A DNA stretch of 64,000 bases from assembly GCA_964589485.1 (NCBI GenBank), contig CAZPRK010000002.1, positions 49,825 to 113,824 on the forward strand. The letters are read 5' to 3'. The notes beneath the pieces were generated by a model. The model did no database searches. It was given only the letters and a program-made list of their open reading frames with translations, and had not been told where the DNA came from. A program made the position numbers and the translations under genes. The DNA comes from an uncultured Methanosarcinales archaeon (GTDB taxonomy: Archaea > Nanobdellota > Nanobdellia > Woesearchaeales > CAYSVS01). The first letter of the stretch is position 1. The number at the start of each line of letters is the position of its first letter. This document shows, one piece after another, positions 1 to 64,000 of this stretch.

Positions 1-68
1 CAGAAATGATGGAGCTTAAGCAAGGACCATATAGAGGAAAGAGTGAAGATAAAATATTTTTAAAATGA
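1..68 (+). CDS. 3' end of an upstream gene (C-terminal ...EMMELKQGPYRGKSEDKIFLK*), truncated by the window edge
   Basis: Frame 3 is open from the window start to TGA at 66-68. Its stop overlaps the ATG at 65 in an ATGA arrangement typical of this operon. No recognisable domain in the 21 aa visible. Confidence 0.3.
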   Translation, partial: EMMELKQGPYRGKSEDKIFLK

Positions 69-1150
69 TACCAGTATGTGAACCAACATTAAATGGAAAT
101 GAAAAGAAATATGTTTTAGATTGTTTAGATACTAATTGGATTTCTTCAAACGGAAAGTATATTGAATTATTTGAAACTAAATTTGCAGAATTTTGTAACG
201 TGAAATATGGAGTTTCTTGTTCAAATGGAACAACTGCATTACATTTAGCATTAGCGGTATTAAACATTGGAAAGGATGATGAAGTTATAATTCCTGATTT
301 TACAATGATTGCAACTATAAATTCAGTATTATATACTGGAGCTAAACCAATTGTTGTTGATTCAGAAATGCAATCTTGGAATATGGATGTTGATAAAATT
401 GAAGAAAAAATTACAGAAAAAACAAAAGTAATAATGGTTGTTCATACATATGGACATCCAATTAACATGGAAAAAGTAAATGAAATTGCAAAAAAACATA
501 ATTTATTTGTAATTGAAGATGCAGCTGAAGCTCACGGTGCAGAATTTAATGGAAAAAAAATTGGTTCTTTATCCGACATTGCTTGTTTTAGTTTTTATGC
601 GAATAAAATTATTACTACTGGAGAAGGTGGGATGATTGTAACAAATAATGAAAAATATGCAGAAAGAGCAAAGTTATTGAAAAATCACGCCTTTACTAAA
701 CCTAGATTTGTTCATCATGAAATTGGGTTTAATTATAGAATGACTAACATTCAAGCTGCAATTGGGTTAGCACAAGTTGAAAATGTTGATAAGTTAGTTG
801 AAGCAAGAATAAAAAATGCTCAATTGTATAATCAAAAATTAAAAGATGTAAAGGGAGTGATTTTACCTCCTGAACAGAGTAATGTAAAAAATGTTTATTG
901 GATGTATGGTATATTAATTGAAAAAGAATTTGGAATGTCTGCAAAGGAAGTTATGGAAAAATTAAATGAAAAAGGAATTGAAACTAGAACTTTTTTTGTT
1001 CCAATGCATAAACAACCAATGTTTAATTTTAAGGGAGAATATCCTGTTTCTGAACATTTATCTGAACATGGGTTTTACTTACCATCGGCAAGTCATTTAA
1101 CTGAAGAAAATATTGATTATATTGTTGAATGTATAAAGGGGTTACAATGA
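65..1150 (+). CDS. DegT/DnrJ/EryC1/StrS-family PLP-dependent sugar aminotransferase
   Basis: 361-aa ORF. N-terminal CEPTLNGNEKKYVLDCLDTNWISS is typical of DegT enzymes. The catalytic-lysine region reads SFYANKIITTGEGG (consensus SFHxxKxxxxGEGG). Confidence 0.9.
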   Translation: MIPVCEPTLNGNEKKYVLDCLDTNWISSNGKYIELFETKFAEFCNVKYGVSCSNGTTALHLALAVLNIGKDDEVIIPDFTMIATINSVLYTGAKPIVVDSEMQSWNMDVDKIEEKITEKTKVIMVVHTYGHPINMEKVNEIAKKHNLFVIEDAAEAHGAEFNGKKIGSLSDIACFSFYANKIITTGEGGMIVTNNEKYAERAKLLKNHAFTKPRFVHHEIGFNYRMTNIQAAIGLAQVENVDKLVEARIKNAQLYNQKLKDVKGVILPPEQSNVKNVYWMYGILIEKEFGMSAKEVMEKLNEKGIETRTFFVPMHKQPMFNFKGEYPVSEHLSEHGFYLPSASHLTEENIDYIVECIKGLQ

Positions 1151-1842
1151 AAGTTTCAGTTATTCTTCCAACTTATGAAGAAAGTATGAATATTTTACAA
1201 ATGATTTCTAAAATAAGAGATTTTTTACCTGATGCTGAAGTAATTGTATCTGATGACGATAGTCCAGATTTAACTTGGAAAGTTGTTAATGATGCTAAAT
1301 TGAAAAATGTAAGAGTTGTTAGAAGGTATAAAAATAAAGGTGTCGGGCCTTCAATATATGACGGAATTAAAATTGCAAAAGGTGAAATAATAATTTGGAT
1401 GGATGCAGATTTAACAATGCCAGTTGAATTATTGCCAAAAATGGTTTCTTTACTTTCTACTTATGATGTTATTGTCGGATCAAGGTATGTTAAAGGAGGA
1501 GCAGATAAAAGATCTTTAATGAGGATTGTAACAAGTAGAATGATTAATGTATTTACTAATATTGTTTTAAACTTTAAAGTATTAGATTATGATAGTGGAT
1601 TTGTAGCAACAAAAAAAGAAGTTTTTGATGCAGTTGGATTTACTCCAAAAGGACATGGAGAATATTGTATTGAATTTTTATATAATGCTGGAAGGAAAGG
1701 ATATAAAATTAAAGAAGTTCCTTATATATTTAGGGAAAGAATTAAAGGCGAATCTAAGTCTGCTCAATATTTAACAAGTATATTAAAATATGGATTTATA
1801 TATGTTATGAAAGTTTTATCTTTAAGGTTTAATAGAAAGTAA
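1147..1842 (+). CDS. GT2-family glycosyltransferase (dolichyl/polyprenyl-phosphate sugar synthase-like)
   Basis: MKVSVILPTYEE N-terminus, VSDDDSPD (DxD region) and WMDADL motifs. I prefer the ATG at 1147, which forms an ATGA overlap with the upstream stop, over the track start at 1129. Confidence 0.8.
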   Translation: MKVSVILPTYEESMNILQMISKIRDFLPDAEVIVSDDDSPDLTWKVVNDAKLKNVRVVRRYKNKGVGPSIYDGIKIAKGEIIIWMDADLTMPVELLPKMVSLLSTYDVIVGSRYVKGGADKRSLMRIVTSRMINVFTNIVLNFKVLDYDSGFVATKKEVFDAVGFTPKGHGEYCIEFLYNAGRKGYKIKEVPYIFRERIKGESKSAQYLTSILKYGFIYVMKVLSLRFNRK

Positions 1843-2593
1843 AAAAATCTTTTATTCTTATTAATTTTTTAACTTTATTCATATCTTTTGAAGTTGGAAG
1901 AGAAACATAAGTAGCTTGATTTTCATCTTGTTTAATTGAAGGAATTTCTTCATTTATTTTATACATTAACTCAGAAAATAATTCTGATAAATTTTTAGCT
2001 AGTAAGTAATGTAATTCATACGCAGATACATTTACAAAATTAAACTCTTTTTGTAATATAATATTACCTTTATCTAATCCCGGTTCCATAAAATGCAATG
2101 TAACGCCTGCTTTAGTTAAATTTTCTATTAAATACCAGATATATTGTGAGGCACCTCTATATTTAGGTAAAAGTGAACCGTGTGCATTTATTACTTTTAG
2201 ATTAACTCTATCAAAAAAATCTTTTTTATATATTTGAGTGGAAGCATTAAAAATGTATTTTGCATTGTATGAATTTAATTTATCATATTCTTGTGAAATG
2301 TCTAATACATTAAGAGTTTCAATGTTATTTTCTTTTGCGATTTTTGAAACTGTTTTCTTAAATAAACTAATATAAATTCTATGGAATAAAGTTTCAATTA
2401 ATTTGTAAATTGCAAATTTTAGTCCTGTTTTTTTAATTAAATTAAAGTTTTTTTTAATTCTAGAATATAGTGGTCCAGTTACGCCTTTAGTATATATTAC
2501 AGCTGCAATATTATTAGGAAATTTTTTAATTATTTCTCTAAATATAACTTCACCATACATATCTTCAGATAAAACAATAATAACTTCTTTCAT
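1829..2593 (-). CDS. Sugar N-formyltransferase (Fmt/ArnA N-terminal formyl-transferase fold)
   Basis: 254 aa. INAHGSLLPKYRGASQ matches the formyltransferase HxSLLPxxRG motif. The gene sits beside the DegT aminotransferase, suggesting a formamido-sugar. Confidence 0.8.
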   Translation of the reverse strand: MKEVIIVLSEDMYGEVIFREIIKKFPNNIAAVIYTKGVTGPLYSRIKKNFNLIKKTGLKFAIYKLIETLFHRIYISLFKKTVSKIAKENNIETLNVLDISQEYDKLNSYNAKYIFNASTQIYKKDFFDRVNLKVINAHGSLLPKYRGASQYIWYLIENLTKAGVTLHFMEPGLDKGNIILQKEFNFVNVSAYELHYLLAKNLSELFSELMYKINEEIPSIKQDENQATYVSLPTSKDMNKVKKLIRIKDFFTFY

Positions 2594-2646
2594 GAATATG
2601 TTAAGCTTAGGAATATTTTATAAAGGTTTTTGTTTTTCTTTATAGT

Positions 2647-3948
2647 ATGAAAAGTAATTTACGTATATTGTTTTTAGTTATATTATTAACTGGGATTTTT
2701 CTTAGATTGTATGCAATAGAAAATGAAAATATTTGGACAGATGAAGCAGTTACTTTAATGGAAATAGATAGACCAATAAATGAAATATATGATCAAGTTA
2801 AACAAACTGAAGTAATGCCTTACGGTTATCATTTTTTTATGCATTATTGGATTAACTTGTTTGGTACTTCAGAATTATCTTTACGTCTACCTTCAGCTAT
2901 ATTTGGGGTATTATCTATACTTGTAATGTTTTTATTAGGAAAAGTTTTTTTTAACAAGAAAGTCGCATTATTATCTTCATTGTTAATGTCTACTTCAATG
3001 CTACAAGTTGTATATTCGCAGGAAGCAAGACCTTATGCTATGTTTGGGTTTTTAGCGTTACTTTCAACTTACTTTTTGGTTATGTACGTTAAAGAAAAAA
3101 AATATTTTAATTTATATATTTTAACTTTAGTTTTATCATTTTATACTAATTATTTCGCATCTTTTCTTTTATTATTTCAAGGAATAGGGTTATATTATTA
3201 CTATGAACAAAAATATGTTAAAGAATGGATTACTGCAGTTATTTCATGTAGTATAGCTTTTATTCCGTTAATTCCTTTAGTTTTTTTTCAAGTTACTAAT
3301 AAATATTTTTCTTGGGTTGAAGTTTTACCTAAATTCGGAGTTCCTTTATCTGTTGCAAAGTTAGGAATATTATTTTTTTTAATCCCTTTAGGGTTATGTG
3401 TAGTAGGTTTATTATTACTTATTCGTTATAAAGATAGAATTAAATTTGATTTGAAATATTTTATTGTTTTTTTAATATTATCGGGGCTAGGTTATTTGTT
3501 TTTATTAGATACTTTATCTAGATCTTTTACTTTAGTAAGACATTCTTATTTTATGGTTCCAATATTATATATATTTATAGCAGTCAATTTACTTAAACTA
3601 AAACATAAATCAATGTTTATTTTATTATTTTTATTACTTAATTCATTTGCATTATGGCAATATTATGAAGAACCAAATAAACCTCAATGGGATAATGCTG
3701 TAGATTATTTAGATCTAAATACATTTACAAAAAATGTAGTCTTTGATAGAGAAGGGAGTAATGTTTTTATTTTTGAATATTATTCTAAAGGATATAATGT
3801 ATTAGAAGACCCTACTGAAAACTTTTGGTTAATTTCATCAAGGAATATTAAGAATAAAGATGAAGTGTTTTCTAAGTACAATAAACAATTTACGCTTCAA
3901 TCTACTAAATCCTTTAAAGATATAGAATTATACTTATTCATGCGATAG
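2647..3948 (+). CDS. GT-C fold membrane glycosyltransferase (ArnT/PMT_2-like, GT39/GT83-like)
   Basis: 433 aa, roughly 11-12 hydrophobic helices. The first external loop carries a DE motif (ENIWTDEAVTLMEIDRP), as in ArnT/PMT-type transferases. Confidence 0.5.
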   Translation: MKSNLRILFLVILLTGIFLRLYAIENENIWTDEAVTLMEIDRPINEIYDQVKQTEVMPYGYHFFMHYWINLFGTSELSLRLPSAIFGVLSILVMFLLGKVFFNKKVALLSSLLMSTSMLQVVYSQEARPYAMFGFLALLSTYFLVMYVKEKKYFNLYILTLVLSFYTNYFASFLLLFQGIGLYYYYEQKYVKEWITAVISCSIAFIPLIPLVFFQVTNKYFSWVEVLPKFGVPLSVAKLGILFFLIPLGLCVVGLLLLIRYKDRIKFDLKYFIVFLILSGLGYLFLLDTLSRSFTLVRHSYFMVPILYIFIAVNLLKLKHKSMFILLFLLLNSFALWQYYEEPNKPQWDNAVDYLDLNTFTKNVVFDREGSNVFIFEYYSKGYNVLEDPTENFWLISSRNIKNKDEVFSKYNKQFTLQSTKSFKDIELYLFMR

Positions 3949-3979
3949 ATTTAAAAATAAAAATTATCTATAGACAATT

Positions 3980-5458
3980 ATGAGTTATACTAAACGTGCA
4001 ATATTTGGAGCTAGTTTTATTATGTTATTTCATGTATTTTCAGACTTATTATCATATTTAACTAGAATTGTATTAGCTAGAAATTTAACTCCGACAGAAT
4101 TAGGATTATTTTACTCTGTATTTACATTTGTTATATTTTTTTTATTTTTTAGAGATTTAGGACAAGGTTCAGCTTTATTGAAATTTATACCAGAATTAAG
4201 GTTATCTAAGAAATATAATGAAATTAAAACTTCAATTTTTTCAGTAATTTCAATGCAAGTTGTAAGTTCAATGATATTTATTTTAATTATTTGGCTAATT
4301 GCAGATAAATTAGCTGTTTCATATTTTCGTGATTCTTCAGCTGTAGGTTTATTACAATTAATGTCTATTTATGTATTTTTTAGTATTTTTTATATTTTAT
4401 TTAGGAAAGTTTTTCACGGGTTTCAAAGTGTATTTGTATTTGCATCAATGGAGTTTGTTAAAGCTTTTACCATATTAGTTTTAGTTTTAATAGGATTATC
4501 CTTTTCTACTACACCTTTAGCTCCAATGATTGCATATGCATTAGTATCTCCGATTATAGTTTTATTATATTTTCCTTTATTATTAAAACGATTTAATTTA
4601 TTTAAATATAAAATAAAAAATGTTGTTCCAGTTTCTAAAAAAATATTTTGGTTTGGTTTACCAATGTTTGCAACTTCAGTAGGAAGTAAAATTATAGGAT
4701 ATGTGGATACTTTAATATTAACTTACTTTAGACCGTTAGCTGAAGTTGGAGTGTATAACGTTGTTTTACCTTCTGCATTAGTAATGTTATTTCTAGGGAA
4801 TACTTTAGCTTCAATTTCATTGCCTATTTCATCTGAATTATTTGCGAAAAAGGATTTAGTTAGACTTTCAGCAGGAATGAAATTAATATACAAATATTTG
4901 TTTCTTTTAATTATTCCTTTAGTATTTTCTTTATTTATTTTTTCTGAATTCTTTATTAATTTATTTTTTGGGAAAGAATATTTAAGTGGGGTTATTGCAC
5001 TTCAAATTTTATTAGTGGGAGTATTATTTTATTCAATTGCCGTAATAAACCATAACTTAATTTCAGGGATTGGTAAACCATTCGAAGTGACTAAAATTAT
5101 TATGGGAAGTGCTATTTTAAACATAGTTTTAAATTTTATATTAATTCCTTTATATGGATTAAATGGAGCAGCTATAGCAACAACTTTATCTTATTTGTTA
5201 GCATTAATTTTATCTACTGGGAAAGTTGTTAAGTTTATTAAAATAAAGTGGCCTATCGTAGAATGGAGTAAAGGTTTATTTGGAGCTTTTAGTTTTATTT
5301 TTACAGCTTTATATTTAAGACAAATTTTATTTGTTAATATTTGGGTTGAAATATTAGTAACTTTAAGTGTTTCTTTTATTGTTTATATTTTAGTATTATT
5401 TTTAACAAAAGCAATAGATATAAAAGAAGTGACCAAATATGCAAGGTTAGTGAAATGA
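3980..5458 (+). CDS. Wzx-type polysaccharide/oligosaccharide flippase (MOP superfamily)
   Basis: 492 aa polytopic membrane protein with 12 or more TM segments and the composition and length of PF01943-type Wzx flippases. Its stop overlaps the next start (ATGA). Confidence 0.7.
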   Translation: MSYTKRAIFGASFIMLFHVFSDLLSYLTRIVLARNLTPTELGLFYSVFTFVIFFLFFRDLGQGSALLKFIPELRLSKKYNEIKTSIFSVISMQVVSSMIFILIIWLIADKLAVSYFRDSSAVGLLQLMSIYVFFSIFYILFRKVFHGFQSVFVFASMEFVKAFTILVLVLIGLSFSTTPLAPMIAYALVSPIIVLLYFPLLLKRFNLFKYKIKNVVPVSKKIFWFGLPMFATSVGSKIIGYVDTLILTYFRPLAEVGVYNVVLPSALVMLFLGNTLASISLPISSELFAKKDLVRLSAGMKLIYKYLFLLIIPLVFSLFIFSEFFINLFFGKEYLSGVIALQILLVGVLFYSIAVINHNLISGIGKPFEVTKIIMGSAILNIVLNFILIPLYGLNGAAIATTLSYLLALILSTGKVVKFIKIKWPIVEWSKGLFGAFSFIFTALYLRQILFVNIWVEILVTLSVSFIVYILVLFLTKAIDIKEVTKYARLVK

Positions 5459-6711
5459 ATAGAATTGAATTTATTAAATCTGTATTAGTTAAGTTAGATT
5501 CTAAATCAATTAAATATTGTATATTGAGAAATTATGATTTTCTTCTGCAGAATAGATTTAATGTAAGTAAAAGTGAAAGAAGTATTGATATTGTTGTAGA
5601 AAATATTGATTTGTTTGATAAAGTAATGATTGACTTAGGGTTTCAAAAAAGAAAACCTTCATTTTCATTAAAACATGTATCTTATTTTACATTTAATGGG
5701 TTAGATTTAGTTAGTTTTGATGTACAAATTAACGGAGTTCATTGGAATGATATGTGTTATTTTAATGTATTAGAAAATAGAGTAAAAAAATCTTTTTTTT
5801 ATGTTCCTTCAAATGATGACATGATTGTTATGTTAATATGTCATTCCATACTAGGAAAAAGGTTTTTTAAGCCAGAATATAAACAAATTATTTCTAATAC
5901 TAATTTTGGTCAAGATTACGTTCTAATTCAGTTGACTAAAGTTTTTGGAAATAATGCTAAAAGTATTCTTGATAAAATAAATAAGAATGATTTTAAATTG
6001 AATTTTTATTTACTTTGTTTAAAATTTATATTTAATAAAGTAAGCCATATTAAAATATTTATATTGTTATTTTTTAGATGGATTAAATGGAAGAAATTTT
6101 TATTTTCTAGGCCTTTAATAAGTTTTATTGGTCCGGATGGAAGCGGGAAAAGTTCTGCTACTAGGAATTTAATTAGCTTTTTAGAAAGTGAAAATAGACA
6201 AATATGTTATTTTTATTCAGGAAGAGGAAGAAAAAATATTCTGCCAATAACTAAATTGGGAAGAGTATATAAGAAAAAAGAAAAAAATATGAAACATAAC
6301 TATTTTTTTAAAAATACATTATATATAATAAGTTCATTTATGTTTACATTAGATTTATTGTTAAGATATGTGTTTAAAGTGTTTATTCCAAGGAGATTAG
6401 GGAAAATTGTTATTACGGATAGGTATTGTTCAGATATATATTTAATGAAAAATGTTCCTTTGTTTATGAAAAAGTTTTTTTTAAGTTTATTTCCTAAACC
6501 AAATTTAACTTTTTATTTGTACCAAGATACTTCAGTTTTATTAAAACGAAGACCGAATGAAGATTTAGATAATTTAAACTACCAATTATCAATGTATAAT
6601 GAACTAAGTAATTATATGGATGCAATTAAAATTAAAACTGAGAATTATGATAAAGATAAACTAAATATTTTAACTAAATCGTATTCATATATTTTAAAAG
6701 AATGGTTTTAA
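5455..6711 (+). CDS. Fusion protein: N-terminal putative nucleotidyltransferase-like domain + C-terminal thymidylate-kinase-like P-loop domain
   Basis: C-terminal Walker A FIGPDGSGKSS and IVITDRYCSDIY (the Tmk-like DRY motif). The N-terminal ~200 aa (KYCILRNYDFL...SIDIVV) are homologous to the N-terminus of the ORF at 22144-23439. Confidence 0.5.
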   Translation: MNRIEFIKSVLVKLDSKSIKYCILRNYDFLLQNRFNVSKSERSIDIVVENIDLFDKVMIDLGFQKRKPSFSLKHVSYFTFNGLDLVSFDVQINGVHWNDMCYFNVLENRVKKSFFYVPSNDDMIVMLICHSILGKRFFKPEYKQIISNTNFGQDYVLIQLTKVFGNNAKSILDKINKNDFKLNFYLLCLKFIFNKVSHIKIFILLFFRWIKWKKFLFSRPLISFIGPDGSGKSSATRNLISFLESENRQICYFYSGRGRKNILPITKLGRVYKKKEKNMKHNYFFKNTLYIISSFMFTLDLLLRYVFKVFIPRRLGKIVITDRYCSDIYLMKNVPLFMKKFFLSLFPKPNLTFYLYQDTSVLLKRRPNEDLDNLNYQLSMYNELSNYMDAIKIKTENYDKDKLNILTKSYSYILKEWF

Positions 6712-7742
6712 TATAATTTTAAATATTTTTCTGCAATTTTTTTATTTGAAAATTCTTGAGATATTTTGAATGCTTGTTCAATTTTAATTTTACTTGGGTT
6801 TTTTAACACTAAATCTATTTCTTTTGCAAGTAAATTTATATCTTTAGGCGGAACTAAATTAACACTATTTTTAGTGATTTCTATAATTTCTGGGATAAAC
6901 GTAGTAATGACTGGAGTTTTAGATGCCATTGATTCTAATAAACATGATGGGTTTCCTTCAGTTCCCTCAATACTAGGATATGCTAGAACTACAACATCAG
7001 CCATAGAAACATATTCGTAAATGTTAATATCATTAAATATAAATTGAGTATTCTTAATGTTTAATTCTTTTAACATGTTATTATAAAAGTTAATTTTTTC
7101 ATCAGTGAAAGATCTAAATGCCATTATACAAATTACATTTTCTTTTACTTTTGGTAAGGCTTGAATTAAGTAATCTATACCTTTATTAATCCTCATAGCA
7201 CCATAATAAAAAATAACTTTACCTTTAATGTTATATTTTTGTTTTAATTTTTCTTTATTTCTTGGTTTAAAATTTAAAATATCTATATTAGAATGAATTA
7301 TTTTTACTTCTTTTTTTAAGTTAAGTTTATTTCTTGCCAATATTGTTGGAATTGTAACAATGTCCATTAAGTTTAATGGGGATTTCATTAATGAATTAAG
7401 TATTTTTGATTTAGAGTATGATTTTAATGTATGTATTAATTTTGGATTTGTGCAAGCTTTACTTGATATATATGTAGCTAAAGACATGATTGGGCTTGAA
7501 CTAAATCCATGTATAATATCAAAATCAATGTTAATCTTTTTTATTGTTTTATATCCGAATAATATGTTATTGTATAACCTATATACGTTTCCTTCAACTT
7601 CTGGCAAATTTTTATGTTTTCTTGCAATTATAACTACTTCATGTCCTTTACTTGAATAATATTCAGATAAATGTTTCAATGTAAGCCAAGTAGCTTCTTT
7701 TTTATTACTTAAATGACTTGAACTGATTAATGCAATTTTCAT
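6708..7742 (-). CDS. GT4 (group 1) glycosyltransferase
   Basis: 344 aa. C-terminal EGTEGNPSCLLESMASKTPVI matches the GT4 E-x7-E motif. Confidence 0.75.
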   Translation of the reverse strand: MKIALISSSHLSNKKEATWLTLKHLSEYYSSKGHEVVIIARKHKNLPEVEGNVYRLYNNILFGYKTIKKINIDFDIIHGFSSSPIMSLATYISSKACTNPKLIHTLKSYSKSKILNSLMKSPLNLMDIVTIPTILARNKLNLKKEVKIIHSNIDILNFKPRNKEKLKQKYNIKGKVIFYYGAMRINKGIDYLIQALPKVKENVICIMAFRSFTDEKINFYNNMLKELNIKNTQFIFNDINIYEYVSMADVVVLAYPSIEGTEGNPSCLLESMASKTPVITTFIPEIIEITKNSVNLVPPKDINLLAKEIDLVLKNPSKIKIEQAFKISQEFSNKKIAEKYLKLY

Positions 7743-7823
7743 AATAGGTTGGAGAATGTGGTTGTTTTTAAATCATTCTAAAAAAACCTGTAATTTTATA
7801 TACTACTCTGGATTTGCCAAAGT

Positions 7824-9188
7824 ATGTTTAAATTTATTAAGAAATTATTTGGAAAAAAGAAAGTTTTTGTATTAGGAATAGATGGAGCTCCTCCAGAATT
7901 AGTTTTTGATAAATGGATTGATGAATTGCCTAATATTAAATCATTAATGAAAAATAGTGTATATGGAAAGTTAAAAAGTAGTATTCCTCCTTCTACTATA
8001 GTTGCATGGAGTTCAATGTTAACAGGGAAAGATCCAAGTCATTTTGATGTTTATAGTTACACTACAAAAGATGAACATAATAATTCTGTGTTAACTAACT
8101 CTAAAAATGTAAAAGATAAAAGGATTTGGAAATATATGGATGAAAATAATAAAAAATCAATTTTACTTAACATTCCGTTAACTTATCCTGTAGAAGAAGT
8201 AAATGGTATAATGTTAAGTGGGTTTTTAACTCCAAAATTTAACGAAAAAGCTGTATACCCTTTAGAAATTAAGAATGAAATTTTATCTCAGTTTCATGAT
8301 TATGCTTTTGATGTAGGAGTGGGATTGGCAGGATACAAAAACATTGAATCTAAACAAATGATAACTGCAGTAAATAAAATGACTATGCAACAACTTAAAA
8401 TTACTAAAGATTTTCTTAAAAAAGAATGGGATTTTTTTATGACTGTGTTAATTGGTTCAGATAGAATGCAACATACAATGTGGAGATTTATGGATGAAAA
8501 ACATAGAAGGTATGAAGAAAGTGAATTTAAAGATTCTATTAAAGATTATTATAAATACTTAGATAGGGAGATAGGAGATTTAAAATCTCAGTTAGATGAA
8601 GATACTTATTTTTTTATTTTATCTGATCATGGGTTTGATAGAATGGACGGAAGGTTTAATTTAAATGATTGGTTAATTCAGGAAGGATATCTTGTAATGA
8701 AAGAAGATATACAAAATCAAGAAAAACTTGACTTTAAAAAAGTTAATTGGGATAAAACTAAAGCTTATGCAGTTGGAGCTTACTTTGGAAGAATATATTT
8801 TAATAAAGTAGATATTCAAGATGAATTAATAGAAAAATTAAAACATATTAAAAATGATAGAGGAGAAGAAATGGATACAGTGTTTCATAAACCTAAAGAA
8901 GTTTATTCTGGAGAATATCTAGAAAGTTCACCTGATTTGTATGTGTTTTTTGATAACTTAAGATGGGGAGTTAATAATGATGTAGGGAATGAAGGATTGT
9001 ATTCAGAAAAAACTACTAAAGGGAGTGATGATGCAGGACATGCCCCAAACGGATTATTTTTATTAAATCATAATTCTATAACTGAAGAAAATATTAACGC
9101 GGATATTTTAGATATATTACCTACAATATTAAATATTTATGAAATAAAACATAATTTAGAAGGAAAAAATTTAATCAAGGTATCCTAA
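7824..9188 (+). CDS. Alkaline-phosphatase superfamily protein (type I phosphodiesterase/nucleotide pyrophosphatase family, PF01663-like)
   Basis: N-terminal VLGIDGAPPELV...STIVAWSSMLTGKDPSHFDVY matches the GxDG...TxPxWxSxxTG metal-site motif of PF01663 proteins. No TM helices. Confidence 0.65.
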   Translation: MFKFIKKLFGKKKVFVLGIDGAPPELVFDKWIDELPNIKSLMKNSVYGKLKSSIPPSTIVAWSSMLTGKDPSHFDVYSYTTKDEHNNSVLTNSKNVKDKRIWKYMDENNKKSILLNIPLTYPVEEVNGIMLSGFLTPKFNEKAVYPLEIKNEILSQFHDYAFDVGVGLAGYKNIESKQMITAVNKMTMQQLKITKDFLKKEWDFFMTVLIGSDRMQHTMWRFMDEKHRRYEESEFKDSIKDYYKYLDREIGDLKSQLDEDTYFFILSDHGFDRMDGRFNLNDWLIQEGYLVMKEDIQNQEKLDFKKVNWDKTKAYAVGAYFGRIYFNKVDIQDELIEKLKHIKNDRGEEMDTVFHKPKEVYSGEYLESSPDLYVFFDNLRWGVNNDVGNEGLYSEKTTKGSDDAGHAPNGLFLLNHNSITEENINADILDILPTILNIYEIKHNLEGKNLIKVS

Positions 9189-10490
9189 TTCTTTTAAACG
9201 TAGCTTAACGTCTTCTTCTTCATCTTTAGAATAAAATTGTTTATCTTTATTTTGAATTTTTTCGTAATCTTTTTTAACAATTGTAAAAGAATTTTCAAAA
9301 AGATCTAAAACTTTTCCAGACATATTATTATCTATTGGGTTTTTCATAATTTGAAGAATTGTGGGAGTAACATCTAATACATGTGCATCTATTCTATGAT
9401 CTTTTTTAATTCCTTTACCAAATGCAATAAAAATTCCATCTGGAGAATCTTCGTGTTCACCTGATCTAATACTTTTATCGTTATAATCCTTTTCCTTTAT
9501 TGATGAAATTCCATGATCTGAAACTATAACTAAAGTATGACCTTCTTTAATGAACTTTCCAATTTGTTCATCTAAAAATTTATAATATTTGCTAATTATA
9601 TCTTTATATTTATCAAGTAAAGATAAATCTGCAAATTTAAAATCTTCGGGTTTATGATATTGCCAGAAAATATGTTGAATAGCATCCAATCCTGATAAAT
9701 ATAATGCATTAAATTCAACATTAAACTCAGAACTAATCTCAGAAACAAATAAATCTGACCTGTATGCTTGCGCAAAAAAATTAATTCTCTCATTTTTAAT
9801 AAGTTCTTTGTTTTTAATTTTTTCTTTATCTTCATCATTAAATGAATTAAAAAAAGATGGAATTGAAGAAAGGGAAGAATTAAAAACTGATTCTTTCTTT
9901 TTATCAATTAAGTTACTTAAACTAATTGGATAAAATTCTTCACCATTAGAAATTGATTTTTTATTTTTATAATATGCTTTAGTGGTTTCTATTACTTTTT
10001 CTGAAATTATATATTCATTGATAGGTTTAACTGGCCATGTTGTTAAAAATCCAGTAACTCCACATTTAACATTATTTTCAGATAAAATTTCCCATACAGT
10101 TTTACATTTTCTGAAAGAACTTGTAGTTAAATAATTTCCACCAATTCCAAGTTTTTCAAATAAATTTCCATATTTTAACATTGAGTAAATGTATGCTTTT
10201 TTTAAAAAACGTGAATTAAATTTATTAGATAATCTATTTGGCCAGTCTATTAAAAAGTTAGAAGAAATATCTTTTTTATTTAAAAATAAATTTGTAAAAT
10301 AAGATATTCCTGATTCTTCTGGAGTTCTTCCAGTAATAATAGAGTTCCAAATTGCAGGGCTTTTATATCCTGGAAGGCTTTTCAATGAAGCTGTAGTTCC
10401 TTCATTAATTAGTTTCTTAAAGTTAGGTAAATCTAATGAATTTATAACTTCCCATGATGCTCCATCAATTCCTATAAAAGTTAATTTCAT
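9171..10490 (-). CDS. Alkaline-phosphatase superfamily protein (PF01663-like), paralog of 7824-9188
   Basis: FIGIDGASWEV...SPAIWNSIITGRTPEESG and VIVSDHG motifs. Convergent with and overlapping its paralog. Confidence 0.65.
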   Translation of the reverse strand: MKLTFIGIDGASWEVINSLDLPNFKKLINEGTTASLKSLPGYKSPAIWNSIITGRTPEESGISYFTNLFLNKKDISSNFLIDWPNRLSNKFNSRFLKKAYIYSMLKYGNLFEKLGIGGNYLTTSSFRKCKTVWEILSENNVKCGVTGFLTTWPVKPINEYIISEKVIETTKAYYKNKKSISNGEEFYPISLSNLIDKKKESVFNSSLSSIPSFFNSFNDEDKEKIKNKELIKNERINFFAQAYRSDLFVSEISSEFNVEFNALYLSGLDAIQHIFWQYHKPEDFKFADLSLLDKYKDIISKYYKFLDEQIGKFIKEGHTLVIVSDHGISSIKEKDYNDKSIRSGEHEDSPDGIFIAFGKGIKKDHRIDAHVLDVTPTILQIMKNPIDNNMSGKVLDLFENSFTIVKKDYEKIQNKDKQFYSKDEEEDVKLRLKELGYLD

Positions 10491-13117
10491 TTTAATTTAG
10501 TTGGACTTTTAATTTGCCTATAATTTTGATTTAAATTAGTTATTTCAGAATGTTGTTTCAAAAAAGTAATTGTTTCACTTAATGTACAATTTTTCCCTAG
10601 AGCTTTAAATGTTTCTCTAATAACTTTTAAGTCTTCAGGAGTATCTAGAGTTAACCTAAATTGACCTTTTTCATTTTCATTTGCTTCAAATAAAGCTATT
10701 TTAAACATTGAAGGATCTTTTAAAAACCAAGTCATATATTCTGTATCTTTTGCTTCTTTAACATAAGTTTGAGCTTTTTTAAGACAAGAAACATTAAAAA
10801 TTTCCGCATTAAATCCAATAGGGACATCTTCAACACCAGTATAATCTGCTTTTTCTTTTAAATGGAATTCAATCATTCTATCTATAAATGAAGCATCCAT
10901 TAAAGGATTATCTCCTGTAGTTCTTACGATAATTTCTGCATCTTCAATTTCAACGCATTTTAAAAATCTATCCATGACATCTATTGCTGACCCGCTAAAT
11001 GATTTAACATTTTTTTGAGAAGCAATTTCAAGTAATTCTTTATCCTCATCTAAATCAGAAGTACATAGTATAACTTCTGATAACTTAGATTGTTTCAACC
11101 TTTCTAACATTAACCCTATTGAAGTTTCACCTTCAATTTCAGCTTTAGCTTTCATTGGTAAACGTTTAGATTTTAACCTTACTGGAATTAAAGTAACTAT
11201 TTTTCTTTTAACGTCATTATAATTTATACCTTCATCAAAAGCAATGTCTCTATTTAATTCTCTGTTAATTAAAAGTGAACTTTCACTTGGTTTAACATTT
11301 CCTTCTAATGTTCTTTTGAATGAAATATCACCTGAAGTTAATACGTGGCCTTTCTTTAAATCTTTAGAAGCTACAATATATTTTTTCATTTTTTTTCTAT
11401 ATTCCAAGTCTCCAGAATGTAAATCCATATTATCGTTGCCTAATGTACGTTCAAATTCTCTAATTTTAGTTATAACATTATTTAATTCACTTGGGTTAAG
11501 GCTAGACATATAATCAAACCCTTTCAAACTCCTGTCGTCTGTAACATGTTTTTCTATTAAGTTTGCTCCGAATGCAAAAGCGTTTACTGCAATATCTTTA
11601 GATAGTTCAGTTTCAGCATCAGTATGATCGTGATAACAAACTGGTAAGTTAAACTCTTGTTTTAAATATTTAATTCGGTTTAGATTAACATCTTCAGGAG
11701 TTGTTGGAAAATTTTGTAATCCGTATACTAAAATTAATCCAACTTTATATTTTTCAATAACATTAATAGCATCTCTAATTTCATCAATAGTTGAACCACC
11801 TAAATATAATAAAATTGTTTTTCCTTTCTTTGCTACATGTTCAAGTAAAGTATGATTACTTATGTCGCTTGCATGAATACTATATGCAGCAACATATTTT
11901 TCAGCCAAATTTGCCATATTTTCATCAAAAACATCTGTTAATATATCAACGTCAAAAGTTTTAGCATATTCTAATATTTCATTCCAATCTTCAATTTGAA
12001 TGTTTTTTAAGTCTTTATATCCAGGATGTCTTGTACTACATAGTTTATCTGCATTAAATAATTGAAATTTAATTCCATCTACCTTTGAATGTAAAGCAAT
12101 AATTTGTTTTAATTTCTCTTTATCTCCGCAATGTGAAGAAGCAACTTCAGCAATAACATAACATCTTTTATTTGAAATTTCTTTATTTCCAATAAATGTT
12201 TTTGTTAAGTTATTATAATTATTATAACTATCTTCAATTAACTTAAAATTGTTATGACTGTTAAGGATTTCTAATACACCTGAAGCATTAGGTGCGTATT
12301 TTTCAATTTCTCTTATAACTTGGTTAAAATTAATTAATCCTTCACCAACAACCTTGCCCTCATCTTCACCCTTACAACCAGTTGAATCGGAAACATGAAC
12401 CCATTTAATTCTATTTCCTGCCATTTTAATGTAATTTTTAATATTTTTTAAAGAATAGGGGTTTATTATATCCATTGCAGGAAATGTAATTTCGTTTTGT
12501 TTGTAATATAATTCTGCTAATTTGAAATGACTTATATCTAATACAAATCCATGATTCCCAAGTCTAGAATTAATATCTTCAAAACAAACATCTATAACAT
12601 GATGTTCATCTGATGAAGCACATGCAGGAGGTGAATTTTCAAGACAAACTTCAATATAAGAGTTTTCACAATCTTTTAATATCTTATCGTAAGCTTTTTT
12701 TGATTTAATTAATAATTGTTTTCTTAGTTCAGTGATATCTTGTAGTTTATTTGTTTTATAACCTAAATGAACAATTAAAATAACTTCTTTTCTATGGAAG
12801 TTACTAAAAGTTTTAATAGAATTAACCATGTTATTATATAATTCTAAATCTTCATCTTTATATTCTTCAAATAAAACATTTTGAATAATGTTATCTACTG
12901 TATGGAATGCAATTTTTTCAATTTCATTATCTTGAATAAATTGTCTTAATTCTAATAACTTATTTAGAAAATCTTTATCTAAATCTGATTTTAATAGATG
13001 TATTTCTAGTATTTTGTCTCCTTTAAATTTATTAAAGTATTCTTTATAATTTGCTAAATCACTAACTAGACCTATTTTCATTTTCAACCCATTCAAATGT
13101 TTTTTTAATTCCTTCAT
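10487..13117 (-). CDS. Trifunctional nonulosonic-acid enzyme: N-terminal TIM-barrel (sugar-phosphate isomerase/epimerase-like) + NeuB-type nonulosonate synthase with SAF domain + C-terminal CMP-nonulosonate cytidylyltransferase (NeuA-like)
   Basis: 876 aa. The middle region (CYVIAEVASSHCGDKEKLKQII...) is NeuB-like, followed by a SAF-like segment (LVASKDLKKGHVLTSGDISFKR). The C-terminus (IVTLIPVRLKSKRLPMKA...IVRTTGDNPL) is an acylneuraminate cytidylyltransferase fold. An alternative start at the internal Met would place it at 13081. Confidence 0.8.
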   Translation of the reverse strand: MKELKKHLNGLKMKIGLVSDLANYKEYFNKFKGDKILEIHLLKSDLDKDFLNKLLELRQFIQDNEIEKIAFHTVDNIIQNVLFEEYKDEDLELYNNMVNSIKTFSNFHRKEVILIVHLGYKTNKLQDITELRKQLLIKSKKAYDKILKDCENSYIEVCLENSPPACASSDEHHVIDVCFEDINSRLGNHGFVLDISHFKLAELYYKQNEITFPAMDIINPYSLKNIKNYIKMAGNRIKWVHVSDSTGCKGEDEGKVVGEGLINFNQVIREIEKYAPNASGVLEILNSHNNFKLIEDSYNNYNNLTKTFIGNKEISNKRCYVIAEVASSHCGDKEKLKQIIALHSKVDGIKFQLFNADKLCSTRHPGYKDLKNIQIEDWNEILEYAKTFDVDILTDVFDENMANLAEKYVAAYSIHASDISNHTLLEHVAKKGKTILLYLGGSTIDEIRDAINVIEKYKVGLILVYGLQNFPTTPEDVNLNRIKYLKQEFNLPVCYHDHTDAETELSKDIAVNAFAFGANLIEKHVTDDRSLKGFDYMSSLNPSELNNVITKIREFERTLGNDNMDLHSGDLEYRKKMKKYIVASKDLKKGHVLTSGDISFKRTLEGNVKPSESSLLINRELNRDIAFDEGINYNDVKRKIVTLIPVRLKSKRLPMKAKAEIEGETSIGLMLERLKQSKLSEVILCTSDLDEDKELLEIASQKNVKSFSGSAIDVMDRFLKCVEIEDAEIIVRTTGDNPLMDASFIDRMIEFHLKEKADYTGVEDVPIGFNAEIFNVSCLKKAQTYVKEAKDTEYMTWFLKDPSMFKIALFEANENEKGQFRLTLDTPEDLKVIRETFKALGKNCTLSETITFLKQHSEITNLNQNYRQIKSPTKLK

Positions 13118-13970
13118 TTAAAGATGTTAAATTATTCCATCCTAAATTTTTAATTTTTTTACAATCTAATACACTTCTAAATATATCTCCTTTTCTTGGA
13201 TTTTTAAATTCAGAAGTTATTTCTTTTCCGCTAATTTCTTTATATACTTGAATTAAATCAAGTAATGATGTTTCCAGTCCAGTTGAAACGTTTAATGAAT
13301 CATTATCCCAATCAATTGCCATAATATTAGCATTTGCTACATCTTCAACATAAACAAAGTCTCTTGTTTGTTTACCGTCACCAAATATTATTGGGTTTTC
13401 ATTTTTACTAACTTTATTTGCAAAAATTGCAACAACTCCACCTTCGCCAAAAGGATCTTGCCTTGGACCGTATACATTTGCATAGTTTAATGAAACATAT
13501 TTTAAATTAAACAATTTAGAATAAATTTCTAAATATTTTTGAAAAGTTAATTTAGATAATCCATAAGGAACTAAAGGGTTTTTAGGATGTTTTTCATCAA
13601 CAGGATAATATTCAGCTTCTCCAATTGTTGCACCACCACTATTTCCATAAATAAATTTAGAATTATATTTTCTTGCTAATTCTAATAATTTTAATCCTCC
13701 TATAATATTCACTTGGGCATCAAATAAAGGATCATTTATACTTTTATTTACATCTACTTGGGCAGCTTGATGTATAATTACATCTAAAGGAAATAATTTT
13801 TCAATTTCATCTGAAGAAATATCCATGTTAAAAAAAGTTGCTTTGGAGTTAACATTACTTAATTTCCCACTAGATAAGTTATCAATTACAATAACTTCAT
13901 GTTGATCAACTAGTTTGTCAACAATATGACTTCCAATAAACCCTGCTCCACCTGTAACTAATATTTTCAT
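13062..13970 (-). CDS. NAD-dependent sugar-nucleotide epimerase/dehydratase (SDR family)
   Basis: MKILVTGGAGFIGSH Rossmann N-terminus; 302 aa. Confidence 0.85.
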   Translation of the reverse strand: MKILVTGGAGFIGSHIVDKLVDQHEVIVIDNLSSGKLSNVNSKATFFNMDISSDEIEKLFPLDVIIHQAAQVDVNKSINDPLFDAQVNIIGGLKLLELARKYNSKFIYGNSGGATIGEAEYYPVDEKHPKNPLVPYGLSKLTFQKYLEIYSKLFNLKYVSLNYANVYGPRQDPFGEGGVVAIFANKVSKNENPIIFGDGKQTRDFVYVEDVANANIMAIDWDNDSLNVSTGLETSLLDLIQVYKEISGKEITSEFKNPRKGDIFRSVLDCKKIKNLGWNNLTSLNEGIKKTFEWVENENRSS

Positions 13971-15691
13971 TTTACTAATATAAAATACTCCTTTCCGATT
14001 TTTTCAATTTTTTCAATATTTAAATTTGCATTTTTAAATAATATTTTTAATGACTTTTTTGAAAATAAAAATAAATGTGTACTCGCAAACCATTCTGAAG
14101 TTTCGTGAGGGACACGAATAAATATTCTTCCGTTTTCGTTTAATAGTGTTTTTAATCTATGTAATGCCTTTAATGGATCAGGTAAGTGTTCTAAAATAGC
14201 AGAAAAGTTAATTAAATCAAATTTTTCTTCAGTTTTAAAGTCATCAATGAATATATTTTCAACCTTTAAGTTATATGTTTTTCTTGCAAATTCCGCATAA
14301 TGCGTTGTTGGTTCAATTGCAGTAACTTTCCAACCTTTCTTTTGCATTAGCCAAGAAAATTTACCTTCGCCTGCACCAATGTCAAGTAATTTTCCTTTTT
14401 CTAAGTTTTCTAAGAATTTGAAAGTATTTTCATGTCTTTTAGAAAAGGGGAGTCTAAATACTATATGTTGTTTAAAACTAATTTTATCTCTAAACTTATT
14501 TTTATATAATTCTTCTAATTTTTTCCAATTTTGTGGAAAAACAAATCTAACATTACATTCATCACAAGTGTAGTATGAAACTTTTTCTTTTGTATACCTA
14601 TCTTCGGTAATTGTATGAAATAATTTAGTTTTATTTGATTTACAAATTTGACATTCTGAGAATAAATCTTCTTCTGAAATTAATGAATCTTTTAATATAT
14701 TTTTATTTACAACCTTGCCAATAACTTGATTTAATTTATTTGGTTTTAATCCTGTTCCTGGTCTTTTTATTACTAACATCTCTTCAGTTATTATTGAATC
14801 TTTATTGATATCAACATTAGCAATAATACTTCTTCTTGCCATTTCTCTTGTTTCTTTTTCTTTTTCAGTTAAATGTTGAGTTCCATCTCCTAATGCTTTT
14901 TCCATTAACCTTATTTCATCACACATTTGTTTCATTTCACTTGGGTTCATGGATAAATGATGATCTACACCTTCTAAATTTTTATCTATAGTGAAATGTT
15001 TTTCTATAACTTTTGCGCCTAATGTAACTGCTGCAACTGAAGAAAAAGGACCAGGTGTATGATCTGAAAATCCAATAGAAAACGGAAATTTTCTTTGTAA
15101 TGTTTGAATGAATTTTAAGTTACTATCTTCTATTTTTGTAGGATATCCTGAAATGCAATGAAGTAGAACAATTTGATTATTACCTTCATTTTTAATTGCA
15201 TTAACTGCTTCTTCTATTTCTTCAAATGTAGCCATACCTGTAGACATTATAATTGGTTTATTTTTCTTTGCAATATGCTTTATTAACGGGATGTGTGTAA
15301 TGTCAGCTGATCCTAATTTGAAACAAGCTCCATCTAATTTTTCTAACATGTCTGCATTTTCTTCATCCCATACTGATGCAAAAAATTCAAGTCCAAGAGA
15401 ATTACAATATTTTTTTAATTCTAAATACTGACCATGTGTTAATTCATATTTTTTATACATTTCTTGTTGATATTCAGGAAGGTGTCCATCGTTTCCGTAA
15501 GTTTTAGCATCTTTGGTAACTAATTTTTCAGCAGTGAAAATTTGAAATTTCGCAGCATCGCATCCACATTCTGCTGCAGATTTAATTATTTCTTTAGCTA
15601 ACTCAATGTCTCCGTTATGATTCATGCCTATTTCTGCTATAATGAATGTACTTTTTCCAATTTCTTTTTTTCCAATGTTCATTCCTTCCAC
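13967..15691 (-). CDS. NeuB-type nonulosonic acid synthase fused to a zinc-ribbon and a class I SAM-dependent methyltransferase
   Basis: N-terminal FIIAEIGMNHNGDIELAKEIIKSAAECGCDAAKFQ is a NeuB signature. The C-terminal ~230 aa carry CxxC...CxxC and the SAM motif LLDIGAGEGKFS. Confidence 0.8.
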   Translation of the reverse strand: MEGMNIGKKEIGKSTFIIAEIGMNHNGDIELAKEIIKSAAECGCDAAKFQIFTAEKLVTKDAKTYGNDGHLPEYQQEMYKKYELTHGQYLELKKYCNSLGLEFFASVWDEENADMLEKLDGACFKLGSADITHIPLIKHIAKKNKPIIMSTGMATFEEIEEAVNAIKNEGNNQIVLLHCISGYPTKIEDSNLKFIQTLQRKFPFSIGFSDHTPGPFSSVAAVTLGAKVIEKHFTIDKNLEGVDHHLSMNPSEMKQMCDEIRLMEKALGDGTQHLTEKEKETREMARRSIIANVDINKDSIITEEMLVIKRPGTGLKPNKLNQVIGKVVNKNILKDSLISEEDLFSECQICKSNKTKLFHTITEDRYTKEKVSYYTCDECNVRFVFPQNWKKLEELYKNKFRDKISFKQHIVFRLPFSKRHENTFKFLENLEKGKLLDIGAGEGKFSWLMQKKGWKVTAIEPTTHYAEFARKTYNLKVENIFIDDFKTEEKFDLINFSAILEHLPDPLKALHRLKTLLNENGRIFIRVPHETSEWFASTHLFLFSKKSLKILFKNANLNIEKIEKIGKEYFILVK

Positions 15692-17247
15692 CCATTAGTT
15701 ATAGGCATTCGTCTTCCTGTTCCGAAAGCTCTATGAGTAATTCTAATTCCAGTAGCTGCTTGTTGTCTTTTATATTCATTTCTATCTACTAAATTAATTA
15801 TTTTTCTTACGATTTCTTTATCATAGCCATTATTAACAATTTCATCAAAACCTTTATCATTTTCAATGTAACTTTTTAATATTGGATCTAAAATATTATA
15901 TTCTGGGAGAGAGTCACTATCTTTTTGGTCTTCTCTAAGTTCAGCACTAGGTTCCTTCGTAATAATTTCATTTGGAATAATTTCTTTTTCTTTATTGATA
16001 TGTTTACAAATTGCATATACTTTTGTTTTGAATACATCTGAAATAACTGATAATCCACCAGACATGTCTCCATATAATGTTGCATATCCAACTGAAGTTT
16101 CAGATTTATTTCCTGTTGCAAGAACTAAATATCCAAATTTATTAGATAATGCCATTAATAAATTTCCTCTAATTCTTGCTTGGATATTTTCTTCAGCAAC
16201 ATTAAATTGTGTATTTTGAAATTGTTTATTTAAACTTTCAATATAACTATCAAAAATATTTTTTATACTTATTACGTCAAATTCAATTCCTAAATTATTG
16301 GCTAATTTTTCTGAATCATCTACACTTCCGCTACTAGAAAATTTACTTGGCATACTTATTCCTATTACATTTTCTTTTCCTAATGCTTCGACTGCTAATG
16401 CGCAAGTTAAGGCAGAATCTATTCCTCCACTTAATCCTAAAACTACCTTAGAAAAACCATTTTTATGAACGTAATCTTTTAATCCAAGAACTAAAGCTTT
16501 TTTGATTTCTTCTTCTTCAAAATCTTTATTAAATTCTATCTCTTTTTCAAAATCATTTATAATTTTAAAACTTTCTTCAAAACTATTTGCTTGAAAAACT
16601 ATTTTCCCTTCTTTAGAAAAAACATAACTTTTTCCATCAAACACTAAATCGTCTTGCCCTCCTACTAAGTTAACATAAACTACAGGGACATTATGTTTTT
16701 TTGCTTTTTCTGACAAAATAGTTTCCCTTAATTTATATTTTCCATGATTAAATGGAGATGCAGAAATATTTATTATTAATTCAGCTCCTTGGTTACATTG
16801 ATCTTGACAAACTTTATCAATCCAAATATCTTCACAAATATTAATTCCTATTTTTTTCCCAAAAATTTCTACAATGTTACTTTTTTCACCTGGCGTAAAG
16901 TATCTTTTTTCATCAAAAACATCATAATTTGGAAGTGATTTTTTATGTTCTATATGGATTATTTTACCATCGTGGATTAAAGCTGCAGCATTGTATAATT
17001 TATCTTCAATTTTATCAACAAATCCAATGATTGCATATTTTTTGCAATGAGAAGCAATTTCATTTAATGCTTTTAAATTAGTTTCAATAAATTTATTTTT
17101 AACAAGTAAATCTTTTGGAGGGTATCCAGTTAATGCTAATTCAGGAAAAACAACTAAATCTGTTTTATCTAAATAACTTAATATTTTTTCTTTATTTTTT
17201 TCAATGTTTCCCACTATGGGGTTAATTTGAGCTATGCCTATATTCAT
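15679..17247 (-). CDS. Glutamine-dependent NAD+ synthetase family protein (N-terminal nitrilase/CN-hydrolase + C-terminal NadE PP-loop). May act as a PseA/WbpG-like amidotransferase in this sugar context
   Basis: 522 aa. The PP-loop motif is GLSGGIDSAL. Two-domain architecture. Embedded between NeuB and UDP-sugar dehydrogenase genes. Confidence 0.75.
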   Translation of the reverse strand: MNIGIAQINPIVGNIEKNKEKILSYLDKTDLVVFPELALTGYPPKDLLVKNKFIETNLKALNEIASHCKKYAIIGFVDKIEDKLYNAAALIHDGKIIHIEHKKSLPNYDVFDEKRYFTPGEKSNIVEIFGKKIGINICEDIWIDKVCQDQCNQGAELIINISASPFNHGKYKLRETILSEKAKKHNVPVVYVNLVGGQDDLVFDGKSYVFSKEGKIVFQANSFEESFKIINDFEKEIEFNKDFEEEEIKKALVLGLKDYVHKNGFSKVVLGLSGGIDSALTCALAVEALGKENVIGISMPSKFSSSGSVDDSEKLANNLGIEFDVISIKNIFDSYIESLNKQFQNTQFNVAEENIQARIRGNLLMALSNKFGYLVLATGNKSETSVGYATLYGDMSGGLSVISDVFKTKVYAICKHINKEKEIIPNEIITKEPSAELREDQKDSDSLPEYNILDPILKSYIENDKGFDEIVNNGYDKEIVRKIINLVDRNEYKRQQAATGIRITHRAFGTGRRMPITNGWKE

Positions 17248-18581
17248 TCTAACCAGTGTGCATCTCCAGCTTCATGGTATTCAACTGTTTCTGGAAATTC
17301 AATTTCTTTCCAAGTACCCATGTTATCTAATATTAATTTTACATCTTTTGTTTTTTCTAAAATTTCAGAATAAGTAGTGTAAGTATATTGCATGTGCGGG
17401 GCAACAAGTAAAATTGTATCGCTTCCTTCCAATCCGTCAGGGAATGAAACACTTTCACATCCTGTAATACTTTTTATTTCTTCATCAGAATAATAAGGAT
17501 CATTTACTTTTACTTCAATTCCTTGTTCTTTTAATTTTTTTGCAATCGGAATTGCTGGACTTAATGTGTGTACTTTTAAATCTCCTGTATATGCAATTCC
17601 TAATAAAGTAACTTTTTTAACTCCTCTTTTTATTAAACTATTTACAACTGTTTCAGGTTGCATAAAATCAGTTTTAAGTGATTCTTTAATTAAAGTTAAT
17701 TTTTCTGGATATTTTGCTCCCTCTAGAACATATTGTGGAGCTAATGGGATACAATATCCACCTGTTCCGAAACTTGGATGGAATGTTCCGATGTTCCATT
17801 TAGTTCCTGCCATTTTTAAAACTTCAGTCATATTCATGTCAGGGTAAGCTAAACTTAATTGGTTTGCAAAAGTAATGTCTAATTGCCTATATGCGTTTTC
17901 TATACTTTTAACAATTGCGGCATGTTTATGATCTTTTGCTTCTAAAATTGTATCGCAAATTATGTTTAAAACTTCTGCCATTAATTTAGTTGTTTTAGTT
18001 GTGGTTCCGCCAACAACCCTTGGAAGAGTTTTTAATGTTTTATCTGATTCTGTGAACCAATCTCTTCTTGGTGCAATTCCTAACAAAATATCTACTCCTA
18101 CCTTTAAACCATTACTTTCAAGTAAAGGTATGACTATATTATCTGTTACTGTAGGAGTTAATGTACTTTCAACAATAATTAAAGGAGGATGATCTAAGTT
18201 TAATTTTTTTATATTTGTAATTTTAAGAATAACGTCTTTAAGAATATCATGGAACGGTTTTCCGTTCATTTCAGTAGGGATTGTAATTAAATGTACAGCT
18301 ACATCTTCATGGATTAATTCTTCCCAGTTAGTTGTTGCAATCATACGTTTATCTTTTGCTAATTTTCGTACATCAAAACCAAGCCAAAATTCAAAATTCG
18401 GTATAGTGACTCTTCCATGATTAACATCATCTACTCTTTCTAAATTAAGATCTGTTCCAACACATTTTACTCCTGCTTTTGCAAAATATGAAATAGATGA
18501 GAAACCAATGTAACCTAATCCCCAAACACCAATTTTTTTATTTCCGTTTTTTAATTTTTCTTTTAAATTCATATGATTCAC
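17244..18581 (-). CDS. UDP-glucose/GDP-mannose dehydrogenase family enzyme (nucleotide-sugar 6-dehydrogenase, WecC/WbpA-like)
   Basis: N-terminal KKIGVWGLGYIGFSS (GxGYxG NAD-binding motif); 445 aa. Confidence 0.85.
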   Translation of the reverse strand: MNHMNLKEKLKNGNKKIGVWGLGYIGFSSISYFAKAGVKCVGTDLNLERVDDVNHGRVTIPNFEFWLGFDVRKLAKDKRMIATTNWEELIHEDVAVHLITIPTEMNGKPFHDILKDVILKITNIKKLNLDHPPLIIVESTLTPTVTDNIVIPLLESNGLKVGVDILLGIAPRRDWFTESDKTLKTLPRVVGGTTTKTTKLMAEVLNIICDTILEAKDHKHAAIVKSIENAYRQLDITFANQLSLAYPDMNMTEVLKMAGTKWNIGTFHPSFGTGGYCIPLAPQYVLEGAKYPEKLTLIKESLKTDFMQPETVVNSLIKRGVKKVTLLGIAYTGDLKVHTLSPAIPIAKKLKEQGIEVKVNDPYYSDEEIKSITGCESVSFPDGLEGSDTILLVAPHMQYTYTTYSEILEKTKDVKLILDNMGTWKEIEFPETVEYHEAGDAHWLE

Positions 18582-18702
18582 CTTTCTAAGATTTTGATAT
18601 TGTTGGAGAATTTAGTATTGGCTTATAAAATTTTCTTTATTTTGCGCGCTTTTTTCTTGAATTTACGCAACCTTTATAAATGTAAAATACATTTTTGTTA
18701 AA

Positions 18703-18912
18703 ATGCTAAAGCAAGGAAAAGTTTTCGACGCAAAATTGTTATATGTAGCATGTTCTAATTGTAATTCTATCAGACAAAAGGTAAATGGTAAGTTTAATAT
18801 CTTAAAAAGAGGTAAGGAAAGAAATGGGATTGCGCGCTTTTTTTGTTTGAATTGTAAAACTTGGTTTAATGAAAAAACTGGTGAAAGTATGCAATGGCGA
18901 GTTAGGAGTTAA
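18703..18912 (+). mobile_element. Orphan IS1 InsA-like zinc-finger ORF (transposase N-terminal fragment); no InsB catalytic part follows
   Basis: CSNCNS...NGK...RFFCLNCKTWFNEKTG resembles the CxxC...CxxCxKTW zinc finger of IS1 InsA. It is flanked by two near-identical about 23-nt repeats, TTGCGCGCTTTTTT..TTGAATT, at 18642-18664 and 18830-18854. Confidence 0.4.
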
Positions 18913-18953
18913 TTCCATAACCTTTTAATACCTTATATAATTCTGCGAATTAA

Positions 18954-20474
18954 ATGAAACATAATCTTGATTATTATTTTAATTATGAGAATATTTTAGA
19001 TCATTTCGCTAAAGATTGGAATACTAAAGATGTTAATGGGTTTGTTTTTGATAAAGAATTTCAAATAAATGACGTTCCAGTTTCTTGGTTTTTAGATCGA
19101 TTTTTTGCAGTGAATAATATTCCTTCTACATTTAACATTTTAAATATTTTACATGAAAATTATATGCTAAAAAAAGAATTAAATCCTATTAAAAAAATAT
19201 ATTACAAAACATTATCTAAAACTTTATCTAAATTTTTATTGTTTAATGAAAAACGAAAAATTAATTTAAGAAATAAGAAGTTAGAAGAAAATAAAATTTT
19301 ATTTTTAACTTATACTAATCACATTCCTAATTTTAAAGATGATTCTTCAATATTTAGACTAGGTAAATTAATTTCGTTAACTGAAGATAATTTAGTTGTT
19401 GTTTGTGATACAATGAGTAATGTAAAAACATCTAAATTTAAAGAAATAGATCATATGATTTATGATTTTGTAGATGAAGAATCAATGAAAATAGCAGATA
19501 AAATTTCAACTGAACTTAATACAAAGTGGAACACAATAAATAAAAAAGAAATATTTGGAGATTTATATAGTTACATTGAACATGCATTAAATTTTTTTAT
19601 GTCAAAAGAATTTTTATACCTTATTGTTTTATATTATAACGTTGTAAATAAATTATTAATAAATCAAAAAGCAAGCGTATTATCCTCTCATAATAGTTTA
19701 TATGAAAGATGTATTATGATGGCTTCTCATAAATTAAATAAACCTTGTTATATAATTCAACATGGAACTGGAGCAGGAACTGCAAATCCTAATGCAACAG
19801 AAAGTACTAAATTTTTAGTTTTTTCTGACATGTATAAAAAAAGGTTAATGAGTTTTGGTATAACTGAAAAAAATATTGAAATTGTAGGGCCTATAATATT
19901 TGATGAAATAAATTCCTTTATTGGTAAGTCTAAGCCAAGTAATCAAATATTGTTAGTAACTGAACCTTTTGTTGAAAGGAATATGTTGGATGAAGGTTTT
20001 TACTTTGAAAGTATTAAAAAAATATTGTTAAGCATTCCAATAAACATTCAAGTTAAGATTAAGATGCATCCTAGTGAAAAGTTATATGATAAATATGTTA
20101 AATTAATTAAAGAATGTAGTTTGAGTAATGTTGAAATTATTAATCAAGTTGGAGTAAATGTGTTATATGAAGCAATAAATAATTCTAATATTATAATTGA
20201 ATTTGGGTCTACTGTTGCAATAGAAGCTATGATTTTAGATAAACCAGTAATAACAATAAATTTAAGTTCTGGGACAGGAAATTATGAAATAATTAAGAAA
20301 AGTAAAGCAACAATGGAAATTGAAATAGATAATTTAACTATATCAATTAAAGAGTTAATGACTGATGATAGTTTAGTTGAAAAAAGAAAAAAAGCAGTTG
20401 AATCAATTTGTGGAAAAATTGACGGAAATGCATCTAAAAGAGCTATTGATATTATTACCAAGAAAACTTTATAA
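18954..20474 (+). CDS. CDP-glycerol glycerophosphotransferase-like protein (TagF/TagB family, GT-B)
   Basis: The C-terminal segment NSNIIIEFGSTVAIEAMILDKPVITIN resembles the TagF LITDYSSxxFDxxxxxKPxI motif; 506 aa. Confidence 0.5.
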   Translation: MKHNLDYYFNYENILDHFAKDWNTKDVNGFVFDKEFQINDVPVSWFLDRFFAVNNIPSTFNILNILHENYMLKKELNPIKKIYYKTLSKTLSKFLLFNEKRKINLRNKKLEENKILFLTYTNHIPNFKDDSSIFRLGKLISLTEDNLVVVCDTMSNVKTSKFKEIDHMIYDFVDEESMKIADKISTELNTKWNTINKKEIFGDLYSYIEHALNFFMSKEFLYLIVLYYNVVNKLLINQKASVLSSHNSLYERCIMMASHKLNKPCYIIQHGTGAGTANPNATESTKFLVFSDMYKKRLMSFGITEKNIEIVGPIIFDEINSFIGKSKPSNQILLVTEPFVERNMLDEGFYFESIKKILLSIPINIQVKIKMHPSEKLYDKYVKLIKECSLSNVEIINQVGVNVLYEAINNSNIIIEFGSTVAIEAMILDKPVITINLSSGTGNYEIIKKSKATMEIEIDNLTISIKELMTDDSLVEKRKKAVESICGKIDGNASKRAIDIITKKTL

Positions 20475-20497
20475 ACTACTTTATTTTCTGAATTTAC

Positions 20498-21157
20498 ATG
20501 GAAGAAAAATTTGATTTTAAGGCTGCAAGCAGTTATCATAAAGAATGGAGTACTTATGTGTTTGATATTATAGGCAATCCACTTGCTGTATTTTTGGTAA
20601 AATATACTAAAATAAGTGCAAATCAAACTTCAATTCTTTCATTTATATTTGCTTTAATTGGAGGTTTTTTTCTTTTTAAGGGAGGATATCAAAATCAAGT
20701 TATAGGTGGATTATTTGCATTTTTATATAATTTATTTGATATGATTGATGGAAGAATTGCTAGAGCAAGGCGTGAAACTTCTTTATATGGGAAATGGTTA
20801 GATGCAATGATTGACTTTTTTGTATTTCCTTATTTAATATTTACATTAGCGTATGGAATGCAAACATATTTAGCTGCAGTGATAGGTATGTTGGCAATTG
20901 TTAGTTATCAAACGCATTATTTAATTGTACATTTTTACAAGTCGGAAATTCAAGGGAATAATAAAAATATTCATATAAATGGAAAATTTGAATGGTTAAG
21001 GTATGTATATGGTTCAAATTTTTTTTATTTGTTTTTACCTATTGCTTTAATTTTAAATCATCCAATGTATGTATTATTATTTTGGGCAATATTTGGTAAT
21101 TTGTATTGGTTTGTAATTATTTTTGTTCAACATCTTAATATGAGAACTGAAAAATGA
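20498..21157 (+). CDS. CDP-alcohol phosphatidyltransferase family membrane protein
   Basis: DMIDGRIARARRETSLYGKWLDAMID matches D-G-x2-A-R-x8-G-x3-D-x3-D. Multi-TM, 219 aa. Confidence 0.8.
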   Translation: MEEKFDFKAASSYHKEWSTYVFDIIGNPLAVFLVKYTKISANQTSILSFIFALIGGFFLFKGGYQNQVIGGLFAFLYNLFDMIDGRIARARRETSLYGKWLDAMIDFFVFPYLIFTLAYGMQTYLAAVIGMLAIVSYQTHYLIVHFYKSEIQGNNKNIHINGKFEWLRYVYGSNFFYLFLPIALILNHPMYVLLFWAIFGNLYWFVIIFVQHLNMRTEK

Positions 21158-22152
21158 AAATATATTTTAATCTTGATTTAGATCCAAGAAAATTTGAAGG
21201 TCGAACTAAACTTTCAGTAGGATTAAGGGATTTTTTAATGCAAAATGGTCATGACATAACTAATAATCCAAATGAAGCTGATATTTTACATTTTCATAGT
21301 AGTGGGGTATTTGAATCTTATCGTGCATATAAATTAAAGAAACAGTTAAATAAACCTTGTATTTATACTTTATATTCAACAGCTGAAACTCATCCTATTA
21401 ATCATATTATTAATTTTTATGATCAAAGAAAATATTTTTCAAAAACTGCAACTAATGGATTATTAAGTTATTCTGCAATAATTCCTTTAAAATTTAGAAG
21501 TATTTTTTTAAAAAAGTTAGATAAATTAGTTGTTCCGTTAAATTATATGAAACAAAAATTGTTTTCAAATACAGAAGTAATTTCTTTTGGGGTTGATGTG
21601 AATAAATTCATTCCTAGTAAAAATGAAAATAAAAAGGTTAAGGTAGCTTATTTTGGTCATCCTAGTACATTTAAAGGAATGAATGATTTTATTGAAGCAT
21701 CTAAACATTTTTCAGAAGAAGTTGACATTGAATTATATCCAAGTGTTGTAAATGAAAAATTAAAAGCATTAGTTGCAACTAACCCAAGAATTAAGTTAAT
21801 GGGTTATGTGGAGGACATAGTGGCAGTTTACAATTCAGTTGACATTGTTGTTTTGCCATATAGAATGTCATTAGGAACAGTAGCTAATCCGTTAGTGTTG
21901 TTGGAAGCAATGTCTTCAGGGAAATGCATAATAACAACTAATTTGAAAGAATATACTGAGATAGTACAAGATTCTTGTTATTTAGTTGATCCTTTTTCAC
22001 CAAAACAAATTGCAGATGCTGTAAATAGTTTAGCAAAAGATGAAAGTTTAAGAAAAAAGTTAGGTGAAAATGCAAGACAAAGAATTGTAAACAGTTATGA
22101 TGAAAATGTTATGTTTAAGAAATATTTACAGTTATATGAAAGTTTAAAGTAA
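21154..22152 (+). CDS. GT4 (group 1) glycosyltransferase
   Basis: ANPLVLLEAMSSGKCIITT matches the GT4 E-x7-E / EAM motif; 332 aa. Confidence 0.75.
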   Translation: MKIYFNLDLDPRKFEGRTKLSVGLRDFLMQNGHDITNNPNEADILHFHSSGVFESYRAYKLKKQLNKPCIYTLYSTAETHPINHIINFYDQRKYFSKTATNGLLSYSAIIPLKFRSIFLKKLDKLVVPLNYMKQKLFSNTEVISFGVDVNKFIPSKNENKKVKVAYFGHPSTFKGMNDFIEASKHFSEEVDIELYPSVVNEKLKALVATNPRIKLMGYVEDIVAVYNSVDIVVLPYRMSLGTVANPLVLLEAMSSGKCIITTNLKEYTEIVQDSCYLVDPFSPKQIADAVNSLAKDESLRKKLGENARQRIVNSYDENVMFKKYLQLYESLK

Positions 22153-23439
22153 TTTTTTCCAAATTTTATTTAATACATTTTTAGTTGTATTTTCTAAAGT
22201 ATTGTTTGTGTTAATTACCTCACAATTAAGTAATTTGCTTAATTTAATGTATCTTTGTTTTTGTTCTAATAAATATACCTTTGGAGCTACTTCTCTTTCT
22301 TTTGTTTCTTTTTCATAAATTCTTTGTCCTTTGTCTCTTGTCATTAAAGCTTCAATATCAGCATCTAAAACAAAAACTTTATCTGGACTTGGAAATAAGT
22401 AGATTAATATTTTTAAAATAAAACTTTTATCCGCATTAGAATATTGTCCGTAATTATCATAATAATATCTATCAGTAATAATAATTTCACCTTTTCTTAA
22501 TTTAGGATATATTTCAAATACGTATCTTGCTAAGTATTCAAAAAATGTGTAAACATAAATTAGATTTTTAATTATGTTTGATTGTTGTTTTTGTTCTTTT
22601 TCCTTAAATAACTTAGTTCCTTTTTTCTTAAGGTTTTTCGAAATAATTTTTGTTACAGACAAATAAGGTTTCCAACCAAAGTAATAAGCATTAATGTTAA
22701 CTCCCTTGAATTTTGCTAAATCTTCTAATGATTTAATTAAATTTTTACTTAAACTACTTTTGCCACTTCCATTTACTCCGTTTAAAGTTATTAAAAAACC
22801 TTTTCTAGATGGATTTAATTTTCTTAAAATGGATTTAATTATTTTTAATATTAAGTAAATAAAATTAAATACGTTTAACCTTGAAAAAAGTGCTCTTATT
22901 ATACTTAGCTTACTTATTTTATCTAAATTTTTTAAAACTTCATAGAACGGTTTTTTCCATTTATATTTTGTTAATTTTTGATTAATGAAATTCCAGTTTA
23001 AGTCATTAGTATTAATTTTGTTAATTAAATCTTTATGGAATGGTTTTATTTTATAGTTTTCAAATAATGCATGAGCAACATGAATTATTAATGAATTTTC
23101 TTTAGACGGGATGTGGTTTTTCATATTTTCAAAAACATCTTTTTTATCTATAGCTATAACGCCATGCCATGCAATTTCTCTATGTAAATGTATTGCTGTA
23201 ACTTCATTTGTCAGGTTAACATACATTCTTTTGTATTTTTCAATGTTTTCATCCATATATAATTTAAAATTTAATTCTTCTAAAATTATTGATGCTTTAT
23301 TATAATCTTGTGTTGTTTCAAAAAGAATATCTAGGTTTTTATTTTCTCCATTAAATATATGTTCACATTTGAATAGAATATATTTTAATTTATGTTTATT
23401 AAAAACATCTATTACTTTTTTAATATTATTGGGCGTCAT
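22144..23439 (-). CDS. Fusion protein: putative nucleotidyltransferase-like N-domain + thymidylate-kinase-like P-loop domain (paralog of 5455-6711)
   Basis: Walker A LNGVNGSGKSS; IIITDRYYYDNYGQ (DRY motif). The N-terminal KYILFKCEHIF...NLDILFE parallels its paralog. Confidence 0.5.
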   Translation of the reverse strand: MTPNNIKKVIDVFNKHKLKYILFKCEHIFNGENKNLDILFETTQDYNKASIILEELNFKLYMDENIEKYKRMYVNLTNEVTAIHLHREIAWHGVIAIDKKDVFENMKNHIPSKENSLIIHVAHALFENYKIKPFHKDLINKINTNDLNWNFINQKLTKYKWKKPFYEVLKNLDKISKLSIIRALFSRLNVFNFIYLILKIIKSILRKLNPSRKGFLITLNGVNGSGKSSLSKNLIKSLEDLAKFKGVNINAYYFGWKPYLSVTKIISKNLKKKGTKLFKEKEQKQQSNIIKNLIYVYTFFEYLARYVFEIYPKLRKGEIIITDRYYYDNYGQYSNADKSFILKILIYLFPSPDKVFVLDADIEALMTRDKGQRIYEKETKEREVAPKVYLLEQKQRYIKLSKLLNCEVINTNNTLENTTKNVLNKIWKKLL

Positions 23440-24625
23440 TGTATATTTTAATTAGTTTTTGTATTACTTTTTCTTCAGTATATTCTTTACTTTCTTCAAT
23501 TCCTTTTGTAACATATTTAGGGATGTTATTTGATGCTTCTATAATTTTTTTATGTAATTCTTTATAATTTCCTGGTTCAAAAGTTAATTGTGTTTGTGAA
23601 GTTTCTTTTATTCCTGCAATATCTGAGGCAATAACTACAGTTCCAGAAGACATCCCTTCAACACTTATTCTTCCGAAAGGTTCAGGCCATATACTTGGAA
23701 AAACTACAATGTCATGGTTGTTATATATTTCTTTAATTTGGTTATAATTTACTTTTCCATTAATATTTACATTCATTTCTTTTGACATTTGAATTAATTC
23801 TTCCTTTAATGGACCTTCGCCATATAAATTACATTCATAGTTTTGTAAACCACCTAAAGCTTTAATTAAAATTTGAGGTCCTTTAAATTTATTATAAGAT
23901 CCTAAATATAAAATTCTTAATTTTTTACTTCTAGTTTTAGTTTTGCTAAATGGGTTTATAATGTTAGGTAAAACTTTTCCTTTTTTTGAATATCTTTGAA
24001 TTACATTATTTACATAAGTACTTATTGCTATAGGTTTTACGTAATTCATTGATCTTCTTAATCTTAAATGATGTGAAAATAGATATATCCAAAATAAAGG
24101 ATTGTATTTCAAATAAAATTTATTTTTCATTTTTCCCAATTCATCACTTTTTATAAAACATTGGATGAACCTTGAAAAATTACAATAAAATTTACATTCA
24201 GTTTTTCCTTTATACAATAAATCTCCTTTAGGACATAATGTAATATAGCTTTCAATTGTAGCAAAAATTTTCCCAGAATAATATTTTTTAATATCTTTTG
24301 CAGCTAATATTGTATTACCTGTAAGATGTACAATGTCGGGATTAAGTTCATTAATTGTTTCTTTTAACTTCTTTTTTAATGAAAAAGGGAATATTAAACT
24401 TCTAAACATATTTCCAAATAAAGATTCTACATTTTGAGAAGTTTCAAATTTTCTTATAACTTTTACATTGTTTATAGTTTCATCTTTTTGATCAAAACAA
24501 GAGGTCAGTAAATATACCTCATTATTTTTAGCTAGAGCTTCTGCTATTAACTTAATATTGATTTCACCGCCACCTTTAATTATGGGATGATAAAACTCAC
24601 TGGCTATTAATATTTTCATTTTCAT
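23426..24625 (-). CDS. GT4 (group 1) glycosyltransferase
   Basis: WPEPFGRISVEGMSSGTVVIAS matches the GT4 E-x7-E motif; 399 aa. Confidence 0.75.
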   Translation of the reverse strand: MKMKILIASEFYHPIIKGGGEINIKLIAEALAKNNEVYLLTSCFDQKDETINNVKVIRKFETSQNVESLFGNMFRSLIFPFSLKKKLKETINELNPDIVHLTGNTILAAKDIKKYYSGKIFATIESYITLCPKGDLLYKGKTECKFYCNFSRFIQCFIKSDELGKMKNKFYLKYNPLFWIYLFSHHLRLRRSMNYVKPIAISTYVNNVIQRYSKKGKVLPNIINPFSKTKTRSKKLRILYLGSYNKFKGPQILIKALGGLQNYECNLYGEGPLKEELIQMSKEMNVNINGKVNYNQIKEIYNNHDIVVFPSIWPEPFGRISVEGMSSGTVVIASDIAGIKETSQTQLTFEPGNYKELHKKIIEASNNIPKYVTKGIEESKEYTEEKVIQKLIKIYNDAQ

Positions 24626-24697
24626 TAAAGGTTGTATTTAATTTATAAAAGTTTCCCAATAATAAATTTTATAAATATCTTTAGGTATGCAATAAAA

Positions 24698-25369
24698 ATG
24701 GGTAGGGAAAATTATCAAATTTGTTCTTTGGTGCTTAATGCTCAAGAAATTGGTGCAAATAGAACTCCAATAAATCATGATGTTTTTGTTCATATTGATT
24801 TTGGATATGATAACGAACCAGTTTATTTGGAAAGAATTAAGCAAGCTTACAAAACAAGTGAAAACCCTATATTGTTACATTTTGATGATTCTAATTTTTC
24901 TAAATTTAACGGAGTAGAAACAATTAGACATAAAAAAGGTGCAACTGGTTATTTGAATAATTCTAATCTTGGATTATTTTTTGAAAAAACAAAAGGATTG
25001 CATCAAGGTGATTCTTTTAGAATTCATGGAGCTGCATTTGGAATGTGTCCTACTAATTTCATAATTGGACTTGCAGGTGCAATTAATTTTGGAGTGAATA
25101 TGTTTGATTTATATATGGATGAAACTAAAAAACGTGTAATTTCGGATTTAGAGTATGAATTAAATTATGGTGGAGTATTGTTAGATTCTAATTTTAGATT
25201 AGGTATAATGAATGATTCTGGGAATGCTTTGGCCGTTATTTCAGATTATTTTGATAGGTATGGCGAGAATATTCCTTTTTTTAAGTCAACAAGTATCGTT
25301 ACTGATGGAAATACTAAACTTTTTTCAAAAACTAAATTAAATAAAAAATTCATTAAATTTCTAAACTAA
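24698..25369 (+). CDS. Hypothetical protein with weak tRNA-guanine transglycosylase (TGT)-like motif
   Basis: IHGAAFGMCPTNFIIGLAGAINFGVNMFD resembles the TGT hGxGxP...GVDMFD barrel segment. I chose the start at the internal Met (MGRENYQ) because a TATA-like box, TTTTATAAAT, lies about 25 nt upstream (leaderless-type). The track start is 24632. Confidence 0.3.
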   Translation: MGRENYQICSLVLNAQEIGANRTPINHDVFVHIDFGYDNEPVYLERIKQAYKTSENPILLHFDDSNFSKFNGVETIRHKKGATGYLNNSNLGLFFEKTKGLHQGDSFRIHGAAFGMCPTNFIIGLAGAINFGVNMFDLYMDETKKRVISDLEYELNYGGVLLDSNFRLGIMNDSGNALAVISDYFDRYGENIPFFKSTSIVTDGNTKLFSKTKLNKKFIKFLN

Positions 25370-26390
25370 TAATATTATTTTCAACATTTATTTTTTTGTT
25401 TAAGAATAATTCACATGTTTTAATGTTATTTAATGTATGTTCTGTAATTTCTTCAACTTTTATTTTGCCTCCAAATATTGCAAGAAATGGGATTAAATTA
25501 TCAGCTAAATGTTTATCTACAGGACATTTTGATTTAATTATTTTAATAAGTTCATTTGAACATTTATTTCCAATATTTTCTGACTTTATTCCTTTCTTAC
25601 CATTAACATCTGCTCCTAATATTATTGGGTTTCTAAAATCAATTTCGTCATCATATAAACTATGTATTGCGAATAAAGTCATTCCTGAACCCGTACTTGA
25701 AGTATCTTGATATTCTTCAATTAAATTAATAGGATATTTTAATTTAGATAAATTTAATCTTGCAGTTTTACTTTGTCTTTCTGCAACTTTATTTTTTTCT
25801 AAATCTTTAGAAGCATGAGAAATTCCTTTAATTTGAATTAATTTTCCAATGTTAAGTAAATTAATAAATCCTTCAGGTTCTTCTTTAGGTTTAATGATAA
25901 TGTCAACATTACCTTGACCTTTAGGATAATAACCTCTTCTTAATAAAATAATTTCAATTTTTTCAACATATTTTTCTAGATGAGGAGCAAAAACTTCTTT
26001 GAAATATTCAATTGGCATTTGATTTAATCCATGAGTTCCTCCAGTAATGTTTAATGTAATTTTTTTCTTTCCACAAATAATTGGGAGAAGTAAAGATTGC
26101 ATTAATAAAGTAATACTTCCTGCAGTTCCAATGTCAATTTCCAAGTCTTGAGCTTCATAACTTTTAGGATAATATTCTAACTCTAATGATCCTAGACTAT
26201 CTCCTTTAACTTCAGCATTACAAAGTTTTTTTAAAGCATCAATACAAGTAAGATGTTGTGCTTTTAATCCTGGTTTATCTCTATTTTTTCTAATATTAAT
26301 GGCTTTGAAAGGTTTATTAATTAATGTTGATAAGGCTAATGCTGTTCTTATTACTTGTCCTCCACCTTCTTTTCCATCTACAATTAGCAT
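25353..26390 (-). CDS. rtcA: RNA 3'-terminal phosphate cyclase
   Basis: MLIVDGKEGGGQVIRTALALSTL...KPGLKAQHLTCIDALKKL aligns with the RtcA N-terminal signature (DGxxGEGGGQ...RxKPGL..QHL). The track's longer start at 26435 adds 15 aa with no homology support. Confidence 0.85.
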   Translation of the reverse strand: MLIVDGKEGGGQVIRTALALSTLINKPFKAINIRKNRDKPGLKAQHLTCIDALKKLCNAEVKGDSLGSLELEYYPKSYEAQDLEIDIGTAGSITLLMQSLLLPIICGKKKITLNITGGTHGLNQMPIEYFKEVFAPHLEKYVEKIEIILLRRGYYPKGQGNVDIIIKPKEEPEGFINLLNIGKLIQIKGISHASKDLEKNKVAERQSKTARLNLSKLKYPINLIEEYQDTSSTGSGMTLFAIHSLYDDEIDFRNPIILGADVNGKKGIKSENIGNKCSNELIKIIKSKCPVDKHLADNLIPFLAIFGGKIKVEEITEHTLNNIKTCELFLNKKINVENNIISLEI

Positions 26391-26471
26391 GAATTCAGGA
26401 TATTTAAATGATTTAATTAACTTTTGTAAAATCAAAACTATTATAAATGAGTTTTATTAGGGTTTAAGTTA

Positions 26472-27599
26472 ATGAGAAATAAATTATTTTATTCAGCTGT
26501 AGCAACTTTAATAGGGACTACAATGGGTGCAGGAATTCTTGGAATGCCTTATGTAATAGCTAAGTCTGGGTTTTTAACAGGGACTTTATTAATAGTATGT
26601 TTAGGGCTTTTAATGATGGGGCTTAATTTAGCTTTAGGTGAAGTAGTTCTTCGTACTAAAGGAAATCATCAACTTGCAGGGTATGCAGAAAGATATTTGG
26701 GGAAATGGGGGAAGTATTTAATGTCACTTTCTATGGTTATAGGATTATATGGTGCATTAATAGCTTACACTATAGCAGCTGGTCAATCTTTATTTGCGAT
26801 TTTTAACGTGGCAAGTCCTTTAATATTATCTTTAGTTTTTTTTGCTTTCGCAACTGTCGTAATTTATTATGGTATACATGTACTTGAAAAAGTAGAATTT
26901 GTATTTGGAATTATAATGTTAAGTTTTCTTGCAATTATGATTGCAGTTTCTTTAAAGTCTCCTAGTTTTTTAGTAGAAAATTTAATTACATTTAATTTTT
27001 ATAATTTACTTTTTCCTTTTGGAGTAATATTGTTTTCCTTTTTAGGAGCAATAGCTATTCCTGAAATGAAAGAAGAGTTAGCTTTTCATAAAGATCAATT
27101 AAAAAAAGCAATTATTATTGGAACTTTAATTCCATTAGTAACTTATTTTATATTTTCTTTATCTGTAGTTGGAGTTTTTGGCGTTAATACGACTCAAATA
27201 GTTACAATTGGATTTGGTGAATTATTTGGTTCTAATATGATTTTGTTGGCGAATTTGTTTGCATTAATTGCAATGATAACTAGTTTCACAGCTGTAGGAA
27301 TTGCATTATCTGAGTTTTATAATTATGATTGTAAATTTAGTAAATTTTATAGTTTTTTTTTAGTTTCTTTAGTAACTTTAATTTTTATTCTTTCTGGGAT
27401 TACTGACTTTACTAAAACAATAGGGTTTGTAGGAACTTTATCTGGGGGTATAGAAGGAATTCTCATAGTTTTAATGTTTTGGCAAGCACAGAAATTAGGA
27501 GATCGTGTTCCTGAATATACTTTAGGAAGATTTAAAGTACGTGGAGTAGCTTTAATATTAGTTTTCTTTGTTGGAATTTCGTACTTATTTTTTGGATAA
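26472..27599 (+). CDS. Amino-acid permease (aromatic amino acid/Trp-Tyr permease-like, HAAAP/APC type)
   Basis: 375 aa, about 11 TM. N-terminal GTTMGAGILGMPYVIAKSGF is typical of Trp/Tyr permease family transporters. A TATA-like box lies about 27 nt upstream, so the transcript is probably leaderless. Confidence 0.55.
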   Translation: MRNKLFYSAVATLIGTTMGAGILGMPYVIAKSGFLTGTLLIVCLGLLMMGLNLALGEVVLRTKGNHQLAGYAERYLGKWGKYLMSLSMVIGLYGALIAYTIAAGQSLFAIFNVASPLILSLVFFAFATVVIYYGIHVLEKVEFVFGIIMLSFLAIMIAVSLKSPSFLVENLITFNFYNLLFPFGVILFSFLGAIAIPEMKEELAFHKDQLKKAIIIGTLIPLVTYFIFSLSVVGVFGVNTTQIVTIGFGELFGSNMILLANLFALIAMITSFTAVGIALSEFYNYDCKFSKFYSFFLVSLVTLIFILSGITDFTKTIGFVGTLSGGIEGILIVLMFWQAQKLGDRVPEYTLGRFKVRGVALILVFFVGISYLFFG

Positions 27600-27619
27600 T
27601 TTTATATAGCAAATATTTT

Positions 27620-27631
27620 TATTTATAATAA
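27620..27631 (+). promoter_or_regulatory. Candidate archaeal TATA box/BRE for the tRNA gene
   Basis: ATTTATAATAAA lies about 30-40 nt upstream of tRNA position +1. A second TTTATATA is at 27601-27608. Confidence 0.35.
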
Positions 27632-27661
27632 AGTTTGACCAAAACACATTTATCTTACTAT

Positions 27662-27810
27662 GGGGGCATAGTATAACCTGGCTAGAATAGCTGGCTCCAA
27701 ACATGGAGCGATGAGGCTTCGGCCGATGATTAAGCCTTGGGATACACCAGTTGATTCCAATAACTATCGTATTGGAAGCTGAAATCTGGGTTCAAATCCC
27801 AGTGCCCCCA
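27662..27810 (+). tRNA. tRNA-Trp (anticodon CCA) interrupted by two introns: a canonical 37/38 intron (27701-27745, 45 nt) and a second intron in the variable loop (about 27754-27783, 30 nt); the mature tRNA is 74 nt with no encoded CCA
   Basis: Acceptor stem GGGGGCA / UGCCCCC with discriminator A73. T arm CUGGG-UUCAAAU-CCCAG. Anticodon stem GCUGG (27690-94) pairs with CCAGU (27747-51), with loop CUCCAAA (C32 U33 CCA A37 A38). Conserved G18 G19, A14, A21 and an A15:U48 pair are present. Intron 1 forms an hBHBh' motif: bulges AAA and ACA, central helix UCC/GGA, and intron helix CA..GG / CC..UG. Intron 2 forms a relaxed HBh' motif: the 8-bp hairpin UUCCAAUA/UAUUGGAA flanked by helix CAGU/GCUG, with bulges UGA and AAA. 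Confidence 0.6.
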
Positions 27811-27816
27811 TTTTTC
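27811..27816 (+). terminator. Oligo-T archaeal terminator after the tRNA
   Basis: A TTTTT run immediately follows discriminator A73. Confidence 0.4.
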
Positions 27817-27862
27817 GTCACTTATTAGTTACATTTAAATATTACTTTGTTTTCTCTGGTAA

Positions 27863-30800
27863 ATGAATAGTGCTGGAACATTAGATAGAACTTTAACTGA
27901 CGTTATAAGTGAAAATTATAATTCTTTAATTCAAACTACTAAAGATAAAGTAAATAAGGTTGTTAAAACTTATCAAGGTGTTAAAAATAATTTATCTAAA
28001 ACACTTTCTGATGGATTTAAAAAAATAGGTTATCAAACATTAGGTGAACAAGCTCAAACTGCTTTAGGATATAATTCTATCGATGATGTTGAAGATATTA
28101 AAGTAGAACAAAAAAGTTTTTTAGAAAATGTTTGTCAAAGTACAATAAGTCCTATTACTGACTTTTTTCAAATTGGTAGAGTTGCAGGAAATAAAAAAGT
28201 TTTAGTAAATAATGCATTAAGTGCAATTAAAAAATACTCTAAAGAAAGTAATAGAAAAGTAACTGGAAGTGAAGCTGCAGATATAATTGAACAATATACG
28301 GGATCAAGTGAAGTTGCAAAAGAAGCAACTAAACAAATTGTTTCAAGTGAAGATTTTTCTTATGTTGATGATAGTGAAATAAAATCTAAAAATGTTACAA
28401 CTTATGGACCTTTATCTATATACAAAGCAGAAGGTGAAACTAAATTAGCTAAAGTCTTAGACTGGACTAAAAAGAATTTGCTTACAATGGGAAGTGAAAC
28501 TAAAACTTTAACTTTGCCTGCAATATATTCTTCAGGTGGTTTAGGAAGTTTAGGACATTATTTTATAGGAAGAGCTATTGTAGGAGCAGAAGTTGGAACT
28601 GTAGTTGGTGCAGCAAATGGATTAAAAGATAAAGTAAAAGAAAAATGTGGAACAAATAAAGTAACTGAATTTCTTGATCAAAACTTAACTCAATTAGAAA
28701 TGGCTTTATATTTTGCACACATTGGTGACTGGGAATTAGCAGGATTGTCAGCAAGTGGAGCTGTTGCTAACACTGTTGAGAAAAAAACTAAAAATGATTT
28801 ATTAAGTAAACTTGCAGGGTGTATTGCGAAAGGTTCAGAAGTTGTTTCCTATGGGGTTTTTGGATCAAGAGCATTAGATAGTGTATTAGCTGGAAAAGAA
28901 ATACCTTCTGTTGTTGGTAATTTATTTAAATTTTATACTCACGTTTCTAGTGGAGACAACGTTCCAGCTGTCTCCCTAGAAACTGATATTTTAACTAAAA
29001 CTAATATTGATAAAAATGAATTAACGGATGCTAAAGTACAACAAATAAAAGAATTATATGGAATGGCTGAGCCTGTAAAAAGGGAAAGTGTAGTTCCTCA
29101 AGAATTATCTGAAGCAGAAGTAATGCATATTAAACAATTGTATGGTTTGGGTGAAAATGTTAATGCTAAAGTTTCTAATCATAATGAACCTAATCTTCAA
29201 AAAGGTTCTAATCAAGATGGTAATGGAAATAATGACGATCCAGGTTTTATTGAAGTAGATGGTGATAGAGATCATGAATTGAAATTAAAGGAATATGTAT
29301 TAGATTTTAATCAAGCCAAAACTAAAGAAGAATTTTCACAAATCAATATTTCCGCTTTTGATTATTTTGAAAAAAATAGAAAAGTAATGAATGATTCTAT
29401 AGAAAGTAGCTTTATTGATTTTGGAAAAAAAGTTTTTTTAGCTTCTAAACTTGACGAATCTTCTTCTAAATTTAGTCAAGCTTTATTGTTACCAGAAAAT
29501 GTAAATTATTCTCATCTGATTCAAAGTTATGAATCTAATCAAAAATATTTAGAAGATTTATTAAATTCAAGAGATGATTTAGATGAAGATATTAAACAAA
29601 TAACTGATACTTATAATATTTTTAAAGTATTAGAAAATGTTTCTTCTGAGAAGCACCAGTCTTTTATTGAATCTGCTCAATTAATTAATTCATCAAGAAA
29701 TGTTTTAGATAATAAGGGATTTGATAATTTTATGTTTGAATTGTTTCAAGCAGGTGTTTTGGGTAAAGATTGGTTTATGAAAGATTCATTGACAATTAAA
29801 AAATTAAAATATTTTGATGAAATGTTTACTTATTTTGGTGAAGAATTAACTAAATTACCCGAATTAAAAGAGTATTCTGTTTTTTCTGAAACTTATGAAA
29901 AATTACAACAAGTACATAAAATTGTAACTGGAACTAATGTGGCTAATTTACCAGTTGATCAATTGAGTACACCTGAGTATGATTTATTAAATGTGAAACT
30001 TGATCTTGAAAGAATATCTAATAGGTCATTAACTTATTTAAGAAGAGGTATAGATAGTAGTCATGATTTTGTTAGGATTGTATTGTTGCCAAATATTGCT
30101 AATTATGAATTAAATAATTCTGATACTCTTCAAGAAAATATTGAACTTAATATTGCAAAGCTTTATGCTACTGAAGAAATAAAAAGTAAAGTAAAAAGTG
30201 AGTTAGGAGATTTAGATATGCCTATTTCTGAAATTAAAACTAATAGAAATATTTCATTAGATAGGGTATACAAAGAAACTCAACCAATTACTTTGGAAGA
30301 ATTAATAAATAAACGTGCAAATAAACATTTAGGTAATTTAAGTCAAGGGAATTTTTCTTTTTTCTCTAGAGTATATTATAGTTTAAATAAACTTAATCTT
30401 GGTTTAGACAATGCTGAATTAGATAAACTTCATTATGAGTTAAGTGATTTTTTTAATACTGTAATGGATGCTCCTGAATTGTCTAAAGTTAAACCAAAAA
30501 TATCTGGAACTAATGGGGTAATAGATACTGTTGAAGAATATGCTGAATCTATTAAAGCAATAGAGGACGTAACTCATGAAGTTCATAAGCATAGTAAAAG
30601 TTTTACAAATTTAGCAAAAGATACAATTTTTTCAACTAATCTAGGACAATTAAGTTTATTTGGAAATTTATTAGGAATACCAAACACGTTTGAATTATTA
30701 AAAGGGTTAAGGACAGTAAGAAATTTTGAAAGAAATGATTATGATCCTATTAAGACTGTGAAATCTGTATTAATAGATGATCCGATAAGAAGTGCTCAAG

Positions 30801-31090
30801 CGATTTTGAAAATTCCAAGTAAATTAAAACACATGGTTTTTGATAATGAGAGTTATAGTTTAAATGGAGTTCCTTTAACTACATTAGATTCTTCAGAAGG
30901 GGCAAAAATAGTAGGTATAAATTTATTAGATGTTGTTAGTCAAATGTATGATAAAAAAAGTTTAACTATGGCGAATAGTTTAATTTCAACATATGTTTCT
31001 GGAACTATGCATCGTGATTATCTTGATTGGTATGTTGGGCATATAGAAAATTCAGATAATTTGGAAGATATTTTGAAAAGATTGTTGTAG
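27863..31090 (+). CDS. Large hypothetical protein (1075 aa), soluble, no recognisable domain
   Basis: Long uninterrupted ORF beginning 52 nt after the tRNA. It has Gly/Ala-rich segments (SSGGLGSLGHYFIGRAIVGAEVGTVVGAANG) and no TM helices. Confidence 0.6.
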   Translation: MNSAGTLDRTLTDVISENYNSLIQTTKDKVNKVVKTYQGVKNNLSKTLSDGFKKIGYQTLGEQAQTALGYNSIDDVEDIKVEQKSFLENVCQSTISPITDFFQIGRVAGNKKVLVNNALSAIKKYSKESNRKVTGSEAADIIEQYTGSSEVAKEATKQIVSSEDFSYVDDSEIKSKNVTTYGPLSIYKAEGETKLAKVLDWTKKNLLTMGSETKTLTLPAIYSSGGLGSLGHYFIGRAIVGAEVGTVVGAANGLKDKVKEKCGTNKVTEFLDQNLTQLEMALYFAHIGDWELAGLSASGAVANTVEKKTKNDLLSKLAGCIAKGSEVVSYGVFGSRALDSVLAGKEIPSVVGNLFKFYTHVSSGDNVPAVSLETDILTKTNIDKNELTDAKVQQIKELYGMAEPVKRESVVPQELSEAEVMHIKQLYGLGENVNAKVSNHNEPNLQKGSNQDGNGNNDDPGFIEVDGDRDHELKLKEYVLDFNQAKTKEEFSQINISAFDYFEKNRKVMNDSIESSFIDFGKKVFLASKLDESSSKFSQALLLPENVNYSHLIQSYESNQKYLEDLLNSRDDLDEDIKQITDTYNIFKVLENVSSEKHQSFIESAQLINSSRNVLDNKGFDNFMFELFQAGVLGKDWFMKDSLTIKKLKYFDEMFTYFGEELTKLPELKEYSVFSETYEKLQQVHKIVTGTNVANLPVDQLSTPEYDLLNVKLDLERISNRSLTYLRRGIDSSHDFVRIVLLPNIANYELNNSDTLQENIELNIAKLYATEEIKSKVKSELGDLDMPISEIKTNRNISLDRVYKETQPITLEELINKRANKHLGNLSQGNFSFFSRVYYSLNKLNLGLDNAELDKLHYELSDFFNTVMDAPELSKVKPKISGTNGVIDTVEEYAESIKAIEDVTHEVHKHSKSFTNLAKDTIFSTNLGQLSLFGNLLGIPNTFELLKGLRTVRNFERNDYDPIKTVKSVLIDDPIRSAQAILKIPSKLKHMVFDNESYSLNGVPLTTLDSSEGAKIVGINLLDVVSQMYDKKSLTMANSLISTYVSGTMHRDYLDWYVGHIENSDNLEDILKRLL

Positions 31091-31173
31091 TTACTAAACA
31101 GTAATGTAAAAAGTTAGTTTTATAAGTAACTTATCTTTACTTGCAAAAATGATTCAATTCGGAGGGTTTCACA

Positions 31174-32154
31174 ATGGAAGAAATTAAAGATCAATTATAC
31201 ACTGATGCAAAAAATCAAGTTATACACTATTTAAAACAAATTCATACTACTAGTACTAATGATAAAAAAGGTAATAGAGCAGTTAAAAAATTAATGACAA
31301 ATGTTTATGAACCTATTATAAAAGCTATGATTCAAATTCCTGAGGTTTCTTCTGTTTTAGTTAATGGTGAAAATATAACAAGTACTCTTCAATTTACTCA
31401 AGCTGATGCTTTGGTTCAATTAGATGATGCTTTAAGATATTCTGGGGATGATGATTCAATATTTGCTTGTAAAGTTGAAACTGAAAAATACGCGAAAGTT
31501 TTAGATGTAGATCCTACGATAGATTCTATTATTGTTGGTGGATTTAATACAGGCAATTTAGATAATATGATTAGAAATTTTCAAGATATTGCACAAAGAA
31601 ATGAAAGTATCGATAATAATGATTTACCAACATATGAACCTTCTTTTGAACAAGAATCTCAAACTAAGGATCTTGTTGAAATTTCAAATGAGCCAAAACA
31701 TTACGATGTTCAAGAAATTGTTCAAGGTATGCAAGGTCAATTTGAAGTTGTTTTACATGATATGAAGGAACAACATACCATTGAATTAAATGATTATAAA
31801 AGAGCTAATAGAAAAAATTTAGTTGCTTTAGGAGTTTTAGGGATTATTGGTTTAAGTTATTTAGGCTATTCAAATGCAAAATTATCTGATGAAGTTAAAG
31901 ATTCAAATAACGAAACAAAGCAAAAAGTTACTGCTATGAAAGAAGAATCAGTTCAGACTCTAAGCTCAGTTTCTCAAACTGCAACAGATTTGGCAACTTC
32001 TTCTCAAGCAAGAATTGATAAAACTACAAGTACTGCACAACTAATTATGAGTGATTCGTATAAGTTACGTAAAAAGCTTAGAGAAACTATGCAGAAAAAT
32101 GATAATGATATGAATGATTTATTTGATTTAATGGGAACTCAAGCTGCTAGGTGA
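31174..32154 (+). CDS. Hypothetical protein (326 aa) with a single central TM helix and coiled-coil-like flanks
   Basis: RBS CGGAGGG 8 nt upstream. Hydrophobic segment LVALGVLGIIGLSYLGY near aa 213-230. No known domain. Confidence 0.55.
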   Translation: MEEIKDQLYTDAKNQVIHYLKQIHTTSTNDKKGNRAVKKLMTNVYEPIIKAMIQIPEVSSVLVNGENITSTLQFTQADALVQLDDALRYSGDDDSIFACKVETEKYAKVLDVDPTIDSIIVGGFNTGNLDNMIRNFQDIAQRNESIDNNDLPTYEPSFEQESQTKDLVEISNEPKHYDVQEIVQGMQGQFEVVLHDMKEQHTIELNDYKRANRKNLVALGVLGIIGLSYLGYSNAKLSDEVKDSNNETKQKVTAMKEESVQTLSSVSQTATDLATSSQARIDKTTSTAQLIMSDSYKLRKKLRETMQKNDNDMNDLFDLMGTQAAR

Positions 32155-32161
32155 TTTTATT

Positions 32162-34567
32162 GTGCAACCTCAAGTTAAAGTTCAATATGATTTGAAACCT
32201 ATTGGATCTACATCAAATAACAATTCAGTTACTGTTGCATTTGCAGGGAAAGGATCATCAGGTAAAACTTTTTTAACTTATTTGTTATTTGAAAGGTTAT
32301 CTGAAATAAAACCACAAGATATGTTATATTTATCCTTTGATGGTAAATGTGGTTATAGTGAATATAAACAAGTTATTTCTAAAAAAACTAGTTTTGATGC
32401 AATAGATGATTGTGTTAGTATTAATGGAAATGTTAATGGATTAAAATTACAAGGATATCTTGAAAAGGTTAGACTTGAAAATTCAACTTTACATACTTTG
32501 CTTGGAGGTAGTGGAAAAGATGAAGTCTATGAATGGGATGAAAATAAGTTACATAAATTAATTAATTTGTTTCAATATCTGAAACCAAATTATAGTGTTA
32601 GGATTTTTGATTTCGCAGGTGGATGGAACTATGCATCTAAAAGTATACCTTGTGCTATGGCTGATTCGGTCATATTAATGGCTTCAGAAAGTCAAGGCTT
32701 AACTGAAATTAAGCAAAGATTAGAATTCACAGTTGAGGAAGATTTTAGAAACAGTTTAAGACTTACTTTAAATCAAATGATTGAAGAAGAAACTATTGTT
32801 TCTAATGTAATAAAATATGCAAAAGTTTATGCAAAATTAATGTCAAATAAAAATTTAAAATTTGGTGATGATGATTTTATGGAAGAAGCTGAAAAAGAAT
32901 ATAAAGCTATTTTTAAAGAAGATTCTAGAAATTTAAGAAATTTTTTAGTACATTATTTTAATAATAGGGAAGTTGAATCTGTGACTTACATTAAGTTAAC
33001 AAATTTATCTCCTGAAGTAGTACCTGATTTAAGGAAAGCAGATATAATTGGGAATTATAGACGTATTGTTAAGCCTGAATATAATTTACATTACGATGAA
33101 ATTTTAAAATTTAGTCAATTAACTAAACAAAGTCCTGCTCAAATTATTTCACAATTGTCTGCATTAGCAAGTATTGGTGTTACGCCTGAACAAATTAACA
33201 ATGGACTGTTTAAGAAAACTTTAGATGATGTTTTAGATTCTGATTTGCTTCTAACTAAAAATAAAGTTATAGAAGTATTGATGAAAGAAATTGATGTAGG
33301 TATTGTTCAAGAAAACTTAACTTTAGAGGAGTTAGCAAGATCTTTTGCAAGGATTGGTATTTCTGAAGATTATTTATTAAATGAATTAAAACAAAAATTA
33401 AAACAAGATAAAGTGCGTGAGGTTAGTTCCGGGGAAATAATGGAAACTGAAGCAGAATTAAGCACTTTAGAAGATAATATAGATTCTTTAGTTAAACAGA
33501 GCTTAAATCAAGTTCAATTTGAAAGATTAGGAGAAACATTTGAAGATAGGTTTTTTTATTATCGTCAATTAAAATCTAAACCAAAATTTAAAGAGTTAAT
33601 TAAAGAGTATGTTGAATTAGATGAAGAGTTAAGAGATATGAAAAATCAAGGTTCTGGTTTTTTAAATTCTTTAAATTTAGTAACAAAGGATTCCGGTTTG
33701 CAGTATATAAACAGCTTGTTTAAACACACGAGAAATGCGTATAATGAAATACTTAGAAGTAAAACTAAAGTTAGCACAGGAAAAACAAATTTTTTTTTTA
33801 TTGCAAATAAAGTTATGCCTTCTAAAGAATTAAGTGATATTGGAACTTTATTGAATGATGAATATTCTGAAAAAAAAGATTCTCATCCGCAATTTTTTAG
33901 TGGAGATGAAAGTCGAGTTGAAAAAGGCGTGTTTGCATTAATTGCAGAAGTGTATTCTTCATTTAAATCATCCAAAAATGGAGTTCTTCAAGATTGGGTT
34001 AATGAAAGAAGTAAAATACGTCAGAAAAATAAAGGGCTTTTTGGTATTGATTCTAAAGTGGCACATAAAAGTACTGTTGAATTTTTTAAAAATGAATTAG
34101 AAAGATATTCTAGTTTTAGAGGATTAGACTCAAAGTTCGATGAACGTTTGGAAACATATGTATCAGCAATACAATCTGGTGAAATTAGTGAGGTTAGGAA
34201 AGACTTTTTTGAAGATTTCATAAGCATTTTAGAGTTTAATTATCTTCATGATTTATGGGAGAAAAAAATTCAAAAAATTTTGGAAAAACCTATCATAAAA
34301 CAATCCGGTTTAGATGTTGAATATTTAGGATGCATACCTTTTGATTATGATATGGAAGATGTGTTTACGCGAACTGATATATTGAAAACTAATGAATTAG
34401 TTCGAGATAAAATTGATTTTATTATTGATAAAACAATAGGTGCTGTTTCAAGAAAAAAAGCAACTATTGGAGAAATAGTAGTTGAAAAAGAAAGTGCATT
34501 TAGTTTAGGAAAATTGGGAGCTGGGTTTAGAAATTTTGGAAAAAGTTTAGGCTTTTTTTCGAAATAG
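32162..34567 (+). CDS. Hypothetical 801-aa protein with N-terminal MinD/ParA-type deviant Walker A ATPase domain and about 600-aa uncharacterised C-terminal region
   Basis: VAFAGKGSSGKTFLTYLL matches the KGGxxGKT deviant Walker A with the signature lysine. Walker B-like VRIFDFAGG is followed by ADSVILMASES. GTG start at 32162, with no in-frame ATG nearby. Confidence 0.55.
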   Translation: MQPQVKVQYDLKPIGSTSNNNSVTVAFAGKGSSGKTFLTYLLFERLSEIKPQDMLYLSFDGKCGYSEYKQVISKKTSFDAIDDCVSINGNVNGLKLQGYLEKVRLENSTLHTLLGGSGKDEVYEWDENKLHKLINLFQYLKPNYSVRIFDFAGGWNYASKSIPCAMADSVILMASESQGLTEIKQRLEFTVEEDFRNSLRLTLNQMIEEETIVSNVIKYAKVYAKLMSNKNLKFGDDDFMEEAEKEYKAIFKEDSRNLRNFLVHYFNNREVESVTYIKLTNLSPEVVPDLRKADIIGNYRRIVKPEYNLHYDEILKFSQLTKQSPAQIISQLSALASIGVTPEQINNGLFKKTLDDVLDSDLLLTKNKVIEVLMKEIDVGIVQENLTLEELARSFARIGISEDYLLNELKQKLKQDKVREVSSGEIMETEAELSTLEDNIDSLVKQSLNQVQFERLGETFEDRFFYYRQLKSKPKFKELIKEYVELDEELRDMKNQGSGFLNSLNLVTKDSGLQYINSLFKHTRNAYNEILRSKTKVSTGKTNFFFIANKVMPSKELSDIGTLLNDEYSEKKDSHPQFFSGDESRVEKGVFALIAEVYSSFKSSKNGVLQDWVNERSKIRQKNKGLFGIDSKVAHKSTVEFFKNELERYSSFRGLDSKFDERLETYVSAIQSGEISEVRKDFFEDFISILEFNYLHDLWEKKIQKILEKPIIKQSGLDVEYLGCIPFDYDMEDVFTRTDILKTNELVRDKIDFIIDKTIGAVSRKKATIGEIVVEKESAFSLGKLGAGFRNFGKSLGFFSK

Positions 34568-34678
34568 TTGTTACTCTTGAGGGATGGTGTTATGCGAAAG
34601 CTTTATATACGACTTGGTCTTAACACAACTATTTTAAAGTAGTTATGGGGTGTTTTAACTTTACGGAGGGTTAATCAA

Positions 34679-35491
34679 ATGAAATATTCAAATATTGCAA
34701 AAAATGTTATACTTGCTGCGGCTTTATATGCTCCTGTTAATGGTGCTGAATTACAAAAAGTTGGTCGTACTGCTATTTTAGGTTCTACAAATCATGGTGT
34801 TTATCAAGTTGAAAAAATGCCAGAAGCTATTCAAAGCAAATTAAAAGGTAAGACTATATTAAATAAATATACTAAAGATAAGGATGCTTTTATTCGAACA
34901 CAAGATAAAAGTGGTAACCAAGAATATTTTAAAGTTATTGATACTGTTTCTACTCCAAGTTCAACTGGAACTACAGTAGAAAGTAAAGTTGTTGGAGCTA
35001 ATGGTTCTAATAAAATTATGAACGAAAAGATAGTTTCAGCTTATGCTAGATCTGCTCAAACTTATTCTTCAATGGAAGAAGGCCCAAAAAAAGATTTATT
35101 GAAAACTAAATTAACTGGAGATTATAAAACTATTAGTGAAATCGTTGATGGTGGAGATCAGAAAAAGTTAGATGAAGCACATGCTACTTTAGATTCTAGA
35201 GTTCTTAACTCAAGTACTGAAGAAGAAAAACAAAATTTTTGGAAAAAACATTTTGGCTTCGATACTTGGCAAAAAGGAGCTAAGACTATTGTAGCTGGTG
35301 TTGTAGGTTATAAATTGTTAGACTCTTTATTTGGCGGAAGCGGTGGAAACAGCGGAAGTTCAAATGTAAAAACTCCTACTTTACCTTTACCTGGTGAACA
35401 ACCTGGTAACAAAGGTCAAGGTTTTGGTGGATTTACTGGTGGTTCAAAAGATCATAATGATTCAAATCAAGGACCAGCTCACGATTTGTAA
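34679..35491 (+). CDS. Secreted/surface protein with N-terminal signal-like helix and Gly-rich C-terminus
   Basis: N-terminal MKYSNIAKNVILAAALYAPVNGAE. C-terminal GGSGGNSGSS...GQGFGGFTGGSKDHND. RBS CGGAGGG upstream. Confidence 0.55.
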   Translation: MKYSNIAKNVILAAALYAPVNGAELQKVGRTAILGSTNHGVYQVEKMPEAIQSKLKGKTILNKYTKDKDAFIRTQDKSGNQEYFKVIDTVSTPSSTGTTVESKVVGANGSNKIMNEKIVSAYARSAQTYSSMEEGPKKDLLKTKLTGDYKTISEIVDGGDQKKLDEAHATLDSRVLNSSTEEEKQNFWKKHFGFDTWQKGAKTIVAGVVGYKLLDSLFGGSGGNSGSSNVKTPTLPLPGEQPGNKGQGFGGFTGGSKDHNDSNQGPAHDL

Positions 35492-35508
35492 GTAAGAGGT
35501 TTACAAAA

Positions 35509-38500
35509 ATGAAAAATCTAAAATCAATTACACTATTATTTTTTATTTTATTTTCATTAAGTGTATCAGCAAATCATCAACCTGAGTTTATTACTGGGTC
35601 AATTGACATTGATACAAATGAATTAATAAATGGAAATGTAGTTTTATTAAATTCTGAAACTGGAGAAATTGAGACTAGAGGTGGTTCAAGAAATCGTTTT
35701 TATGATGTTGATCTTGATACTTTGTATTATGTAGTTTATGGTGCGGATGATTATAACACGGATACTGATATTGTTTATTTTGATTCTAGAATTCCTTTTT
35801 GTACTGATGAGTCTTGTACTTTTCAAAGAGAACAAATTATAACTAAATGTGATATGAACTATGCACAAAATGCATTTGAATGTAGTGTAAGCGATGGAAC
35901 TGGAACTTCTTATTTTGTATATGATATTGAAGAAAATGATTATAAAAGAGTAAATTATTTGAAACATTTTGGAAAAAGTGACGAATTTTTAATTAATGTT
36001 AGGGCTGAGAATGAAGATGGTATGGTTGACCATATCGATAGTGCAATTATAAATGGAATTAAAACTTCAGGAAGAAATGCATATTTTATTGTATCATCTG
36101 ATACTAAGTATGATTTAACAATTGATCAATCTGGACATGAAAAATTTAGTCAAGAACTTTATTTTGATTCTGATATAACAGCTTGTGAAGGGAATTGTGA
36201 TCACGTAAGTAATGGTTATGAAACTACTTGTTGGAATGTTGCATCTGATAGAAAAAAATGTGAAGTTTCAAATGGATTAGTTTATTATCTTGATGGAAAT
36301 ATTGAAATAAATTTTGAATCAATTTTACAAAAAAAACAAACTCAAACTATTAATTTTAAAACTGGATCCTTAAGTGCAACAACTGACGAAATGTTACAAT
36401 CGGATATTGCGATTCTAGGAGAAAGAGAATCTAGTGTTAATACTTTTGACTTACCATTAAATGAAGTTGTTACAATAACTCATTTTGCAAACGGGTATCA
36501 AAATTATGTAGATTTTATTTATGTAGACTCTGGTATTTTATCTTGTAATGGGTCAACATGTGATGTTGAAAGTAATGGATTTACAACTACTGGTGTATTT
36601 AATAATAATGAAAATGCTTGGGAATTTACTGTAACTGATGTTAATAGTATTTCTAGATCATATGTTTATGATTTAGATGATAATGTTGTTAAAAGAGTTG
36701 TAAGAATGATTCCTGCTTTACGTTTTGAATATGATTTTATTACTGGAGTTCAAGATGTTGATACTGGTGAAATGATAGAGTTTCTTTCAGTATTAACGGA
36801 TAGTAAGAATAACATAGTTAGAGCTGAAGATGATGAAACTTCTGTTGCATATGATATAGAACTAGATACTTTATATTATATAACTTATTCTGCAGAAAAT
36901 TACGGATCAGAAACTGATGTTTTATACTTTGATTCAGGAGTTCCTACTTGTGTAAATGGAGATTGTGAATTTGAAAGTAACGGTGTATCAACTTCTTGTA
37001 GTAAAAATGATGCAGAAAATGCTTTAGAATGTAGCATAACTGATGGAACTGGTACTGATTATTATGTATATGATTTTGATGATAGTAATTTTAAAAGAAT
37101 AAACTATTTGAAAAAGAATAGTGCTGCTGATCAATTTAATTTATTGATTAATGGAAAAAATGAAGCAAATGGTGTTTTTTTTGATGATTTTACTGTTACT
37201 TTAGGGGGTATAACTAAATCAACTAATTTCGAACATGGTAATGAGGTTCATTTTATTATTTCACCTGATACTTTATATTCTGCAAAAATAAGTAAGAATG
37301 ATGGTTTTGGTGTATTTGAAGATTTAGCTATAAATTATTACCTTGACTCTAGGTTAACTACTTGTGGTAATGCTTGTGAATTGGAAGAAAATGAAGCAGG
37401 GTATAGTACTTCTTGTTCTGGAAGTACTTGTAGTGTATTTAAAGATGGTAGCGAAATAAGTAACTTTGTTTTCGATACTGGTATTAATGCTGCTTGGGAT
37501 ACTGTTTCGCTAAAACCAATTAAAGCAGATTATTACAGATTTAGAACAGGGGCATTAAATGAGTTTAATGACGAAATTGATGACATTACTGTTGAAATTA
37601 ATGGAGTTAGTAAGCAAAATGATAAACCTGAGTTAACAGTTCCTTCAAATGAAGCTTTTGGAATAAAATATACTCACAAAGATTATGAAGATTTGAATGA
37701 TTTTTTATATGTAGATGAAAAAATTATTACTTGTGGTGGGAATGATTGTACTTTAACTAGTGGGGAATTTACAACTACTGGAACATATAACAATAATGAA
37801 AGAGCTTGGGAATTTACAGTAAGTGATGATAATGGAATATCAAGATCTTTTGTTTATGATAATCAAGGAATAATTAAAAGAATTGTTAATATGGATGTAA
37901 AAGACGGAGCAGATATAATTAAGCCTACTTTTAGTAATCCTATGCCTGCGCAAGATTCTTTAGTTACTGAAGAACCTTTTTGGATAACTATAGATGTTAC
38001 TGATAATGTTGGTATAAATGAAGGTTCTGCAGATTTATGGTTAGATGGAAGATATTTTAATCCTATTTTTGAAAATGGACAAATTAAATATTTAGTTGAT
38101 AGTAATATTTTATTAAAAGGCGAGCATAGAGTTGAAGTTCGTATAGAAGATACTAATGATAATGATGCAAGTTTTGATTGGGAATTTAATTTAGATTTAA
38201 GACCGAATGTAGATTTTACAATAAGTCCTAATCCTGCTAATATAAATGAGTTTATCACATTCGATGCATCTTTATCAAATGATGATGGAACAATTGTTTC
38301 ATATGTTTGGGATTTTGGAAATGGGGTACAAGCTTCTGGAATAGAACCTGAGTATCTTTATTCAAATTCAGGAAATTATGATGTAACTTTAACTGTTACT
38401 GATGACGCAGGAACAAGTTCACAGTTAACGAAAACTGTTGTTGTATTAAGTACAAATCAAGCACCTGTTGCGGAAGCACAGGCTGATAAAACTATAGTTT

Positions 38501-39843
38501 TAGTGAATGAGAATATTCAGTTTGATGATGATTCCTTTGACCCTGATGGAAATATTGTAAGTTATTTCTGGGATTTTGGAGATGGAAGTACTTCAACTTT
38601 AGCTGGACCTTTATACAGTTATAGTCAACCTGGACAGTATACTGCAATTTTAACAGTAACTGATAATGATGGTGCAACTAATAATGATAGTATTACAATT
38701 ACTGTAAATGCTCAAGCAAATCAACCACCTATTGCTGTAGCAAAGGCGGATAAAACTACTGTAAGAGTTAATGAAAATATTCAATTTGATGCAACTGATT
38801 CAAGTGATCCTGAAGATGACTTTTTAGTTTATGCTTGGTTTTTTGGAGATAATAAATTAAGTTTTAGTAAGACGCCAATTCATTCATTTGATGATGAAGG
38901 AATTTATAACGTAACTTTAACTGTTACAGATACAAGTTTAAATGTAGCAAGACAAAATATTATAATTACTGTAGTTGAAGATGATTTTCCTATTGCAATT
39001 GCAAAAGCTGATAAGACTACTGTTAAAGTAGGAGAAGTTGTTAATTTTGATGCATCTGAATCTACAGATGATGGAACAATTGAATCTTATCTATGGAATT
39101 TTGGAGATAATACTTTTTCAGATAAAGAACAAGTAGGACATACTTTTACAAGTCCGGGTGGATATATAGTATCTCTTACTGTTACTGATGAAAGTGGTCA
39201 ATCTAGTACAAGTAAAATAGGCATAACTGTAACTGAATCTGAAGTAAGTCCAACTGCTAATGCAAAAGGACCTTATAGTGGATTTGTAAATGAAATAATT
39301 AACTTCGATGGAAGTTCTTCATTAGGTGATATTGTAAAATATCAGTGGACTTTTGGAGATGGTTCTGTGGCTGAAGGATCTCAAGTATCTCATACTTATG
39401 GGAACGTGGGAAGATTTGTAGTTACTTTAACAGTTACTGATCAAAATGGGTTAACGCATACTTCTCAAACAGAAGCAAATGTAGATGCTCGAATTATAGC
39501 GCAACCTCAACCTAGTAAGGAAAAGAGAGAATTAAAAATCTCAAGAATTTCATCTTTAGGTGGAGGAATTGCATATGCTGGAGATGTTACATCTTTCAAA
39601 GTTAAGCTAGAAAATACTGGTGACTTGGATTTAGAAAATGTTAGAATTAAAGCATTTATTCCTGAGTTATTTGTATATGACAGTACTGGAACTTTCGATT
39701 TAGATGATGGAGATAGTGAAACTAAACAGTTACTATTGAATGTTCCTGGTGATGCACAATCAGATAGTTACTTGGTTAAGTTTAGTATTAGCCAAGGAGG
39801 AGAAAATATTAGGACTAAATATAGGTATATTTTCATAGAATGA
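35509..39843 (+). CDS. Giant secreted adhesin-like protein (1444 aa) with duplicated N-terminal modules, about six PKD domains and a CARDB-like C-terminal domain
   Basis: Signal peptide MKNLKSITLLFFILFSLSVSA. A tandem about 400-aa super-repeat (DTLYYVVYGADDYNTDTDIVYFDS... and DTLYYITYSAENYGSETDVLYFDS...). Repeated PKD units (FDASLSNDDGTIVSYVWDFGNGV...YDVTLTVTDDAGTSS, five or more copies). Confidence 0.8.
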   Translation: MKNLKSITLLFFILFSLSVSANHQPEFITGSIDIDTNELINGNVVLLNSETGEIETRGGSRNRFYDVDLDTLYYVVYGADDYNTDTDIVYFDSRIPFCTDESCTFQREQIITKCDMNYAQNAFECSVSDGTGTSYFVYDIEENDYKRVNYLKHFGKSDEFLINVRAENEDGMVDHIDSAIINGIKTSGRNAYFIVSSDTKYDLTIDQSGHEKFSQELYFDSDITACEGNCDHVSNGYETTCWNVASDRKKCEVSNGLVYYLDGNIEINFESILQKKQTQTINFKTGSLSATTDEMLQSDIAILGERESSVNTFDLPLNEVVTITHFANGYQNYVDFIYVDSGILSCNGSTCDVESNGFTTTGVFNNNENAWEFTVTDVNSISRSYVYDLDDNVVKRVVRMIPALRFEYDFITGVQDVDTGEMIEFLSVLTDSKNNIVRAEDDETSVAYDIELDTLYYITYSAENYGSETDVLYFDSGVPTCVNGDCEFESNGVSTSCSKNDAENALECSITDGTGTDYYVYDFDDSNFKRINYLKKNSAADQFNLLINGKNEANGVFFDDFTVTLGGITKSTNFEHGNEVHFIISPDTLYSAKISKNDGFGVFEDLAINYYLDSRLTTCGNACELEENEAGYSTSCSGSTCSVFKDGSEISNFVFDTGINAAWDTVSLKPIKADYYRFRTGALNEFNDEIDDITVEINGVSKQNDKPELTVPSNEAFGIKYTHKDYEDLNDFLYVDEKIITCGGNDCTLTSGEFTTTGTYNNNERAWEFTVSDDNGISRSFVYDNQGIIKRIVNMDVKDGADIIKPTFSNPMPAQDSLVTEEPFWITIDVTDNVGINEGSADLWLDGRYFNPIFENGQIKYLVDSNILLKGEHRVEVRIEDTNDNDASFDWEFNLDLRPNVDFTISPNPANINEFITFDASLSNDDGTIVSYVWDFGNGVQASGIEPEYLYSNSGNYDVTLTVTDDAGTSSQLTKTVVVLSTNQAPVAEAQADKTIVLVNENIQFDDDSFDPDGNIVSYFWDFGDGSTSTLAGPLYSYSQPGQYTAILTVTDNDGATNNDSITITVNAQANQPPIAVAKADKTTVRVNENIQFDATDSSDPEDDFLVYAWFFGDNKLSFSKTPIHSFDDEGIYNVTLTVTDTSLNVARQNIIITVVEDDFPIAIAKADKTTVKVGEVVNFDASESTDDGTIESYLWNFGDNTFSDKEQVGHTFTSPGGYIVSLTVTDESGQSSTSKIGITVTESEVSPTANAKGPYSGFVNEIINFDGSSSLGDIVKYQWTFGDGSVAEGSQVSHTYGNVGRFVVTLTVTDQNGLTHTSQTEANVDARIIAQPQPSKEKRELKISRISSLGGGIAYAGDVTSFKVKLENTGDLDLENVRIKAFIPELFVYDSTGTFDLDDGDSETKQLLLNVPGDAQSDSYLVKFSISQGGENIRTKYRYIFIE

Positions 39844-39966
39844 TTTACTTATTTTTAGTTAAATTGTGTAACTACTCTTGTATGTTGAAATGCAGAAACA
39901 TTTAAATACTACAGGGTATTACGCGACATTAAACGATCAAAAAAACCAAATTTGGAGGGAAAACAA

Positions 39967-41223
39967 ATGAAAGGAGTGAAAATTTTCACAATGTTCGTCT
40001 TATTAACTTTGGCGACTGTTGGCATTGCATCAGCAATCCCTGTTACAGGAGTAGAAGTTAAATTAAATGGCCATGTGTACAATACAGGTGAAACTGTAAA
40101 AGTAGAAAGAGGCGAAGAATTAGAAATATCTTTTAAGATGACTGCTGATAGTAATGTTAGTAATGTCGATCTAAGAGCTTTTATTGCTGGGTATGAATAC
40201 AGTAATAGAGAAAGTACATCAGATTCTGAGTTTTTCTTAAATTTAGAAGAAGGTGTAACTTACCAAGAAAAGTTAACAATTGATATACCAGAGAAAGCAG
40301 ATAAAGACCAATATTTGTTAAGAGTTTACTTAGCAGATAGAGGATCAATCGCAACAGAATTTACTTACAATTTAAAAGTTGAATCAAAGGAAAAAGATGT
40401 AACTATTAAAGATGTAATTCTAAGTCCTGAGTCAAAAGTTAAACAAGGAAGAGCTTTGTTTGTTATGGCAAGGATTAAGAACACAGGTATGCAAGATGAA
40501 GAAGGTATTAGTGTAAGAGCAGCAATTCCAGAATTAGGAATTTCAAATAGAGTTTATTTAGATGAACTTGAAGCAGAAGACACTGAAACTACAGAAGAAA
40601 TTTTGTTACAAATACCTAAGTGTGCTGAACCAAAAGATTACACTGTTGTTACAACTGTAGAATTTGACGAAGGTTTCAAAACTTCAACTGAAGAATCCAC
40701 TATTAGGGTTCAAGATGCAGGAGTATGTGAAGCTGGAAGTTCAACAAGCGAATCAAAAACAATTATCAACGTAGGACCACAAATCCAAGATGTTGTTAAA
40801 GGTCAGAGTGGATCAGTTTATTCACTAACTTTGAACAATTTAGGAGCAACTTCCAAAACTTTTACAGTTGGTGTAGAAGCAGGAAATTGGGCTAATGTTC
40901 AAATGTCCCCAAGCAATGTAGTTGTTTTAGGTCCAAATGAAGCTAAAGCTGTTTACGTGCAAGTTAGCGCAAATGATAACGCAGTTGCTGGTGAGCAAAT
41001 GTTTGCATTAAGCGTTAAGTCAGGCGATCAAGTTTTAAAGGAAATACCTTTGAAATCTAATGTTGTTGAACCTGCTACTGCTAGTGGATCAAAGCTTAAG
41101 AAAGGCTTAGAAGTTGGATTAGTTGTTTTAGTAGTATTGTTAGTTGTTTTAGGATTAATCATTGGCTTTAACAGATTAAAATCTGATGAAGACGATTCTG
41201 AATCTGGACAAACTTACTATTAA
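39967..41223 (+). CDS. Cell-surface protein with signal peptide, CARDB-like beta-rich domains and a C-terminal TM anchor
   Basis: Start at ATG 39967 with GGAGGG 8 nt upstream. The track's 39952 start is a TTG lying inside the RBS. Signal peptide MKGVKIFTMFVLLTLATVGIASA. C-terminal TM GLEVGLVVLVVLLVVLGLIIGF followed by an acidic tail. Confidence 0.7.
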   Translation: MKGVKIFTMFVLLTLATVGIASAIPVTGVEVKLNGHVYNTGETVKVERGEELEISFKMTADSNVSNVDLRAFIAGYEYSNRESTSDSEFFLNLEEGVTYQEKLTIDIPEKADKDQYLLRVYLADRGSIATEFTYNLKVESKEKDVTIKDVILSPESKVKQGRALFVMARIKNTGMQDEEGISVRAAIPELGISNRVYLDELEAEDTETTEEILLQIPKCAEPKDYTVVTTVEFDEGFKTSTEESTIRVQDAGVCEAGSSTSESKTIINVGPQIQDVVKGQSGSVYSLTLNNLGATSKTFTVGVEAGNWANVQMSPSNVVVLGPNEAKAVYVQVSANDNAVAGEQMFALSVKSGDQVLKEIPLKSNVVEPATASGSKLKKGLEVGLVVLVVLLVVLGLIIGFNRLKSDEDDSESGQTYY

Positions 41224-41261
41224 TTTTTTTTTTTTTAATATATTTATTTTGAGGGGGTTAA

Positions 41262-43502
41262 ATGCGTAATATCTTAATATTCTTAATTATTGTATCTATT
41301 TTAAGTGTTAGTGTTAGTGCAGATTTTAATTTTTATTCAACTAATTCTGAAATGATGACGTGTGAATATAATCCAAGTAACATTGATGTGTTAGGAGTAC
41401 AAAATATAGGAACATCTGCTTCAAATTATCAAATAAAATTATCTGGAGATAATAAATGGTCTAAAGTTTATCCTAATAAATTTTTCCTTCCAAGTGGATC
41501 TACTCAGTTAATTAATTTATTTAGTGAAGCACCAACAGGAGCATATGATTTTGATATTATAGTTTACCCTGATTTCGGTTTACCTAAAGTTCTAAAAAAG
41601 AAAATTATTGTTGATAAGTGTATTAATGTTCAATTAATTGCGAAAAAAGCAGGTGTAGGTGCATGTGCAGGGAAATATATAGAAATTCCTTTAGAAATTA
41701 CTAATAGAGGTGTATTTGAGGAAGAATATTTTTTATCTGTTGATGCTTTTGGTGAAGAAAATTTTAGTAAGAATAATTTTAAATTAAAACCAAGTGAAAG
41801 TTTATCTGTTGTATATTCTAATAATTTACCTAAAGATTTTTTTGGAAATAAAACAATTACAATTAAAGTTAAAGCATTGAAATCTGGATTAATTTCTAAA
41901 TTAGAAATTCCTATTAAAATAAACAACTGTTATAACTTTGATATTAAAGCAAATAATAATGTTCAAGTGTGTAATAATGATAAACAAAACATTACATTTA
42001 CTGTTAATAATTTAGCTAGTTTAAATACAAAAGTTGATTTAGAATTAAATTCACCTTATTGGGTTAAACTTAATAGTAAGAATGTGAATTTAGAAGGAAA
42101 TTCTAATAAGTTTGTAAATGTTGAAATTAATTCTGATAAAGCTCAAGAAACAAATATTACTTTATCCGGTAAAGCATTTGGAAAAGAAGTAAATAAAGTA
42201 GTGAAAATTAAGTCAATTGAATGTTATGATTTAGATATTAAGTCTGAAATTAGAAAAGATGTTTGTGCGTGTAATAAGGAAAAATATGATTTAATTATTC
42301 AGAATAAAGGTAATAAAGATGATTTGGTTTTAGATGTATTTTCAGAAAAAATAAATTTTCATAAACAAAAAAGTATCTTATTAAATACAAAAAATAAAGT
42401 AACTTATGATTTTGATTTAGATATTCCTTGTTCAAGTATTGGAACTGGAGAAATACAATCTATTGCTACATCTAATGGAGAAATTAGAAAAAAAAATTCA
42501 ACAATTTTAAACATTTATTCTCCTTATAAATGTAAACAAGCTGAATTTAAAGTAAATAAATTTAAGTTTACTAACGATGAAAGTAAAAGGTTTACTTTAG
42601 ATGTCATTAATACTGGAATAAAAAGAGCTTCTTATAAAATAAATGCTTATCCTGTAGATTTAGTTACATTTAACATAAGAAATGTTGTTTTAGAACCTGG
42701 TAAAAGTTTTAGTGTTCCTTTTTCTTTAACTAAAGATGATACTGGTATTTATTCAGTTTTGTTTAGTGCAGTTTCTAAGGATCAAAATTATGAACAAGAA
42801 TTTTTATTTGTAGTTGGTGATGTTCATAAATCAAAAGTTGCAATGTATACTTATGGCTTCATAGGATTAATTATTTTACTTTTAATATTGAATTTTGTAA
42901 GAAAAAAAATTCAAAAGTCTAAAAGAAATTTTAAAAAAATATTTACTATTTCATTTTTAATAGTTTTATTAGGTTATTTGTTATATTTATTTTATCAAAA
43001 ATTCGGATTAAAATTCTTTAATTATTTAAGAAATGTGGATTATGGAGAATTATTTTCAAAATTATCAAAAAATTCAGAACTATTATTACATGATTTAGGG
43101 AATTCTTTAAGTATAGGCGTAAATTATGTTATTTTATTTTTGAAGTTATATGGTTTGTATTTAATAGTGGGTTTAATTATATTGTTTACCCTAATATTCA
43201 TTTTTGAGAAGAGAAATAAATTTAAAAGCTTATTGGTAAGTAAAAAACGTGATGTGAAAGTGGAAGAAGTAACAAAGAAAAAATCTAACTTTTTTGATTT
43301 TGTTTTGAATTTCTTTTTTGAAATAGAAAAAGTAGAAGTAAAGACTGAAGAACCTGTGAAAGTAAAACCTAAAAAAATTAAAACAGAAGTTCCTAAGGAA
43401 GTTAAATCTAAAAAAGTTACTAAGAAAGTAGCAAAAAAGAAAACTGATATACCTGAACCTTGGAGTAAAGTAAAAAAATACAAAAAGGTTAATAAAGATT
43501 AA
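41262..43502 (+). CDS. Cell-surface protein with signal peptide, CARDB-like repeats, C-terminal TM segments and a Lys-rich cytoplasmic tail
   Basis: RBS GAGGGGG upstream. Two TM helices near aa 520-640, then KKVKPKKIKTEVPKEVKSKKVTKKVAKKK. Confidence 0.65.
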   Translation: MRNILIFLIIVSILSVSVSADFNFYSTNSEMMTCEYNPSNIDVLGVQNIGTSASNYQIKLSGDNKWSKVYPNKFFLPSGSTQLINLFSEAPTGAYDFDIIVYPDFGLPKVLKKKIIVDKCINVQLIAKKAGVGACAGKYIEIPLEITNRGVFEEEYFLSVDAFGEENFSKNNFKLKPSESLSVVYSNNLPKDFFGNKTITIKVKALKSGLISKLEIPIKINNCYNFDIKANNNVQVCNNDKQNITFTVNNLASLNTKVDLELNSPYWVKLNSKNVNLEGNSNKFVNVEINSDKAQETNITLSGKAFGKEVNKVVKIKSIECYDLDIKSEIRKDVCACNKEKYDLIIQNKGNKDDLVLDVFSEKINFHKQKSILLNTKNKVTYDFDLDIPCSSIGTGEIQSIATSNGEIRKKNSTILNIYSPYKCKQAEFKVNKFKFTNDESKRFTLDVINTGIKRASYKINAYPVDLVTFNIRNVVLEPGKSFSVPFSLTKDDTGIYSVLFSAVSKDQNYEQEFLFVVGDVHKSKVAMYTYGFIGLIILLLILNFVRKKIQKSKRNFKKIFTISFLIVLLGYLLYLFYQKFGLKFFNYLRNVDYGELFSKLSKNSELLLHDLGNSLSIGVNYVILFLKLYGLYLIVGLIILFTLIFIFEKRNKFKSLLVSKKRDVKVEEVTKKKSNFFDFVLNFFFEIEKVEVKTEEPVKVKPKKIKTEVPKEVKSKKVTKKVAKKKTDIPEPWSKVKKYKKVNKD

Positions 43503-43520
43503 ACTTAGAGCTGCTATTTA

Positions 43521-44588
43521 ATGATAAATGTAATAGGAGCAGGTCCAGTTGGAGCTTTTGCGGCTCAATCTTTATCTGAAAAAGGTTTTGATGTTAATCT
43601 TTATGAAGAAGATAAAGCTATAGGGAAACCAGTTCAATGTACGGGTTTGTTAACTAAAGATTTCTTAAAATATTTTAAAAATTATGAATTAGATGATTTT
43701 GTTGTTAATAAAATAAAAAATATTAGAATTGTTAGTGGAGAAAGTTTTACTATTCCGGTAAATGAATATATAGTAGATCGAACTTTGTTTGATAGTTATC
43801 TTGTTAAAAGAGCTCAAAATAATGGAGTAAATTTATTTTCTCATCATAAATTTATTTCTAAAGATGATGAATATATTTATTTTGAAAATGGAGTTAAACA
43901 AAAATATGATTTTGTAATTGGTTCCGATGGACCTAGAAGTAGTGTAGCAAAACAATTTGAAATGGGTGGAAAGAGAGAATTTTGGATGGGTATGCAAGCT
44001 AAAGTTAAACTTGAAAGTAATCCTGATGAATATGTTGTTTATTTTGATCAAGAAAAATACCCTGGCTTTTTTGCTTGGCAAGTTCCTGAAGATGAAACTT
44101 ATTCTCGGGTTGGAGTAGCAGGAATAAGGCCAAAAAAAGCTTTTGAAGAATTGTTAAAAGAATTAGGTGTAAAAGATATAGTTGAATATCAATGTGGTTT
44201 AATTCCTATGTACGATAGAAGTATAGTTTCTCAGAAAGATAACGCTTATTTAATCGGAGATGCTGCATTACAAGTAAAAGCAACTACTGGTGGCGGAATT
44301 GTTCCAGGGATGAATGCTGTAAAATATTTAACTGATTCAATTGAAAATAATTCAAATTATGATGTAAATTGGAAAAGAAAATTGGGACTTAATTTACATT
44401 TAAAAATACGAAATGTTTTAGATAAATTTTCTAATAGTGATTATGAAAAGTTAGTTAATTTAATGTCCACTGAAAAAGTTGTTAAAGTTATGGGTGAAAC
44501 TTCTCGTGATGATGTCGTTAAATTAGCTTTTAAAATGGCTATCGCACAACCAAGGTTAATTTCTTTTTTACCAAAGTTATTTAAATAA
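43521..44588 (+). CDS. Geranylgeranyl reductase family FAD-dependent oxidoreductase (digeranylgeranylglycerophospholipid reductase-like)
   Basis: MINVIGAGPVGAFAAQSL FAD-binding GxGxxG motif and the IGDAALQVKATTGGGI motif typical of archaeal GGR. Confidence 0.8.
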   Translation: MINVIGAGPVGAFAAQSLSEKGFDVNLYEEDKAIGKPVQCTGLLTKDFLKYFKNYELDDFVVNKIKNIRIVSGESFTIPVNEYIVDRTLFDSYLVKRAQNNGVNLFSHHKFISKDDEYIYFENGVKQKYDFVIGSDGPRSSVAKQFEMGGKREFWMGMQAKVKLESNPDEYVVYFDQEKYPGFFAWQVPEDETYSRVGVAGIRPKKAFEELLKELGVKDIVEYQCGLIPMYDRSIVSQKDNAYLIGDAALQVKATTGGGIVPGMNAVKYLTDSIENNSNYDVNWKRKLGLNLHLKIRNVLDKFSNSDYEKLVNLMSTEKVVKVMGETSRDDVVKLAFKMAIAQPRLISFLPKLFK

Positions 44589-44606
44589 TAAAAGGAATGT
44601 GATTTT

Positions 44607-44987
44607 ATGTCGGAAACAAAGTTATGGGCAATTTTTGTTGTACTTTTTTGTACTTTATTCACATCAACTGCTCAAATTTTACTAAAAACTGGAATAAATA
44701 ACTTTAATTTAAGTTCTTTATTGACAAATTATACATTAATAGGTGGGTTGGTTATTTATGCATTAGGTGCAGTATTATTGATAATTAGTTTTAAAGGTGG
44801 AGAAGTAACTGTTATTTATCCTGTTTTTGCCACTAGTTATATTTGGGTTTTATTATTATCTGTATTTTTTCTTGATGAAGCATTTACATTTTATAAAATT
44901 GCATCTATATTGTTAATAATTACTGGAATTTTTTTTGTTACCAAAGGTGGTAGAAAAATGTATAGTGAGGCTGAGCCAATTGACTGA
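44607..44987 (+). CDS. 4-TM small multidrug resistance/EamA-type membrane protein (ArnE/ArnF-like flippase subunit)
   Basis: 126 aa, four hydrophobic helices. Confidence 0.55.
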   Translation: MSETKLWAIFVVLFCTLFTSTAQILLKTGINNFNLSSLLTNYTLIGGLVIYALGAVLLIISFKGGEVTVIYPVFATSYIWVLLLSVFFLDEAFTFYKIASILLIITGIFFVTKGGRKMYSEAEPID

Positions 44988-45321
44988 ATTATGGGCTATA
45001 TTGTTAACTTTATTTTCTTCTTTAATCGGAAGTTTAGGGCCAATATATGTTAAAAAAGGAACTGATATTTTAAACTTAAAAACTATTCATAGAAATCATT
45101 ATTTAATATTTGGAGTTTTAATTTATGGTATATCTCTTTTTTTATTTATGATTGCAATGAGAGGGGGAGAAATTTCAGTATTATATCCTATAGTTTCAAC
45201 TAGTTACATTTGGATTGCTTTTTTATCTAAGCGGAAGTTAAATGAAAAAATGAATACTTATAAATGGGCAGGGATTTTTTTAATAATTGTTGGTGTAACT
45301 TTACTTGCTATAACTAGTTAA
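44964..45321 (+). CDS. Second 4-TM SMR/EamA-type membrane protein; overlaps upstream partner
   Basis: Homologous to the preceding ORF. The start is uncertain: the track uses TTG 44935, while GTG 44964 or TTG 44976 give shorter overlaps. Confidence 0.45.
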
Positions 45322-45392
45322 ACTTCGACTATAAATTTAGCAAAAGATTTATAAATGGACTTCTTTTTTGGTTTTACTAAGGGGAAATTATA

Positions 45393-48386
45393 ATGGAGAA
45401 TCATGAAGAGAAAAAAGAAGAAAATATTGACTTTAAAAAAGTTCTAGGGAAGACTAAAGACTATTTTAAAAATCCTCCATTTATGACTTTTTTTAAGAAT
45501 AATAAAACTTGGATTATTCCTGTTTTATGTTTAATTATTGCTATGTCTTTTAGTATATTTATGAGAATTCAACCTGATTATTTACCAATTACAGATAGAT
45601 GGGCTGCAAGTAACATCGATAGTGGAATAAGAAGTCAAGTGAAAGGACAAATAGATAGACAATATCCTAACCTTCCTGATGAAAATAAAGTTTCTTTAAT
45701 TGACGCAGAAGTTGCAAAAACATATCAACAACATGGAGCTGCAATTGAACAACAAAAGCAACAAATAAGTCAAGGTTTAAAGGCCCAATTACAAGACGAA
45801 AATGGTCAAACTTATTTATTGGCAATTGATCCTTATTATTGGTATGGCTTGGCCAGAAATAAAGTAAATAATGGTCATTATGGAGATAAATTTAATGAAA
45901 ATAAAGATAGTGTTTATACATTAAGAGATGGAAGAATTGATAAAAAAGTTCCGCAAGCATTAAATCCAGTAGCAATGTTTTATTTATATAAAATTATGAA
46001 TTTTTTTAACAGGGATGTAACTTTGTTTAAAGCTGCATTTTATTTGCCAATGCTTTTGGTTACTTTGGCAGTAATTCCTATTTTCTTTATTACACGAAAA
46101 TTGGCAGGAAATTTTGGAGGGTTATTTGCTGGAATTATTTTTTCAGTTAATGGTGCGTTATTAGCTAGAACTCCTGCAGGTTTTGCTGATACTGACCCAT
46201 ATAATGTATTATTTCCTGCATTTATTGCATGGATGTTATTGGAAGCTTTAGATGCAGAAAAACATAGCTTTAAAATTTTATTTGCTACATTATCTGGATT
46301 AGTAACTGGGTTATTTGCTTGGGCTTGGTCAGGATGGGGATTTATGTATGACTTTGTTTTAGCTACATTAGGTGTAACTTTTGTATATTATGTGTTTGTT
46401 AATAGAAAACATTTAACATTTAGGAATTTATTTAAAGATTTTAAAGTTATAGGGTTTATTCAACTTGGGGTTACTTATTTATTGGCTTCAGGTGTTTTTG
46501 TTACATTATTTTCTTCATATAAAACATATACTGCAGCGTTATTAAAACCATTGAAATTTATTAATATTAAAGCTGTTGCTGTAGATAGTGTATGGCCAAA
46601 TGTAATGACAACAGTTGCTGAATTTAATGTTGTCAATATTTCTAATATAATGAGTCAAATGGGTGGTAGGTTTTTATTTTTCTTATCAGTGATTGGTATT
46701 TTTTTAGCATTACTTAAAAAAGATAAAAATAATCATAGAGATGTTGGATATTTCTTTTTGTTGGCAATTTGGTTTATTGGAACAACATTTGCGTTTACTA
46801 GAGGAACTAGATTTGCATTATTGATGGTGCCTGCATTCGCTATAGCTTTAGGTGTAACTATTGGTGTAGTTTATACAAAGTTAAGTAGTTGGTTATCCAG
46901 TGAACTTAATGTGAATAAAAGGTTATCTCAAACTGTTTTATTTTTAATTCTAGCCTTATTATTAATAGGTCCAGTAAAAACAGCATACGGAATTAGTTTA
47001 AATGAAATTCCTTCTTTTAATGATGGGTGGAATAACGAGTTAACTAAAATAAAAAAAGCATCTGAAGATTCTATTATAACATCTTGGTGGGACTTTGGTC
47101 ATTGGTTTGTTGCAATGGGAAATACAAGAGTTACGTTTGATGGTGGAGATCAAGGAAAAAGAATTCATTGGGTTGGTAGGAGTTTATTAACAGATGATGA
47201 AACTGAAGCAAATGCAATATTAAGAATGTTAAATTGTGGACAAGAAAAAGGTGAAGAGTTATTATCTGAATATATGGGAAGTGAATATGTTGCTGTTAAA
47301 TTATTAAAAGAAATTATTATGTTGGATGATAAAAGTGCAAAATTAAAGTTAATTGAGAAAGGTTTAACTGAAGAACGATCAAATGAAGTTTTAACTTTAA
47401 CTCATTGTAATGATTTAATAGATAATTATTACATTACTTCACAAGATATGGTTGGAAAGTCAGGAGTATGGGGACATTTTGGTAGTTGGGATTTTGATAA
47501 AGCTGCAATGTATAACCAAGTTAGAACTTTAGAATATAATGATGGAGTTTCTATTTTATCAAATGAATTTGGTTTAAGTGATGATTTAGCAGATAGATAT
47601 TTTTATGAAATTAAGAATCAAGACCCTGATAGGTGGATAAGTCCTTGGCCTGGATATGCGTCAGGTGTTTCTTCATGTTCAAAGACTGATAATTTAGTTA
47701 AATGTGGAAATGGTTTAGAAGTTAACTTAGATACATTTGATGCTTTTGTTTATCCTCAACAAGGAAAATCACGTATTAAAAGTTTAGCTTATATTGACAA
47801 TAATAACGAATATCAATTAAAAGAATTTGATCCTGAAGTTAACTTTGGAGCTATATTAATTCCTAACGGAAATAGTTTTAATTCAGTATTAACTTCACCA
47901 GAACAAACTGGATCAATGTTTTCCAGACTTTATTTTTTAGGTGGACATGGTTTAAAACATTTTCAACCTTTTAGTAGAACTAGAACATTTAACGGATTAA
48001 ATATTTATACTTATAAAATAGATTTTCAAGGTGGGGAAAAAGTTATTGATGAAAATTTATTACCGCCTTTAGAATTAAGCGCTCAACATATTTTATTAAA
48101 ATCAAGTGATAATGAATCTTTAAAAAGAATAACTGAAATAAGAAATTTAGCTCTTACTTCTGATTTTGGGGATTTGGCAACAAAGTATTCTCAAGGTCCA
48201 ACTAATGCAACTAAGGGTGAATTAGGTTGGTTTTCTAAAGGTATGATGGTTAAACCTTTTGAAGAAGCTGCATATGCTTTAGAAATTGGAGAAATATCTG
48301 AGCCAGTATTAACACAATTTGGATATCATATAATTAAGATAAATGCTAAGCGGAGAGGATCTGTAGAGGAAAATGGATTCAAATGA
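45393..48386 (+). CDS. aglB: Oligosaccharyltransferase AglB (STT3 family) with a C-terminal parvulin-type peptidyl-prolyl isomerase (PpiC) domain
   Basis: 997 aa. Multi-TM N-terminal half, then SWWDFGHWFVAMGN (the WWDYG catalytic motif). The last about 95 aa (SAQHILLKSS...GELGWFSKGMMVKPFEEAAYALEIGEISEPVLTQFGYHIIK) are a canonical parvulin/PpiC rotamase domain. Confidence 0.8.
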   Translation: MENHEEKKEENIDFKKVLGKTKDYFKNPPFMTFFKNNKTWIIPVLCLIIAMSFSIFMRIQPDYLPITDRWAASNIDSGIRSQVKGQIDRQYPNLPDENKVSLIDAEVAKTYQQHGAAIEQQKQQISQGLKAQLQDENGQTYLLAIDPYYWYGLARNKVNNGHYGDKFNENKDSVYTLRDGRIDKKVPQALNPVAMFYLYKIMNFFNRDVTLFKAAFYLPMLLVTLAVIPIFFITRKLAGNFGGLFAGIIFSVNGALLARTPAGFADTDPYNVLFPAFIAWMLLEALDAEKHSFKILFATLSGLVTGLFAWAWSGWGFMYDFVLATLGVTFVYYVFVNRKHLTFRNLFKDFKVIGFIQLGVTYLLASGVFVTLFSSYKTYTAALLKPLKFINIKAVAVDSVWPNVMTTVAEFNVVNISNIMSQMGGRFLFFLSVIGIFLALLKKDKNNHRDVGYFFLLAIWFIGTTFAFTRGTRFALLMVPAFAIALGVTIGVVYTKLSSWLSSELNVNKRLSQTVLFLILALLLIGPVKTAYGISLNEIPSFNDGWNNELTKIKKASEDSIITSWWDFGHWFVAMGNTRVTFDGGDQGKRIHWVGRSLLTDDETEANAILRMLNCGQEKGEELLSEYMGSEYVAVKLLKEIIMLDDKSAKLKLIEKGLTEERSNEVLTLTHCNDLIDNYYITSQDMVGKSGVWGHFGSWDFDKAAMYNQVRTLEYNDGVSILSNEFGLSDDLADRYFYEIKNQDPDRWISPWPGYASGVSSCSKTDNLVKCGNGLEVNLDTFDAFVYPQQGKSRIKSLAYIDNNNEYQLKEFDPEVNFGAILIPNGNSFNSVLTSPEQTGSMFSRLYFLGGHGLKHFQPFSRTRTFNGLNIYTYKIDFQGGEKVIDENLLPPLELSAQHILLKSSDNESLKRITEIRNLALTSDFGDLATKYSQGPTNATKGELGWFSKGMMVKPFEEAAYALEIGEISEPVLTQFGYHIIKINAKRRGSVEENGFK

Positions 48387-49035
48387 TGTTTGGGTTGTGG
48401 TTCCGGCTTGTAATGAGGAACAACATATTTCTTTAGTTCTTAATGATATTAAAAAATATACTAATAATATTATTTTGGTTGATGATGGAAGTAAAGATAA
48501 TACTGTTAAAATTTCTGAAGGTTTAGGTGTAATTGTATTAAAACATATGTTTAACTTAGGAAAGGGCGCAGCATTAAAGACAGGGTGTGACTTTGCTTTA
48601 AAGAAAAAGGCAAATAAAATTATAGTTATTGATTCAGATGGACAACATAAACCTGAAAATATTCCTGATTTTTTGAAAGCTCTAGAAACTAATGATATTG
48701 TTTTTAGTTATAGGACTCAAAGGGATGTTATGCCTTTAGTATTACGTTTTGGGAATTGGGTTATTAATACTGTATCTTATTTCTTATTTGGATTAAAATT
48801 AAAAGATACTCAATGTGGATACAGAGGGTTTACAAGTAATGCATATAAATTAGTTAAATGGGAAGCAGTTGATTATTTTATGGAATCTGAGATGGTTGCA
48901 AAAGCTGGAAGAGCTAAATTAAAGTATGTTCAAATTCCAATTGATACAATTTATAGTAACAAATATAAGGGAACTACTGTTTTAGATGGAATAAGGATTG
49001 TATTAAACATGTTTATTTGGAGGTTATTTAAATGA
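48373..49035 (+). CDS. GT2 dolichyl-phosphate sugar synthase-like glycosyltransferase (DPM1/AglD/AglJ-like)
   Basis: VVVPACNEEQHI...IILVDDGSKDNT; 220 aa. Confidence 0.8.
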   Translation: MDSNDVWVVVPACNEEQHISLVLNDIKKYTNNIILVDDGSKDNTVKISEGLGVIVLKHMFNLGKGAALKTGCDFALKKKANKIIVIDSDGQHKPENIPDFLKALETNDIVFSYRTQRDVMPLVLRFGNWVINTVSYFLFGLKLKDTQCGYRGFTSNAYKLVKWEAVDYFMESEMVAKAGRAKLKYVQIPIDTIYSNKYKGTTVLDGIRIVLNMFIWRLFK

Positions 49036-49358
49036 TATTAGGAATACAAATGGTTGGTATTTTATTTGGGTTACTTATGTTATATTTTGCATTTATTCAT
49101 TTTAAAAGAAAAGAAATGAAAAATTTTGAATTTTCAATTTGGTTTATTGTTTGGATTTTTTTTGTATTTTTAACAATTTTCCCAAATAGTTTAGATTTTA
49201 TAGCTACAACTTTAAATTTAGTAAGAACAATGGACTTTTTAACAGTTATGGGTTTTTTATTTTTGATAGGTTTAACTTATCATAATTATTTTGTAACTAA
49301 AAAGAACGAAAAGAATATTGAGAAAATTGTACGAGAAATATCATTAAAAGATAAGTAA
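49032..49358 (+). CDS. Small 3-TM membrane protein (DUF2304-like partner of the Dol-P glycosyltransferase)
   Basis: 108 aa with three hydrophobic helices. ATGA overlap with the upstream GT2 gene. Confidence 0.45.
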   Translation: MILGIQMVGILFGLLMLYFAFIHFKRKEMKNFEFSIWFIVWIFFVFLTIFPNSLDFIATTLNLVRTMDFLTVMGFLFLIGLTYHNYFVTKKNEKNIEKIVREISLKDK

Positions 49359-49390
49359 AGTTTATAAATTGCTTTTTCTTTTTAATTCTC

Positions 49391-49726
49391 ATGTACAAAT
49401 TTAAAGATTTAAGAAAGAAAGTTACACATAGTAAAGTATATTTACAAAGAACAATGTCATGGCTTAGCATGGCAAATGCAGGAATGATTTTATTTTTAGT
49501 GTTAAGTAAATTACAAGATTATGGCTATAAAATATATATAACTTATTGGATTATTCCAATATATTTATTATTTTTTTTGTTATTGATTTTGTTTGGTTTT
49601 ATCGAGGATAAACTTGGGTTTCATAGGGAAGAAAAAAAGTTAAATGAAGATAGAAGTCCTTATGTTAAAGAATTATTTAAAAGAATGGATAGGTTAGAAC
49701 GTAAAATTAACGGATTGAAAAAATGA
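49391..49726 (+). CDS. Small membrane protein, hypothetical
   Basis: 111 aa with two hydrophobic helices and a basic C-terminus. Overlaps the downstream GT4 start. Confidence 0.35.
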   Translation: MYKFKDLRKKVTHSKVYLQRTMSWLSMANAGMILFLVLSKLQDYGYKIYITYWIIPIYLLFFLLLILFGFIEDKLGFHREEKKLNEDRSPYVKELFKRMDRLERKINGLKK

Positions 49727-50841
49727 AAATTTTATTTGTATTAGAAAATTACATCCCACATATTGGTGGTGTTGAAATTGTTTTTAAAATATTAGCTGAA
49801 GGATTAGTTAAGAAAGGTCATCAAGTTGAAATAGTTACTCATAGAATTAAAGGTACTAAAAAATTTGAAGAAATAAATGGTGTGAAGATATATAGAGTAG
49901 AAAGTTTATCATCAAGGCATATTTTTACTTTTACATCTATTTTTGAAGTTATTAAACGTTCTAAAGATTGTGACATTATACATACTACAACTTACAATGG
50001 TGCTTTTCCTGCAAAAATTGCATCTATAATAAATAAAAAACCAGTAATAATAACTGTTCATGAAGTTTTAGGACAGTTATGGAGAAGTACAGGTGTTGGT
50101 TTTTTTCAATCTACAATATTAAGATTTTTGGAATTTTTAATTATTAAATTAAATTTTGATTATTATTTAACTGTTTCAAATTCCACAAGGCAACAGGTTT
50201 TGAATTGTAATGTTGAAGAAAATAAAGTTCAAACTGTTTATAATGGAGTTGATTATAGGTTATGGAACCCTAAAAAGAATGATATTGGTTTAAGAAAAAA
50301 ATTAAAACTTCAAGATAATTTTGTAATTTTATTTTATGGAAGACCTGGAATTAGTAAAGGTTTAGAATTTTTAATTAAAGCTTTACCAATAGTGTTTTCT
50401 AAAATTCCAAATGCAAAGTTTTTTGGTATTGTTAGTAAAGATAAAGCATATTCTTCAAGATATAAGTATATTTTGAGGTTAGTAAATAAGTTAGGAATAA
50501 AAGATAAATGTATATTTAATGACCCTGTGAAATATGTTGATTTGCCAAATTATATTTCTATGGTTAATTGTGTAATTGTTCCAAGCTTAACTGAAGGGTT
50601 TGGGTTTACTGCAGCTGAAAGTTGTGCAATGAATAAAATTGTGGTTGCAAGTAACACTACTTCACTTCCAGAAGTTGTTTCTGGGAAGTATACATTAGTA
50701 GAACCTGGGAATTCAGAAGCTATAGCAAATGGAATAATTGATGCTTATAATAACAAGTACAAAAAATCGAAAAAAAAATTCTTTTTAATACGAGATAATA
50801 TCAATAATTATGAAGATATTTATACTAAAATACTTACCTAA
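49723..50841 (+). CDS. GT4 (group 1) glycosyltransferase
   Basis: TEGFGFTAAESCAMNKIVVAS matches the E-x7-E motif; 372 aa. Confidence 0.75.
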   Translation: MKILFVLENYIPHIGGVEIVFKILAEGLVKKGHQVEIVTHRIKGTKKFEEINGVKIYRVESLSSRHIFTFTSIFEVIKRSKDCDIIHTTTYNGAFPAKIASIINKKPVIITVHEVLGQLWRSTGVGFFQSTILRFLEFLIIKLNFDYYLTVSNSTRQQVLNCNVEENKVQTVYNGVDYRLWNPKKNDIGLRKKLKLQDNFVILFYGRPGISKGLEFLIKALPIVFSKIPNAKFFGIVSKDKAYSSRYKYILRLVNKLGIKDKCIFNDPVKYVDLPNYISMVNCVIVPSLTEGFGFTAAESCAMNKIVVASNTTSLPEVVSGKYTLVEPGNSEAIANGIIDAYNNKYKKSKKKFFLIRDNINNYEDIYTKILT

Positions 50842-50896
50842 ATATTATCTATTTTATCAGTTATTTTTATAAAAGAAATACCTTTTCTACAGGAAT

Positions 50897-53641
50897 ATGT
50901 CTAAGTCAAAAATTATAGTTTCATTAGGTCCTAGTACTTCAACAGAAGATGATTTAAGGAAGATTAAAGCTAAAGGAGTAGATTTTGTTAGGATTAATAT
51001 GAGTCATAGTTCTTTACAAGATTTAGAAAAATATATTTTAATGGCAAAAAAGGTAGGAATTCCTTTTATTGTTGATACTGAAGGAAGTCAGGTAAGATCT
51101 GGAGATTTAGTTCATAATAAAATTATAATTAATGAAGGGGATGAAGTTGTACTTCATTCTAAAGCAATCAAAGGAGATGAAAAAAATATTACTTTAAACC
51201 CAGGAACTATAATTAATCAATTAGAAGTGGGAGATATTTTACATTGTGATTTTGATACTTTAATTTTACGTGTTTCTGATGTTTCAAATGCTATTAATGG
51301 AAGTATAAAATCAGTAGCCGTAACTGGTGGATATTTAGGAATTAATAAAGGAATTGCATTTGATTTAGGAAGAGATAGAACTTTGAAACTTCCTATTTTG
51401 AGTGAAAAAGATTTAGGTGCAATAGAATTAGGTTTAAAATATAATGTTGAACATATTGCTGCATCATTTATGAGAAGAGGAAGTGATGTTAAGAAAGTAA
51501 GAGAATTAAGCCAAGGAAAAATGAAAATTATTTCTAAAGTTGAATGTAGAGATGCATTAGATAATTTACAAGAAATAATTGATGAGACTGATTATATATT
51601 AATAGATAGGGGAGATTTAAGTAAAGAAGTTCCTTTAGATATGTTACCTTTTTTACAAAAATTAATTATTAAAAAAGCAGGAAATAAAGAAGTTTTTGTT
51701 GCAACTAATTTACTTGAAACTATGATTTTACATAAAAAGCCAACAAGAGCAGAAGTTAATGATGTAATGAATACTTTATTAGATGGGGCAAAAGGTTTAA
51801 CTTTAGCAGCTGAAACAGCAATAGGAAAATATCCTTTTGAATGTATTAATATTTTGCAAAAGCTAATTAATCATTATTTACAATGGGTTCATGAAGGAAA
51901 TGTTTTAGAAGAGTTAGAAAAAAATAATTATTTAGATAATAAGTTATCTTCAGCTTTAGTTCCACCTCATGGTGGAAAGTTAGTAAATAGGATTTCTAAT
52001 AAAGTTATAAATGAAAATTTATCTAAAATAATTATTGATGATAATAAACAAATGGATGTTGAACAAATTGCAGTAGGGACATTTAGTCCTTTGGAAGGGT
52101 TTATGGGAAAAAATGATTTACAATCTGTATTAGATAATATGAGATTAAGTAATGGTGTAATATGGCCATTGCCAATTTTATTGGATGTAACCGAATCTAA
52201 AGCTAAATCTATTAATGAGGGCGAGGAAATATTGTTAGTTAATTCCATTGGAGAAAAAATTGCAACTATGGATATTGAGGAAAAATATAAGTTTGATAAA
52301 AAAGAATTAGCACAAAAAGTATACGGGACATTAGATGAAAAACACCCTGGAGTTAGAATGGTTTTACAAATGAAATCTATTTTTTTAGCAGGGAAAATTA
52401 ATTTAATTAAAAGAAAAGAATCTGAATTTAAAGAATATGAAATGACTCCTAGGCAAGTTAGAAGGTTATTTGAAGAAAGAAATTGGTCTAAAATTGTTGG
52501 ATTTCATACACGGAATGTAATACATAGAAGTCATGAATTTATTCAGTTAAAAGCAATGGAGAATGAAAATTGTGATGGGTTATTTGTACATCCTGTCATA
52601 GGTAAAAAGAAAAAAGGTGACTTTAATTCTCAATATATTATTAAAAGTTATGAATTAATGAAAAAACATTATTATCCTAAAAATAAAGTTATTTTTTCTA
52701 CTTTTTCTACTTTTTCAAGGTATGGTGGACCAAGGGAAGCTTTATTTACTGCAATATGTAGAAAGAATTTTGGATGTTCACATTTTATTGTTGGAAGAGA
52801 TCATACTGGAGTTGGAGATTTTTATCATCCGCACGCATCTCATATGATTTTTGATAATTTTTTAGATTTAGGAATTAAACCAGTAAAATTTGATAAAGTG
52901 TTTTATTCAGAAAAAATAAATGAACATGTACATGAAAAAGAAGATGATTCTCATGAAGAAGAAGATAAATTACATATAAGTGGAACTCAAGCAAGGAAAA
53001 TGTTTGAAAATCAAGAAACTCCACCTGAATGGTTTATAAGGTCTAGAATTTCATCAATGATTATAGATTCTGTAAGAAATAATGAAGAAGTTTTTGTAAA
53101 AGAACAAAATAAAGGAAAAGTTATTTGGTTTACTGGATTAAGTGGGAGCGGAAAAAGTACAATTGCTAATTCATTAAAAGAAAAATTAGAATTTTTTGGG
53201 AAAAGTGTAATTATTGTTGATGGAGATATTGTTAGAAATAGTTTTAATAAACATTTAGGATTCTCAAGAGAAGATATAAGAGAAAATAATAGTATTATTT
53301 CAGAAATATGTAAAGAACATCAAAATAAATTTGATTATATATTAGTTCCAATAATTTCGCCTTTCAAGGAAGATAGACAAATGGCTTCAGCTTTAATTGG
53401 TGAAGATTTTATTGAATTGTTTATTAATTCTTCATTGGAAGTGTGTAAAGAAAGAGATGTTAAAGGGTTATATAAGAAAGCTGTTGCTGGTGAAATTGAA
53501 AATTTTATTGGTATAAGTGCTCCTTATGAAGCTCCTGAAAACCCAAATATTTCAGTTAAAACAGATGAAGAAAGTTTAGATGAATCTATTGATAAAATTA
53601 CTGGATATTTAAAAAATTCAGGATTGCTGCAAAACATTTAA
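50897..53641 (+). CDS. Trifunctional protein: pyruvate-kinase-like barrel domain + ATP sulfurylase + APS kinase (PAPS synthase)
   Basis: The N-terminal about 330 aa have pyruvate-kinase motifs (VRINMSHSS; MKIISKVECRDAL; IDRGDLSKEVP; LDGAKGLTLAAETAIGKYP). The middle carries GFHTRNVIHRSHEF and IVGRDHTGVG (ATP sulfurylase QTRN/HRAH and GRDHAG motifs). The C-terminus carries IWFTGLSGSGKSTIA (APS kinase P-loop). Confidence 0.8.
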   Translation: MSKSKIIVSLGPSTSTEDDLRKIKAKGVDFVRINMSHSSLQDLEKYILMAKKVGIPFIVDTEGSQVRSGDLVHNKIIINEGDEVVLHSKAIKGDEKNITLNPGTIINQLEVGDILHCDFDTLILRVSDVSNAINGSIKSVAVTGGYLGINKGIAFDLGRDRTLKLPILSEKDLGAIELGLKYNVEHIAASFMRRGSDVKKVRELSQGKMKIISKVECRDALDNLQEIIDETDYILIDRGDLSKEVPLDMLPFLQKLIIKKAGNKEVFVATNLLETMILHKKPTRAEVNDVMNTLLDGAKGLTLAAETAIGKYPFECINILQKLINHYLQWVHEGNVLEELEKNNYLDNKLSSALVPPHGGKLVNRISNKVINENLSKIIIDDNKQMDVEQIAVGTFSPLEGFMGKNDLQSVLDNMRLSNGVIWPLPILLDVTESKAKSINEGEEILLVNSIGEKIATMDIEEKYKFDKKELAQKVYGTLDEKHPGVRMVLQMKSIFLAGKINLIKRKESEFKEYEMTPRQVRRLFEERNWSKIVGFHTRNVIHRSHEFIQLKAMENENCDGLFVHPVIGKKKKGDFNSQYIIKSYELMKKHYYPKNKVIFSTFSTFSRYGGPREALFTAICRKNFGCSHFIVGRDHTGVGDFYHPHASHMIFDNFLDLGIKPVKFDKVFYSEKINEHVHEKEDDSHEEEDKLHISGTQARKMFENQETPPEWFIRSRISSMIIDSVRNNEEVFVKEQNKGKVIWFTGLSGSGKSTIANSLKEKLEFFGKSVIIVDGDIVRNSFNKHLGFSREDIRENNSIISEICKEHQNKFDYILVPIISPFKEDRQMASALIGEDFIELFINSSLEVCKERDVKGLYKKAVAGEIENFIGISAPYEAPENPNISVKTDEESLDESIDKITGYLKNSGLLQNI

Positions 53642-53666
53642 AAAACAACACTTTTTCTATACTCTT

Positions 53667-55430
53667 ATGTCACTTAGAAGTCCAATATGTACAGTAGTTG
53701 GTCATGTAGACCATGGTAAGTCAAGTATTCTAGATAACATTAGAAGAAGTAATATTGTTGCAGGAGAGGCAGGAAAAATAACTCAACATATCGGAGCTAG
53801 TATTATTCCTTTAAAAAATATAAAAACTATTTGTGGAGAATTGTTAGAAACCACTAAAATGAATTTCACTATTCCTGGGCTTTTATTTATAGATACACCT
53901 GGGCATGCGGCATTTACTCACTTAAGAAAAAGAGGAGGGAATTTAGCTGATATTGCAATTTTAGTTGTTGATATTAAAGAAGGATTTAAACCTCAAACTA
54001 TAGAATCTATTGAAATATTAAAGAGTTATAAAACACCTTTTATAGTTGCAGCAAATAAAATTGATTTATTGCCTGGTTGGAAGCAAGGAAGTGGAAGTAT
54101 ATTAAAAAATATTCAATTACAAAACCCAGATGTGTTAAAAACTGTTGAAACTAAATTATATGAACTTGTTGGTAAGTTATCTGAATTTGGTTTAGAAAGT
54201 GAAAGGTTTGATAGAGTTGAAGACTATACTAAACAAATTGCAATTGTTCCAGTAAGTGCACACACTGGCGAAGGTATTCCTGAGTTATTGATGGTTATTA
54301 GCGGATTGGCTCAAAGATTTTTAGAACAATGTTTACAATGTAATGTAAAAGGATCAGCTAAAGGAACAATATTAGAAATTAAAGAAGAAAAAGGTTTGGG
54401 AATTACTGCTGATGCTATTCTTTATGACGGTACTCTAAAAGTAAATGATACTATTATTATAGGTGGGGTTGAAAAAGCTACAATTACAAAAGTAAGAGCT
54501 TTATTTGAACCACAACCTTTAAAGGAAATGAGAGATAAAAAAGGTAAATTTTTATCTGTAAAGGAAGCAGTTGCCGCAACTGGTGTAAAAATTAGTGCTC
54601 CAGAATTAAATAATATTATTTCAGGAATGCCTATTAGAAGTGCAGATAAATGTGATGTTGAAAAAGTTGCAAAAGAAATTCAAAATGAAGTTGAAGAAGT
54701 TTTAGTTCAAACTGAAGATGATGGAATTATTCTTAAAGCAGATACTTTAGGAAGTTTAGAAGCATTAACTAATTTAGTTAGAGAACAAGGATATAAAGTT
54801 AGAAAAGCTTCAGTTGGACCAATAACTAAGAAAGATATTGTAGATGCTGAAAGTAATTTAGAAAAAGATCCCTTGACTGCTTTAGTTATAGGATTTAATG
54901 TTTATTTAATGCCAGATGTAAAAGTTTCAGATGATATACAAGTTATTACTAGTGATGTAATTTACAAATTAGTTGATGACCTTGACGAGTTTGTAAAAGA
55001 ACAAAAAAAGAAAATGGAATTAAAAAGTTTAGAAGAATTAACTTTTCCATGTAAAATTGAAGTTTTGAAAGGATATGTGTTTAGGCAAAATAACCCTGCA
55101 ATTATTGGGTGTCATGTGTTATCTGGAAAAGCAAAGGTTGGTATGCAGTTAATGAAAGATAATGGTGTTGCAATAACTACAATTAAAAGTATGCAGAAAG
55201 AAAAAGATAGCGCAAAAGAATTAAAACAAAATGAACAAGCTGCAATTGCAATGGTTGATGTGACTGTTGGAAGGCAAGTTAATGAAGGTGATACTTTATT
55301 TAGTTTTTTAACCGAAACAGAATTTAGGCAATTTAAAGAAAATAAACATTTATTATCTGATAAAGAAAAAGAATTGTTAAAAGAAATTTGTTCTATTATG
55401 AGGAAAGAAAACCCAGTTTGGGGAGTTTAG
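53667..55430 (+). CDS. infB: Translation initiation factor aIF5B (IF2-like GTPase)
   Basis: SPICTVVGHVDHGKSSILD (G1), FIDTPGH (G3), AANKIDLL (G4); 587 aa with beta-barrel and C-terminal domains. Confidence 0.85.
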   Translation: MSLRSPICTVVGHVDHGKSSILDNIRRSNIVAGEAGKITQHIGASIIPLKNIKTICGELLETTKMNFTIPGLLFIDTPGHAAFTHLRKRGGNLADIAILVVDIKEGFKPQTIESIEILKSYKTPFIVAANKIDLLPGWKQGSGSILKNIQLQNPDVLKTVETKLYELVGKLSEFGLESERFDRVEDYTKQIAIVPVSAHTGEGIPELLMVISGLAQRFLEQCLQCNVKGSAKGTILEIKEEKGLGITADAILYDGTLKVNDTIIIGGVEKATITKVRALFEPQPLKEMRDKKGKFLSVKEAVAATGVKISAPELNNIISGMPIRSADKCDVEKVAKEIQNEVEEVLVQTEDDGIILKADTLGSLEALTNLVREQGYKVRKASVGPITKKDIVDAESNLEKDPLTALVIGFNVYLMPDVKVSDDIQVITSDVIYKLVDDLDEFVKEQKKKMELKSLEELTFPCKIEVLKGYVFRQNNPAIIGCHVLSGKAKVGMQLMKDNGVAITTIKSMQKEKDSAKELKQNEQAAIAMVDVTVGRQVNEGDTLFSFLTETEFRQFKENKHLLSDKEKELLKEICSIMRKENPVWGV

Positions 55431-56440
55431 TGCTTTGGAATGCAATAATCTATTGCGAATTTAACAAATGGTGTCCAAGGGTGATGTTTTTTTTCAAGAT
55501 TTGTGAATTTATGTTTTAAATCAATGTAACCATTTGATTTATTTTTTTGTAAAATTCTAAGCATATCATGTAAAAATTCATTGTCTTCTGAATCAAAAGG
55601 AAACATCATTTCGGCTTCAAAAATTGAAGTAAATAAATTAAAATGAGATTTACCCATTCCTTCTTTAAGCCCCATTATAAAATATTCAGGAAACTCTATT
55701 ATTTCTGGTCTACTTAAATTGCCATAATAATTTTTAATTCCTTTTTTATCTAATTCTTTATCATCTGGATATTTATTTTCTTCGTTTCCTTTACAATATA
55801 CTCTTATTAAATCAGAAGGAGTGTAATTAACCATGTGCCCAACATCAACTATTTTTAATGAGATTTCACCTCTATTATTTTGAATAACTTTTATATTATC
55901 GTCTTTAGGGTCTTCTAAAAATTTACCAAATTCTTTGTAAATTTTACCCATCATAAATCCTTCTAATTTTGATAATTTTTTAAGTTTTTTTTCAGATTTT
56001 CCTCTAATGTAACTTCCGATATTTTCTCCATTGATAAATTCATCAAAATATGCAATTTGTGTATTATTGTTATCTATAGTCATATAATATGCAAATATTG
56101 GTTGTGGAAAAAATGTCTGGGTTTGTGCATTATTGTATAAACTACATAGAACTTCAAATTCTTCTTGAACTACTTCAAAATCTCTTTCTTTTTTTTGTGT
56201 TTCAAAACCATATAATAATGCAACTTCTAATTTACGTTGATCTTCTGTAACAATATCTATTTTGTATGATTTTTTATAATTACCAGATGCATGGAAATTT
56301 ATGTCAAGAAGACTTACTTTATCTGGGCTTACATCTAATTTACTTAAAGCAACTTGGATTGCACTGGCATTGTGCGATAATAGTAGATTTAATAATTCAT
56401 AAGGAGTTTTATTCTGTAACTCTTGCATCAATTTCTTCAT
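55427..56440 (-). CDS. Hypothetical protein (337 aa); possible atypical kinase-like fold
   Basis: RGEISLKIVDVGHMVNY resembles the HxD...DxG segments of kinase-like folds. This is weak. Confidence 0.35.
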   Translation of the reverse strand: MKKLMQELQNKTPYELLNLLLSHNASAIQVALSKLDVSPDKVSLLDINFHASGNYKKSYKIDIVTEDQRKLEVALLYGFETQKKERDFEVVQEEFEVLCSLYNNAQTQTFFPQPIFAYYMTIDNNNTQIAYFDEFINGENIGSYIRGKSEKKLKKLSKLEGFMMGKIYKEFGKFLEDPKDDNIKVIQNNRGEISLKIVDVGHMVNYTPSDLIRVYCKGNEENKYPDDKELDKKGIKNYYGNLSRPEIIEFPEYFIMGLKEGMGKSHFNLFTSIFEAEMMFPFDSEDNEFLHDMLRILQKNKSNGYIDLKHKFTNLEKKHHPWTPFVKFAIDYCIPKH

Positions 56441-56568
56441 TTTGTTGATATGTTAACTATATTTATAAAATTTTCTGAGTTAATTACTATTTCGTGGTTA
56501 CTTCTTCATTTCCATATTGAAAATAAACCATAACTAACCTTTATATATTTCTTAATAAAAGTAACTTT

Positions 56569-57018
56569 ATGAACTTAAAAATATTAAATTCAAAGCAAAT
56601 AAAGGCAATAAAAACAGCTTTAATTGATCAATTCGGATATGGTGATTTGAATTATGTGTTTATTAAGACTAATAAAAATAAACTATATTTGGCTAATAAA
56701 GACATAAATTCAATTGATTTAACTAAAATAAGAATAAATTCATTAGGTGTATATTTTGGTGAAGAATTAGATACTGGTGAAATAAGGTTAAGCATAGAAG
56801 GAAGTCAAATTATTGGAAAAAAAGCAACTAAAAACATTTTTGAACTAGATGATGAACAAATTAAATTATGGTTTAAAGGCACTGACTTTGAAGTTGATGA
56901 TGATAGAAATGCATTTGTAATTATTAAAAATAATAAAGATTTTTGTGGCTGTGGGAAAATAAAAGATAAAAAATTACTTAATTATGTTGGAAAAGTAAGA
57001 AGAATAAATTTATTCTAA
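56569..57018 (+). CDS. Small hypothetical protein, possibly Nip7-like/PUA-like RNA-binding
   Basis: 149 aa. ALIDQFGYG...KLYLANKD followed by a beta-rich C-terminus. Weak resemblance to the Nip7 pre-PUA/PUA arrangement. Confidence 0.3.
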   Translation: MNLKILNSKQIKAIKTALIDQFGYGDLNYVFIKTNKNKLYLANKDINSIDLTKIRINSLGVYFGEELDTGEIRLSIEGSQIIGKKATKNIFELDDEQIKLWFKGTDFEVDDDRNAFVIIKNNKDFCGCGKIKDKKLLNYVGKVRRINLF

Positions 57019-58011
57019 TTCTATTGGAGTTACATATCCTTTATCTTGAATAGTTTTTAAACTAGCCAATGAAAGTAATTCATCGAACTTATTAACAGTT
57101 TTCATTATGTCTTCCCTTGGTCCATAAAATTGTAAAACAACTTCTCCATTAACATAAATATCAATATGTTTTGAATCATCTTTCTTGATTGCTCCATTTC
57201 TTTCTAAAAATTCAGCAGCTTGCTCTTGATTTTTAAAGGAATAATTTCTAACTTCTGTATTTTCTAAAGAGCTAATCATTTTATTAAGCATATATGAACT
57301 TTCTTCGCAATGTATGAACTCTTTTCTAATCTCTCTTAATTTATTAGTGAATTCATAAACACTTTGTGGATCATGTTCTATCTCAGGTATTGATTGATTA
57401 GGCCGTATAATAAAGTTATATCTTGTACTAAATTGATCGCCTTCTTTAACCATTCCTTGTTGAAAAAATGGTTGTTCTAAATATGTATTTAAAATTTCCA
57501 TTTGATGTCCTGGTCCGTATTTTTCTTTAAATAAATCTACAATTAATTTTCTTTTTTCTGAACTAATTGGAACAAAAAATCTATCTTCTTTGTTATTTTC
57601 TACAATTTCTTCTAATGTTTTTAATTTATCTGCAAATGTATTTTGTCCTTTATCTTTTAATTTAAGAGTTACAAGGTATTGGGGTATATTAGCTATATTG
57701 TTTGCTACTTCCTGTTCTGGTGGAAGGCCTGAATATAATGAACTACCTTCTGGGTTTTGAATTGTTAATTCAACCATATAATTATCTAATTCGATTGGGA
57801 TGTTTATGCTATTTTTTTTAAAAGTTTCATCAAGTTTTTGTTCTAATGCTGTAGTAATTCCACTTATTTGTCCACTTCGTGCACTTTCTGCAATAATTTG
57901 ACTATTGTGTTTAACTATTGACTCTGATGTATTTCCTTCTTTTTTGAATGGATTTAAAATTTTGTTATCTAAGTCTTCTAAACTTAAACTTGTTACTCTG
58001 CCAACTACCAT
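57010..58011 (-). CDS. Hypothetical protein (333 aa)
   Basis: Long ORF with no recognised motifs. Confidence 0.4.
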   Translation of the reverse strand: MVVGRVTSLSLEDLDNKILNPFKKEGNTSESIVKHNSQIIAESARSGQISGITTALEQKLDETFKKNSINIPIELDNYMVELTIQNPEGSSLYSGLPPEQEVANNIANIPQYLVTLKLKDKGQNTFADKLKTLEEIVENNKEDRFFVPISSEKRKLIVDLFKEKYGPGHQMEILNTYLEQPFFQQGMVKEGDQFSTRYNFIIRPNQSIPEIEHDPQSVYEFTNKLREIRKEFIHCEESSYMLNKMISSLENTEVRNYSFKNQEQAAEFLERNGAIKKDDSKHIDIYVNGEVVLQFYGPREDIMKTVNKFDELLSLASLKTIQDKGYVTPIELE

Positions 58012-58293
58012 TCTAAAACTTCTCCATCCGTATAGCCTTCTGATTATTCATTACAATCACCGTGGCCCCAACATCACACGCTAGTGTTTTTTTGCTGAGG
58101 CAGAATTAAATATATTTGAAAATAGCTAACACTAACACTCTCTTCCACATTGGACAATGATTGTTAGTATTCATAATAGGTTATAGGCGTTCTTAATATA
58201 TAAACCTTTTTGTTTTTTAGTACATTAAACTCTATTTCAATATACGTTTTACTACAATTTCTAGATTTTCCTTATAACTTTGAGGGATATTTT

Positions 58294-58740
58294 CTATATT
58301 TTGTATATGTTATCCCCAACATAATGGATATTTTTTATGAATTTTCCTTTTTTTTGGTTCATTAAATCGTTTGAATTTAATGATGAAATACCGATAGCTA
58401 AAATTTTTTTATGAGTTTCATCTACTATTGCAACAATTGAATTTTCATCAAATTTATCAACTTTTGTAATACCTGGGCGCATAATGTCTGCACCCGAAAT
58501 TACAAATTTAACTGCACCCATATCGACTGTTATAGAAGGTAATAAGTTATTTGATTGTAATAATTTAATTGATGGAATTAATTTATTTTTATGATAAAAG
58601 AAAACAACTTCATTATTTTTAGAAATTAAATCTTCATCTAAAGTAACTTTATCTTTTTTGTCAAAAAAATTATCTATATTAAATTCATTTTTGATTTTTT
58701 CATTTATTTCTTTAATTTCTTTTTTTCTAAGTATTTTCAT
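58294..58740 (-). CDS. PUA-domain protein
   Basis: 148 aa. The C-terminal VKFVISGADIMRPGITKV...AIGISSL is a PUA-domain signature. Confidence 0.5.
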   Translation of the reverse strand: MKILRKKEIKEINEKIKNEFNIDNFFDKKDKVTLDEDLISKNNEVVFFYHKNKLIPSIKLLQSNNLLPSITVDMGAVKFVISGADIMRPGITKVDKFDENSIVAIVDETHKKILAIGISSLNSNDLMNQKKGKFIKNIHYVGDNIYKI

Positions 58741-59110
58741 TTATTTCTACCATTAATATAGTTTCTGGATTTTTTAGTTCATTAATTAATTCTTGGTTTA
58801 AATCTTTTGCAGCTTTGTTAGAATTAATTCCTAGAGTTCTATTTGAAATAAAATTTGTAGTTCTAATTACTATTTCATTTTTATCATTGAATTCTTTATT
58901 AACTTCAAAAATTATTTCATCTTGATTATTTTTTGTTTTAATAATCATTTTTGCTTTATTCCATTTTAAAATTTCATTTAAATTTGAAAAATCACATTCA
59001 ACTCCTATTATACAATCTCCGTTTAAACTTAATTCAGTATTTTTTGTAAATTCAAAAGTATTTCTGTGTAGAGATAAAATGTTTTTGTGACCTTTACATG
59101 TAAATTTCAT
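58727..59110 (-). CDS. Hypothetical protein (127 aa)
   Basis: Overlaps both neighbours by 4-14 nt, indicating an operon. Confidence 0.4.
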   Translation of the reverse strand: MKFTCKGHKNILSLHRNTFEFTKNTELSLNGDCIIGVECDFSNLNEILKWNKAKMIIKTKNNQDEIIFEVNKEFNDKNEIVIRTTNFISNRTLGINSNKAAKDLNQELINELKNPETILMVEINENT

Positions 59111-59886
59111 ACTTTTATCTCCATTCCATCATATGCAAGTGAAATATTTTCAGGTAAGTCTTGATCATAATAATCTATTGAGTGAGTCATATGAGTAATA
59201 ACTCCTTTTTTAATTTTAAACTTGTTACATATATCTATTGATTCAAATAAAGAAAAATGTGTAGGATGTTTTTGTTTGGTTAATCCAGTAATGATGGCTA
59301 AATCTAAATTTTTTAAACTATTTTCTGTTTCTTTTGGAATATGGTTACAATCTGTAATATAAATTATATTATTTATTTTAAATCCAGAGATTTCATTTTT
59401 ACCGTGCATTAATTTTAATCTTTTAATTGTAATTCCAAATAATTTAATTGTATCTTTAATTTCATTAGGAATTAATTGAGGAGTAAATTTATAGTTTTTT
59501 GTAGATTTAGTATTTTCATGCCATTCTTTATTGGAAGTTATTGCATATGGAAAAGTTTCTTTAATAACTTTTATTGTTTGTTTATCTCCATATATTGGAA
59601 TTGATGAATTTTGTAATTTGTTAAATATCCTTAAATCATCAAATCCAAAAATGTGATCTGCATGAGCATGTGTAAATAAGACTGCATCTATTCTTTTAAT
59701 ATTATTATTTAATGCTTGTTGTCTAAAATCTGGAGAGGTGTCAATTAAAATGTTTTTATCATTTATTGAAATTAAAATAGAACTTCTTAATCTATTATTT
59801 TTTCCTCCAGACTTACATACTTTGCATATACAATTTATTTCTGGAACGCCTAAACTAGGCCCAGAACCTAGAATAGTTATTTTCAT
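59107..59886 (-). CDS. MBL-fold metallo-hydrolase
   Basis: LFTHAHADHIFG (HxHxDH motif); 259 aa. Confidence 0.8.
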   Translation of the reverse strand: MKITILGSGPSLGVPEINCICKVCKSGGKNNRLRSSILISINDKNILIDTSPDFRQQALNNNIKRIDAVLFTHAHADHIFGFDDLRIFNKLQNSSIPIYGDKQTIKVIKETFPYAITSNKEWHENTKSTKNYKFTPQLIPNEIKDTIKLFGITIKRLKLMHGKNEISGFKINNIIYITDCNHIPKETENSLKNLDLAIITGLTKQKHPTHFSLFESIDICNKFKIKKGVITHMTHSIDYYDQDLPENISLAYDGMEIKV

Positions 59887-60116
59887 TTCAGAATATCTTC
59901 AATTGGTTTGCTATCTTTTTTAGATTGAGCTTTACTAGCTTCTTTAGCCATTTTTTCTAAATCAACACCTAAATCTTTTAATCCTTTAATGTGCATTTGC
60001 ATTAATTGTTCAACTATTCCTAATATCTTTTGCATTTCTTCTCTTTCCTTTGCAAGAGTTGCTAAAGCACCTTTATGAAATCCAATTTGTTCATCATTTG
60101 AAGCTTTTTTTGTCAT
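59883..60116 (-). CDS. Small helical hypothetical protein (77 aa)
   Basis: First gene of the minus-strand operon, with ATGA overlap to the MBL gene. Confidence 0.35.
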   Translation of the reverse strand: MTKKASNDEQIGFHKGALATLAKEREEMQKILGIVEQLMQMHIKGLKDLGVDLEKMAKEASKAQSKKDSKPIEDILK

Positions 60117-60219
60117 AATATCACCTATATTAATTGTATAGTGGTTTGTTTATATATTTTTGGGTGAATTAATCCGTAACCTTTAAATACTAATGCAAAT
60201 TATACTAATTTAGATTAGT

Positions 60220-61431
60220 ATGGATTGTTTTACATTAAAGCCTATATCTGGTAAAGGATTTGTAGATAGGAAAGAATTAGTTAGAGATATGTTTTTGGAT
60301 TTTAAAGACATAAAAACTAACGTGGGGTATGCTTTATACGGAGTTAGAAAAATAGGAAAAACTTCAATATTGAGGGAATTGGAACGGGTTTTAAATAAAG
60401 AAAAAAAGGTAGTTGTTGTTTATATGTCTGTATGGGATTTAGCAGATAATTCAATCAAAAAATTTTCAGAATTACTTATAAGAAAAGTTTTAAGTGCATA
60501 TAATAAGAAATTAAAGCTTAATTATGATTTTGATGATTTATTAAGTATAGATAATCCTCAAACTTTAAGAAAAATATTTGAAAATATTGGATTTGGCATT
60601 AAAATTTATGACATGATTGAATTTGTATTTAGAATTGGTGAGAATAAAAAAGATTATAAAAATATAATAGACAATGCTTTTAAAATACCTGAAAGTATTG
60701 CAAAAGAAATAAATACTAAATGTGTTCTAATGATTGATGAATTTCCTTCAATAATGGAATTACAAAATGGAAAACAGGTTGGAATAAACATGATTCGTCA
60801 TTTGAGAACGCTTTGTGAAGAACAAAAAAACGTAGCTCTTTGTATTTCTGGTTCATTTAAGCATACAATGGATGCTGTATGTATATCTAAAATTTCACCT
60901 TTTTTTAAACAATTAATAATAAAAGAGGTTAAACCTTTAGATTTTAAATATACTAAACAACTTTTTATGACTTGTATTGATTGCGAAGTATCTTCTGAAG
61001 CTATGGAAGAAATTTTTGCTATTACTAAGGGTGTTCCTTACTATATTCAATATTTAGGAAAATTTTTATCTAGGAAATATAAAGTTATTAATGAAAAAAA
61101 TGTTAGAACGGAGTATAATAATATTCTTAAAGAATATGGAGAAGTTCTTTTTAATGGAGATTTTAGACATTCTTCTTCAAAGGAACGAAAAATTCTTTTA
61201 GCAATGGCAAGAAAGGGATTAGTTAGACCTTCAAATATAGCTAGAGAGGTTGGAGAAAAAGAAAATTCTGTTAGCGTTTTTCTTTTAAATCTTCAACATA
61301 AGGCAGTAATAGAAAAAATAGAAAAAGTAAAAAAAGTTAAAGATAAAAAAATACTTTATTCTGAATATGTAATACAAGATCCTTTTTTTCATGATTGGCT
61401 TAAAACCACAAATATATATTCTTATTACTAA
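60220..61431 (+). CDS. Archaeal-type AAA ATPase (PF01637-like) with C-terminal winged-helix region
   Basis: Walker A GVRKIGKTSIL; Walker B VLMIDEFPSI; 403 aa. Confidence 0.6.
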   Translation: MDCFTLKPISGKGFVDRKELVRDMFLDFKDIKTNVGYALYGVRKIGKTSILRELERVLNKEKKVVVVYMSVWDLADNSIKKFSELLIRKVLSAYNKKLKLNYDFDDLLSIDNPQTLRKIFENIGFGIKIYDMIEFVFRIGENKKDYKNIIDNAFKIPESIAKEINTKCVLMIDEFPSIMELQNGKQVGINMIRHLRTLCEEQKNVALCISGSFKHTMDAVCISKISPFFKQLIIKEVKPLDFKYTKQLFMTCIDCEVSSEAMEEIFAITKGVPYYIQYLGKFLSRKYKVINEKNVRTEYNNILKEYGEVLFNGDFRHSSSKERKILLAMARKGLVRPSNIAREVGEKENSVSVFLLNLQHKAVIEKIEKVKKVKDKKILYSEYVIQDPFFHDWLKTTNIYSYY

Positions 61432-61465
61432 ATCTTAATAAACAGACTATAAATATTATTTCTTT

Positions 61466-63409
61466 ATGATTTTAGGAAGAGTTATTGGTAAAGCATCAAC
61501 TATTAAATTTTCTTTTGAAGTAAGTGGGGAAGCTAAGAAGTTTCAATATGTACAAGTTTATCATAAAGAAAATGGATATGTTTTATGTCAAATTATAGAA
61601 ATTGTTTCTGATTATGAAAAAAGTATTGCTTATTGTAATATTATTGGATATAATGATGAAAATAAAATTTCTCAAATTAGAACACCTTTTGAAATAAATG
61701 TAGAAGTTTTATCTGCTGAAGATTCTATGATTGAAAAAATTCTTGCAAATAATTCAAAAAATTCAGCATATATTGGTAAGTTAGAAGGAAGAGAAATTAA
61801 AGTAAATCTTGATTTACAACAATTATTAACTAAACATGTTGCAGTATTGGCAAAATCAGGAAGCGGTAAGAGTTATGCTGTTTCTGTTTTATTAGAAGAA
61901 ATATTAGAAAAAAAACTATCGGTTGTTGTAATTGATCCACATGGAGAATATTATTCTTTGAAATTTCCTAAGGATGAAACTGGAAAAGGTTATTTTGATC
62001 AAATAGTAGAGTATGGCGATGTTAAGTTTAATAAAAATTTTAAAGAACTTAAAATTCCTGAAAAATTAACTTCAAGAGAATTGTTAAATATAATGCCATC
62101 AAAATTAACATCAAATCAAGAAGCTTTGTTATATTCTATAATAAAAGATATGGAAGAACTTTCTTTGACTGACTTGATTAGTGAATTAAATAAGGTAGAA
62201 AACCCAAGTAAATTTAATGTTATTGCGATATTAGATTATTTGAAAAGATTGGATATTTTTTCAACAAATCCTATTAATCCAAATGATTTAGTTCAAAGTG
62301 GAAAATGTAGCATTGTAAACTTAAAAGGAATTGATCAAGAAGTGCAACAAATAATTGTATATAAACTTTTATCTGATTTATTTGAAGCAAGAAAAAATGA
62401 AACGATTTCACCTTTTTTATTAGTAATTGAAGAAGCTCATAATTATGTTCCAGAAAAAACTTTCGGTGAAGCAAAAAGTTCAAATGTTATTATTAATATT
62501 GCAAGTGAAGGAAGAAAATTTGGATTAGGGTTGTGTGTGGTAAGTCAACGGCCAGCTAGAATTCAAAAATCTGTATTAAGTCAATGTTCAACTCAAATTA
62601 TTTTAAAAGTAACTAACCCTCATGATTTAAGAGCAATTATTACATCAGCGGAAGGTGTTAATGCAGAAAGTGAAAATGAAATTGTAAACCTTCCTATAGG
62701 AACTTCAATGATTACTGGGATTTCTGAAATGCCTCTATTTGTTAAAATTCGTGAAAGAAGAACTAAACATGGCGGAGAAGCTGTACAGTTGTTTTCTGCT
62801 CAAGATTTTGTTGAAGAAAGTAAAAGATATCAAGAAAACTTACCTATAATTAAACCAAAACTAAGTTTAAATGATTTTAAATTAATGCATGATAAAGATG
62901 TTAAAGTAATAACTCAATTAATTCCAACTGTATTAATTAAATGTAAGAGAGGAACTAATGAATTTAATTTTTTAATAGATTTAGTTGAAGGAAAAGTAAT
63001 TCCTGATTTGAATTCTGAAGAAAGAATAAAATTAGTTGATTTGAATAAATTTTCAAGTGAAGAGTTAACTTTCTTGGAGAAAGCTTTACATTTAGTTAGT
63101 TTTGATTTAGTTGCATTATTTAAAGACTTAAATTTTCCTATGCATCAAATTGAAACTTTTGTGAATGAATTTATAGAACAAGATATATTACAAAGGCAAG
63201 AATCATTTTTTACAATTAATAAAGATTTAAGGATAATTTCTCATCCAAGTGATTTTGTGAGTTATGAAAAAGTAGATTATATTTTAGTTGACTTTGATGA
63301 AAAATTAGATTCAAAAATAAATATAAATAATATTTCATCTAAATTAAATGCTTTTTTAGATGTAATTGATATGAAAGAATGTTTTACTGTAAACTATAAA
63401 CTTATTTAA
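61466..63409 (+). CDS. HerA-like ATPase (HAS-barrel + DUF87/FtsK-type P-loop) with about 200-aa C-terminal extension
   Basis: Walker A VAVLAKSGSGKSY; VVIDPHGEY; Walker B LLVIEEAHNY; arginine-finger region VVSQRPARI. Confidence 0.7.
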   Translation: MILGRVIGKASTIKFSFEVSGEAKKFQYVQVYHKENGYVLCQIIEIVSDYEKSIAYCNIIGYNDENKISQIRTPFEINVEVLSAEDSMIEKILANNSKNSAYIGKLEGREIKVNLDLQQLLTKHVAVLAKSGSGKSYAVSVLLEEILEKKLSVVVIDPHGEYYSLKFPKDETGKGYFDQIVEYGDVKFNKNFKELKIPEKLTSRELLNIMPSKLTSNQEALLYSIIKDMEELSLTDLISELNKVENPSKFNVIAILDYLKRLDIFSTNPINPNDLVQSGKCSIVNLKGIDQEVQQIIVYKLLSDLFEARKNETISPFLLVIEEAHNYVPEKTFGEAKSSNVIINIASEGRKFGLGLCVVSQRPARIQKSVLSQCSTQIILKVTNPHDLRAIITSAEGVNAESENEIVNLPIGTSMITGISEMPLFVKIRERRTKHGGEAVQLFSAQDFVEESKRYQENLPIIKPKLSLNDFKLMHDKDVKVITQLIPTVLIKCKRGTNEFNFLIDLVEGKVIPDLNSEERIKLVDLNKFSSEELTFLEKALHLVSFDLVALFKDLNFPMHQIETFVNEFIEQDILQRQESFFTINKDLRIISHPSDFVSYEKVDYILVDFDEKLDSKININNISSKLNAFLDVIDMKECFTVNYKLI

Positions 63410-63556
63410 GAACTTCAAACATATTTTTTGTAGTTAATCTTACTTTTCTGTTATGTTCAAGTTGATTGATTATAATATTAGTATCAAGTTGAACTAAATT
63501 AAGATTTAGTTGTATATCAGATTCCACTAATTTAATTTCATTTTCTTTTGGTTCAA

Positions 63557-63688
63557 TCAATCTACTACACCTTTACAATGAGTTTTTTCTTCGCCACAAA
63601 CTTTACATTCAAATATGTCATATTCGGCATTACTTATGTTTAAAGTTTCCTTTTTGTACATTTCTGTTTCGCATTTTTTACAGTCCAT
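63557..63688 (-). CDS. Small zinc-ribbon protein (43 aa)
   Basis: MDCKKCETEMYKKETLNISNAEYDIFECKVCGEEKTHCKGVVD carries two CxxC pairs. It is below the track's length cutoff. Confidence 0.3.
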   Translation of the reverse strand: MDCKKCETEMYKKETLNISNAEYDIFECKVCGEEKTHCKGVVD

Positions 63689-63725
63689 ATTTTGAATAAA
63701 ATGTAAGGGTATTTAAAACTTGCTT

Positions 63726-64000
63726 TTATTTTAAATGTATTTCAATAATATCTTTATCTTGAATTTTATGCCCTAAATGGAGAACTTGACCATCAAATTT
63801 TGCACTTTTGCCCCAAACTTTTGCAAATTTAAATTTATTAACAAAATCTCTATGTAATTTTTCACAAAAATCTTTAATTGTGGATCCTCTCTTCATAATC
63901 ATAGGTTCTTTCATATCTGGTTTTTTATTGATTTCTTTAGTGAATATTCTGATAAAATCTAATTTATCAAAAATAACATCTTTTAGTTTATTTATATTAA
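63726..64000 (-). CDS. DRG/Obg-family GTPase, C-terminal TGS domain; 5'-truncated at window edge
   Basis: IKDFCEKLHRDFVNKFKFAKVWGKSAKFDGQVLHLGHKIQDKDIIEI matches the DRG C-terminal TGS consensus. The reading frame stays open upstream to position 64000. Confidence 0.7.
   Translation of the reverse strand, partial: NINKLKDVIFDKLDFIRIFTKEINKKPDMKEPMIMKRGSTIKDFCEKLHRDFVNKFKFAKVWGKSAKFDGQVLHLGHKIQDKDIIEIHLK

Follow-up and report, generated by a model that had tools for sequence, protein, structure and literature searches.

Two juxtaposed units make up the region at 27863-43502 (+) of the window, the 64-kb stretch of archaeal DNA analysed here: an orphan module of four genes (g1-g4, unit A), one of which encodes what appears to be a very divergent MinD/ParA-class ATPase, and a surface locus (g5-g7, unit B), which we interpret as the main cell-envelope locus of the archaeon, itself probably of DPANN/Nanoarchaeota type. 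Tentatively, we read unit A as a positioning ATPase that binds the membrane and acts with novel partners, possibly to organise the envelope proteins encoded next to it. Its putative function would offer a lead on how such low-GC uncultivated marine archaea organise their envelope.

ORF calls place seven co-oriented genes in the region, one fewer than the eight-gene run of the earlier note, which had correctly located the beginning of the run 52 nt past tRNA-Trp (tRNA end 27810, g1 ATG 27863). The surroundings form an envelope-glycosylation island with NeuB, a flippase, glycosyltransferases, AglB and sulfate-activation genes.

Conserved gene order behind tRNA-Trp

We found h1 to h7, in the same order as g1-g7, behind the same permease and tRNA-Trp in a second lineage, L006. 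The synteny extends past the cluster on both sides, and the order is kept despite strong divergence (24-27% identity for g3/h3 and 25-29% for g1/h1). Neighbourhood conservation, which the earlier note had proposed as a check, is thus seen in a second lineage. Unit A is known from these two lineages only. In L011-L017 unit B is conserved independently; because relatives (L011 and L012) have it without g1-g3, it does not need unit A, and the idea of a single eight-gene system is not supported. L011 also retains the downstream GGR-AglB-GT2 synteny, and the surface locus lies just upstream of AglB in the two lineages where this could be checked.

The tRNA-Trp gene (27662-27810, +; anticodon CCA) was missed by ARAGORN and found through Rfam RF00005 (35.1 bits). 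Its intron contains box C/D-like GATGA and CTGA motifs. The orthologue in L006 spans 520-638 and that in L011 spans 4954-5097, whereas the tRNA-Trp of L012, at 3605-3680, is intronless. We regard the position of the tRNA as ancestral synteny rather than an integration scar: the surface locus follows tRNA-Trp in four lineages, the 64-kb window contains no second copy of the tRNA 3' end such as an att site would leave, no integrase, recombinase or replication gene occurs among the profile-library matches, and GC and GC3 of the cluster are indistinguishable from the flanks. Lateral acquisition, which the adjacent tRNA had suggested, thus drew no support from integrase, att repeat or composition, nor from searches of unit A against IMG/VR, GenBank phages, PLSDB plasmids and PHROGs, which returned no matches.

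The same results bear on a reading of unit A as what remains of a mobile or variable island, with a partition-type ParA and element-specific large proteins occupying a hypervariable slot behind tRNA-Trp. The genes that separate tRNA-Trp from the PKD gene do differ in each lineage (g1-g4 in the window, h0 plus h1-h4 in L006, 335-aa and 555-aa ORFs in L011, and GMD plus 504-aa and 453-aa ORFs in L012), the distribution of unit A is extremely narrow in a scan of 1.84 billion proteins, and its sequences diverge fast. However, the module occupies the same site in two lineages with 25-58% protein identity, which implies long vertical inheritance. Together with the negative searches for mobility genes, a tRNA repeat, a shift in composition and related elements, this makes an origin as a mobile remnant unlikely.

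Orphan proteins of unit A

None of g1-g4 matched Pfam, NCBIfam, PHROGs or PADLOC. These four profile libraries, together with searches of PDB sequences and of billions of proteins, bear out the description of the three large proteins as domain-less, and no known viral or S-layer assembly family could be assigned to them.

The first protein, g1 (27863-31090, +), is an acidic protein of 1075 aa (net charge -31) with no signal peptide. PDB sequence searches gave no match, and among 5.8 billion clustered proteins it matched only itself. Its homologue in L006, h1, has 1221 aa. Conservation is seen in a C-terminal helical domain (residues 633-1075; 29759-31087, +), which aligns with h1 at 29% identity over 369 aa (BLASTP, E 6e-37) and carries the motifs HYELSxFFN, NGVIDT and IEDxTHxVHxHxKS; an AF2 single-sequence model of this domain was all-helical, at pLDDT 35. 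Further upstream, residues about 215-350 (28505-28912, +) are Gly/Ala-rich and glycine-zipper-like. They are moderately hydrophobic, below transmembrane strength (Kyte-Doolittle peaks of 0.9-1.4, e.g. FIGRAIVGAEVGTVVGA), and comparable segments occur at residues 112-292 of h1.

The 326-aa protein g2 (31174-32154, +) is bitopic, with the one TM segment previously noted for it at 215-233. The positive-inside rule predicts a cytoplasmic N-terminal domain of ~214 aa and an outer, polar helical C-terminus of ~90 aa. Only 7 nt separate g2 from g3, and the two are probably translationally coupled. At 270 aa, g4 (34679-35491, +) is Gly/Lys-rich, with a signal-like segment at its N-terminus and, in its C-proximal part, a Gly-rich hydrophobic segment (IVAGVVGYKLLDSLFGG) followed by a Pro/Gly-rich tail. 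The counterparts in L006 share these designs: h2, with 421 aa and its TM at about 238-254, repeats the architecture of g2, and h4 (274 aa) the layout of g4. Sequence similarity is not significant in either pair (p = 0.06 for g2/h2, p = 0.15 for g4/h4), so that the equivalence is positional only.

A putative divergent MinD/ParA-class ATPase

From its motifs, g3 (32162-34567, +; 801 aa, GTG start) appears to be a very divergent MinD/ParA-class (SIMIBI) P-loop ATPase. Both motifs read earlier in this protein are present: a deviant Walker A, G29-K-G-S-S-G-K-T36 (32246-32269, +), and a Walker B/switch II, R147-IFDFAGG-154 (32600-32623, +; IFDFAGG at 148-154), of the hhhhDxxG type. The corresponding motifs of h3 are GKGGSGKS and VFLDTKGG. 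KGSSGKT of g3 and KGGSGKS of h3 fit the MinD/ParA hallmark KGGxxK[S/T] (PMC11407121). The g3/h3 alignment (E 5e-9) has late-core motifs in common as well (FFIANK/YFLCGNK and LGCIPFD/LGVIPHN). An exhaustive HMMER phmmer scan of 1.84 billion representative proteins returned only g3 itself and h3 (P0010).

Profile comparisons point to the same class at low significance, with no match of g3 at a curated threshold and PDB E-values of 0.07 or worse. FlhG came first among PDB profiles (E 0.07), then Get3 (0.11), with NifH after; FlhG (4RZ2) is collinear with g3 over Walker A and switch II (4RZ2 segment ydyliFDmgaG). CbiA was the best Pfam ATPase family for h3 and the spliced g3 core (E 0.02-0.04; 14-15 bits against a curated cut-off of 25.4), and g3 reaches it only once putative inserts are spliced out. 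An hhalign comparison with MinD gave E 7e-4. The ATPase core seems to be split by helical inserts of ~330 aa and ~145 aa, a reading based on short motifs picked by eye. Because both structure predictions failed (pLDDT 33 and 35), they offer no evidence on the fold. The C-terminal tail KLGAGFRNFGKSLGFFSK (34511-34564, +) is a candidate amphipathic helix for membrane targeting; by hydrophobic moment it ranks in the top 3-5% of the protein's 11-residue windows, and a comparable peak occurs close to the C-terminus of h3.

A SIMIBI core interrupted by helices recalls Get3, an ATPase of this kind with a helical client-binding subdomain inserted in its core. On this model g3 would be a Get3-like or secretion-chaperone ATPase whose inserts shield the Gly-zipper segments of g1 (and g4) for delivery to the cell's own or a host membrane, and unit A would be a system for delivering effectors or pores. 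Get3/ASNA1 does rank near the top of the PDB profile matches, although through the Walker A region only, moderately hydrophobic Gly-rich segments recur in g1/h1 and g4/h4, and fast evolution would suit a host-facing protein. Yet the similarity to Get3 is limited to the generic P-loop, the g3 inserts are charged (Lys/Glu/Leu-rich) rather than Met-rich or hydrophobic, g1 has no recognisable export signal and the cluster has no translocon component. We consider this improbable.

Very improbable, in our judgement, is a split pair of polysaccharide co-polymerase or BY-kinase-like type (cf. CapA/CapB), made up of g2 and g3 and regulating export or chain length of the island's glycans. BY-kinases descend from MinD-like ATPases, the cluster sits in a glycan-biosynthesis island, and g2, which spans the membrane and exposes a helical part outside the cell, is encoded immediately upstream of a MinD-related P-loop protein. 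Nevertheless, no Wzz/PCP or BY-kinase family matched at any threshold, g2 has one TM segment instead of two, and neither g3 nor h3 has the Walker A' DxDxR motif or a C-terminal tyrosine cluster. The Walker A of g3 is of the KGG type, unlike that of BY-kinases.

An independently conserved surface locus

The giant protein g5 (35509-39843, +; 1444 aa) is secreted and has no membrane anchor. Its PKD character and internal super-repeat, both proposed before, proved real: it has five PKD domains (Pfam PKD_4, 313 bits), and Cys-containing repeats of ~390 aa align at 36.6% identity (residues 26-400 vs 409-795, E 7e-76). Homologues of this PKD protein are encoded upstream of g6 homologues in L007, L011, L012, L013, L014 and L017.

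For g6 (39967-41223, +; 418 aa), we favour the ATG at 39967, preceded by GGAGGG, over the listed TTG at 39952. It has a signal peptide, a C-terminal TM anchor and Ig-like (NEW3/CARDB-like) domains, and its conserved acidic tail, ending in GQTYY, is predicted to be cytoplasmic. It matched NCBIfam NF033506 "putative S-layer protein" (PACE-CTERM) at E 8e-23 with 81 bits, and like its relatives (81-104 bits) it falls below the 110-bit cut-off of that model. Probably, g6 is the main envelope (S-layer-type) protein. It is 58% identical to h6, and its GC3 of 0.184 is the top value of the cluster.

The third protein, g7 (41262-43502, +; 746 aa), is polytopic and CARDB-like, with a signal peptide, three TM segments, a beta-rich ectodomain of ~500 aa and a Lys-rich tail of ~100 aa, which the TM topology places in the cytoplasm. 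It shares 33% identity with h7 (E 1e-72), and L011 has a further homologue. The earlier note had called g6 and g7 membrane-anchored CARDB-like proteins: signal peptides, C-terminal TM anchors and the Lys tail of g7 agree with this, but in g6 CARDB is marginal (E 0.006) and NPCBM_assoc/NEW3 matches better (4.6e-10).

Expression signals and a possible link between the units

A/D ATPases bind the membrane through a C-terminal amphipathic helix, and their genes usually lie next to that of the partner or cargo (PMC11407121). In our preferred reading, g3 would bind ATP, form a sandwich dimer through the deviant Walker A lysine and attach to the inner membrane face through its C-terminal helix. Its large helical inserts would then serve as a platform recruiting or positioning the co-conserved partners, namely bitopic g2, the 1075-aa g1 and exported g4. 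The module may in this way organise an assembly at the membrane or envelope locally, in which the surface proteins encoded next to it take part, with the cytoplasmic tails of g6 (acidic) and g7 (Lys-rich) as possible contact points; g5 may dock on g6, because its C-terminal domain is related to a g6 domain. Adjacency is what suggests that the ATPase module has a part in adhesion or in assembling surface structures. With synteny on both sides of the cluster in the two lineages, that adjacency may stem from common descent and not from a functional tie.

Unit A could instead be a self-contained cytoplasmic or membrane cell-biology module unrelated to the surface proteins, for example a scaffold-positioning system of the PomXYZ kind that serves division or segregation, its place next to unit B being inherited order. 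Several observations agree with this: the upstream permease and tRNA-Trp common to both lineages lead one to expect adjacency from descent alone, unit B occurs by itself in L011 and L012, and g1 and g3 have no signal peptides and show neutral N-X-S/T sequon counts, as for cytoplasmic proteins. The pairing of ParA-like ATPases with large scaffold proteins is also known (PMC11407121 mentions PomXY). On the other side, the module reaches the envelope, since its g2 and g4 are membrane-bound or exported; it is placed within an envelope-biogenesis island; and strong SD usage is common to units A and B and rare elsewhere in the window. We take this alternative to be credible, if somewhat unlikely.

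SD-like motifs precede 6 of the 7 cluster genes, g6 having its own, but only 4 of the 38 remaining genes of the window (Fisher p = 1.6e-4). SDs are rare outside the cluster, in line with the earlier note; the claim of a GGAGG-type site for every cluster gene stands for six and fails for g1. The g1 start has no SD or GGAGG and is preceded by a TATA-like element, TTTAAATA (27834-27841, +; -29 to -22 relative to the ATG), suggesting that its transcript is probably leaderless. In L006, h1 likewise has TTTTATAAA at about -30 and no SD, and the remaining h genes have GGAGG-like SDs as in the window cluster. Right behind the g6 stop, a run of ~13 T (41224-41236, +) is likely an archaeal terminator or attenuator; T-rich tracts also lie 3' of h6 and of the g6 homologue in L011.

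Layout and expression signals of the cluster

Seven co-oriented plus-strand genes (27863-43502), where the earlier note had counted eight, follow an intron-containing tRNA gene at 27662-27810 in this AT-rich window (GC about 27%). Rfam recognises the tRNA at 35 bits, ARAGORN missed it, and we assigned it to Trp because its anticodon loop reads CUCCAAA. The cluster starts 52 nt 3' of tRNA-Trp with g1 (27863-31090, 1075 aa), followed by g2 (31174-32154, 326 aa), g3 (32162-34567, 801 aa), g4 (34679-35491, 270 aa), g5 (35509-39843, 1444 aa), g6 (39967-41223, 418 aa) and g7 (41262-43502, 746 aa); the g2 stop codon lies 7 nt upstream of g3. The contig recurs in several marine metagenomes, such as JGI 3300007504 (contigs of 142 kb and 175 kb).

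SD-like motifs precede six of the seven cluster genes, compared with 4/38 of the other genes in the window (p = 1.6e-4). The strong ribosome-binding site ascribed to every cluster gene thus holds for g2-g7 and fails for g1, which lacks an SD and carries TTTAAATA at -29 to -22. In line with the impression that most other window genes look leaderless, many of these have a TATA-like box 20-40 nt upstream of the ATG. Two classes of translation signal can be distinguished in the genome. The majority class, with a TATA-like box at about -25 to -35, no SD and a leaderless look, includes even many internal or overlapping genes; strong GGAGG motifs occur at g2-g7 and a few others, for example the gene at 49032.

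A surface locus conserved without g1-g3

The last three genes of the cluster encode surface proteins. g5 has an N-terminal hydrophobic signal (residues 3-21), five stretches matching each of two PKD profiles above the Pfam gathering score (PKD_4, 313 bits; PKD, 206 bits) and two super-repeats, each about 390 aa long, that are 36.6% identical (E 7e-76), so the internal repeat of about 400 aa described from the sequence is genuine, and the PKD domains number five. Likewise, the membrane-anchored surface proteins proposed next to it correspond to g6 and g7, both of which combine a signal peptide with a C-terminal membrane anchor; g7 has a Lys-rich tail.

Profile scans with g6 and h6, its counterpart in a second lineage, recovered further relatives of this locus. 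In one of them (L011), only two unrelated ORFs (335 aa and 555 aa) separate an intron-containing tRNA-Trp from a PKD gene, after which come a g6-like gene (44% identity to g6) and a g7-like gene, and the downstream GGR-like, AglB, GT2 and other genes are syntenic at 43-60% identity; g1-g3 are absent between its tRNA-Trp and PKD gene. Another (L012, a MAG titled Nanoarchaeota archaeon) has tRNA-Trp, a GDP-mannose dehydratase, two ORFs, a PKD protein and two g6 paralogues, and g1-g3 are absent from this locus too. PKD and g6 genes also adjoin on short metagenome contigs. g7 and the downstream AglB accompany g5-g6 in the window and in L011; the second lineage has h7, and its contigs stop before any AglB gene. 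The pair g5-g6 is therefore an old surface locus, conserved and linked to tRNA-Trp across all four lineages, and g1-g4 fill a variable slot, occupied in two lineages only. The idea of a single eight-gene system is not supported, since g5-g6 are conserved separately, without g1-g3 in L011 and L012.

Within the locus, g6 is the best-conserved gene of the whole cluster, with the highest GC3; an SD of its own precedes it, and a T13 run follows its stop codon. It matches the NCBIfam model NF033506 ('PACE-CTERM putative S-layer protein') at E 8e-23 and 80.9 bits against a cut-off of 110; h6 and other g6 relatives reach 81-104 bits (E 1e-23 to 1e-30), and the family covers only about positions 250-620 of the 627 in the model (the C-terminal 60%). 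This significant similarity points to homology of the g6 family with NF033506, at scores below the membership cut-off. The putative S-layer protein of Nanobdella aerobiophila likewise shows Ig-like folds and lacks homology to classical S-layer proteins. g6 resembles it and NF033506 in its Ig-like domains and membrane anchor, as well as in its conservation, strong SD and terminator; it differs in length (418 aa against 627 model positions) and score (81 against 110 bits), and multiple glycosylation sites are described for the Nanobdella protein, whereas the g6 family is almost free of sequons. We read g6 as the putative main envelope protein. Since g5 lacks an anchor and its C-terminal domain is similar to a domain of g6, it may dock on g6.

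The TM anchor and short acidic cytoplasmic tail of g6 (41131-41223; …GFNRLKSDEDDSESGQTYY) are near-invariant between g6 and h6, in lineages whose g6 proteins are otherwise 58% identical overall. The near-invariance includes the GQTYY that ends the tail (…NRLKSDEDDSESGQTYY), which hints at a conserved intracellular site of binding or modification.

Rarity and conservation of g1-g4

An exhaustive HMMER scan of 1.84 billion representatives returned exactly one relative of g3, namely h3 (P0010, 797 aa, E 4.9e-9). Word-indexed searches of 5.8 billion clustered proteins with g3 and g1 gave nothing besides the queries themselves, and the same search with a g1/h1 profile failed to return the known homologue h1. 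Such searches, which work from the best 8000 candidates, have a blind spot for low-complexity proteins of AT-rich genomes; we therefore count them as weak evidence of rarity and rely on the exhaustive scan only. A metagenome scan with the g1/h1 profile gave no match. No match to g1-g4 was found in Pfam, NCBIfam, PHROGs, PADLOC or PDB sequences, where sequence and profile searches with g1 gave chance nanobody matches only, in agreement with the initial description of large proteins without recognisable domains.

h3 is encoded on contigs from another lineage (ENA k141_245306 and NCBI CAYZMD010000033.1; GC 30%). Conservation of the neighbourhood in relatives, proposed as a check, is evident there: the order h1 (1221 aa), h2 (421 aa), h3, h4 (274 aa), h5 (PKD, 1239 aa), h6 (423 aa) and h7 (>875 aa) repeats that of the cluster, and upstream lie the 3' end of the same Trp/Tyr-permease gene (46% identity) and an orthologous intron-containing tRNA-Trp, followed by an extra gene, h0. 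Pairwise BLASTP gave 29% identity over the C-terminal 369 aa for g1/h1 (E 6e-37), 39% for g5/h5 (E 1e-82), 58% over the full length for g6/h6 (E 1e-154) and 33% for g7/h7 (E 1e-72). g3 and h3 are 24% identical over the P-loop domain, with a pairwise E of 1e-5 beside the value from the library scan. The sequence similarity of g2/h2 and g4/h4 is not significant, and both pairs have size class, position and architecture in common. The second lineage also keeps the split in expression signals, with a TATA box at about -30 and no SD at h1, GGAGG-like SDs at h2, h4, h5, h6 and h7, and a weaker AGGT before both g3 and h3. Taken together, the gene order, the similarities, the upstream synteny and the conserved expression signals show that g1-g4 are real, selected genes from the common ancestor of both lineages.

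The extra gene h0 (L006:713-2659, 648 aa), between tRNA-Trp and h1 and without counterpart in the window, encodes a protein whose N-terminal part is cytoplasmic, followed by a single TM and, at the C-terminus, a NAGPA (phosphodiester glycosidase) domain. In a near-identical strain variant of the window, g1 differs by an indel (near residue 713) and by a patch that resembles a frameshift (901-905), both probably assembly noise, and g2 by a single substitution; dN/dS between the two was uninformative.

g3 as a candidate MinD-class ATPase

[quoted passage not shown] Both proteins have a Walker B/switch II motif of the hhhhDxxG type (RIFDFAGG in g3, VFLDTKGG in h3), an hhhFD strand after Walker A and a hydrophobic strand after Walker B. 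The MinD/ParA-type Walker A and the Walker B-like FDFAGG first noticed in g3 thus have their equivalents in the one relative from the exhaustive scan.

Profile comparisons point the same way at low scores. The best PDB match of an N-terminal-domain profile built from g3 and h3 was FlhG (4RZ2/4RZ3, E 0.07), with Walker A and switch II collinear; Get3 and NifH followed, all at E 0.07 or worse for this two-sequence profile. h3 matched the Pfam families CbiA and ParA at E 0.02-0.045, below their cut-offs. For g3/h3 the best scores were 14-15.5 bits for CbiA (cut-off 25.4) and 13.6 bits for ParA (cut-off 27.1), and no family profile (CbiA, ParA, AAA_31, MinD-type) exceeded its curated cut-off. Unspliced g3 matched none of the ATPase family profiles; with residues 201-534 and 563-706 removed, it matched CbiA over profile positions 3-113 of 125 (E 0.043). 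An hhalign match of g3 residues 23-61 to E. coli MinD (38 columns, probability 27%, E 7e-4) is a lead only.

g3 and h3 also share FFIANK/YFLCGNK (g3 544-550) and LGCIPFD/LGVIPHN (g3 721-728), which look like the two final strand motifs in the MinD fold, hhhhN[KR] and LGxIPxD. Their positions imply predicted inserts of about 330 aa and 145 aa in the g3 core, and the two proteins, at 801 aa and 797 aa, are far from the compact single-domain format of the family (about 250-300 aa). The C-terminal 18 residues of g3 (KLGAGFRNFGKSLGFF) rank in the top 3-5% of the protein's windows by hydrophobic moment, and the peak in h3 lies 10-25 residues from its C-terminal end; the g3 tail resembles the membrane-targeting helix of MinD and is compatible with membrane binding. 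By these motifs, g3 most likely belongs to the SIMIBI/MinD class of ATPases, with two large helical inserts in its core. A single-sequence AF2 model of g3 was unusable (pLDDT 33).

Other readings of g3 were weighed against the same features. A Get3-like chaperone or effector-delivery system would account for the KGG-type P-loop and for a helical subdomain within the ATPase core, both features of Get3/ArsA. However, the PDB profile matches to it are weak and the match of g3 is confined to the P-loop region, the g3 inserts are far larger and charged, and there is neither a Get1/2- or WRB-like receptor here nor an evident tail-anchored client, which makes this reading very unlikely. To a BY-kinase-like glycan regulator, among glycan genes as this locus is, we give hardly any credence: neither g3/h3 nor g2/h2 show the marks of BY-kinases and co-polymerases (Walker A' DxDxR, a C-terminal Tyr cluster, a Wzz-type two-TM partner). 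A STAND/NACHT NTPase, suggested by an NPHP3_N match of h3 (E 2e-4), was rejected; the match covers the P-loop only, and the KGG Walker A with a DxxG Walker B (no DD/DE pair) fits SIMIBI instead. Conserved QLSxxASIG and RIG motifs in a g3 insert look HTH- or HhH-like by eye; a Pfam scan of this region gave nothing below E 0.05, and the DNA-binding idea was dropped.

Partner proteins g1, g2 and g4

g1 and h1 have a helical C-terminal domain in common, with the sharply conserved motifs HYELSxFFN, NGVIDT and IEDxTHxVHxHxKS, joined by a low-complexity acidic linker to an N-terminal third that contains moderately hydrophobic Gly/Ala-rich segments. Lacking a signal peptide and neutral in sequon frequency, they are predicted to lie in the cytoplasm or peripherally at the membrane. 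Both g2 and h2 are bitopic; basic residues flank the TM on its N-side, which probably places the N-terminal domain (about 215-240 aa) in the cytoplasm. In the A/D family, a partner protein acts through its N-terminal region; K-x-Q-x-x-H-x-L-K is common to the first 40 residues of g2 and h2, where local alignment scored above shuffles only at p = 0.034. g4 and h4 combine an N-terminal signal or anchor with a C-proximal Gly-rich hydrophobic segment. Pfam scans with the g1 core motif and with the N-terminal domains of g2 and h2 had no match under E 0.05, and a single-sequence AF2 model of the g1 C-terminal domain was unusable (pLDDT 35).

Origin of the tRNA-adjacent genes

The position next to a tRNA had been taken as typical of a laterally acquired module, with a repeated tRNA 3' end and a distinct base composition as the proposed checks. 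Even when 3 mismatches are tolerated, the 22-nt tRNA 3' end has a single occurrence in the window, so no second copy marks an att site there; the longest shared k-mer is a 14-mer of the AT-rich spacer between the tRNA and g1 (27825-27838), recurring inside g7. GC and GC3 are 0.23-0.34 and 0.10-0.18 in the cluster genes and 0.22-0.31 and 0.09-0.16 in the flanks, and are not distinct. No integrase or recombinase gene was found in 27863-44987. A viral or plasmid origin was likewise rejected, with no relatives in IMG/VR, GenBank phages, PLSDB, PHROGs or PADLOC. Lateral acquisition is accordingly not supported, and we regard tRNA-Trp as a syntenic landmark, not an integration scar.

The slot behind tRNA-Trp varies between lineages, L011 and L012 carrying other genes there and no g1-g3, which leaves some probability to an old insertion. 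g1-g4 nonetheless occupy the same site in two deeply diverged lineages, and we consider it distinctly improbable that they are the remnant of an old mobile island.

Proposed function of g1-g4

MinD and FlhG offer the closest comparison. g3 resembles them in its deviant Walker A (KGGxGK[ST]), DxxG Walker B, order of core motifs and putatively amphipathic C-terminus, in the adjacency of its gene to putative partner genes, and in FlhG (4RZ2) being its best PDB profile match. It differs in being three times longer (801 aa against about 270-300 aa), with a core apparently split by two long helical inserts, in the Ser replacing the second Gly of KGG, in scoring below all family thresholds, and in having no MinC/MinE or flagellar/archaellar partners beside it. 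As with TadZ/CpaE, BcsQ, VirC1 and PomZ(-PomX/PomY), an A/D-type ATPase appears to be encoded with large non-enzymatic membrane or scaffold proteins, and the role proposed here is the placing of a complex at the envelope; cargos of A/D ATPases include secretion and conjugation machines and PomXY (PMC11407121). In contrast to those systems, no Tad, Bcs, Vir or PomX/Y partner family is detectable, g1, g2 and g4 are orphans, and the context is archaeal, probably DPANN. The low GC and the kinship within the g6 family favour such an origin, of DPANN/Nanoarchaeota type. Hence g3, the only recognisable component of g1-g4, probably belongs to a known superfamily, and its architecture and partners have no described counterpart.

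By analogy with the rules of the family (PMC11407121), g3 would form an ATP-dependent sandwich dimer and bind the membrane through its candidate C-terminal amphipathic helix, and its inserts would recruit or position g2, g1 and g4, possibly for envelope assembly. This is the most economical reading, and we hold it tentatively, at somewhat less than even confidence. The location in a glycosylation island and the neighbours with conserved cytoplasmic tails (GQTYY in g6, Lys-rich in g7) suggest envelope assembly as the target. g1-g4 might instead be an unrelated cell-biology module kept in place by synteny. The separate conservation of g5-g6 is consistent with this, the envelope-related surroundings speak for the assembly role, and we think the unrelated module rather unlikely.

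A bolder version of the envelope reading would make g1-g4 an undescribed archaeal envelope-organising apparatus. Its MinD-type ATPase, split in the core by giant helical inserts, would bring together a 1000-aa Gly-zipper protein and a bitopic membrane protein in a localised membrane platform that would pattern or anchor the S-layer-type protein and the PKD adhesin, for instance at the host contact of an ectosymbiotic nano-sized archaeon. We rate this as improbable. To our knowledge, little has been established about the way in which nano-sized, probably symbiotic archaea construct their envelopes and host-contact sites and arrange them in space, and most of their surface-related genes are orphans. 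Here synteny and an odd ATPase are good leads, although orphan clusters are common in such genomes. The locus yields a conserved surface trio (a PKD protein, an S-layer-type protein and a polytopic CARDB-like protein) linked to tRNA-Trp in four lineages and to AglB in two of these (the window and L011), an accessory module of rare occurrence whose putative positioning-type ATPase has an architecture not seen in studied family members, and a testable hypothesis that joins the two. If confirmed, g3 would widen the structural range of ParA/MinD proteins to a core that tolerates inserts of several hundred residues, and would add an archaeal cargo to the family. The practical weight is limited, g1-g4 being known from only two uncultivated lineages and their function being putative.

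Glycan island, sequons and the tRNA-Trp intron

The cluster sits within a large envelope-glycan island (1-27600 and 43521-50841) that encodes a DegT aminotransferase, PMT_2, a Wzx-like flippase, several GT1/GT2 enzymes, a CDP-alcohol phosphatidyltransferase, two NeuB-type synthases (one fused to a CMP-transferase, the other to a methyltransferase) and two proteins with thymidylate-kinase-like domains. Its AglB/STT3 oligosaccharyltransferase (45393-48386) carries a C-terminal PPIC-type peptidyl-prolyl isomerase domain (residues 894-986) and aligns over nearly its full length with the L011 orthologue (46% identity). At the island edge, a 914-aa ORF (50897-53641) fuses a pyruvate-kinase barrel, a PUA-like domain, ATP sulfurylase and APS kinase; this sulfate-activation fusion suggests that the glycans are sulfated.

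N-X-S/T sequons are strongly depleted in the PKD surface proteins (g5; L007:5386-9105; L011:8351-10273; L012:7935-9689). g5 has 3 against 19.8 expected (0/2000 shuffles as low), h5 has 8 against 15.8, and the L011 and L012 homologues have 3 against 10.3 and 0 against 4.4. Members of the g6 family have 0-1 sequons each, and g1/h1 are neutral. One would not expect such depletion in archaeal envelope proteins whose genes lie 2 kb from AglB.

The tRNA-Trp intron, about 45-75 nt long, contains conserved GATGA...GATGA and CTGA motifs (window 27662-27810; L006:520-638; L011:4954-5097) that resemble a box C/D guide RNA, as is known from euryarchaeal pre-tRNA-Trp introns. Relative to the L006 copy, that of the window is longer by about 30 nt, and cmscan places the surplus as a second insertion.

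What the first reader, a model, noticed from the sequence alone, without database searches (positions are those of the whole stretch)
45393..48386. AglB oligosaccharyltransferase carrying a C-terminal parvulin PPIase domain
The WWDFG catalytic motif and multi-TM N-terminus identify an STT3/AglB oligosaccharyltransferase. The last about 95 residues are an unmistakable PpiC-type rotamase domain (GELGWFSKGMMVKPFEE...FGYHIIK). The C-terminal domain of AglB is extracytoplasmic, so this would place a prolyl isomerase on the outer face, physically coupled to N-glycosylation of secreted proteins. I do not know of a described AglB-PPIase fusion.
Basis: partly seen in the sequence, partly recalled or inferred. 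Interest (0 to 1): 0.65.

Follow-up and report, generated by a model that had tools for sequence, protein, structure and literature searches.

The report
Archaeal glycosylation enzyme fused to foldase
A tiny uncultured (DPANN/Woesearchaeota-type) archaeon encodes its protein N-glycosylating enzyme AglB as one polypeptide with a prolyl-isomerase (protein-folding) domain on the outer face of the membrane. Related archaea carry the same or an unrelated prolyl isomerase at that spot, which points to a hard-wired link between glycosylation and folding of secreted proteins that has not been described.

Summary
Window 45393-48386 (+) is one uninterrupted 997-aa ORF. It holds an STT3/AglB oligosaccharyltransferase (Pfam STT3 1.9e-39) with all catalytic motifs aligned to PglB, a 13-TM-type AF2 model (pLDDT 90) and a C-terminal parvulin domain (aa 894-986, Rotamase 7.7e-20, 42% identical to PrsA, TM-score 0.86).

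It is not an artefact. The identical protein lies on 7 contigs from separate assemblies, and 54 of the 120 nearest protein clusters (39-56% identity) and 28 of 80 GTDB species representatives share the architecture.

Another 18-19 clusters (8 species) carry an unrelated FKBP-type PPIase at the same position of the orthologous, syntenic gene. About 40% have none.

No TM segment follows the WWDFG motif, and the fused PPIase domains are enriched in N-glycosylation sequons, unlike free parvulins. The domain is therefore extracytoplasmic.

The most likely role is a PrsA-like foldase or holdase tethered to the OST. One caveat: the query has Gly at the catalytic Cys/Asp position (family: D 26, G 23, C 6), so catalysis may be weak.

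No paper describing the fusion was found, and databases name only one half of the protein. Verdict: a new variant of a known kind.

The parts
45393..48386 (+). Whole gene: AglB oligosaccharyltransferase with C-terminal parvulin domain (997 aa plus stop)
   Evidence: Single ORF. Identical protein on 7 contigs. Pfam STT3 plus Rotamase.
45504..47000 (+). Membrane (GT-C) domain, aa 38-536, with about 13 TM helices; the N-terminus (aa 1-37) is K/R-rich and cytoplasmic
   Evidence: AF2 helices, hydropathy, Foldseek match to PglB 6gxc with TM-score 0.71.
45570..45959 (+). Enlarged external loop 1 (aa 60-189) with two long helices (66-90, 96-131) and the clade-specific YPNLP motif
   Evidence: Present in parvulin, FKBP and unfused classes alike, so it is not tied to the PPIase.
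45828..45830 (+). D146 in the invariant 'IDPYYW' motif (EL1 catalytic Asp; resembles the eukaryotic STT3 FDPYFNYR motif, recalled from memory)
   Evidence: Invariant column in 55 sequences. The correspondence is by motif only and was not aligned by HMMER.
46188..46196 (+). D266-T-D268, the DxD metal-binding motif
   Evidence: Aligned to PglB D154-T-D156; invariant.
46611..46622 (+). T407-V-A-E410, the TIXE motif of external loop 5
   Evidence: Aligned to PglB T316-I-M-E319; invariant.
47085..47099 (+). W565-W-D-F-G569, the WWDxG acceptor-binding motif
   Evidence: invariant.
47022..48020 (+). Extracytoplasmic C-terminal globular domain of AglB (aa 544-876), including the invariant D685-M-V-G-K689 DK-like motif
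   Evidence: AF2, Pfam STT3-PglB_core, Foldseek match to the PglB C-terminal domain 3aag.
48021..48071 (+). Short linker (aa 877-893) between the OST core and the parvulin domain
48072..48350 (+). Parvulin (PpiC-type) PPIase domain, aa 894-986. H899 and H979 are the dual histidines; L944, M952 and F956 form the proline pocket; two sequons, N907ES and N938AT
48195..48197 (+). G935, which occupies the position of Pin1 Cys113 / PrsA and Par14 Asp (a catalytic residue); Gly in this protein
   Evidence: family: D 26, G 23, C 6.
43521..44588 (+). Geranylgeranyl-reductase-like flavoprotein, conserved directly upstream of AglB in related loci
48373..49035 (+). GT2 glycosyltransferase; its start overlaps the AglB stop by 14 nt (operon)
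   Evidence: Syntenic.
49032..49358 (+). DUF2304 small membrane protein, a conserved partner of the GT2
49723..50841 (+). GT4/GT1-type glycosyltransferase of the conserved cluster

Best explanation
The gene encodes a bona fide archaeal oligosaccharyltransferase (AglB, STT3 family) of a Woesearchaeota-type DPANN archaeon. Its extracytoplasmic C-terminal globular domain is extended by a short linker and a PrsA/Par10-like parvulin domain. SHOWN: the fusion is real, old, vertically inherited and under purifying selection. The parvulin lies on the outer face of the membrane together with the OST active site. Orthologs at the same syntenic locus carry a parvulin, an unrelated FKBP domain with an intact pocket, or nothing. 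INFERRED: the appended domain binds Xaa-Pro segments of polypeptides that emerge from the Sec pore next to the OST. There it acts as a membrane-tethered foldase or holdase. It would either keep acceptor segments flexible long enough to be glycosylated or speed up proline-limited folding once the glycan is on. This would give these genome-reduced, wall-less cells a PrsA-like extracytoplasmic folding catalyst placed exactly where surface proteins are modified. Parvulin and FKBP share nothing except prolyl-peptide binding and isomerisation, so that activity, not a structural role of one particular fold, is the most probable target of selection. Confidence is above 0.9 for the architecture and topology and about 0.55 for the foldase-coupled-to-glycosylation mechanism.
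For: The fusion is real: single ORF; identical protein on 7 contigs; 54 of 120 nearest clusters and 28 of 80 GTDB species share it. Both domains are supported by profiles and by fold. The OST catalytic motifs are aligned and invariant. Topology: no TM segment after WWDFG and a 13-TM-like model. Sequons are enriched in the fused parvulins (60 vs 33 expected, z=5.2) and the fused FKBPs (52 vs 21, z=7.6; one site in 19/19) but not in free parvulins (22 vs 21). Selection on the pocket: the Pin1 H59 and H157 equivalents, L122, M130, F134 and T152 are invariant or nearly so at ~50% domain identity. The FKBP residues Y26, F36, D37, Y82, H87 and F99 are kept in 17-19 of 19. The parvulin co-diverges with the OST core (Mantel r=0.55, 0/2000). 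The synteny GGR-like - AglB(+/-PPIase) - GT2 - DUF2304 - GT4 is conserved across all three architectures. Precedent for a PPIase-fold protein sitting beside an OST: human FKBP11 at OST-A (PDB 9n9j; PMC12804085).
Against: The query has Gly (G935) where catalytic Cys/Asp sits in active parvulins, and 23 of 55 family members do too, so catalytic efficiency may be low. About 40-50% of close orthologs lack any PPIase domain and have no PPIase gene within 4 kb, so the domain is dispensable for OST function. No coordinates or PAE were available, so the distance and orientation between the parvulin pocket and the acceptor-peptide site are unknown. In the only solved OST-plus-PPIase assembly, the FKBP11 pocket is buried and an adaptor role is argued. 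There are no experimental data for any member.
Confidence: 0.6

Rival explanations
1. The parvulin (or FKBP) domain is a non-catalytic adaptor or structural module. It would recruit a partner (an S-layer or pilus component, a host-cell ligand, another OST-associated factor) or stabilise the AglB globular domain, without isomerising substrates. This is what is argued for human FKBP11 at OST-A and is true of the inactive P1 domain of SurA.
For: Gly replaces the catalytic Cys/Asp in the query and in 23 of 55 homologs. The FKBP11 pocket is buried by CCDC134 at the OST-A translocon, and the authors argue against an isomerase role. Frequent loss of the domain suggests an accessory role.
Against: Two unrelated PPIase folds occupy the same position, and both keep their prolyl-binding pockets. 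A purely structural role would not obviously select for either of these. Parvulin chaperone or binding function still uses this pocket, so this rival shades into the main explanation.
Confidence: 0.22
2. Anchor-only fusion. The cell needs an extracytoplasmic PPIase (a PrsA equivalent) and AglB merely supplies a membrane anchor with an outward-facing C-terminus. There is no functional coupling to N-glycosylation.
For: The closest solved relatives are PrsA foldases, which are simply lipid-anchored. DPANN genomes are reduced and fusions economise on anchors and signal peptides. The domain is lost without replacement nearby in many orthologs.
Against: In every case found here, both the parvulin and the FKBP are on AglB and at the same junction. 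Independent choice of the same carrier by two PPIase families suggests that the carrier matters. Other carriers were not searched systematically, so this is not excluded.
Confidence: 0.15
3. Artefact. A frameshift, assembly chimera or read-through joins two separate genes (AglB and a small parvulin gene).
For: None found. Free-standing ~90-aa parvulins are the closest relatives of the domain when it is searched alone, so a separate ancestral gene is plausible historically.
Against: The identical ORF is on 7 contigs from separate assemblies. There are 54 diverged homologs with the same in-frame junction. No locus among the 80 species has a separate PPIase ORF next to AglB. The AF2 model is confident through the junction.
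Confidence: 0.01

Closest known systems
AglB / STT3 / PglB oligosaccharyltransferases (e.g. A. fulgidus AglB-L 3WAJ/7E9S, C. lari PglB 3RCE/5OGL)
   Same: The Pfam STT3 domain, the GT-C multi-TM fold and the external C-terminal globular domain. The catalytic D, DxD, TIXE, Arg and WWDxG motifs are aligned and invariant. It sits in a glycosyltransferase gene cluster.
   Different: It carries an extra C-terminal parvulin domain that is absent from all solved OSTs matched here. It has an enlarged EL1 (~155 aa with two long helices). The DK-like motif has DxxxK spacing. It scores far below the cutoff of the TIGR04154 archaeosortase-associated AglB subfamily.
PrsA (Gram-positive membrane-anchored extracytoplasmic foldase) and single-domain parvulins (E. 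coli PpiC/Par10, archaeal NmPin/CsPinA)
   Same: The parvulin fold (TM-score 0.86, 42-45% identity to Bacillus PrsA PPIase domains). The dual His and Leu/Met/Phe pocket, and no phospho-specific basic loop. It is tethered to the outer face of the cytoplasmic membrane, like PrsA.
   Different: There is no PrsA N/C chaperone domain and no lipoprotein anchor; the anchor is the OST itself. NCBIfam PrsA models score far below their cutoffs (67 vs 361 bits). The catalytic Asp/Cys is Gly in this protein.
Human FKBP11 at the SEC61-OST-A secretory translocon (PDB 9n9j; PMC12804085)
   Same: A PPIase-fold protein positioned on the lumenal/external side next to the STT3 catalytic subunit. The DPANN sister fusions use an FKBP domain as well.
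   Different: The human association is non-covalent, depends on the ribosome and on CCDC134, and buries the FKBP11 pocket, for which an adaptor role is argued. Here the link is covalent, the organism has no multi-subunit OST, and the pocket residues are conserved.
Eukaryotic OST subunits Ost3p/Ost6p (TUSC3/MagT1), thioredoxin-like oxidoreductases (own knowledge; yeast Ost6p-OST structure 7oci appeared)
   Same: The concept is the same: a protein-folding catalyst physically attached to the OST that modulates substrate folding so that sequons remain accessible.
   Different: The chemistry differs (disulfide vs prolyl isomerisation). Those are separate subunits, and there is no homology.

Membership tests
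STT3/AglB/PglB oligosaccharyltransferase (GT66, GT-C fold) | Significant match to the STT3 family profile | tested here: met
   PF02516 E=1.9e-39, 136.8 bits vs cutoff 24.5.
STT3/AglB/PglB oligosaccharyltransferase (GT66, GT-C fold) | 13-TM GT-C membrane domain followed by an external globular domain | tested here: met
   AF2 pLDDT 90.2 with ~13 TM helices. Foldseek matches PglB 6gxc at E=2e-20, TM-score 0.71, and also STT3A/B and AglB 3wak/7e9s.
STT3/AglB/PglB oligosaccharyltransferase (GT66, GT-C fold) | Catalytic acidic residues (EL1 Asp, DxD, TIXE Glu) and the conserved Arg | tested here: met
   D266/D268, E410 and R473 align to PglB D154/D156, E319 and R375. D146 was identified by motif only. 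All are invariant in 55 sequences.
STT3/AglB/PglB oligosaccharyltransferase (GT66, GT-C fold) | WWDxG motif in the C-terminal domain | tested here: met
   WWDFG at aa 565-569 aligns to PglB WWDYG 457-461.
STT3/AglB/PglB oligosaccharyltransferase (GT66, GT-C fold) | DK (DxxK) or MI motif forming the Ser/Thr pocket | tested here: inconclusive
   An invariant D685-M-V-G-K689 (DxxxK spacing) is present, but no structural superposition was possible.
STT3/AglB/PglB oligosaccharyltransferase (GT66, GT-C fold) | Transfers a lipid-linked glycan to Asn of N-X-S/T | not testable with these tools
   Needs an in vitro OST assay or complementation.
TIGR04154 archaeosortase-A-associated AglB subfamily | Score above the subfamily cutoff | tested here: not met
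   60.7 bits vs cutoff 450. Not a member of this subfamily.
Parvulin (PpiC-type) PPIase | Significant match to the Rotamase profiles, and the parvulin fold | tested here: met
   PF00639 E=7.7e-20, PF13616 E=3.9e-20. PrsA fragment 6xd8 TM-score 0.86, rmsd 2.1 A.
Parvulin (PpiC-type) PPIase | Dual histidine motif and hydrophobic proline pocket (Pin1 H59, H157, L122, M130, F134) | tested here: met
   H899, H979, L944, M952 and F956 are present in the query and invariant or nearly so in 55 sequences.
Parvulin (PpiC-type) PPIase | Catalytic Cys/Asp (Pin1 C113, Par14 D74) | tested here: not met
   The query has G935. Family counts are D 26, G 23, C 6. Fold membership stands, but catalytic competence of this particular protein is uncertain.
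Parvulin (PpiC-type) PPIase | Measurable cis-trans isomerase activity | not testable with these tools
   Needs a protease-coupled or NMR exchange assay.
Pin1-type phospho-specific parvulin | Basic phosphate-binding loop (K63, R68, R69) | tested here: not met
   The loop is absent in 54 of 55 sequences.
PrsA foldase | Parvulin inserted in an N/C chaperone domain, lipoprotein anchor, equivalog-level score | tested here: not met
   NF002846 scores 67 bits vs cutoff 361, and only the parvulin part aligns. It may work like PrsA but is not a member.

The most novel reading that the evidence does not exclude
AglB-PPIase is a single-polypeptide glycosylation-and-folding machine. Prolyl isomerisation, or proline-directed holdase activity, at the OST would control which sequons get glycosylated and how surface proteins fold in wall-less DPANN archaea. 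This coupling would have been selected at least twice with unrelated PPIase folds (parvulin and FKBP). That would make it a prokaryotic, covalent counterpart of the eukaryotic OST accessory folding factors (Ost3/6, FKBP11).
Probability: 0.3. Interest if true: 0.75.

Novelty: new variant of a known kind. Interest (0 to 1): 0.6.

Why it matters
OSTs need unfolded or flexible acceptor segments, and how prokaryotes coordinate secretion, glycosylation and folding is poorly understood. A natural covalent OST-PPIase fusion is widespread in one archaeal lineage, and an unrelated PPIase family occupies the same position in sister proteins. This is strong comparative evidence that prolyl isomerisation or binding is useful right at the OST. 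It also gives a simple one-gene system for testing glycosylation-folding coupling: delete or mutate the domain and measure site occupancy. It identifies a candidate extracytoplasmic foldase for DPANN archaea, whose surface proteins mediate their symbiotic lifestyle. Finally, it offers an evolutionary parallel to the eukaryotic OST accessory factors (Ost3/6, FKBP11). Public databases currently name these proteins after only one half: 'peptidylprolyl isomerase', 'STT3 domain-containing protein' or 'hypothetical protein'.

Tried and rejected
1. Frameshift or chimera: rejected.
2. Split-gene ('Rosetta stone') versions: I looked for a separate parvulin or FKBP ORF within ~4 kb of AglB in 80 species loci and in the P0011 locus. 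None was found.
3. Degenerate PPIase remnants in 'unfused' homologs with 50-100-aa tails (P0116, P0097, P0081, P0056): none at E<=0.1.
4. A PrsA/SurA-like chaperone (N/C) domain accompanying the parvulin: there is no Pfam SurA_N or PrsA-type hit at E<=1, and only the parvulin part aligns to PrsA.
5. The idea that the enlarged EL1 loop is a partner of the PPIase: rejected, because it is equally conserved in parvulin, FKBP and unfused classes.
6. Searching with the parvulin domain alone returned only free ~90-aa parvulins. The word index did not even recover the fused homologs. So it says something about likely ancestry (PpiC/PinA-type) but nothing about other carriers.
8. Model coordinates and PAE are not exposed, so the geometry between the parvulin pocket and the OST active site could not be measured.
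9. Nine literature searches for a prior description found nothing relevant, and the 2024 archaeal N-glycosylation review contains no mention of an isomerase or a fusion. Subscription-only papers were not searchable.
10. The NJ tree has no support values, so the number of independent losses and FKBP replacements is not established.
Full report
**1. Observation**

Window 45393..48386 (+) is a single 997-aa ORF with no internal stop. An RBS-like GGGG lies upstream, and the stop overlaps the start of the next gene (a GT2) by 14 nt.

Pfam finds STT3 (PF02516) at aa 134-524 (E=1.9e-39), the STT3/PglB core domain at aa 559-656 (at threshold), and PpiC-type rotamase at aa 894-986 (PF00639 E=7.7e-20; PF13616 E=3.9e-20). 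NCBIfam and PDB sequence searches agree. The C-terminus is most similar to Bacillus PrsA PPIase domains (6vj6, E=1.3e-18) and to the archaeal parvulin NmPin (2m08). The core is most similar to C. lari PglB.

**2. Not an artefact**

The identical 997-aa protein is encoded on 7 contigs from separate assemblies, for example a 142-kb JGI contig and a Logan assembly of SRR8062318.

Of the 120 nearest 90%-identity protein clusters, at 38-64% identity, 54 have a C-terminal parvulin at the same junction (39-56% identical to the query). Another 18-19 have a C-terminal FKBP_C domain, and about 47 end right after the OST core.

An independent count on GTDB species-representative genomes gives 28 parvulin, 8 FKBP, 41 unfused and 3 truncated among the 80 best loci. 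At least 580 related loci exist. No locus has a separate PPIase ORF within ~4 kb of AglB.

Labels are Woesearchaeota, Nanoarchaeota or Nanoarchaeia, i.e. DPANN. The many 'uncultured Methanosarcinales' TPA labels look like placeholders. The window itself has ~27% GC and encodes an archaeal/eukaryotic-type translation initiation factor (IF-2/aIF5B domains).

**3. The OST half**

The AF2 model, built on a 55-sequence alignment, is confident (pLDDT 90.2, pTM 0.84). It shows a K/R-rich N-terminus, about 13 TM helices, an enlarged EL1 with two long helices, a mixed alpha/beta globular domain (aa 544-876) and then the parvulin fold (aa 893-988).

Foldseek ranks PglB (6gxc, E=2e-20, TM-score 0.71), human and yeast STT3 and A. 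fulgidus AglB on top.

HMMER alignment to PglB places D266-T-D268 on D154-T-D156, T407-V-A-E410 on T316-I-M-E319, R473 on R375, and W565-W-D567 on W457-W-D459. All of these, plus D146 in 'IDPYYW', are invariant across 55 homologs.

A DK-like motif (D685-M-V-G-K689) is invariant but has non-canonical spacing. The protein does not belong to the archaeosortase-associated TIGR04154 subfamily.

**4. The parvulin half**

The dual histidines (H899, H979) and the proline-pocket residues (L944, M952, F956, and the Thr equivalent to Pin1 T152) are invariant or nearly so across the 55 fused domains. The Pin1-type phosphate loop is absent, so this is a Par10/PrsA-like, non-phospho-specific parvulin.

The position of the catalytic Cys113 (Pin1) or Asp (Par14, PrsA, NmPin) is variable: D in 26, G in 23, C in 6. 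The query has Gly (G935). This is the main caveat for catalytic competence of this particular protein.

Searched alone, the domain's nearest relatives are free ~90-aa parvulins at 42-58% identity over most of the domain, including ones from methanogens. This suggests capture of a PpiC/PinA-type gene.

**5. Topology**

No hydrophobic segment lies between the last TM helix (~aa 516-534) and the C-terminus. The parvulin must therefore be on the same side as the WWDFG motif. In all solved OSTs that side is extracytoplasmic or lumenal (established knowledge; structures listed).

There is independent support from sequons. N-X-S/T sequons are enriched relative to shuffles in the AglB-fused parvulins (60 vs 33.1, z=5.2, 0/500) and in the AglB-fused FKBPs (52 vs 21.1, z=7.6; one sequon in 19/19). 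They are not enriched in free parvulins (22 vs 21.1, z=0.2). The sequences are related, so the z-scores overstate independence, but the contrast is clear. The query's parvulin carries 2 of the protein's 4 sequons (N907ES, N938AT).

**6. Evolution**

Pairwise identities of the parvulin domain and the OST core are correlated (Mantel r=0.55, 0 of 2000 permutations). The domain was therefore inherited with the core and not repeatedly re-acquired.

In an NJ tree of the core, parvulin forms are spread over the whole tree. FKBP forms fall mainly in one clade plus a few outliers, and unfused forms are interspersed (no support values).

All three architectures sit in the same syntenic cluster: GGR-like flavoprotein - AglB - GT2 - DUF2304 - GT4. 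The simplest reading is an old parvulin fusion, at least one replacement by FKBP, and multiple losses.

The FKBP domains are full-length (P0046 E=7.6e-20). They retain the FKBP12 pocket residues: Y26, D37 and Y82 in 19/19; F36 and H87 in 18/19; F99 in 17/19; W59 changed to F.

**7. Mechanism**

What is shown: a real, conserved, extracytoplasmic PPIase-fold domain covalently attached to the OST.

What is inferred: it binds or isomerises Xaa-Pro segments of nascent secreted proteins near the OST, acting as a PrsA-like foldase or holdase coupled to N-glycosylation. The strongest argument is that two unrelated folds, whose only common property is prolyl-peptide binding and isomerisation, occupy the same position with conserved pockets.

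Rivals are as follows:
- A non-catalytic adaptor, as argued for human FKBP11, whose pocket is buried at the OST-A translocon (PDB 9n9j; PMC12804085). The Gly at the catalytic position points this way.
- An anchor-only fusion without functional coupling.
- An artefact, which is excluded.

**8. Comparison and novelty**

The protein is a member of the STT3/AglB family and of the parvulin fold family. The catalytic Cys/Asp criterion is not met in this sequence. It is not a PrsA and not a Pin1-type parvulin.

Nine full-text literature searches and a check of a 2024 review of archaeal N-glycosylation found no description of an AglB- or STT3-PPIase fusion. Public records name such proteins 'peptidylprolyl isomerase', 'STT3 domain-containing protein', 'hypothetical protein' or 'dolichyl-phosphooligosaccharide-protein glycotransferase'.

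The sequences are thus public but the architecture appears unrecognised. I rate it a new variant of a known kind, with interest 0.6. It is not unique to this window, but it is a lineage-wide, apparently convergent OST-foldase coupling that can be tested directly.

Noticed in passing
window 50897-53641 (+): A 914-aa four-domain fusion: pyruvate-kinase barrel (aa 2-317), PUA_2, ATP-sulfurylase and APS kinase. It lies just downstream of the AglB cluster. It points to PAPS synthesis, possibly for sulfated glycans. A PK barrel fused to a PAPS synthase is unusual.
   Followed up: no
window 44607-44987 and 44935-45321 (+): Two overlapping small 4-TM EamA-type half-transporters directly upstream of AglB, resembling an ArnE/ArnF-like pair. 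They are a candidate flippase for a lipid-linked sugar. They are absent from the P0011 and P0046 loci.
   Followed up: partly
window 43521-44588 (+); also L003 3896-4966, L004 3872-4912: A geranylgeranyl-reductase-like flavoprotein is conserved immediately upstream of AglB in all three architecture classes. It is a candidate polyprenol/dolichol reductase for the glycan carrier lipid.
   Followed up: partly
window 35509-39843 (+): A 1444-aa protein with a signal peptide is strongly depleted in N-X-S/T sequons: 3 observed vs 19.6 expected from shuffles, z=-4.4, 0/1000, despite 8% Asn. This is odd for a putative surface protein encoded 6 kb from the OST.
   Followed up: partly
L004/L005 5001-8360 (P0046) and 18 other clusters: Orthologous AglBs carry a C-terminal FKBP_C domain instead of the parvulin, with pocket residues conserved and an N-x-T sequon present in 19/19.
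   Followed up: yes
window 45570-45959 (aa 60-189 of AglB): A clade-specific enlarged external loop 1 (~155 aa between TM1 and TM2) with two long helices and the invariant residues R58, P65, W70, P92, L94, P95 (YPNLP motif). It is present whether or not a PPIase is fused. Its function is unknown.
   Followed up: partly
window 27662-27810 (+): The only Rfam hit in 64 kb is a tRNA spanning 149 nt for a 71-position model. It probably contains an intron, as is common in archaea.
   Followed up: no
L006, L007, L009 and many other CAY*/CAZ* loci; L066: Many TPA MAG records titled 'uncultured Methanosarcinales archaeon' carry AglBs nested among Woesearchaeota/Nanoarchaeota sequences, so the label is probably a placeholder. 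One 3.4-kb contig in a 'Candidatus Aminicenantes bacterium' bin (L066) carries the same archaeal AglB, which is probably bin contamination.
   Followed up: no

What the first reader, a model, noticed from the sequence alone, without database searches (positions are those of the whole stretch)
50897..53641. PAPS synthase with an N-terminal pyruvate-kinase-like domain inside the N-glycosylation cluster
ATP sulfurylase (HTRNVIHRSHEF, GRDHTG) and APS kinase (GLSGSGKST) domains are preceded by about 330 aa carrying the pyruvate-kinase barrel motifs (SKVECRDAL, IDRGDLS, AAETAIGKYP) but lacking the PK C-terminal domain. PAPS made beside AglB and the glycosyltransferases suggests sulfated N-glycans. 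The PK-like domain might regenerate ATP or consume ADP locally, or might have been repurposed. This three-domain architecture is unusual.
Basis: partly seen in the sequence, partly recalled or inferred. Interest (0 to 1): 0.6.

Follow-up and report, generated by a model that had tools for sequence, protein, structure and literature searches.

The report
PAPS synthase fused to pyruvate kinase
One archaeal gene joins the two enzymes that make the sulfate donor PAPS to a shortened but apparently active pyruvate kinase; the fusion is common and so far undescribed in uncultured microbes, and it probably recharges its own ATP from phosphoenolpyruvate to feed sulfation of cell-surface sugars.

Summary
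Window 50897-53641 (+) is one 914-aa ORF with four domains: pyruvate kinase (PK) A+B (aa 2-317, no C domain), PUA_2, ATP sulfurylase and APS kinase. It is not a misassembly, because the identical protein lies on 7 contigs. It is not rare either. More than 120 protein clusters and 60 species genomes carry this PK subtype, which is fused to ATP sulfurylase in 58 of those 60 genomes. The carriers are candidate-phyla-radiation bacteria (CPR), DPANN archaea, Chloroflexota, NC10, Planctomycetota and others.

All PK catalytic residues are invariant across 116 relatives. A subtype signature (E62, Q65, D237, N271) separates this C-domain-less clade from canonical PKs.

In the 40 related loci with long flanks, a sulfotransferase lies within 8 kb in 30 and a CysQ-type phosphatase in 13. 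An APS kinase is fused or adjacent in most.

Best reading: a PAPS synthase with a built-in PEP-driven ADP-to-ATP recharger. Published in-vitro PAPS synthesis needs the same PK/PEP addition. PAPS would go to glycan sulfation.

"Sulfated N-glycans" remains unproven. No sulfotransferase was found in about 84 kb, although a matching CysQ lies about 9 kb upstream of the window. I found no published description of the fusion. Verdict: a new variant of a known kind, of moderate to high interest.

The parts
50897..53641 (+). Whole gene: PK(A+B)-PUA_2-ATP sulfurylase-APS kinase, 914 aa plus stop codon
   Evidence: ORF; Pfam and NCBIfam; identical protein on 7 contigs; AlphaFold2 mean pLDDT 93.4 and pTM 0.81
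50897..51886 (+). Pyruvate-kinase A (TIM barrel) plus B (cap) domains, aa 1-330, with no C-terminal allosteric domain. Catalytic residues R32 N34 S36 D60 T61 R67 K151 K214 E216 D240 T270 E306 are present. The subtype signature is E62, S64, Q65, D237, N271, A304, A305.
   Evidence: Pfam PF00224 at 2-317, E 1.4e-66; alignments to 2e28, 3t05 and PykF; residue census; Foldseek hits to PK structures
51887..51961 (+). Linker, aa 331-355, carrying a conserved LE..NYL motif (L340 E341 N344 Y345); lower pLDDT (75-79)
   Evidence: Invariant columns in A2; pLDDT profile; NYL-type tails also occur in some PK-only relatives
51962..52414 (+). PUA_2 domain, the N-terminal domain of ATP sulfurylase, aa 356-506
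   Evidence: Pfam PF14306, E 1.5e-48; aligned to 8a8d and 2gks
52433..53065 (+). ATP sulfurylase catalytic domain, aa 513-723, with motifs FHTRNVIHRSHE and GRDHTG
   Evidence: Pfam PF01747, E 7e-76; TIGR00339 score 379 above its cut-off of 323; Foldseek target-normalised TM 0.93 to 8a8d; invariant H537 N540 H546 D635 H636
53111..53560 (+). APS kinase domain, aa 739-888, with intact P-loop GLSGSGKST and the DGD motif
   Evidence: Pfam PF01583, E 1.4e-50; TIGR00455 score 197 above its cut-off of 138.7; aligned to the 2gks kinase domain
45393..50841 (+). Upstream co-directional glycosylation genes: AglB/STT3 fused to a rotamase (45393-48386), GT2 (48373-49035), DUF2304 (49032-49358), a 111-aa ORF (49391-49726) and GT4/GT1 (49723-50841). 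Probably co-transcribed context.
   Evidence: Gene and Pfam table of L001, which equals the window; ORFs
7824..10490 (.). Convergent pair of cytoplasmic NPP-like alkaline-phosphatase-superfamily genes (7824-9188 +, 9171-10490 -). A possible accessory of the PK/sulfate-activation module; the link is circumstantial.
   Evidence: Pfam Phosphodiest. The first gene is 45% identical to the gene overlapping the start of the fusion gene in the Woesearchaeota locus L006. The same family is fused to PK in P0261, P0285 and P0351 and lies next to an ATP sulfurylase gene in L092. AF2 pLDDT 95.4 and Foldseek hits to ENPP and Xac NPP structures.

Best explanation
The gene encodes a four-domain, self-recharging PAPS synthase. 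The ATP sulfurylase domain makes APS from ATP and sulfate. The APS kinase domain phosphorylates APS to PAPS and releases ADP. The N-terminal pyruvate-kinase A+B module uses phosphoenolpyruvate to turn ADP back into ATP on the same polypeptide or oligomer. This keeps local ATP high and ADP low for two ADP-sensitive, ATP-hungry steps. [quoted passage not shown] The PK module has lost the allosteric and tetramerisation C domain, so it is no longer a regulated glycolytic enzyme but a dedicated accessory. PAPS is then used by sulfotransferases to sulfate cell-surface glycans, and CysQ removes the PAP by-product. Shown: the domain composition, intact catalytic residues, conservation of the fusion, and the operon partners in relatives. 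Inferred: PK activity, its coupling to sulfate activation, and the glycan target.
For: 1. Architecture and homology are clear.
2. All PK substrate, metal and catalytic residues are invariant in 116 close relatives and in 85 more distant fused representatives. This argues for retained catalysis rather than a dead scaffold.
3. In GTDB species genomes, 58 of the 60 family-type PK domains are fused to ATP sulfurylase. One (L054) is fused to APS kinase only, and one (L062) is cut by its contig end. About 22 also carry APS kinase, and most three-domain forms have an APS kinase gene next door.
4. A rare PK+APS kinase-only fusion exists (L054 and 2 representatives), which ties PK directly to the ADP-producing step.
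5. Among the 40 loci with long flanks, a sulfotransferase lies within 8 kb in 30 and a CysQ-type phosphatase in 13. Fusions APSK+CysQ (L014) and PK-ATPS-APSK-CysQ (L066) exist.
6. A CysQ-like gene about 50% identical to those lies about 9 kb upstream of this window, on sequence 99.99% identical to it.
7. Published in-vitro work shows PAPS synthesis by PAPSS1 almost fails without a PK/PEP ATP-regeneration module, because ADP accumulates (PMC9885120). The enzyme-ADP-APS dead-end complex is a hallmark of APS kinases (PMC3734648).
8. AlphaFold2 gives a confident whole-chain model, pTM 0.81.
Against: - No enzymology exists for any member.
- The commonest form is PK+ATP sulfurylase with APS kinase on a separate gene. 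The tightest coupling is therefore with the step that consumes ATP but makes no ADP.
- The PK clade carries invariant substitutions next to the active site: E62 for Lys, Q65 for the Glu/Lys monovalent-cation switch residue, D237 for Ala, N271 for Gln. These could mean altered nucleotide or cation specificity.
- Relatives of this PK are also fused to an NPP-like enzyme and to a sugar-1-phosphate nucleotidyltransferase. The module may therefore recharge NTPs more generally.
- At least one complete stand-alone short PK of this subtype exists.
- No sulfotransferase was found within about 84 kb in this genome.
Confidence: 0.6

Rival explanations
1. General NTP-recharging module. The C-domain-less PK regenerates whichever nucleoside triphosphate is needed (ATP, but also UTP, CTP or GTP from the diphosphates) for the PPi-releasing nucleotidyl-transfer enzymes of glycan biosynthesis. 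ATP sulfurylase is only its most frequent partner.
For: The same PK subtype is fused to a sugar-1-phosphate nucleotidyltransferase (P0082) and to an NPP-like enzyme (P0261, P0285, P0351). That NPP-like family is in turn fused to nucleotidyltransferases (P0375, P0376). The genes sit in nucleotide-sugar and nonulosonic-acid clusters. Canonical PKs accept several NDPs (established knowledge).
Against: 58 of 60 species-level occurrences, and 87 of the 150 nearest representatives, are fused to ATP sulfurylase specifically. The other fusions are rare. The adenine-nucleotide logic fits all three catalytic domains.
Confidence: 0.15
2. Housekeeping PK by accident of fusion. This is the organism's ordinary glycolytic pyruvate kinase, joined to the sulfate-activation genes only for co-expression, with no kinetic coupling.
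For: JGI names several members 'pyruvate kinase'. No second PK occurs in the 64-kb window. CPR and DPANN genomes are small and often fuse genes.
Against: The fusion also occurs in large-genome Chloroflexota (a 10.4-Mb contig), NC10, Planctomycetota and Acidimicrobiia, which should have canonical PKs. The allosteric C domain is lost. The clade has its own invariant signature. The gene lies in glycan clusters next to sulfotransferase and CysQ, not with glycolysis genes.
Confidence: 0.1
3. Repurposed PK fold. The domain binds PEP or a nucleotide as a sensor or oligomerisation scaffold, or it catalyses a different phosphoryl transfer. Examples would be a different acceptor, or a direct energetic drive of APS formation analogous to the CysN GTPase.
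For: Invariant clade-specific changes lie beside the cation, PEP and nucleotide sites: K to E62, P to S/A64, E to Q65, A to D237, Q to N271, SG to AA304-305. The regulatory domain is lost. The linker motif LE..NYL is conserved.
Against: Every residue known to bind PEP, Mg, K and the nucleotide phosphates, plus the catalytic Lys and Thr, is invariant. That is hard to explain for a non-catalytic role. Apart from ATP and ADP, no chemical intermediate is shared by PK and the sulfurylase.
Confidence: 0.1
4. Dissimilatory or reverse use. The sulfurylase runs from APS + PPi to ATP + sulfate as part of sulfur energy metabolism, as is sometimes assumed when 'sat' is found in DPANN genomes.
For: Metagenomic surveys have read sat genes in DPANN genomes as inorganic sulfur catabolism (PMC8091004).
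Against: The protein has a fused, intact APS kinase. Neighbours are sulfotransferase and CysQ. No APS reductase was seen in the window or the examined loci. PK would be pointless for an ATP-yielding direction.
Confidence: 0.03

Closest known systems
Bifunctional ATP sulfurylase/APS kinase of Aquifex aeolicus (PDB 2gks; NCBIfam NF004040)
   Same: Same domain order (PUA-like, sulfurylase, APS kinase) and the same motifs. It aligns over aa 375-912 with E 3e-107 and 34-35% identity.
   Different: It has no N-terminal PK module. The window protein scores 466 against NF004040, below the 669 equivalog cut-off. The family has His instead of Gln in the (Q/H)TRN motif.
ATP sulfurylase of Methanothermococcus thermolithotrophicus (PDB 8a8d)
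   Same: Best single-domain match, 44-45% identity, target-normalised TM 0.93, rmsd 2.0 A over PUA plus the catalytic domain.
   Different: It is monofunctional and part of assimilatory sulfate reduction. It has no PK or APS kinase fused.
Canonical pyruvate kinases (Geobacillus 2e28, S. aureus 3t05, E. coli PykF 1pky)
   Same: The A and B domains align end to end at about 30-35% identity. All catalytic and ligand residues are shared.
   Different: The window protein lacks the C-terminal allosteric and tetramer domain. TIGR01064 scores 266, below the 306 cut-off. A clade signature (E62, S/A64, Q65, D237, N271, A304, A305) replaces K, P, E, A, Q, S, G. In particular, Gln occupies the Glu/Lys position that sets K+ dependence in known PKs.
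In-vitro PAPS-generating cascades with a PK/PEP ATP-regeneration module (PMC9885120)
   Same: Same enzyme set and logic: sulfurylase, APS kinase and pyruvate kinase, with PK removing ADP. Without PK, ADP accumulated and PAPS was nearly absent.
   Different: It is an engineered mixture of separate enzymes. Here the three activities are on one natural polypeptide, and activity is untested.
Other sulfate-activation fusions: metazoan PAPSS (APS kinase-sulfurylase), the fungal sulfurylase with an APS-kinase-like regulatory domain (1i2d), APS kinase-sulfurylase-pyrophosphatase fusions of some protists, and GTP-coupled CysDN (last two from my own knowledge)
   Same: All add a helper that pulls or pushes the unfavourable sulfurylase step, by product removal, PPi removal or GTP hydrolysis.
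   Different: None uses a PEP-dependent kinase. The helper here acts on the ATP/ADP side rather than on APS or PPi.

Membership tests
Bifunctional ATP sulfurylase/APS kinase (PAPS synthase, Aquifex/bacterial type) | PUA-like domain plus sulfurylase catalytic domain with the (Q/H)TRN..H..H and GRDH motifs | tested here: met
   PF14306 E 1.5e-48; PF01747 E 7e-76; TIGR00339 score 379 above cut-off 323; PRK04149 score 456 above cut-off 387. Motifs are invariant in 116 sequences.
Bifunctional ATP sulfurylase/APS kinase (PAPS synthase, Aquifex/bacterial type) | C-terminal APS kinase domain with an intact Walker A P-loop (catalytic, not a regulatory relic) | tested here: met
   PF01583 E 1.4e-50; TIGR00455 score 197 above cut-off 138.7; GLSGSGKST and DGD motifs present
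Bifunctional ATP sulfurylase/APS kinase (PAPS synthase, Aquifex/bacterial type) | Scores above the curated full-length equivalog threshold (NF004040) | tested here: not met
   Score 466 against cut-off 669. It is a divergent subfamily with an extra domain.
Bifunctional ATP sulfurylase/APS kinase (PAPS synthase, Aquifex/bacterial type) | Makes PAPS from ATP and sulfate | not testable with these tools
   Needs an enzyme assay. Indirect support comes from sulfotransferase and CysQ neighbours in relatives.
Pyruvate kinase (EC 2.7.1.40) | A-domain TIM barrel with an inserted B (cap) domain | tested here: met
   PF00224 covers model positions 2-328 of 328. AF2 shows a barrel plus a beta cap at about aa 70-160. 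Foldseek hits PK structures.
Pyruvate kinase (EC 2.7.1.40) | Catalytic and ligand residues, given in rabbit PK numbering recalled from memory (R72, N74, S76, D112, T113, R119, K206, K269, E271, D295, T327, E363) | tested here: met
   R32 N34 S36 D60 T61 R67 K151 K214 E216 D240 T270 E306 are present and invariant or nearly so in 116 plus 85 relatives.
Pyruvate kinase (EC 2.7.1.40) | C-terminal alpha/beta domain (effector binding, tetramer interface) | tested here: not met
   No PK_C hit in Pfam. PK homology ends near aa 330-345 and PUA_2 begins at 356. TIGR01064 scores 266, below cut-off 306.
Pyruvate kinase (EC 2.7.1.40) | Glu (K+-dependent) or Lys (K+-independent) at the cation-switch position (rabbit E117) | tested here: not met
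   Gln65 in 116 of 116 close and 84 of 85 distant fused relatives. Canonical controls have Glu in 19 of 20, and PK_C-bearing K+-independent types have Lys.
Pyruvate kinase (EC 2.7.1.40) | PEP + ADP to pyruvate + ATP activity | not testable with these tools
   Requires biochemistry.
Metazoan-type PAPS synthase (PAPSS1/2) | Domain order with APS kinase N-terminal and sulfurylase C-terminal | tested here: not met
   The order here is sulfurylase then kinase. The hit to 1x6v is split into two stretches.
   There is no Sulfotransfer_* Pfam hit, no tblastn hit and no custom-HMM hit in the window or in 10 kb on either side. It may lie elsewhere in the genome.
   An Inositol_P gene lies 8.6-9.4 kb upstream of the window start. 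It is about 50% identical to the CysQ genes flanking the fusion gene elsewhere.
   Needs glycan mass spectrometry.

The most novel reading that the evidence does not exclude
The C-domain-less pyruvate kinase clade is a portable, PEP-powered nucleotide-recharging cassette. Evolution has repeatedly bolted it onto PPi-releasing activating enzymes: ATP sulfurylase, APS kinase, sugar-1-phosphate nucleotidyltransferase, and an NPP-like alkaline-phosphatase-superfamily enzyme. In some DPANN archaea, including this one, no canonical sulfotransferase accompanies it. There the paired cytoplasmic NPP-like enzymes would use APS or PAPS directly, for example in sulfuryl or phosphosulfate transfer to a nonulosonic-acid glycan. 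That would be a sulfation route not based on the known sulfotransferase fold.
Probability: 0.1. Interest if true: 0.8.

Novelty: new variant of a known kind. Interest (0 to 1): 0.55.

Why it matters
- It would be a natural example of an activating enzyme that carries its own ATP-regeneration unit. Biocatalysis groups add the same PK/PEP unit by hand to make PAPS. A compact single-chain PAPS generator that runs on PEP could be useful for enzymatic sulfation.
- It implies that many CPR bacteria and DPANN archaea invest in sulfated surface glycans. These organisms live attached to host cells, and their surfaces are almost uncharacterised.
- The family is shared across the bacterial-archaeal divide at a flat 52-62% identity, which points to horizontal transfer of a surface-modification module.
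- It is an annotation trap. The same gene is named 'pyruvate kinase' or 'sulfate adenylyltransferase' in public records. It can therefore be counted as evidence for glycolytic substrate-level phosphorylation or for sulfur energy metabolism in genome-based reconstructions.

Tried and rejected
- **Misassembly or gene-call fusion.** Rejected: the identical protein is on 7 contigs and the architecture is conserved in hundreds of sequences.
- **A different TIM-barrel family (HpcH, PUA).** Rejected by Pfam, NCBIfam, PDB sequence matches and Foldseek.
- **Sulfotransferase or CysQ hidden among unannotated window ORFs.** Searched with Pfam at E up to 10, tblastn with three sulfotransferase and two CysQ seeds, and iterated custom HMMs. 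Nothing was found in the window. Extending 10 kb each way found CysQ but no sulfotransferase.
- **The two thymidylate-kinase-like P-loop proteins (5455-6711, 22144-23439) as cryptic sulfotransferases.** Unlikely: they have classic Walker A kinase motifs and dTMP-kinase matches.
- **Haloferax Agl7 as a precedent linking alkaline-phosphatase-type enzymes to N-glycan sulfation.** The paper gives no such family assignment, so the lead was dropped.
- **Restriction of the fusion to small-genome episymbionts.** Rejected: it also occurs in Chloroflexota, NC10, Planctomycetota, Acidimicrobiia, Omnitrophota and Neomarinimicrobiota MAGs.
- **Literature searches for a prior description.** Five queries found none. 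This covers only the held library.
- **Context of a stand-alone short PK (P0134).** The contig is only 1.7 kb and is uninformative.
- **Function of the NPP-like pair from NCBIfam or PDB sequence search.** No hits. Only the fold-level assignment to NPP enzymes was obtained.
Full report
**1. Observation**

The window holds a single ORF at 50897-53641 on the + strand.

Pfam splits it into four domains:
- PK barrel at aa 2-317, covering model positions 2-328 of 328 (E 1.4e-66)
- PUA_2 at aa 356-506
- ATP-sulfurylase at aa 513-723
- APS_kinase at aa 739-888

There is no hit to the PK C-terminal domain. NCBIfam agrees. The sulfurylase (TIGR00339, PRK04149) and APS-kinase (TIGR00455) models pass their cut-offs. 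The full-length pyruvate kinase model (TIGR01064, 266 against 306) and the bifunctional Sat/CysC equivalog (NF004040, 466 against 669) do not.

Against solved structures, aa 375-912 align with the Aquifex aeolicus bifunctional enzyme 2gks (E 3e-107). Residues 355-734 align with the Methanothermococcus sulfurylase 8a8d. Residues 1 to about 340 align with true pyruvate kinases such as 2e28, 3t05 and PykF.

An AlphaFold2 model built on 116 relatives is confident throughout (mean pLDDT 93.4, pTM 0.81). Its Foldseek matches are the same sulfurylase and PK families, and no solved chain combines the two.

The fusion is not an assembly artefact. The identical protein is called on 7 contigs from different samples.

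**2. The organism and the neighbourhood**

GC content is about 26%. Flanking genes include aIF5B, eRF1, an archaeal histone, L37ae and prefoldin, so this is an archaeon. The contigs come from groundwater metagenomes. The nearest named relatives of several of its proteins are Nanoarchaeia and Woesearchaeota, so it is probably a DPANN archaeon.

The gene closes a long co-directional run: AglB/STT3 fused to a rotamase, GT2, DUF2304, a small ORF and GT4. The gap upstream is 55 nt, and 25 nt separate the gene from aIF5B.

The first 27 kb of the window form a large glycan cluster. It holds:
- a DegT aminotransferase, a formyltransferase and a flippase
- several glycosyltransferases
- two NeuB-type synthases, one fused to a CMP-sugar synthetase and one to a methyltransferase
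- a UDP-sugar dehydrogenase and epimerases
- two NPP-like 'Phosphodiest' genes

**3. How common is the architecture?**

A search of 5.8 billion proteins returned more than 120 clusters at 50-77% identity with the same domains. About half are roughly 905-950 aa with all four domains. The other half are roughly 750 aa and lack the APS kinase.

Source names include many CPR lineages (Paceibacterota, Yanofsky-, Sung-, Doudna- and Falkowbacteria) and DPANN archaea (Woesearchaeota, Nanoarchaeota).

A scan of one genome per GTDB species with a PK-domain alignment found 60 loci at 49-61% identity. They are cleanly separated from canonical PKs at 30-35%. Besides CPR and DPANN, the titles include Anaerolineales, Ardenticatenaceae (a 10.4-Mb contig), NC10, Acidimicrobiia, Omnitrophota, Neomarinimicrobiota and Planctomycetota. 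The fusion is therefore not confined to reduced episymbionts.

With domain HMMs built from the family, 58 of these 60 PK domains proved to be fused to the sulfurylase. The exceptions are L054, which is PK+APS kinase only, and L062, which is cut by its contig end. About 22 also carry the kinase. Most three-domain forms have an APS kinase gene immediately downstream.

An exhaustive HMMER search with the PK domain alone showed that the fusion extends to 35% identity. Of the 150 nearest 50%-identity representatives, 87 are PK+sulfurylase (3 of them with the kinase too), 2 are PK+APS kinase, and 1 is NPP-like+PK. Fifty-seven are PK-only, mostly 325-360 aa, and only 3 have a PK C domain. At least one PK-only member is a complete gene.

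Identity of the window protein to all 64 loci is flat at 52-62% whatever the taxon. A Woesearchaeota copy is more distant (52%) than Falkowbacteria or Ardenticatenaceae copies (57-58%). This points to repeated horizontal transfer, including between bacteria and archaea.

**4. Is the PK part a working enzyme?**

I mapped the query onto Geobacillus, S. aureus and E. coli PK and then onto the family alignment. The mapping to rabbit PK numbering is from my own knowledge.

The following residues are invariant or nearly so in 116 close relatives and in 85 more distant fused representatives:
- the phosphate-binding Arg (R32, R67) and Lys (K151)
- the K+ ligands (N34, S36, D60, T61)
- the catalytic Lys (K214)
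- the Mg ligands (E216, D240)
- the proton-donor Thr (T270) and E306

That pattern is what catalysis, not scaffolding, predicts.

The clade also has its own invariant signature, which canonical PKs never show in my control set. DTEGSQVR replaces DTKGPEIR (E62, S/A64, Q65). IDRGDLS replaces VARGDLG (D237). ATN replaces ATQ (N271). AAET replaces SGET.

Q65 occupies the position where Glu marks K+-dependent PKs and Lys marks K+-independent ones. The three PK_C-bearing representatives with Lys there fit that rule. This clade therefore has a third state of unknown consequence.

The region after the barrel (aa 331-355) is a lower-confidence linker with a conserved LE..NYL motif.

**5. What is the activated sulfate for?**

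Three related loci were read in full.
- In a 1.03-Mb CPR contig the order is NeuB, sulfotransferase, an extra APS kinase, the fusion gene, then a CysQ-type Inositol_P phosphatase.
- A second locus has NeuB, epimerase, CMP-sugar synthetase, sulfotransferase, the fusion gene and CysQ.
- A three-domain member is followed by a small P-loop kinase, a sulfotransferase and CysQ.

A Pfam census of the two genes on each side of the fusion gene in 64 loci gave these counts:
- APS_kinase: 23
- Sulfotransfer_1: 26
- Inositol_P: 10
- PQ-loop: 8
- Capsule_synth: 9
- plus methyltransferases and glycosyltransferases

Iterated HMMs found a sulfotransferase within 8 kb in 30 of the 40 loci with full flanks. They found CysQ in 13 and NeuB in 13. 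Fusions APSK+CysQ (L014) and PK-sulfurylase-kinase-CysQ (L066) also exist.

This is the gene set of PAPS-dependent sulfation with PAP recycling, set in surface-polysaccharide clusters. It is not the set for sulfate reduction or sulfur respiration.

In the window itself I found neither a sulfotransferase nor CysQ by Pfam, tblastn or HMM. I extended 10 kb in both directions through contigs 99.99-100% identical to the window. This revealed a CysQ-like gene 8.6-9.4 kb upstream of the window start, about 50% identical to the CysQ genes that flank the fusion gene elsewhere. It revealed no sulfotransferase.

So PAPS use is supported in this organism, but the acceptor is not identified. 'Sulfated N-glycan' is one possibility. 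The frequent NeuB association suggests a nonulosonic-acid-containing glycan as another.

**6. Mechanism**

The sulfurylase consumes ATP in a very unfavourable reaction. The kinase consumes a second ATP and releases ADP. ATP and ADP are the only metabolites PK shares with the other two domains: its product is their substrate, and the kinase's product is its substrate.

APS kinases are characteristically trapped in an enzyme-ADP-APS dead-end complex (PMC3734648). A published cascade showed that human PAPSS1 makes almost no PAPS in 18 h unless a PK/PEP ATP-regeneration module is added, and that ADP accumulates otherwise (PMC9885120).

The simplest reading is that the fusion is the natural counterpart of that module. 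PEP pays for one of the two ATPs and keeps ADP away from both nucleotide sites. Loss of the C domain fits a PK that no longer needs glycolytic regulation or its own tetramer.

I put this at about 0.6. The main reservations are these:
- The tightest and commonest fusion is with the sulfurylase, not the ADP-producing kinase.
- The active-site-proximal signature may change nucleotide or cation preference.
- The same PK subtype is occasionally fused to other partners.

**7. Rivals**

- **General NTP-recharging cassette for glycan-precursor activation (about 0.15).** Suggested by NTP_transferase-PK-sulfurylase (P0082) and NPP-like-PK fusions.
- **Ordinary housekeeping PK fused by chance (about 0.1).** Disfavoured by its presence in large genomes, the lost regulation, the clade signature and the genomic context.
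- **Non-catalytic or re-specialised domain (about 0.1).** Disfavoured by invariant catalytic residues.
- **Reverse or dissimilatory use (about 0.03).** Contradicted by the kinase, sulfotransferase and CysQ partners.

**8. The NPP-like pair**

The window's convergent 'Phosphodiest' genes (7824-9188 +, 9171-10490 -) belong to a DPANN-rich family annotated only as AlkP-superfamily phosphohydrolase/phosphomutase.

Several observations tie this family to the PK and sulfate-activation genes:
- The first gene is 45% identical to the gene that overlaps the start of the fusion gene in a Woesearchaeota locus, where a second paralogue and a sulfatase-like gene also sit.
- In another locus a stand-alone sulfurylase is followed by a small ORF, an NPP-like+PK fusion and a second NPP-like gene.
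- Members are also fused to nucleotidyltransferases.
- In a syntenic DPANN cluster the pair sits beside the NeuB genes, as it does here.

The AlphaFold2 model is excellent (pLDDT 95.4). Its nearest folds are nucleotide pyrophosphatase/phosphodiesterases at TM about 0.6 and 12-15% identity. The protein has no obvious signal peptide, and the metal-ligand Asp and His residues are conserved.

Possible roles are removing PPi or PAP, cleaving or transferring from APS, PAPS or nucleotide sugars, or acting as phosphomutases. I could not distinguish these.

**9. Comparison with what is known, and novelty**

The sulfate-activating half is a member of the Sat-CysC type of bifunctional enzyme, with an Aquifex-like domain order. 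The N-terminal third is a pyruvate-kinase homologue that fails two family criteria: it has no C domain and carries a non-canonical cation-switch residue.

Other helpers of sulfate activation are known, such as the APS-kinase-like regulatory domain in fungi, pyrophosphatase fusions in some protists, and GTP hydrolysis in CysDN. A PEP-dependent kinase helper is not among them.

Five full-text searches found no description of this fusion. That library is incomplete, so this is absence of evidence only.

Public records name the protein 'sulfate adenylyltransferase' or 'pyruvate kinase'. A DPANN survey counts PYK and sat as separate markers, for glycolytic ATP gain and for sulfur catabolism respectively (PMC8091004). 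The fusion shows how such calls can mislead.

I rate it a new variant of a known kind. It is real, widespread, mechanistically suggestive and experimentally untested.

**10. Verdict**

Interest is 0.55.

Noticed in passing
window 7824-9188 (+) and 9171-10490 (-); L006 6698-10008; L092 2812-8049; L094 10001-12845: A conserved pair of cytoplasmic NPP-like alkaline-phosphatase-superfamily genes, mostly in DPANN archaea. It recurs next to or fused with the short pyruvate kinase, next to ATP sulfurylase, fused to sugar-phosphate nucleotidyltransferases, and beside NeuB genes. Function unknown; the fold is closest to ENPP and Xac NPP structures.
   Followed up: partly
window 45393-48386 (+): The oligosaccharyltransferase AglB/STT3 (997 aa) carries a C-terminal parvulin-type rotamase (PPIase) domain. 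On contig L002 the same region is called as two genes (807 aa plus a 156-aa rotamase).
   Followed up: no
window 5455-6711 (+) and 22144-23439 (-); L094 5957-7264: Two paralogous 420-430-aa proteins have an N-terminal domain with a faint nucleotidyltransferase (NTP_transf_5) match and a C-terminal thymidylate-kinase-like P-loop domain. They are conserved in a syntenic DPANN glycan cluster. Role unknown.
   Followed up: no
window 10487-13117 (-) and 13967-15691 (-): Unusual fusions in the nonulosonic-acid pathway: an 876-aa protein with xylose-isomerase-like TIM barrel + NeuB + SAF + CMP-sugar synthetase, and a 574-aa protein with NeuB + SAF + SAM methyltransferase.
   Followed up: no
L090 617-6397 (2.6-9.4 kb upstream of the window start, same population genome): A CysQ-like phosphatase, a sugar nucleotidyltransferase and a HIT-family protein (DcpS_C, with a weak match to ATP adenylyltransferase). 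Also a 981-aa fusion of a cytidylyltransferase-like domain with PPDK_N and the PEP-utilizer mobile domain (PRK05849 family). This is another phosphotransfer module welded to a nucleotidyl-transfer enzyme, here of the PEP-synthase/PPDK type.
   Followed up: partly
P0003 (1341 aa); L011 2828-4519, L013 169-1959, L016 12078-13772, L039 4494-6251: Some bacteria (Chloroflexota, NC10) pair the PK-sulfurylase gene with a second sulfurylase-like+APS kinase protein. Its sulfurylase motifs look degenerate in P0003 (QAHGLLNQAHEE for QTRNPMHRxHE, MSHNHNG for GRDHAG). In P0003 both are on one chain. This may be a regulatory relic like the fungal APS-kinase-like domain.
   Followed up: no
L066 3-3230; L014 5652-7028; L054 224-1825; L009 2496-5555: Further fusion variants of the module: PK-sulfurylase-kinase-CysQ, APS kinase-CysQ, PK-APS kinase without sulfurylase, and nucleotidyltransferase-PK-sulfurylase.
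   Followed up: partly
L004 3048-5897: The CPR locus with the fusion gene also encodes two PAPS_reduct-family proteins and an EF-Tu-like GTPase (a CysH/CysD/CysN-like set), plus an extra stand-alone APS kinase. Two different sulfate-activation systems therefore sit side by side.
   Followed up: no
downstream neighbours in 8 of 64 fusion loci (alignment A3): Small PQ-loop/MtN3 (SemiSWEET-like) membrane proteins recur right after the fusion gene. They may be a transporter linked to the pathway.
   Followed up: no
window 27863-43502 (+): A run of large ORFs with no Pfam match (1075, 326, 801, 270 and 746 aa) and a 1444-aa PKD-repeat protein lies directly upstream of AglB. These are probably surface or S-layer-type glycoprotein substrates.
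   Followed up: no
record titles of L012, L014, L015, L023, L024, L027 and others: Many 'TPA_asm ... binchicken/co-assembly' MAGs carrying the fusion are labelled Methanosarcinales, Gammaproteobacteria or Saccharibacteria. Their sequences group with DPANN and CPR copies, so these taxon labels look unreliable.
   Followed up: no
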